In this document: piece by piece, positions 1 to 18,904 of the stretch | Layout of the letters: each line of letters starts with the position of its first letter | Numbering within the stretch: the first letter of the stretch is position 1 | IMG/VR virus record: IMGVR_UViG_3300035670_007376 | Span: 1 to 18,904 of that record | Length of the DNA: 18,904 nt | Source of the DNA: a virus | Lineage: Duplodnaviria > Heunggongvirae > Uroviricota > Caudoviricetes | Reading direction: 5' to 3' (one strand) | Program-made: the position numbers and the translations under genes | The notes under the pieces: generated by a model | Database searches by the model: none | The model's input: only the letters and a program-made list of their open reading frames with translations | Told to the model about the DNA's origin: nothing

Positions 1-480
1 GCTAACATTTTAAGGTCAAATAATGATATCTTATATCTAGTTAGTAATACTGGTAATAAATTAGGTGCAAAGTGGTTACAAAACTTATTAGGAAATGAAT
101 ATAAAGTACATATTCTTGAAAATATGTATTCATACTCTCATTTGGATTCAACGATTGCTCTACTTCGTGAGGGTCTTTGTTTATTAAATCCTGCAAGAGT
201 AAATGAAAATAATATGCCTGAGATGTTAAAATCTTGGGATAAAATATGGTCACCCCCAATGGTTGATATTGGTTATCATAAAGTTGAAAGAGCATCTGTT
301 TGGGTTGGGATTAACCTATTATCGGTAGATGAAAATACAGTTATATTAGATAATAGACAAACAGAATTAATTAAAGAATTAAAGAAGTATAACATAGACA
401 CATTAGATTGTAAAATAAGACATTCAAGAACATTAGGTGGTTCTTTTCACTGTGTTACTGCGGACATGATAAGAGAATAG
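1..480 (+). CDS. Amidinotransferase (glycine / inosamine-phosphate amidinotransferase family), 5'-truncated
   Basis: Frame +1 is open from base 1 (ANILRSNNDILYLVSNTGNKLGAKWLQNLLGNEYKVHILEN) into the listed ORF at 124. It carries the family motifs LYLVSNTGN.LGA.WLQ, HLDST (catalytic His/Asp) and C-terminal RHSRTLGGSFHCVT (catalytic Cys). Confidence 0.9.
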   Translation, partial: ANILRSNNDILYLVSNTGNKLGAKWLQNLLGNEYKVHILENMYSYSHLDSTIALLREGLCLLNPARVNENNMPEMLKSWDKIWSPPMVDIGYHKVERASVWVGINLLSVDENTVILDNRQTELIKELKKYNIDTLDCKIRHSRTLGGSFHCVTADMIRE

Positions 481-481
481 A

Positions 482-1282
482 ATGAAAAAAGTTTTGGGTA
501 TTTGTGGTGATAGTTTTATGTCTTCGGATTTACCCGATAGGAAAAACGGTGCATATGGTAGACACTTTACCGAAATTTTGGGTAAGATGTTAAATTGTGA
601 AGTTGTTACTTACGCTAGAGGAGGGATTAGTAACCAATCAATTAGACTACAAATTGACGAAATAATAAAACATAACCCACATCATATTATCATCGGAACA
701 ACCACACCCGATAGAATTGAAATACCTGTCAATGATTTGAGTGTTAATAATATATGGGATAAGTGGTCAAACCACGAATTTAAACCCGCAAATGGTCTTT
801 ATAATATCGTTTATGATGGTTTTGAGAATCAATCATTATTACATGATAAATTCAGAGAGATAAAACCCACAATGTACAGTCAAACCTTGTCAAGTATATT
901 GAATATTTTTGAAGAGGAGATATGGGTCTCATCAAAACACCATTTAAGTAAAGAGACATCAGATGCCGTTAGGTCGTATTTCCAAAATCTATACGATATG
1001 CAATGGAAAAGACAACAAGATACTTGGATAATATCTGAAGGGGTTTATAAATTAATGTCATTAGGTTTAGATTTCAACTTAATAACACCACAACTTGATG
1101 ATGAATACTTTACACAATGTAGTGATAAGGTGATTAAGATTAATGATAAATTAAATCCGTGGTCTTATTATGAACCCGATGTACCTTGTCATAATCCATT
1201 TCATATTTCTGACGAATCATCAGTTAAATTGGCTGAATTGTGGTACGAAAAATTAAAAGAAAAATTTATTAATATAATATGA
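482..1282 (+). CDS. SGNH/GDSL-like hydrolase or acyltransferase (paralog 1)
   Basis: N-terminal ICGDSF (nucleophile Ser), YARGGISN (block II-like), IIIGTTTPDR and C-terminal PFHIS. The layout matches the three other SGNH-like ORFs in the window. Confidence 0.65.
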   Translation: MKKVLGICGDSFMSSDLPDRKNGAYGRHFTEILGKMLNCEVVTYARGGISNQSIRLQIDEIIKHNPHHIIIGTTTPDRIEIPVNDLSVNNIWDKWSNHEFKPANGLYNIVYDGFENQSLLHDKFREIKPTMYSQTLSSILNIFEEEIWVSSKHHLSKETSDAVRSYFQNLYDMQWKRQQDTWIISEGVYKLMSLGLDFNLITPQLDDEYFTQCSDKVIKINDKLNPWSYYEPDVPCHNPFHISDESSVKLAELWYEKLKEKFINII

Positions 1283-3408
1283 GAGTTTTAATAATTGGAG
1301 GTGCGGGTTATCTAGGGGTACCATTATCGAATACGTTAACTATTGATTACGATGTTACGGTATTTGATAAATTTATGTACAGTAACACCACATTTCTTAA
1401 TAAACATGTAAAAATTATAAAGGATGACATTGAAAATGTGGAACGATATGTTGATTTATTAAACTCACAAGACGTTATCATTTATCTATCATCCCCAAGA
1501 TTAGGTGAATTGAAAGAGACTACACAATTAATTGAACCGATAAGACAATTCAAAAATACAATTGATTTAATTACCAATCAGAATGTTAGATTGATATTCT
1601 CAAGTAGTTGTAGTGTTTATGGAAAAAGAAATGATGTTGTAAATGAAGAATCCGATATTCAGGTTACATCATTATATTCAGAATTAAAGGTTACATGTGA
1701 AAATATTCTTTTAGAAAAGAACAATCCAAATTTTAAAATTGTCAGATTATCAACACTGTATGGTAACAGTAAATTAAAACGTAATGATGTATTAATCAAC
1801 AACTTAATACAAGATTTAAAAGAAAATAAGGAAATTGAGATTTTCGACCCATTGGCTGAAAGACCGCATCTACACGTTAAGGATTGTGTGAAAGTTTTTA
1901 AAAGTATAATTGAAAGTGATTTTAGTGGTAAAATTATTAATGTCGGTAAAAATGAATTGAATATTAATAAAAAAGATTTAATCGAAAAGATTAGACAAGT
2001 CATTAATCTAAATTTGGAATATAAGTTAATAACGAGCGAAGATAGTAGGTCATATAAGGTAGATTTTTCACATCTTAAAACACATTTCCAATTTAATCAC
2101 ATAACATTTGATGAGGGTATTAAGGAATTGATGGATGATAATAAAGTAATTTGTTCATTAGAGGAATGGGACAGTGTTTTTGATTATTATAGACCGAACG
2201 GTGCATCGAAATCTTGGTATCTAAAAGAGACTGGATTATTTGATTACCCAAAGGCGTGGGGGGTATGGAATCTATTCAACATAGAAGATAACAATCGAGT
2301 GTGGGGTGACGATGTTTTAAAAGAGAACATAACACCACAATATAATTCTGATATTAATTACGTTGAAAAAAATTCACTAAAAAACAAAAAACATTTATAC
2401 CTAATTAATGTATATGACAATCAATTTTTTAATAAAAATAAAGAAATTGGTTTTAAATGTATTTCTGAAGAATATTTGGAAGACGTTAGAAAGGGATATT
2501 GTAAAATCGTCATGATACACCAATTTGAGGGGTATAGTGGGATGAACATTTACAATAATGATTTAGAGGTAATTGATAAATGGATAAAAGAATCAAACTT
2601 ACCTGATGACGGAGTTCACTACATACATGGAAATCTTTTGGTGGATGAGGTGAGGAAAGAAAGAGGTTTAAAATTCAAGTGCCACCCCATATCGATTTTT
2701 GATTCTTGGGTAGACTATAGATTACTAAAAGATGAAATTGTAAAATTCAAACCTAAAGATGAGAAATACCTTTTACTTTCATATAACAGAAACCCAAGAC
2801 CGCATCGAGTTCATTTAGTTAATGAGTTAATAAAAAATGATTTATTTGGAAGAGGTAAAATTAGTTTAGGTAAATTTAGTCCATATGGTGAATATGAAGA
2901 CCTATCTAAAATGACACCGATAGAAATTGATAGGACATTAGACATTAATTGGGCCGTTAATATTGAAATTCCTGACTATGAATCCACATTTATATCGGTA
3001 ATTACTGAAACATTAATTGATACGTCTATTTTGTTTATGTCTGAAAAAATATGGAAACCAATTGTGGCAGGACAACCATTTATTTTATTAGGAAATTTAC
3101 GTACTTTATCATATCTAAAAGAACAAGGTTTTAAGACATTCGATAAATGGATTGATGAGAGTTATGATTTAGAACCCGACCACCACAAAAAAATTGAAAA
3201 GATAGTTAATGAATTAAATAAATTTAAAACTAAAACAATAGAGGAACTAATAGAAATCAGAAAAGAGATGTATGATGTTTGTCTATTTAATAGAAATAAA
3301 TTTGTTGAAATAATAAAAAATAAATACGATTATGACGGACATGGTTGGTCGGACAATAAAAAACCAATCGTAGAGATATTAAAAAGTATTTGGAACGATA
3401 TTAAATAA
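1279..3408 (+). CDS. Fusion: N-terminal NAD-dependent NDP-sugar epimerase/dehydratase (aa ~1-284) + C-terminal EK-motif putative glycosyltransferase (aa ~285-709)
   Basis: N-half: VLIIGGAGYLG Rossmann motif, FSSSCSVYG, YSELK (YxxxK), RLSTLYG, RPHLHVKD. C-half: SYNRNPRPHR, ISVITET, FMSEKIWKPIVAGQPFILLG, GFKTFDKWIDESYD, all shared with four stand-alone paralogs. Confidence is high for the SDR domain and lower for the GT function. Confidence 0.75.
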   Translation: MRVLIIGGAGYLGVPLSNTLTIDYDVTVFDKFMYSNTTFLNKHVKIIKDDIENVERYVDLLNSQDVIIYLSSPRLGELKETTQLIEPIRQFKNTIDLITNQNVRLIFSSSCSVYGKRNDVVNEESDIQVTSLYSELKVTCENILLEKNNPNFKIVRLSTLYGNSKLKRNDVLINNLIQDLKENKEIEIFDPLAERPHLHVKDCVKVFKSIIESDFSGKIINVGKNELNINKKDLIEKIRQVINLNLEYKLITSEDSRSYKVDFSHLKTHFQFNHITFDEGIKELMDDNKVICSLEEWDSVFDYYRPNGASKSWYLKETGLFDYPKAWGVWNLFNIEDNNRVWGDDVLKENITPQYNSDINYVEKNSLKNKKHLYLINVYDNQFFNKNKEIGFKCISEEYLEDVRKGYCKIVMIHQFEGYSGMNIYNNDLEVIDKWIKESNLPDDGVHYIHGNLLVDEVRKERGLKFKCHPISIFDSWVDYRLLKDEIVKFKPKDEKYLLLSYNRNPRPHRVHLVNELIKNDLFGRGKISLGKFSPYGEYEDLSKMTPIEIDRTLDINWAVNIEIPDYESTFISVITETLIDTSILFMSEKIWKPIVAGQPFILLGNLRTLSYLKEQGFKTFDKWIDESYDLEPDHHKKIEKIVNELNKFKTKTIEELIEIRKEMYDVCLFNRNKFVEIIKNKYDYDGHGWSDNKKPIVEILKSIWNDIK

Positions 3409-3413
3409 AAAAT

Positions 3414-4706
3414 ATGAATTTTGTTTTTGAAGATATTAGTATACCCAGAAATTTTATCAAAAATTGGGTCGATAACAAGGCGGGTTCTACAAGATTCACA
3501 ATGTCACCGTTATATAGTAGAATGTCCTTTATTAGGAGCTTCAACCATGCATATGAGTTTAGTACTTTTGATTATGCTGTTGAAAATAAACCAAAGTATT
3601 ATGTAATCCCTGTTGGAGTTAACAACGACCCAATTATGTGGGCGGGTGGTAAGTATTCTGCTGACCCATCTATACCAAGTTTGTTTGAATTTTTAAGTGA
3701 AGTTTACCTTAAAGATTTGAGAGACCAAAGGGCATATCTTTTAGTAGATTCGAGTTTTGAAGGATATCATGAAGATTGGTTATTTGATTTTTTTCATAAA
3801 GAATGTGATGATTATGGTATATCACCTAATCAGATATTTTTTGTTACAGGAAATTCAATTGTGGAGGATAGATATAAACTGTGGTTAGAAAAAAATCCAC
3901 AGAAGATATTGATGCACCCGTTACCATACTCACATTTTGAGGCTGACGTTTTTTGTCAATCAATCGATATGAGAAGGAATAATACCCCATTGAAGACATT
4001 CGAAGAACACTACCAATATAAAATTTACAATTTAGATAATATAAAATTATATAACAATTTAAATAAAAAACCAAGAGAGCATCGTATATGGTTCTATTCT
4101 AAATTATATTACTCTAAACTCTTGGAAAAGGGGTTGGTGAGTATGAATCAAATCAATGAACCAGGTGGTAGATATTTTTGTGGAACATCAATGGATGAGG
4201 TTTATGTTAAAGAAATTTCTAAAACATTACCATCTATTTTATATGGTGAATCTAATGAAATCCACGACCCAAACTACTATGTGGTTAGAATACATGAAAA
4301 ACCACATTTGGATTCTTGGGTATCTGTGATTAGTGAGGCACAATACGAAGACAAACAGGGAACAGTATTTTTAAGTGAGAAAGTTTTTAAACCTATGACG
4401 TGTTTTCACCCTTTTATTATCATGGGTAATAAGCATAGTTTAAAGGAATTGAAAGAACTTGGATACCAAACATTTTCAAATTGGTTTGATGAAAGTTATG
4501 ATGACATGGAAGACACAAAAAGAATGGACCAAATTATCAGAACACTATATCAATTAGACAAGGTTAAAAATAAAGTCGGTATGTATAAAGAAATGGAAAA
4601 TGTCTTAAAACATAATTACGAAGTTTTGAGATATAATGCAGCTAATTCATTTCCGTATGCATTTAGAATGATGAATAAGGAGTTTCAAAAGAATAACATC
4701 ATTTAA
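3414..4706 (+). CDS. EK-motif putative glycosyltransferase (GT10/GT-B-like), paralog 2
   Basis: NLNKKPREHR, VSVISEA, FLSEKVFKPMTCFHPFIIMG, GYQTFSNWFDESYD. The CDS itself is certain. The GT function is inferred from resemblance to the GT10 ...ENS/T...YxTEK...P motif. Confidence 0.55.
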   Translation: MNFVFEDISIPRNFIKNWVDNKAGSTRFTMSPLYSRMSFIRSFNHAYEFSTFDYAVENKPKYYVIPVGVNNDPIMWAGGKYSADPSIPSLFEFLSEVYLKDLRDQRAYLLVDSSFEGYHEDWLFDFFHKECDDYGISPNQIFFVTGNSIVEDRYKLWLEKNPQKILMHPLPYSHFEADVFCQSIDMRRNNTPLKTFEEHYQYKIYNLDNIKLYNNLNKKPREHRIWFYSKLYYSKLLEKGLVSMNQINEPGGRYFCGTSMDEVYVKEISKTLPSILYGESNEIHDPNYYVVRIHEKPHLDSWVSVISEAQYEDKQGTVFLSEKVFKPMTCFHPFIIMGNKHSLKELKELGYQTFSNWFDESYDDMEDTKRMDQIIRTLYQLDKVKNKVGMYKEMENVLKHNYEVLRYNAANSFPYAFRMMNKEFQKNNII

Positions 4707-5593
4707 TGAATAATCTTTATACGTTTGGTTGTAGCTTTACTAATTTCTGTTATCCAACGTATGCGGATTATTTGGCACCATATTATAAAACACATTATAA
4801 TTTAGGATTCCCCGGTTCAGGAAATAAGGCTATATTCCATAAATTATCTTATCTTATACATAAAGGGATTATTTCTGAGGGTGACACTGTAACAATACAA
4901 TGGTCAGCACTTGCCAGAGAAGATAAACTTTTAAATGACGGGGAATGGGTTGGTGGCGGACTAATAACAAACACCCCAATATTCAACGAAAATTATATTA
5001 ACGAGTTTTTTTCAGTAAAACAAAAAGCATACGAACTTTTATCCTTCATTTCAACAATTTTACCAACTATAAGAAGTAAAAATATAAAAGTAAAATGGTT
5101 TTATATGTTGGAACCATGGTTTAGTGATATGTTAGGTGAACCTGGTGCGGTACCCGATATTTTGGTCGACCAATACGTTGAAACATTTAAATCTGGAATC
5201 ATCGATGAAATTAAATCATTATGTGATTCCGATTTCATAGGTAGCATTGAAAGTTTCTCAATAGATAACGGATATTTGAATTTTAGAAACAAACCAACAT
5301 TTTATTTTGAAAATGAAAATAAAATACATCAAGACGACCACCCACCACAATACATTCACTACCTTTTTTCTAAATATTTGTTAAAAAATCTTAACATTGA
5401 GGTCAATGATAATGATGAATTTCTATATAATAATTCATTAGAATGGACCGACTATATCACCAACAAAGATTTAGTATATGAATCTGAATTAAATTTTTTA
5501 AAAAATAAAAAAGAAAAAATTACATATCTTAAAAATCAACATCCACTTTTAAAATGGCCGTCAACAAATAGAGAAGTTTTGAGATTGAAATAA
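4706..5593 (+). CDS. SGNH/GDSL-like hydrolase or acyltransferase (paralog 2, GCSFT type)
   Basis: YTFGCSFT, NLGFPGSGN, VTIQWSALAR, C-terminal DDHP (DxH/DxxH-type catalytic His). TAATG overlap with the upstream gene. Confidence 0.7.
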   Translation: MNNLYTFGCSFTNFCYPTYADYLAPYYKTHYNLGFPGSGNKAIFHKLSYLIHKGIISEGDTVTIQWSALAREDKLLNDGEWVGGGLITNTPIFNENYINEFFSVKQKAYELLSFISTILPTIRSKNIKVKWFYMLEPWFSDMLGEPGAVPDILVDQYVETFKSGIIDEIKSLCDSDFIGSIESFSIDNGYLNFRNKPTFYFENENKIHQDDHPPQYIHYLFSKYLLKNLNIEVNDNDEFLYNNSLEWTDYITNKDLVYESELNFLKNKKEKITYLKNQHPLLKWPSTNREVLRLK

Positions 5594-5610
5594 ACGTAAC
5601 AAATACTTCT

Positions 5611-5640
5611 ATTTTTGATGATTTTTCCTTATATTTCATA
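5611..5640 (+). promoter_or_regulatory. Possible promoter upstream of the dehydrogenase gene
   Basis: Lies in the longest intergenic gap (5594-5657). A T-rich tract is followed by TTATATT (5629-5635), the heptamer also found in the only other gap. TATATTTC is one mismatch from the Bacteroidota -7 element TAnnTTTG, but spacing to the upstream TTG is too short for a canonical promoter. Confidence 0.25.
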
Positions 5641-5657
5641 TAAAAACCAAGATTTTA

Positions 5658-6833
5658 ATGAAAATAGGATTTATAGGAATCGGAAAATTAGGTAAAGATG
5701 CTGCCGAAGTTATGTTTGAAGCTGGACATGACGTAATTGGGTACGACATTAAAAATATACCCGAATGTGAGTTTACCGTGGTAAACAGTATAAAAGATGT
5801 TTGTGATAATCGAGAATTAATATTCATTGCCGTACCGACACCACATCATTGTGATTATGACGGTAGGTACCCAACATCACATCTCCCAAATAAAGATTTT
5901 GATTATTCAATTGTACAAGAAGTATTAATTGAAGTAAACAAATACACAAATAAAAATCAATTAGTAGTTCTAATTTCAACAGTTTTACCGGGAACAATTA
6001 GACGTGAATTTATTGAATTGTGTAGTAATTTTAGATTCATTTACAACCCATATCTGATTGCTATGGGTACAGTTAAATGGGACATGGTTAATCCTGAAAT
6101 GATAATAATTGGTACTGAAGATGGTACTTTAACCGGTGATGCTAAATTACTATTAGATTTTTATAATAGTTTCATTACCGAAGGAACTAGATATGAGGTG
6201 GGTACTTGGGATGAGGCAGAATCGATTAAGATTTTCTATAACACATTCATTTCAACAAAAGTTGCACTTGTCAATTTAATACAGGATGTTGCAGAGAAAA
6301 GTGGTAACATAAATGTTGATGTAGTTACAGGTGCATTAGAAAGGAGTACAAAAAGAATTATGGGTCCATCCTATATGAAAGCTGGTATGGGTGATGGTGG
6401 GGGATGTCATCCGAGAGACAATATAGCATTAAGATACATGGCGGAAAAATTGTCATTAGGATATGACTTATTCGATTCCATAATGTCCGCAAGGGAAATA
6501 CAATCTAAAAATATCGCAAAAAAATTAGTAGAGATTTCAAATGAAAATAATCTACCAATTGTAATATTGGGTAAATCCTATAAACCAAATGTTCATTACG
6601 TTGATGGTTCATCTTCTATTTTGGTGGGTTATTATGTCGAATCAATGGGTAAAGATGTTGAATTTGATTTAGATGACCCTAAACCTGCCGTGTACCTTTT
6701 AGGTCATTTTGGTAAACATCATGACTACCCATTCCCAACCAATAGTGTAATTCTTGACGTTTGGAGGGAATTTAAAACAGATAGGACAGACGTAAAGGTT
6801 ATCCAATACGGAAATACGAGAATAAATGGGTAG
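5658..6833 (+). CDS. ugd: UDP-glucose/GDP-mannose 6-dehydrogenase family protein (divergent active site)
   Basis: IGFIGIGKLG, FIAVPTP, ISTVLPGT, AESIKIFYN (catalytic Lys helix), GMGDGGGCHPRD (catalytic Cys; canonical GGSCFPKD), ILGKSYKP. Confidence 0.9.
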   Translation: MKIGFIGIGKLGKDAAEVMFEAGHDVIGYDIKNIPECEFTVVNSIKDVCDNRELIFIAVPTPHHCDYDGRYPTSHLPNKDFDYSIVQEVLIEVNKYTNKNQLVVLISTVLPGTIRREFIELCSNFRFIYNPYLIAMGTVKWDMVNPEMIIIGTEDGTLTGDAKLLLDFYNSFITEGTRYEVGTWDEAESIKIFYNTFISTKVALVNLIQDVAEKSGNINVDVVTGALERSTKRIMGPSYMKAGMGDGGGCHPRDNIALRYMAEKLSLGYDLFDSIMSAREIQSKNIAKKLVEISNENNLPIVILGKSYKPNVHYVDGSSSILVGYYVESMGKDVEFDLDDPKPAVYLLGHFGKHHDYPFPTNSVILDVWREFKTDRTDVKVIQYGNTRING

Positions 6834-7866
6834 TGATATTATAATATATAACGCTAGTGATTTTGATTTCGAATTAAAAAAAATAACAAACGAAATTAAA
6901 GAAAAAAAACCAAAAACAGTATTGGTTTGGTCCTCTGGTGAGTACGAATTACCTGGCGGTAGAGAACATTACGATTTAAATTATTTAGATGATGTTTGTG
7001 TATTAAATGGTACAAACATCTACATTGTATTTGGATTTGAAGATGTTTATTATTATAAAGAAACGGAAAATTTTAAAAATATTAAATTTTTATTTTGGCC
7101 GACGTTTTTATTACACTTCACATATTATTTGTTACATCCATATTATTCAGATAATATTGATGAAATTAAAATTGATACAAAATTTAATAATTTATTTGTT
7201 TGTTTTAACAATAAACCACATTATCATAGATGTATGATAATGGATAAATTATTTGAAAGTGGATTATTAGATAAGGGTAAAGTTTCTTGGTGTGAATTAA
7301 GTGATGATGTGTGGTCTCGTGGTTATTTATTCAATCATTGGAATGAAAAAATAATAAAAATTGATGAGTTTAAAACCGTAGAAAAAAGTAATGACGATAG
7401 AACAGACTTTCTTTTAAATAATGAGTCATTTTTATTTTTGGTGACAGAATCAACAACTGATTGTGAATTTATAACAGAAAAAACTTTTAAACCTATATTG
7501 ATTGAGCAGCCATTTTTATGTGTTGCATCAAAAAATCAAAACACAATTTTAAAAAAATATGGATTTAAATTATATGACGAAATATTTGATTATAGTTTCG
7601 ATGTGGAAGATTCATTAGAAAAAAGAGTTGATGGTGTGATTAAAAATATAAAAAACTTAGAGGGTAAAGATTTAAATATTGTGTACGATTCTTTAAGAGA
7701 AAAAATACTATATAATAAAAAAGTCGCATTAGAAATAATCAATAATGATATACATGTCCCTAAAAAATTAAAGGAAATATATATAAATAACGATTTAATA
7801 AATAACAAAGAGTTTCTTAATAAATCATATGGATTCATTAATGAAATATTCAAAAAGATATTATGA
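6826..7866 (+). CDS. EK-motif putative glycosyltransferase (GT10/GT-B-like), paralog 3
   Basis: CFNNKPHYHR, FLVTES, FITEKTFKPILIEQPFLCV, YGFKLYDEIFDYSFD. Shares FWPT.LLH.TY and HRCM.MD with 14458-15600. Confidence 0.55.
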   Translation: MGSDIIIYNASDFDFELKKITNEIKEKKPKTVLVWSSGEYELPGGREHYDLNYLDDVCVLNGTNIYIVFGFEDVYYYKETENFKNIKFLFWPTFLLHFTYYLLHPYYSDNIDEIKIDTKFNNLFVCFNNKPHYHRCMIMDKLFESGLLDKGKVSWCELSDDVWSRGYLFNHWNEKIIKIDEFKTVEKSNDDRTDFLLNNESFLFLVTESTTDCEFITEKTFKPILIEQPFLCVASKNQNTILKKYGFKLYDEIFDYSFDVEDSLEKRVDGVIKNIKNLEGKDLNIVYDSLREKILYNKKVALEIINNDIHVPKKLKEIYINNDLINNKEFLNKSYGFINEIFKKIL

Positions 7867-9218
7867 AAATATTAAACTTAGCTTACGATAATTGGGAAGA
7901 CGGTCAAGAATTACCAAAACCAAATTGTGTTAACATATACGGTGAAGGTACATTTTGGGACGGATACCAATTAATAAATCACTATCTTGATAGGGGATTA
8001 GCATATTCCGATTTAGAAAATGTCATTGAGGAACATGAAAAATTCACAACAAAAAGATGTAAAATGAGTGAGGTCGAGGAACGACCAAATGAAAATTTTT
8101 ATTATGTCATCAACCACTTTAAAATCGAGTTGACTCGTCTTTTCATTGACACACCAATATTCGGAGAAGAAATACCTGCACTATTAAACGGTGAAAGACC
8201 GTTAAGTGACATCGTTATAAAGTACCTTAAAGAAAGAAACAATTTCTTTTTAATTTTTATGACTGAACATGAGTGTGATACCGAAAGGGGTTATGAACTA
8301 ACGGTAAAGTACATTAAAAGTTTGGGTATCGATTTAGAAAAATTGTACATAGTAAATAATAACGCTAAGATTGATTGGTTAAAAAAAATACATGGTGACT
8401 TTAAAGTAAAAGAACATGGGTTAGAATTCATACCAAGCTCATCGACTAAAGTATTGGAGAGAATTGGGTCGACATATAAAAAAGAAAAAGAGGGTAAATT
8501 TTTTCTTTGCCATAATAAATCACCTAAACCACATAGATATGCAATGTTGATGTTATTGAAGAAAAGTGGAATTTTGGAAAAAGATGTAAACTGGTCATTA
8601 GTCCCGCCGTACTATAATTTTCCAATTGGAAACTTTTACCATTCAATACTCGATGATAATTGTTTAGATATTTTAGATGAAGAAGTACAATACTTTAACG
8701 AAATTAAACTTAAAACAAGTGACTACGAAGGAGATGAAGGATGGTTTAAACCATTGAGTGAAATTAATAGAGAATCACTACCATATTGGCAACAAATACC
8801 CGAAAAAAATAAAACGTTTGAGGAGTCCTATGTTAATATTGTAACCGAATCATTGTTTTCAGAAAGTCCAAACGTGGTACAAATAACCGAAAAATCATTT
8901 AGACCCTTTTTCTTTTATCAGTTACCGATAATTGTGGCGTCCCCACATCACATCTCAATAATGAAACAAAGATATGGGTTTGACTTTTTTGAAGATATTA
9001 TAGACCATAACTATGATGATAAAATGAACGATACACAAAGATTCTTTTTAATCTATAAAGAAATAAAAAGATTATATCAAAATAAAGATAAGGTAATAGA
9101 GTTCTATCAAAATAACTACGAAAGATTAGAAGCCAACAAACAAAGAGTTTTAGATATTTTAAAAATAAAAAGAGATTACATGTTTTTTAGTAATTTGACA
9201 AATATAACTAATAGATAA
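7863..9218 (+). CDS. EK-motif putative glycosyltransferase (GT10/GT-B-like), paralog 4
   Basis: CHNKSPKPHR, VNIVTES, QITEKSFRPFFFYQLPIIV, YGFDFFEDIIDHNYD. Confidence 0.55.
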   Translation: MKILNLAYDNWEDGQELPKPNCVNIYGEGTFWDGYQLINHYLDRGLAYSDLENVIEEHEKFTTKRCKMSEVEERPNENFYYVINHFKIELTRLFIDTPIFGEEIPALLNGERPLSDIVIKYLKERNNFFLIFMTEHECDTERGYELTVKYIKSLGIDLEKLYIVNNNAKIDWLKKIHGDFKVKEHGLEFIPSSSTKVLERIGSTYKKEKEGKFFLCHNKSPKPHRYAMLMLLKKSGILEKDVNWSLVPPYYNFPIGNFYHSILDDNCLDILDEEVQYFNEIKLKTSDYEGDEGWFKPLSEINRESLPYWQQIPEKNKTFEESYVNIVTESLFSESPNVVQITEKSFRPFFFYQLPIIVASPHHISIMKQRYGFDFFEDIIDHNYDDKMNDTQRFFLIYKEIKRLYQNKDKVIEFYQNNYERLEANKQRVLDILKIKRDYMFFSNLTNITNR

Positions 9219-9976
9219 TGAGAACATTGTGGACATTTGGATGTAGTTTTACTGCACCGTATTATCCTGTTGACAATCCCGATTTACAAAGTAATTACGA
9301 CCTATATAAAAAATGGAGAGGAGGTAATTTACCAAAAATTTGGCCAACACTGTTATCTGAAAAAATTGGGTATAACCTCATCAATCGAGGGGTTGGTGGG
9401 TCTAGTAATTATCTAATAGCAAATCAATTTTTAGAAATTGCGTCTGAAATAAAAAAAGATGATATATTGATTTTCGGATGGACCCACATGAGTAGATTTC
9501 AATTGGTTAATATGGATGAAAACGTTTTTAATCAAATACTACCATCTGTTAATGATTTTCCAGGTATTAATGTAGACATTAATTCGATAAATCAAATATT
9601 TGTTAACCGAACTAGTTCTCTGTGGAATGAAGAATTGATTAAATGGATTTATTTCTTCAATTTATTCATCAATAACATTGGAGCACACATTTTTCATTGG
9701 ACCAGTGACGTTAACACCACAAAATATTTAATGGAAAAATATAGTTGGGACCACCGATTTATTCTACCAAAAAAAACCGAATCTAATGAGGATTTAGATT
9801 TATTAGGTGAAATTGGTAATTTAGTAAACACTGAGGATAAATTAATTGCTAAAATTATTGAAGAGACAAATGGTGAAGTTATTGATGGTCACTTTGGTGA
9901 ATTTGGACATAAATCACAATGTGAACATTTTTTTAATTATATCTCTAATTTTATTGAATTTAAAAAATTAATATGA
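9218..9976 (+). CDS. SGNH/GDSL-like hydrolase or acyltransferase (paralog 3, GCSFT type)
   Basis: WTFGCSFT, NRGVGGSSN, LIFGWTHMSR, DGHFGEFGH. TAATG overlap with the upstream gene. Confidence 0.7.
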   Translation: MRTLWTFGCSFTAPYYPVDNPDLQSNYDLYKKWRGGNLPKIWPTLLSEKIGYNLINRGVGGSSNYLIANQFLEIASEIKKDDILIFGWTHMSRFQLVNMDENVFNQILPSVNDFPGINVDINSINQIFVNRTSSLWNEELIKWIYFFNLFINNIGAHIFHWTSDVNTTKYLMEKYSWDHRFILPKKTESNEDLDLLGEIGNLVNTEDKLIAKIIEETNGEVIDGHFGEFGHKSQCEHFFNYISNFIEFKKLI

Positions 9977-10596
9977 GGATAGTTGCCTTCGGTGATAGTT
10001 GGACCGCAGGACATGGTGTCGAAAAAAATATAAAATATAAAGAAGAACCATTTCCTGAAGAATTTATACAAAGACTAAGAGACCAAAATTCTTGGCCAAG
10101 ATGGGTTGCAACAAAATTCAACTGTGAATATATTAACATGGGAGTTTGTGGATATGGTAATGAATACATTCTTAAAGATGTTATTAATTCCGTAGAATCG
10201 GGATTCATTGAAAAGGATGATATTGTAATTGTTATGTTTTCATACCCATATCGTTATGCAACAAAAAACGTCTATACTGTAATTGAAATGTATGAACTAA
10301 TGGAAAAAACATTAGAAGGGATTACTCACTTTTATTTCAATTCTTTTTATCCAACATTTAAAGATGAGGAATTTAATACTAAAACTTTACCACCATATTT
10401 CATTAATCCGGACACAACACTTTCTAACCTTTTAAGGGAATGTGAAATAAAAAATAATATAAGTGTTTGGGAATATGGTAGTAGAAGTGTGTGGAATGAT
10501 GAAAAGAATTTTTATGAAGGGGACTACCACCCAAACTTACTCGGATACCGAATAATTGGAGACCACATATATAATCAAATTAAAGATATGTTATGA
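9973..10596 (+). CDS. SGNH/GDSL-like hydrolase or acyltransferase (paralog 4)
   Basis: IVAFGDSWTAG, SWP, NMGVCGYGN, VIVMFSYPYR, DYHPNLLGYRIIG. This is the most canonical GDS...DxHPNxxG pattern of the four. Confidence 0.8.
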   Translation: MRIVAFGDSWTAGHGVEKNIKYKEEPFPEEFIQRLRDQNSWPRWVATKFNCEYINMGVCGYGNEYILKDVINSVESGFIEKDDIVIVMFSYPYRYATKNVYTVIEMYELMEKTLEGITHFYFNSFYPTFKDEEFNTKTLPPYFINPDTTLSNLLRECEIKNNISVWEYGSRSVWNDEKNFYEGDYHPNLLGYRIIGDHIYNQIKDML

Positions 10597-11324
10597 CCGA
10601 ACATGATTATCTAATTTCCAATTACATTGAAAGGTTTTTATTGAAAATAAACGATTATGAGTTTAAATTACCAGTAGAAACTAAACATTATGCGGTAATC
10701 GTTGAACCTAGAATAGATGGAAACTTTTATAACAGGATTTTAAATCATCTTTATTTTTTAAACAATAGTACTTCGGATATAAAGTGGGGATTACAGATTT
10801 TACATGGTAAAAACAATGAGGAATATGTAAAATACATAACTAAAGATATTGAAAATGTTCTCTACACAAAAATCGACATAGAAAACTTCACAAAAATAGA
10901 ATATAACAATTTTGTTAAAGATGTAAAATTTTGGGAATCAGTTGTCGGTGAAAAAATATTAATGTTTCAAACCGATAGTTTACTACTCAGAAATGGAATT
11001 GATGATTTTTTATCATATGATTATGTTGGAGCACCATGGACTAAACCTAAAGAAAATTCATTCATTGGAAACGGAGGTTTATCCTTAAGAACTAAGGAGG
11101 TGATGTTAGAAATATCAAAAAATCATACCGACAACCAACCAGATTGGGAAGATATTTTCTTTGTTAAACATCTTAAAAAATACAACACACCTAATATTGA
11201 AACCGCAATGAGATTTAGTGTTGAGGACGTGTTTTACCCCACCCCTATAGGTTTACATAACCCAATTAAATTAACCACACAACAACTAAGTTACATACTT
11301 GAAAAATCCTTAGAGAATCTTTGA
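10593..11324 (+). CDS. DUF5672-like protein (putative glycosyltransferase)
   Basis: AVIVEPR, FW....GEKILMFQTDSLL, DDFLSYDYVGAPW, GNGGLSLR, EDIFF and FSVE are motifs I recognise from DUF5672. The GT role is inferred. Confidence 0.7.
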   Translation: MTEHDYLISNYIERFLLKINDYEFKLPVETKHYAVIVEPRIDGNFYNRILNHLYFLNNSTSDIKWGLQILHGKNNEEYVKYITKDIENVLYTKIDIENFTKIEYNNFVKDVKFWESVVGEKILMFQTDSLLLRNGIDDFLSYDYVGAPWTKPKENSFIGNGGLSLRTKEVMLEISKNHTDNQPDWEDIFFVKHLKKYNTPNIETAMRFSVEDVFYPTPIGLHNPIKLTTQQLSYILEKSLENL

Positions 11325-11340
11325 TTTCTCCGTTTTTTTT
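11313..11340 (+). terminator. Possible weak intrinsic terminator
   Basis: GAGAATC-TTT-GATT(T)CTC forms a 7-bp stem with a 1-nt bulge and 3-nt loop (11313-11330). It is followed by CG and T8 (11333-11340) and spans the stop codon of 10593-11324. The stem is AT-rich and weak. Confidence 0.3.
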
Positions 11341-11350
11341 GTTATATTAT
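11321..11350 (+). promoter_or_regulatory. Putative sigma70-type promoter for the downstream sugar-synthesis genes
   Basis: -35-like TTGATT at 11321-11326. The -10 is either TGn-TATATT (11340-11348, 16-nt spacer) or TATTAT (11345-11350, 18-nt spacer). The ATG is at 11356. Confidence 0.4.
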
Positions 11351-11355
11351 GGTCT

Positions 11356-12543
11356 ATGGGTACTACATATAAATGGCCATTAATCAATGACAACATAACA
11401 CCATCGGATAGACAGGTGTTATCTGATTTTATATTATCAAATCAACGATTAACAAATGGTGAAAGAGTTAAAGAATTTGAACAAATTTGGTCTAAATGGT
11501 TAGGTGTTAAACACAGTACCATGGTGAATTCAGGTAGTTCAGGGAATTTTATTTCCATGGCTATGGTGAAAGAATTAAGAGGTGTTGGAGAGATTATTGT
11601 TCCACCATTAGGTTGGGTTTCCGATGTATCATCGGCACTTCAATTAGGAATGACAGTTAGATTTGTGGACATTTCCATGACTAATCTATCAATTACGGCA
11701 GAAAATATTAAAAAAGCAATTACACCTGAAACTAAAGCAATTGTATTAGTACATTGTTTAGGTTTCAATGCAATTAATGAAGAAATAATTAAAATTGCTA
11801 AGGAAAATAATCTTCTTTTAATTGAAGATTGTTGTGAGGCACATGGTGCAACATTCAACGGTCAAAAAGTTGGTTCTTTTGGTGACATTTCAATATTCTC
11901 CTTTTATTTTGGACATCACATCACAACAATCGAAGGTGGTATGGTATGTGTAAACGACGATAAACTAAACGACTTAGCTCGTTTGTTCCGTTCACATGGA
12001 ATGACAAGAGAAGCGTCAAAAGAACTACAAGAAAAATACCAAAAAAATTACCCAACATTAAACCCGTTGTTTACATTTTCTGTACCAGGTTTTAATATGA
12101 GAAGTACAGAATTAAATGCTGTTTTGGGTATTGAACAAATGAAACGTATTAATTCTAATATTGAAAAACGTATCCATAATTTAAAAGTTTGGTTAGATAA
12201 TTTAGACAGTAATAAATTTTACACTGAGTTTGACGTTGAGGGTAATAGTAGTTTTGCTTTACCGTTAATAATGAAACCAAATTATTCTGATAGACTTCAC
12301 ATTAACGATGATTATTCAAGTGTTTGTGATATTCTTGATTTGAGTGGTGTCGAATATAGATTGGGGACCGCAGGTGGCGGTGACCAAACATCACAACCAT
12401 ACATGGAAAAGTTCACTTATTATATCCAAGGTGATATTGACAATATTGAATATATTCACCATAATTCATTATATGTCGGTAACCACACGGATTTAACTGA
12501 CGAACAAATAATTGAACTTTGTAAAAGATTGAATGATGTTTAA
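11356..12543 (+). CDS. DegT/DnrJ/EryC1/StrS-fold PLP enzyme of the ColD/RfbH (NDP-4-keto-6-deoxysugar 3-dehydratase) type
   Basis: MVNSGSSGN, IEDCCEAHGA, GFNMR. In SFYFGHHITTIEGG (11899-11940), His replaces the Schiff-base Lys of true aminotransferases, which is the hallmark of ColD/RfbH dehydratases. Confidence 0.85.
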   Translation: MGTTYKWPLINDNITPSDRQVLSDFILSNQRLTNGERVKEFEQIWSKWLGVKHSTMVNSGSSGNFISMAMVKELRGVGEIIVPPLGWVSDVSSALQLGMTVRFVDISMTNLSITAENIKKAITPETKAIVLVHCLGFNAINEEIIKIAKENNLLLIEDCCEAHGATFNGQKVGSFGDISIFSFYFGHHITTIEGGMVCVNDDKLNDLARLFRSHGMTREASKELQEKYQKNYPTLNPLFTFSVPGFNMRSTELNAVLGIEQMKRINSNIEKRIHNLKVWLDNLDSNKFYTEFDVEGNSSFALPLIMKPNYSDRLHINDDYSSVCDILDLSGVEYRLGTAGGGDQTSQPYMEKFTYYIQGDIDNIEYIHHNSLYVGNHTDLTDEQIIELCKRLNDV

Positions 12544-13510
12544 TAATAAAAAAGTTTTAATAACAGGTGGTGCGGGAATGATAGGGAGAGCGTTAATCAA
12601 TCTCCTTTTGGAACGAGGTGCACTAATCACAATTGCGGATTTAACGAAACCAACTGATTTATTTGAAGGTGTGGAACACGTTCAAGTTGATTTACGTTTT
12701 TTCGATAATTGTTTAGACATATGTAAAGGTAAAGATTACGTATTCCATTTAGCTGGAGTCAAAGGTTCCCCAAAAATGTGTATGGAACAACCCGTAGATT
12801 TCATGGTTCCAATGTTACAGTTCAATACGAATATGATGCAAGCCGCATTTGAATCTAATGTTGAGTGGTATCTTTATACAAGTTCTGTTGGTGTTTATTC
12901 ACCCGCAAATATTTTTTATGAGGACACTGTTTGGAATACGTTCCCATCCCCAAATGACAAATATGCCGGTTGGGCTAAACGTATAGGTGAGTTACAAGCA
13001 GAAACATATAATAAACAATACGGATGGGATAGAATCTCGATAGTGAGACCTGCAAATGTTTACGGGCCTTATGATAACTTCAATCCCGAAAATGCGATGG
13101 TTGTCCCTTCATTAATAAGGAAAGCTAATGAGAATAATGTATTAGAGGTGATGGGAGATGGGAGTTCAATTAGAGATTTCATATTTGCTGATGACGTTGC
13201 TCGTGGTATGGTCACTGCGGTTGAAAAGAAAATAACAGAACCAATTAATTTAGGTTCTGGTGTTGGAAGGTCAATACGTGAATTAGTACAATTGGTAACT
13301 AACAATTCGAATCGAGAAAATTTAGTTAGTTGGTCTAATTTAACGGGAGTTAAAGGTGATGATATTAGATTGTTTGACACATCACGTGCGGAATCGTATG
13401 GTATTAAACCAATGATATCGTTAGAAGACGGAATTAGAATTACAACAGAATGGTATTTGAATAATAAAGAAATTTTAGATAAACGTTATAATCCGTTTGT
13501 CAATCATTAA
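12533..13510 (+). CDS. NAD-dependent NDP-sugar epimerase/reductase (Fcl/GME-like extended SDR), Tyr-less variant
   Basis: VLITGGAGMIG, VFHLAG, YTSSVGVY, VRPANVYGPYDNF, IRDFIFADDVARG, NLGSG. The active-site segment reads YAGWAKR. The start could be 12533 or 12536. Confidence 0.85.
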   Translation: MMFNNKKVLITGGAGMIGRALINLLLERGALITIADLTKPTDLFEGVEHVQVDLRFFDNCLDICKGKDYVFHLAGVKGSPKMCMEQPVDFMVPMLQFNTNMMQAAFESNVEWYLYTSSVGVYSPANIFYEDTVWNTFPSPNDKYAGWAKRIGELQAETYNKQYGWDRISIVRPANVYGPYDNFNPENAMVVPSLIRKANENNVLEVMGDGSSIRDFIFADDVARGMVTAVEKKITEPINLGSGVGRSIRELVQLVTNNSNRENLVSWSNLTGVKGDDIRLFDTSRAESYGIKPMISLEDGIRITTEWYLNNKEILDKRYNPFVNH

Positions 13511-13511
13511 T

Positions 13512-14471
13512 ATGGATAATTTTTTAAAAGATAAGAAAGTAGTCGTTACAGGAGGCTCTGGTTTTATTGGTACCCATTTTTTAAAGGAACTAGTGAACAG
13601 AGGTGCTAAAGTGAGAACCTCAACAAACAAAGCACAGTTACAATTTAAAAGTGATGAACTAATAGTTTATAGAGATTTAAATTTATTGTCATTAGATGAT
13701 TGTCTTAAGCTCACTGAAGATGCTGATTATGTTATTCATTGTGCTGGTGAAGTTGCACACCCATCGTCAGTACCAACGGATGTCCAAATATCTTTAAAAC
13801 AATTAAACTTAATTGGGAATGTGTTAGAAGCTTGTGCAAAGAATGGTGTTAAACGATTTTTAGATTTGAACAGTTCAACAGGATACCCTGACATTAGACG
13901 ACCATTAACTGAAGATGAATATTGGGTGGGTGAACCATATAAATCCTATTATGGATATGGTTGGATGAGGAGATATAGAGAGAAACTAATGGAACATGTA
14001 TCTAAATTCTCAGGATTAGAAATTGCACTTGCAAGATGTACTGCAATATTTGGTCCACATGATAATTTCAACCCTGAAACTTGTCACGTAGTTCCTGCAT
14101 TAATCAAACGAGTACTTGATGATGAAAATCCATTTACAGCTTGGGGTTCACCTGACGTTGTGAGAGATTTTTTATATGTTAAGGATGTTGTTGATGGTGC
14201 ATTATTGATATTAGAAAAGGGTGAATCTATGAGACCATATAATTTAGGTTATGGTGGTGGTATCAGCATTGGTGAAATTTTGGATACGATATTAAAAGTG
14301 ACAGATAAAAATCCTGAAATTGTTTGGGATAATACTAAACCAACAACAATACCATATCGTGCGGTTAGTACCGACAGAATTCAAAATGAGTTGGGGTTTA
14401 AACCAAAATTCACTTTTGAAGAGGGGATGAAAGAAACAATTAAATGGTATAGAGAAAATGGCACTATATAG
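13512..14471 (+). CDS. NAD-dependent NDP-sugar epimerase/reductase (GDP-L-fucose synthase/C4-reductase-like extended SDR)
   Basis: VVVTGGSGFIG, VIHCAG, NSSTGYP, YGWMRR, IFGPHDNF...HVVPALI, WGSPDVVRDFLYVKD. Start moved from the TTG at 13497 to the ATG at 13512, one base after the upstream stop. Confidence 0.85.
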   Translation: MDNFLKDKKVVVTGGSGFIGTHFLKELVNRGAKVRTSTNKAQLQFKSDELIVYRDLNLLSLDDCLKLTEDADYVIHCAGEVAHPSSVPTDVQISLKQLNLIGNVLEACAKNGVKRFLDLNSSTGYPDIRRPLTEDEYWVGEPYKSYYGYGWMRRYREKLMEHVSKFSGLEIALARCTAIFGPHDNFNPETCHVVPALIKRVLDDENPFTAWGSPDVVRDFLYVKDVVDGALLILEKGESMRPYNLGYGGGISIGEILDTILKVTDKNPEIVWDNTKPTTIPYRAVSTDRIQNELGFKPKFTFEEGMKETIKWYRENGTI

Positions 14472-15600
14472 ATACGAAAAAAATGTCTTAATAGTGTTAC
14501 CGTCACCAGGTCAAGATACGATTAATGATATAACGGATTTAATTCAAACAATAAAACCTAAAAATCACGTGTTGATTTGGCAACCGTGGGAGGAAAGTGA
14601 CATTAGATTTAGTGAATACTTATCACAAAATTATAAAGACGAGCCATTACATTCAGAAAACACTTTAAGATTTCAAGACACACTTTTAAAAAACAATGTA
14701 AAATGTTATTTACTTGTGGGTTCGGACTTTACTCAAGAATCATATGGTAATTTGGTAACAAATCCGATTGAAAATTTTGAAGTTCTATTTTGGCCGACAT
14801 CACTACTACATTACACATATTATGGGTTTGAAAAATCTTATGGTGACCCATTAAAAATATATAACCAACATAAAAATATTGATACTCTCTATTTAAATCT
14901 AAATGGTAAAGATAGAAATCACAGATGTATGATGATGGATTATCTTTGTAGATTTGACTTGTTGAAAGACGGAATAAATACGTGGAAAAAAGACGACACA
15001 CCTTGGAATTTTAAATGTTGGGAACCAAAAAAACTGTCAATTGATGAGTACCACCAAAACAAGTATATACACCAAACAAACACAAAAGGTTTATTAAGTA
15101 TTAATAATTTAGTGGATGTGATTACCGAAACGATGCCAATAATGCATCAATCAGAAAAAGAATTTCTCTTCTACACTGAAAAAACATATAGGAGTATATT
15201 GTTTGGAAAACCGTTTTTAATTTTAGGAAGTAAAAAGCAAAATTTAAAACTAAAAGAATATGGTTTTAAAATCTTTGACACAATATTTGATTATGACTTT
15301 GACTCTGAAATATCAGTAAAACACAGATGTTTAGGTATCATTGAAAATTTATATATGATAAAAAATAAAAATTTTAACGAAATAAGGGACTGTGTTAATG
15401 AGGATGTTTTATCAAATATTGATACTGCGAAGAAAATTGTGTATAATGATGAAAAGATACCAAACAAATTAATTGATTTGATTAGAGAAAATCCTGAAGA
15501 TTTTAATGAGTTTTTTAAAACATTTAATGTAAATTATGTTGGTATTTTTGATTTGAATAATGATTTTGAACTAACAAAACAAATTTTTAAAAATATATAA
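14458..15600 (+). CDS. EK-motif putative glycosyltransferase (GT10/GT-B-like), paralog 5
   Basis: NLNGKDRNHR, VDVITET, FYTEKTYRSILFGKPFLILG, YGFKIFDTIFDYDFD. Confidence 0.55.
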   Translation: MALYRYEKNVLIVLPSPGQDTINDITDLIQTIKPKNHVLIWQPWEESDIRFSEYLSQNYKDEPLHSENTLRFQDTLLKNNVKCYLLVGSDFTQESYGNLVTNPIENFEVLFWPTSLLHYTYYGFEKSYGDPLKIYNQHKNIDTLYLNLNGKDRNHRCMMMDYLCRFDLLKDGINTWKKDDTPWNFKCWEPKKLSIDEYHQNKYIHQTNTKGLLSINNLVDVITETMPIMHQSEKEFLFYTEKTYRSILFGKPFLILGSKKQNLKLKEYGFKIFDTIFDYDFDSEISVKHRCLGIIENLYMIKNKNFNEIRDCVNEDVLSNIDTAKKIVYNDEKIPNKLIDLIRENPEDFNEFFKTFNVNYVGIFDLNNDFELTKQIFKNI

Positions 15601-16608
15601 ATGAACATATTAATAACTGGTGTATTAGGAATGGTTGGTTCACATATGTTGGATTTTCTTTTGGAAAAACCAAATGTGAAAATTTACGGATTTTGTAGAT
15701 GGAACGAGTCAATGGACAACATTGAACATTTAACTGGTATAATCAATAAAAAAGAAAAAATCGAACTAATTTATGGTGATTTAAATGACTATGCATCATT
15801 ACAAAGTGCAATAGAAAAATCAAAACCAGATTTTGTTTTTCATTTAGGTGCGCAATCATACCCCCAAACAAGTTTCGATTCACCAATTGAGACGTTACAA
15901 ACGAATATTATTGGTACAACAAACTTATTAGAAGCAATTAGAAAATCAGAATACAAAGACGCTCTGATTCATGTATGTGCTTCTAGTGAGATTTTCGGAA
16001 GAGTTCCCGAAGATAAATTACCAATAGATGAGGAGTGTAGTATACATCCGGCATCACCATATGCGATATCTAAAGTTGGTACAGATTTAATTGGTAGATA
16101 TTATGCTGAAGCATATGGAATGAAGATTATGACGACAAGAATGTTTACACATACTGGTCCAAGAAGAGGAGATGTCTTCCATGAATCAACATTTGCTAAA
16201 CAAATTGCAATGATTGAATCAGGTCTACAAGAACCAAAAATATTGGTGGGTAATTTAAACTCATTAAGAACATATGCGGATGTAAGAGATGCTGTCAGGG
16301 CTTATTGGTTACTACTAACTGTAAACCCAATACCGGGTGAATATTATAATATCGGTGGAAACTTTACGTGTAGTGTGGGAGGTACTTTAGAATATCTTTT
16401 ATCTAAATCTACAACTCCAAATATTGAAATTGTGTTAGATATGGATAGATTCAGACCAATTGATGCAAACCTTCAAATACCTAATACAACAAAGTTTAAA
16501 AATCATACGGGTTGGGAGCCTGAAATTCCTTATAATAAAACAATGGACGACCTATTGGATTATTGGAGAAAAAGAATAAATAATGGTCGTAAATTCCTAA
16601 ACAGATAA
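15601..16608 (+). CDS. GDP-sugar 4,6-dehydratase (Gmd family; resembles GDP-manno-heptose dehydratase DmhA/DdahA)
   Basis: ILITGVLGMVG, HLGAQSYPQTSF, ASSEIFG, PASPYAISK (YxxxK), RMFTHTGPRR, VGNLNSLRTYADVRD, RPID. The segments RWNESMDNIEHL, PIETLQTNIIGT and C-terminal GRKFLNR match my recollection of Campylobacter/Yersinia DmhA better than E. coli Gmd. Confidence 0.85.
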   Translation: MNILITGVLGMVGSHMLDFLLEKPNVKIYGFCRWNESMDNIEHLTGIINKKEKIELIYGDLNDYASLQSAIEKSKPDFVFHLGAQSYPQTSFDSPIETLQTNIIGTTNLLEAIRKSEYKDALIHVCASSEIFGRVPEDKLPIDEECSIHPASPYAISKVGTDLIGRYYAEAYGMKIMTTRMFTHTGPRRGDVFHESTFAKQIAMIESGLQEPKILVGNLNSLRTYADVRDAVRAYWLLLTVNPIPGEYYNIGGNFTCSVGGTLEYLLSKSTTPNIEIVLDMDRFRPIDANLQIPNTTKFKNHTGWEPEIPYNKTMDDLLDYWRKRINNGRKFLNR

Positions 16609-16609
16609 A

Positions 16610-17017
16610 ATGGAAAAAAGAAAGTATCTACCAACATTTGCAGAACTAATCGACAGATTGAGTATCTCACAATTAAAAGAGGTTTTTATACCTGAACATA
16701 AAGAAGAATATGGTCAAGAAATTAGAGACATTGAACATGACATTGATTTAATCCTCAAAGAAAATGATGGATTGGTTGACGCAAAAACAATAAGAGCGAT
16801 TGTCGTTTTAGCTCAAACTAACTTACATATTTGGCATAATGAATCAAATTACCGTAAAGGTATTAAAGAGGGTAATAATTTAGAATTAACCCACGGATTA
16901 AACGGAATTAGAAATACCGCAAAAAACAAAATACAAGAAATTGTTGGTGGTAGAAAAGATTATAAAACCGATTGTTTAGCTGCGGAGTTTAAAGATTGGG
17001 GAATTAGTTGGGATTAA
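16610..17017 (+). CDS. Hypothetical alpha-helical protein (DUF6165/DUF4254-like)
   Basis: 135-aa ORF abutting its neighbours. [11 protein letters not shown] and N..IWH.E..YR resemble my recollection of the DUF6165/DUF4254 patterns (GELIDK.TI; N..(L/I)W..ED..R). The CDS is well supported; the family call is weak. Confidence 0.45.
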
Positions 17018-17027
17018 ATTAAAAATT

Positions 17028-17636
17028 ATGGACGAAATAAAAATAGAATTATTGGAAAATGGTTACTCTATAATTGATGATTTTTTACCTGTTGAGTATG
17101 CGAATAAATTGAATGATTTATTTGTTGGTACTAATGAATGGGAAAAAAATGTACAAGAAAGAGAGAATCATTATTCACATGTTTTTAAAACTGAGTCACC
17201 AAATCTACCAAAAGAAAATGAAGTTTATACCTCTAGTTTTAGTAGGTCGAAATCATTAGAAAGTAATGATGATGTAGTAAAAATATTTAATGAATATTTC
17301 GTCGATTTACTAAATAAAACTTCACCATTTCCTTTAACCGATTTTGATGTAAGATGTTATAAATTAGATGTTGGAGACCATTATAGAACTCATATGGATG
17401 ATTACGCAGGTAAAATAAACGCAATTTACTATGTGAATAAAGAATGGGTTTGGGATTGGGGTGGAATGTTAAATATTTGTTCAGATATTGACCATGAATT
17501 TAACAAACAAATATTCCCAAAGTTTAATCGAGTGGTCTTATTAAATAACCAAGTTTTTAGACAACCTCATTTTGTGAGTACGGTCCAAAATTATGTGAAA
17601 AACCCAAGATTTAGTATAGTTTCATTTAATAAATAA
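17028..17636 (+). CDS. 2OG-Fe(II) oxygenase (prolyl-4-hydroxylase-like)
   Basis: YRTHMDD (HxD), [17 protein letters not shown] (distal His), PRFSIVSF (2OG-binding Arg). Confidence 0.9.
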
Positions 17637-17637
17637 T

Positions 17638-18192
17638 ATGAGTTATAAAGATAAAAAATGGGATGAGTGGAATGTATCATATCTAAAAACATTTGGATGT
17701 GAGGTACCCATATTTACACCATCAATTTATAGAGAATATCGAGGTGAAATATTTTCAACATTTCATTCTGAAAAACATCCCGTTTTAAATAATATTCATC
17801 ACGACATTAATGATATTAATTTCCACACCAAATTCTCCAAATCACACAAAGGAGTTTTAAGAGGTTTACATTACGATAATAAAAGTTGGAAATTGATACA
17901 AGCAATTGTCGGAGAAATTTATTTGGTGGTATTGGATAATCGAGCCTTTTCATCCACTCGCGGTAAATGGGAATCTTATTTATTGTCAGATAAAACAAGA
18001 GACCAAGTTTTAATACCACCAGGGTTTGCCAATGGACATTATGCCGTTACCGATTGTATGTTTTATTACAATTATTTTTATGTTGGTGATTATGTTGACG
18101 AACATCAACAAGGTGTAATTAAGTGGAATAACCCCGAGTATAATATAGAATGGCCAACAGATAACCCAATTTTACAAAAAAGAGACAGATGA
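17638..18192 (+). CDS. RmlC-family NDP-4-keto-6-deoxysugar 3(,5)-epimerase (resembles heptose epimerase DdahB/MlghB)
   Basis: YRGEIF, SKSHKGVLRGLH, VLIPPGFANGH, W...IEWPTDNPIL..RD. LHYDNKSWKL and RGEI resemble Cj1430-type enzymes (IHGD.K..KL, RGEI) more than classical RmlC (LHYQ, RGFF). Confidence 0.85.
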   Translation: MSYKDKKWDEWNVSYLKTFGCEVPIFTPSIYREYRGEIFSTFHSEKHPVLNNIHHDINDINFHTKFSKSHKGVLRGLHYDNKSWKLIQAIVGEIYLVVLDNRAFSSTRGKWESYLLSDKTRDQVLIPPGFANGHYAVTDCMFYYNYFYVGDYVDEHQQGVIKWNNPEYNIEWPTDNPILQKRDR

Positions 18193-18818
18193 TAAAAAAT
18201 TTAGAACAATACCCAATAGTTAATCAACCATTATGGGACACCCATGGTTTAATTGGATTTGAGAAAAAAATAGCTGACCATTGGGAAGCCGGTAGAATTC
18301 GTGGTCCCGTTCATTTGAGTGGTGGTAACGAAGAACATTTAATTGAAATTTTTAGACGAATTAAAAAGAGTGATTGGGTTTTTTCTACTTGGAGGTCACA
18401 TTACCACGCATTATTAAAAGGTTTACCGTCTGAGTGGTTAGAACAAGAAATATTGGAAGGTAGGTCTATCACCATAATAAACAAAGAAGAGAGGTTTTAT
18501 AGTTCGGCCATTGTTGGTGGTATAATACCTATTGCAGTTGGTGTTGCAATTGCAAATAAACGAGATGACAAAGATGACGTTGTGTGGTGTTTTGTTGGTG
18601 ATATGACATTTGAAACGGGAACCTTTATGGAAAATTATAAGTACGTTAAGAATTTTAATTTACCAATAAGATTTGTTGTAGAAGACAACGGAGTTTCAAC
18701 AAATACACCAACAATTGAAACGTGGAATAAAAAATCCGAAATACCAAGTGATGTTGTTTATTATGATTATGAAAAACAATGGCCACATTATGGTACAGGA
18801 AAATGGGTAGTATTTTAA
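18189..18818 (+). CDS. Short ThDP-dependent dehydrogenase E1 alpha-like subunit
   Basis: RGPVHLSGGNE, DWVFSTWRSHYHALLKG, SAIVGGIIPIAVG, and ThDP/Mg motif FVGDMTFETG...FVVEDN. Only 209 aa. Confidence 0.85.
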   Translation: MIKNLEQYPIVNQPLWDTHGLIGFEKKIADHWEAGRIRGPVHLSGGNEEHLIEIFRRIKKSDWVFSTWRSHYHALLKGLPSEWLEQEILEGRSITIINKEERFYSSAIVGGIIPIAVGVAIANKRDDKDDVVWCFVGDMTFETGTFMENYKYVKNFNLPIRFVVEDNGVSTNTPTIETWNKKSEIPSDVVYYDYEKQWPHYGTGKWVVF

Positions 18819-18820
18819 TT

Positions 18821-18904
18821 ATGAAAAAAATATTAGTACTTGGAGGAGGAGGATTTATTGGAGGACATCTTTCAAAAAAACTCAAAGAAGATGGACATTT
18901 TGTG
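18821..18904 (+). CDS. NAD-dependent epimerase/dehydratase N-terminus (GDP-mannose 3,5-epimerase-like), 3'-truncated
   Basis: Not in the ORF track. ATG at 18821 reads MKKILVLGGGGFIGGHLSKKLKEDGHFV, a Rossmann GxxGxxG motif open to the window end. Confidence 0.75.
   Translation, partial: MKKILVLGGGGFIGGHLSKKLKEDGHFV

Follow-up and report, generated by a model that had tools for sequence, protein, structure and literature searches.

What product do the 21 genes of this locus assemble, and on which acceptor? The stretch of DNA analysed here (the window, 18,904 nt) was originally predicted to be a probably viral, membrane-free glycan assembly line, combining sugar precursor synthesis, transferases and tailoring enzymes, that acts on virion proteins, DNA or a host molecule. 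The reading that we favour, at about an even chance, is a soluble sugar-chain factory in which host sugars are remodelled and the chain is built on a phage structural protein, the best candidate being a collagen-like fibre.

Viral origin and gene organization

All 21 open reading frames of the window were found on the plus strand, the first being incomplete at the contig edge and the last continuing past the window end. Coding density was 99.4%; 12 of the 20 junctions were overlaps of 1–40 nt, six were gaps of 0–10 nt and the other two were gaps of 31 and 64 nt, as expected for the co-oriented, close-packed set of the original prediction. The window forms the opening 19 kb of an 83-kb IMG/VR record with a CheckV completeness of 25%. 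Annotation of the flanks and a search of IMG/VR for syntenic loci both supported the predicted viral origin. The flanks encode a collagen-like tail fibre, an M23/endolysin-like peptidase, DNA methyltransferases and ThyA, and contained no wzx/wzy/kps or housekeeping genes. A syntenic block with 58–84% identity was present in related loci L031 and L023 (source phage records of 181 kb and 334 kb), and the virus records of relatives carrying the transferase family described below reach 334 kb in length. Terminase was identified in more distant relatives: of eight records searched, five encode it, including two of 330–333 kb that are at least 92% complete. On this sequence evidence, the window constitutes the left end of an island for glycan biosynthesis that spans at least 55 kb and belongs to an uncultured jumbo tailed phage with an expected genome size of about 330 kb. 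Counting the flank, the island contains about 50 genes.

That the window is an ordinary bacterial surface-polysaccharide locus mistaken for viral is scarcely credible. Close bacterial counterparts exist for individual sugar enzymes, but the viral record, the phage-type flank, the syntenic phage records, the terminase of relatives and the absence of housekeeping, wzx/wzy and kps genes and of membrane proteins all argue against it, as does the finding that neighbours of the transferase family in Atlas and BFVD are nearly all tailed-phage proteins.

A hydrophobicity scan (19-residue Kyte–Doolittle segments, threshold 1.6) detected no encoded membrane proteins up to contig position 56 kb; within the window, only two Rossmann N-termini and one TPP-domain strand reached 1.6. 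The predicted lack of evident TM helices was therefore borne out for the encoded proteins, which does not in itself prove lipid-free assembly. Non-initiating glycosyltransferases of bacterial O-antigen loci mostly lack TM helices, so their absence is compatible with work on a host lipid carrier; carrier and exporter could be supplied by the host.

Features of the window and the evidence for their assignment
Feature	Position	Strand	Basis
StrB1-type amidinotransferase, C-terminal half	1..480	+	PDB 1bwd E 3e-50, aligned to residues 181-339/348
Probable SGNH-like enzyme, weakest of four	482..1282	+	GDS and GGxSN blocks
SDR epimerase/dehydratase-type domain	1279..3408, residues 1-285 of fusion gene	+	Pfam Epimerase E 6e-24
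EK-motif paralog 1, predicted GT-B	1279..3408, C-terminal half (residues about 390-709)	+	BLASTP to other paralogs
EK-motif paralog 2, predicted GT-B	3414..4706	+	BLASTP to paralogs, conserved motif positions
SGNH-fold esterase or acyltransferase	4706..5593	+	Family alignment A2, AF2 model
Nucleotide-sugar 6-dehydrogenase (UDP-glucose/GDP-mannose dehydrogenase family)	5658..6833	+	Pfam central and N-terminal domains
EK-motif paralog 3, predicted GT-B (structure-modelled)	6826..7866	+	AF2 pLDDT 93, pTM 0.91
EK-motif paralog 4, predicted GT-B	7863..9218	+	BLASTP; 33% identity to sixth paralog (19799-21025)
SGNH-fold enzyme	9218..9976	+	A2 member; Atlas neighbours with DUF6071 or Lipase_GDSL
GDSL/SGNH enzyme	9973..10596	+	Pfam Lipase_GDSL_2 30.5 bits (cut-off 32.9)
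DUF5672 protein	10593..11324	+	Pfam PF18922 E 9e-31
ColD/E1-type PMP-dependent sugar C3-dehydratase (DegT family)	11356..12543	+	PDB matches, His at catalytic site
GDP-fucose-synthase/ColC-like SDR (C4-reductase or epimerase-reductase)	12533..13510	+	NCBIfam Fcl E 3e-40, under cut-off
Second GDP-fucose-synthase-like SDR	13497..14471	+	TTG start; 31% identity to 12533..13510
EK-motif paralog 5, predicted GT-B	14458..15600	+	34% identity to 6826-7866, E 8e-44
GDP-D-glycero-D-manno-heptose 4,6-dehydratase-type SDR	15601..16608	+	PDB 7us5 E 1e-106, 360 bits
Conserved 135-aa protein	16610..17017	+	70-84% identity in 5 related loci
2OG-Fe(II) oxygenase	17028..17636	+	Pfam 2OG-FeII_Oxy_4 and Oxy_3, E 2e-10
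RmlC-type cupin C3/C5-epimerase	17638..18192	+	PDB matches
Thiamine-diphosphate-binding (PP) half, split E1/transketolase-like enzyme	18189..18818	+	Pfam E1_dh E 3e-16
Third GDP-fucose-synthase-like SDR, start only in window	18779..18904 (to contig 19798)	+	BLASTP, NCBIfam

Nucleotide-sugar enzymes

The best matches of the window pathway enzymes were Campylobacter or ColD enzymes. For the 4,6-dehydratase the runner-up PDB match scored 193 bits and E. coli GMD 141 bits, and the protein was 52% identical to gene products of cyanophages Bellamy and SynMITS9220M01. The DegT-family protein scored 202 bits with ColD, 150 bits with CDP-sugar 3-dehydrase E1 and at most 131 bits with aminotransferases; its best NCBIfam match was RfbH. 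It contains a His aligned to the catalytic His188 of ColD (position located via variant chain 3b8x), a site that in aminotransferases is occupied by Lys. The ColD-best scores and this His ruled out an aminotransferase identity. The cupin most closely resembled the C. jejuni GDP-4-keto-heptose 3,5- and 3-epimerases (about 118 bits, compared to 82 bits for dTDP RmlC), and the first of the fucose-synthase-like SDRs matched PDB GDP-fucose synthetase and GDP-mannose 3,5-epimerase at about 100 bits. By these similarities, the pathway substrate is probably heptose rather than mannose.

The 6-dehydrogenase matched NCBIfam TIGR03026 with an E value of 1e-44, which is under the model cut-off, and was 57% identical to a cyanophage Bellamy gene product annotated as UDP-glucose dehydrogenase; 33 of the 80 related loci encode a homologue. 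The thiamine-diphosphate-binding half also matched the NCBIfam PDH E1 alpha model (E 6e-27). Its partner PYR half lies at contig positions 21025-21552 (Pfam Transket_pyr), and six related loci, L031, L023 and L010 among them, carry homologues of each half.

Neither a sugar-1-phosphate nucleotidyltransferase (NTP_transferase) nor a heptose isomerase (SIS_2) was found in the available record or in four relatives, of which two have a completeness of at least 92%. The available sequence covers about one quarter of the genome, and the remainder could encode activation or membrane genes. As no nucleotidyltransferase was found, the sugar genes of the window modify nucleotide sugars rather than activate them. 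The precursor synthesis of the original prediction thus holds for modification but not for de novo production, and the phage apparently reworks host-made sugar nucleotides.

EK-motif transferases and tailoring enzymes

The five EK-motif paralogs of the window were related to one another by BLASTP (E 1e-8 to 1e-44), and a sixth is encoded just past the window at contig positions 19799-21025. The E-K pair, N128, H134-R135 and E208 are retained in all six, while the N-terminal halves are divergent. Every PDB and AFDB match to the model of paralog 3 was a GT-B glycosyltransferase, indicating a GT-B glycosyltransferase fold for the EK paralogs. Pfam offers no model for this family, whose only resemblance to GT10 is a short shared motif. 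Paralog 3 has 162 homologues, and no Pfam domain was present among those listed. The family was detected only in uncultured viruses and not in cellular genomes, except for one MAG-binned contig of 27.9% GC that bears the same viral island genes, and is apparently virus-only. The SDR–EK fusion belongs to an Atlas cluster of 90 members, all viral and about 705 aa long. In other phages the EK domain is fused to an SDR epimerase, a methyltransferase or a sugar dehydrogenase, which ties it to nucleotide-sugar chemistry.

The predicted inventory of five EK-motif paralogs, four SGNH-like enzymes, a DUF5672-like protein, an amidinotransferase and a 2OG-Fe(II) oxygenase was recovered in full. Two of the SGNH-fold proteins (4706-5593 and 9218-9976) belong to a 28-sequence family alignment (A2) in which S10, G37, N40 and H212 are invariant and D210 is present in at least 90% of sequences; Pfam Lipase_GDSL matched two of the 28. 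The best 50 PDB matches of the AF2 model of the former (pLDDT 76) were all SGNH enzymes, including acetylxylan esterases and PatB, and the latter has a paralog at contig positions 58156-58788 (BLASTP E 6e-26). By hhalign against A2, the GDSL/SGNH enzyme gave 98% probability (E 1e-13) and the remaining protein a weaker 71% (E 4e-5, N-terminal 73 columns only), with no match in Pfam or PHROG. The contig start removes about 180 residues of the amidinotransferase; its next matches were SxtG, HsvA and GATM, the terminal 'FHC' cysteine motif is kept, and homologues occur in 26–28 of 80 related viral loci. The DUF5672 protein had no PDB sequence match but has an orthologue in L031 (59% identity). The oxygenase contains the HxD, distal His and RxS motifs and had no homologue among the 80 related loci. 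The gene for the 135-aa protein is directly 3' of the dehydratase gene in L031 as well; its Atlas clusters are viral-only, with weak DUF6165/DUF4254 leads and no PDB match.

Proposed assembly and acceptor

The substrates, the sequence of reactions and especially the acceptor are inferred as follows. Host-made nucleotide sugars would be taken up as raw material. The 4,6-dehydratase, the ColD-type C3-dehydratase, the cupin epimerase and two or three reductases would yield one or more GDP-3,6-dideoxy-heptoses, the split thiamine enzyme probably adding a two-carbon branch to a 4-keto intermediate, and the 6-dehydrogenase would produce a uronic acid. Enzymes that depend on thiamine are already known to attach acyl branches to 4-keto-3,6-dideoxy sugars (PMC9306805, PMC4753412). 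The five (six) GT-B paralogs, with conserved donor-side motifs and divergent acceptor-side N-domains, would attach sugars sequentially, and the SGNH-fold enzymes, amidinotransferase, DUF5672 protein and 2OG oxygenase would decorate the product. As acceptor, a structural protein of the phage is most likely, the foremost candidate being the Ser/Thr-rich collagen-like fibre at 45.7–47.7 kb. This fibre would be primed by the adjoining TibC-like protein O-heptosyltransferase, and the chain would be extended directly on the protein in the cytoplasm without lipid carrier or exporter.

The TibC-like gene (contig positions 43500-45632; E 4e-51 to protein heptosyltransferase TibC) lies directly upstream of the fibre gene, the pair being 25 kb downstream of the window, and the fibre contains 41% Ser+Thr and 60 Gly-X-Y triplets. 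In G005, the closest relative examined, a TibC-like gene with 67% identity is located 14 kb from the sugar block; of five relatives with the transferase family, three lack the gene. Collagen-like or Ser/Thr-rich ORFs were found within 10 kb of a transferase gene in only two of 80 related loci, indicating that such fibres are not a general companion of the transferase family. Among the acceptors originally predicted, the overall evidence indirectly favours a virion fibre protein and disfavours DNA.

Alternative explanations

It is possible, although unlikely, that the phage enzymes act at the inner membrane face on host lipid-linked LPS, capsule or S-layer intermediates; export of the altered glycan by the host's own flippase, polymerase and ligase would then change the cell surface and could, for example, block superinfection. 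The closest characterized relatives of the pathway produce capsule sugars, the soluble nature of non-initiating O-antigen transferases fits, and the missing activation genes imply that the phage already depends on host sugar metabolism. Glycosyltransferase-rich 'host recognition clusters' of pelagimyophages and cyanomyophages have been read in this way (PMC7029224). However, no initiating transferase, flippase, polymerase, ligase or acyl-carrier part was found in contig positions 1–56 kb, the scale of the island is far above that of known seroconversion cassettes, a protein-serine glycosyltransferase homologue adjoins the Ser/Thr-rich fibre within the same island, and the near absence of the EK family from cellular genomes also argues against envelope remodelling.

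An improbable alternative is a natural-product-like island whose product is not a macromolecular glycan but a soluble small molecule carrying sugars, or a modified peptide. The StrB1-type amidinotransferase is of an aminoglycoside-pathway type, a carbamoyltransferase and a tryptophan-type halogenase are encoded in the flank, and radical-SAM/SPASM, B12-radical-SAM and DegT-family proteins are abundant in related loci. Yet the window has no scaffold enzyme (cyclitol synthase, PKS or NRPS), an exporter is absent, and six EK paralogs together with further glycosyltransferase families in the flank speak for a chain that is long or branched, not for a mono- or diglycoside. Glycosylation of hydroxymethylated phage bases by the GT-B enzymes, as in T4 and in metavirome gene clusters adding chains of hexose, HexNAc or heptose, is very improbable. 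The top VIA-align structural match was T4 beta-glucosyltransferase (Z 11.1) and T4 alpha-glucosyltransferase was also matched (Z 9.7), but these scores tie with those of dozens of unrelated GT-B enzymes. Phage GT-B enzymes that attach heptose to 5hmC are documented (bioRxiv 10.1101/2023.12.21.572611), and a ThyA-family gene lies 3 kb past the island; this ThyA, however, retains the PPCH and FNIASY motifs and scores about 246 bits against true thymidylate synthases. A Tet/JBP dioxygenase was not found in the available record or four relatives by a search without a positive control, and a 93%-complete relative with the EK family likewise lacks a ThyA-family gene. All EK paralogs are acidic (pI 5.2–6.1, net charge −5 to −12), which also argues against DNA.

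Comparison with characterized systems

For the favoured assembly on the fibre, the priming step differs from its characterized counterpart in that TibC-type enzymes use ADP-heptose, whereas the window pathway is GDP-type. The characterized GDP-3,6-dideoxy-heptose route consists of four enzyme types (PMC10440746), and all four types of this Campylobacter HS:5-type route were found in the window.

RESULTS

Gene layout and membrane segments

The original prediction described 21 co-oriented genes, and all 21 ORFs lie on the plus strand; every item that it listed was found (see the table of features). The first ORF has lost its 5′ end at the contig boundary, and the last extends as far as contig position 19798. 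Coding density in the window is 99.4%, and the 20 junctions comprise 12 overlaps of 1–40 nt, six gaps of 0–10 nt and two longer gaps of 31 and 64 nt. GC content is 24–34% throughout the window. Start codons often overlap the preceding stop codon (ATGA, TAATG). The 20 nt 5′ of the starts are A/T-rich, and inspection by eye did not reveal a clear Shine-Dalgarno sequence at most genes. None of the encoded proteins had been said to have an evident TM helix or signal peptide. In a Kyte–Doolittle scan the only membrane-type segments in the window were two Rossmann N-termini and one thiamine-domain strand. The same crude hydropathy measure identified no protein with a TM-like hydrophobic 19-residue segment in contig positions 1–56 kb.

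Features of the contig and related loci (contig positions unless a locus handle is given)
Position	Strand	Feature	Remark
482-1282	+	SGNH-like enzyme	first SGNH-like gene
1279-3408	+	EK transferase paralog	C-terminal half
3414-4706	+	EK transferase paralog	
4706-5593	+	SGNH-like enzyme	second SGNH-like gene
5658-6833	+	Nucleotide-sugar 6-dehydrogenase	57% identical to gene of cyanophage Bellamy
6826-7866	+	EK transferase paralog	modelled member; residue numbering
7863-9218	+	EK transferase paralog	
9218-9976	+	SGNH-like enzyme	third SGNH-like gene
9973-10596	+	SGNH-like enzyme	fourth SGNH-like gene
11356-12543	+	DegT-family protein	C3-dehydratase
12533-13510	+	GDP-fucose-synthase/ColC-like SDR	
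13497-14471	+	GDP-fucose-synthase/ColC-like SDR	
14458-15600	+	EK transferase paralog	
15601-16608	+	Heptose-type 4,6-dehydratase	
16610-17017	+	135-aa protein	
17638-18192	+	RmlC-type cupin	epimerase
18189-18818	+	Thiamine-diphosphate-binding PP half	E1/transketolase-like, 209 aa
18779-19798	+	GDP-fucose-synthase/ColC-like SDR	last ORF of window
19799-21025		EK transferase paralog	sixth, just beyond window
21025-21552		Pyrimidine-binding PYR half	175 aa; L001:3025-3552
43500-45632		TibC-like gene	outside window
58156-58788		SGNH paralog	outside island
58785-59972		ThyA-family gene	395 aa; L003:785-1972
L014:1543-3791		Radical-SAM neighbour	related viral locus
L014:17126-19390		Radical-SAM neighbour	related viral locus
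L028:13014-14036		Radical-SAM neighbour	related viral locus
L015:300-3743		Large protein with internal repeat	related viral locus
L021:18227-20800		Large protein	related viral locus

The contig is probably viral

The window makes up the leftmost 18.9 kb of one 82.9-kb contig. This contig is an IMG/VR virus record that CheckV rates as 25% complete, and the implied genome size is roughly 330 kb. The remainder of the contig encodes further glycosyltransferases, a carbamoyltransferase, a second 2OG oxygenase, a halogenase, a 678-residue collagen-like tail-fibre protein, an M23/endolysin-like protein, DNA methyltransferases and a ThyA-family gene. Housekeeping genes, a flippase, a polymerase and an ABC exporter are all absent from the contig, and the hydropathy scan of positions 1–56 kb gave no candidate for the flippase, polymerase, ABC exporter or lipid-linked initiating transferase of a Wzx/Wzy- or ABC-type polysaccharide locus.

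Gene order in the block running from the sugar dehydrogenase to the thiamine enzyme is conserved in two related loci (L031 and L023; 58–84% protein identity). Their virus records measure 181 kb and 334 kb, the 334-kb one being IMGVR_UViG_3300027804_000001, and elsewhere in these two records lies a region that corresponds to the right end of the contig. More distant relatives carrying the transferase family include records of 330 kb and 333 kb that are at least 92% complete and contain a large terminase, and on one related contig of 20 kb the terminase and sugar genes lie side by side. In the 83 kb of the record itself no head or packaging gene was identified in a search that covered the terminase family, and a megablast search with the window gave no DNA match to deposited phages. 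As there are no bacterial flanks and no wzx, wzy or kps genes, the description of the locus as probably viral stands, resting on the fibre, the relatives, the conserved gene order and the database class.

Sugar-nucleotide genes resemble a Campylobacter dideoxy-heptose route

The dehydratase aligned best with GDP-D-glycero-D-manno-heptose 4,6-dehydratase (PDB 7us5; E 1e-106, 360 bits), compared to 193 bits for the next-best structure and 141 bits for E. coli GDP-mannose dehydratase. The best matches of the cupin were the C. jejuni GDP-4-keto-heptose 3,5- and 3-epimerases (~118 bits), with dTDP RmlC at 82 bits. The third protein is a Pfam DegT match whose best solved relatives are ColD (202 bits) and CDP-sugar 3-dehydrase E1 (150 bits), both scoring higher than any aminotransferase. 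It has a His at the position of the catalytic His188 of ColD, a site that we located via the variant chain 3b8x; aminotransferases have a Lys at the equivalent site. Because ColD and E1 are closest and His replaces Lys, we conclude that this protein is a PLP/PMP-dependent C3-dehydratase. Its candidacy as an aminotransferase feeding the amidinotransferase was dropped on these grounds. The three SDRs scored ~100 bits against E. coli GDP-fucose synthase (GFS) and plant GDP-mannose 3,5-epimerase (GME), versus ~68 bits against 7m13, 7cxt, 7anc and 7anh, chains that are labelled GDP-L-fucose synthase and that we take to be Campylobacter C4-reductases.

In C. jejuni HS:5 and HS:11 the route to GDP-3,6-dideoxy-heptoses runs through these four enzyme types (Ghosh, Xiang and Raushel 2023, PMC10440746), and those of the window are exactly the types of that route, with the C4-reductases assigned provisionally from sequence. 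Whether GDP-heptose or GDP-mannose would be the true substrate is judged from similarity. Neither SIS_2 nor NTP_transferase domains (GmhA-type isomerase and sugar-1-phosphate nucleotidyltransferase) were found in the 25%-complete record or in four relatives, of which two are almost full-length genomes, and the isomerase, kinase and nucleotidyltransferase of the cyanophage Bellamy had no match in the phage. The genes supplying GDP-D-glycero-D-manno-heptose (GmhA, HddA, GmhB and HddC) were likewise not found in this partial record, and the sugar may come from the host. It seems that the phage does not make nucleotide sugars itself but modifies those of its host.

A thiamine-dependent enzyme is encoded as separate PP and PYR halves, with two genes, an SDR and a glycosyltransferase paralog, between them. 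For each half, six related loci contain a homologue, L031, L023 and L010 among them. A 3,6-dideoxy-4-keto sugar is a known acceptor for thiamine-dependent two-carbon branching (PMC9306805, PMC4753412), so a branched dideoxy-heptose is a reasonable predicted product. The 135-aa protein is 70–84% identical in five related loci and lies directly 3′ of the heptose-type dehydratase in L031 as well. It gave weak leads only (DUF6165/DUF4254 and DUF7164), and neither it nor the DUF5672 protein had a PDB sequence match.

A viral family of GT-B glycosyltransferases

The five predicted EK-motif paralogs were borne out, and a sixth was identified just beyond the window. N128, H134-R135, E208 and E218-K219 (numbering of the modelled paralog) are retained in all six. 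These invariant residues are in the donor-side C-terminal domain and the N-terminal halves are strongly divergent, the pattern expected for a common type of donor and different acceptors.

The modelled paralog has 162 homologues in a large protein collection, and none of the 120 matches listed carries a Pfam domain. Its neighbour clusters in the Atlas are 93–100% viral, with Uroviricota commonest. In some of them the domain is fused to an SDR epimerase (705 aa, 90 members, similar to the first paralog) or to a methyltransferase. In BFVD, 21 proteins named "uncultured Caudovirales phage" matched at E 1e-12 to 1e-8, and one of these also contains a sugar dehydrogenase as a fusion. The family occurs in at least 150 loci in IMG/VR, while a tblastn search of 50,697 deposited phage genomes gave no match. 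A scan of 185,579 prokaryote species with one peptide pattern matched a single contig. That contig (PAAV01000010.1; 27.5 kb, 27.9% GC), from a MAG labelled 'Chloroflexota bacterium', carries the same viral island genes, including those for an amidinotransferase, a carbamoyltransferase, a radical SAM protein and a halogenase-like protein, and is probably a viral contig mis-binned into the MAG.

An AlphaFold model built from 39 sequences had a pLDDT of 93 and a pTM of 0.91, and every match to this predicted structure in fold searches of PDB and AFDB was a GT-B glycosyltransferase. The top VIA-align Z was 11.1, for T4 beta-glucosyltransferase. Many families fall within about 2.5 Z of this value, GT10 at 8.7–9.6, so there is no single closest family. 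A profile of the transferase family identified nothing meaningful among PDB sequences.

The GT10 alpha-1,3-fucosyltransferases (PF00852) share the GT-B fold, and the fold searches returned GT10 structures and POFUT3/4 models among their matches. GT10 enzymes are inverting, take GDP-sugar donors and bind them with a C-terminal FENS...Y-x-T-E-K motif. The C-terminal motif of the family, h-h-[TS]-E-[ST]...h-[TS]-E-K, compares with FEN[SAM]...[VIT]-[TS]-E-K in GT10, the latter taken from nine GT10 sequences of Chloroflexota genomes. An hhalign comparison with these nine sequences aligned only the motif stretch (40 columns, E 0.007, probability 5%). No paralog matched Pfam GT10 at E 0.01, a six-frame search of the record gave none at E 1, and GT10 is not prominent among the GT-B families in the fold ranking. 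On the Pfam and hhalign results we do not assign the family to GT10 and describe it as a GT-B family with a GT10-like motif. A GDP-sugar donor would fit the adjoining GDP-type pathway.

SGNH enzymes, amidinotransferase and other candidate decorating genes

Of four SGNH-like enzymes in the original prediction, the second to fourth were upheld and the first is weaker, with an hhalign probability of 71% over N-terminal blocks only. In a family of 28 sequences including the second and third enzymes, the catalytic S10, the oxyanion residues G37 and N40, and H212 are invariant and D210 is retained in at least 90%. The top 50 structural matches to a model of the second were exclusively SGNH esterases and acyltransferases (TM by target up to 0.68), pointing to the flavodoxin-like SGNH fold, and the fourth aligned with the family at 98% hhalign probability. 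A paralog of the third (31% identity, E 6e-26) is present about 40 kb away, where it shares four bases with the start of the ThyA gene.

The first ORF of the window encodes the C-terminal half of a StrB1-type amidinotransferase (PDB 1bwd, E 3e-50), with an 'FHC' catalytic-Cys motif near the C-terminus; the N-terminal half, with the other catalytic residues, lies beyond the contig end. This ORF is directly 5′ of an SGNH-like gene. In at least six related loci (L032, L043, L044, L048, L051 and L058; about 7.5–9.4 kb, minus strand) the gene for a StrB1-type amidinotransferase overlaps that for a 226-aa SGNH-family protein by several nucleotides, and the two look like a conserved pair. The predicted DUF5672 protein and 2OG-Fe(II) oxygenase are plain Pfam matches.

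When the ten commonest companion families of the transferase were scanned against PHROG and Pfam, only radical-SAM/SPASM, B12-radical-SAM and DegT received names. Genes for radical-SAM/SPASM and B12-binding radical-SAM proteins are among the commonest neighbours, in 19–39 of 80 loci, and none is in the window. Another family, found in 29 related loci, consists of proteins of 857–1147 aa that match nothing in Pfam and have no more than a marginal hit in PHROG; the L015 member contains an internal repeat of the type FDFSWHP...FGTQWQK.GGPRY.

DISCUSSION

The original prediction was of a membrane-free glycan assembly line. The observations behind it are confirmed, and its interpretation is upheld in part. 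Viral origin and soluble proteins are both supported by our analysis, whereas the precursors would apparently be reworked host nucleotide sugars. The parts are solidly identified; their substrates, the sequence of the steps and the acceptor are inferred.

A protein is the best candidate acceptor. The TibC-like gene product matches the protein O-heptosyltransferase TibC (E 4e-51), and the next gene, at 45698–47734, encodes the fibre, which is 41% Ser+Thr and contains a run of 60 Gly-X-Y triplets. In the closest relative compared, the TibC-like gene is 14 kb from the sugar block and the identity is 67%; one other relative has it as well. Several observations argue against a protein acceptor: the TibC-like gene is missing in three of five relatives carrying the transferase family, a collagen-like ORF occurs within 10 kb in only 2 of 80 related loci, and TibC uses ADP-heptose rather than GDP-heptose. 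It is possible, although we consider it doubtful, that a heteroglycan of branched 3,6-dideoxy-heptose, uronic acid, acyl and possibly guanidino groups is built in the cytoplasm on the phage's own fibre, without a lipid carrier, by a new, distantly GT10-like transferase family, so far seen only in viruses, with donors of the GDP-heptose type.

The absence of TM helices is also compatible with a host envelope glycan as acceptor, which is the published reading for similar islands (PMC7029224). The amidinotransferase, carbamoyltransferase and halogenase, together with the radical-SAM-rich neighbourhoods in relatives, suggest that the product may be a soluble small molecule or a peptide. In phage clusters for DNA sugar hypermodification, a glycosyltransferase adjoins a 5-methylpyrimidine dioxygenase or a pyrimidine hydroxymethylase. 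DNA is the least likely acceptor: a search run without a positive control found no Tet/JBP match, one nearly complete relative lacks any ThyA-family gene, the ThyA of this contig resembles a true thymidylate synthase, and all of the transferase paralogs are acidic. Following its PPCH motif, this ThyA carries an additional inserted stretch of ~50 residues, besides an L. casei-type insertion.

Glycosyltransferase-rich islands beside tail-fibre genes are common in abundant aquatic phages and have so far been read, by analogy, as modifiers of host O-antigen. The present island offers three experimental handles: a four-enzyme route to a rare sugar for which in vitro assays are known; a transferase family without a Pfam model, present in more than 150 viral loci and in no cultured phage, with a confident model and invariant residues; and a candidate acceptor, the Ser/Thr-rich fibre adjoining a TibC-like enzyme. 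If the phage does sugar-coat its own fibres, there would be consequences for how hosts are recognised, for escape from host defences and grazers, and for virion behaviour in water; glyco-engineering would also gain a new family of glycosyltransferases and new donor sugars. A fibre glycan built on protein without a lipid carrier would parallel, in a virus of bacteria, the glycosylation of mimivirus fibrils.

Comparison with known systems

The 4,6-dehydratase, DegT-family C3-dehydratase and cupin epimerase types of the C. jejuni HS:5/HS:11 route are all present, together with putative SDR C4-reductases, and C. jejuni enzymes are the best solved relatives of the dehydratase and epimerase. The phage differs in having neither GmhA/HddA/GmhB/HddC nor capsule export genes, in reductases that are nearer to GDP-fucose synthase and GDP-mannose 3,5-epimerase, and in its extra split thiamine enzyme. 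The TibC/Aah autotransporter heptosyltransferases, whose substrates are Ser-rich, provide a second parallel: the island, with its predicted heptose-modifying enzymes, has a TibC homologue directly 5′ of the gene for a repetitive protein rich in Ser and Thr. In this case the phage protein is encoded outside the window and has a 360-residue N-terminal extension, and its presumed substrate is a collagen-like fibre rather than an autotransporter.

Soluble enzymes encoded by the virus, both nucleotide-sugar enzymes and glycosyltransferases, glycosylate virion proteins in the cytoplasm in giant viruses (the chlorovirus capsid and mimivirus fibril glycans) and in mycobacteriophages with glycosylated virions. 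Chloroviruses and mimivirus are eukaryotic viruses, and mycobacteriophage glycosylation involves small two-gene systems. We know of no tailed phage with a glycan island of comparable size or sugar chemistry.

Among phages, the hypervariable islands of T4-like cyanophages and pelagimyophages, termed the 'host recognition cluster' (PMC7029224), are similarly large and mix tail-fibre genes with many glycosyltransferases and sugar-nucleotide enzymes; the island described here is larger, and its phage is a jumbo phage by the CheckV estimate. Synechococcus phage Bellamy, which carries a heptose cluster, has counterparts of the heptose-type dehydratase (52% identity), of the sugar dehydrogenase (57%) and of a carbamoyltransferase (30%). 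The heptose isomerase, kinase and nucleotidyltransferase that Bellamy also encodes are missing from the available sequence of our phage. Thiamine-dependent pathways to acyl-branched sugars, with yersiniose YerE or the two-component E1-like enzymes of avilamycin and paulomycin (PMC9306805, PMC4753412), resemble the window in joining a thiamine enzyme to a 4,6-dehydratase and a C3-dehydratase, which yield a 3,6-dideoxy-4-keto sugar; the phage enzyme is a minimal split PP and PYR pair with a predicted activity.

We found no description of the transferase family, of its six-fold expansion, or of a jumbo phage that combines it with SGNH enzymes, an amidinotransferase, DUF5672 and a split thiamine enzyme. 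The Campylobacter capsule-heptose route, phage islands combining fibres and glycosyltransferases (at the annotation level) and DNA-glycosylating phage clusters are already known. For the sugar route, what is new is its setting and the lack of its activation genes.
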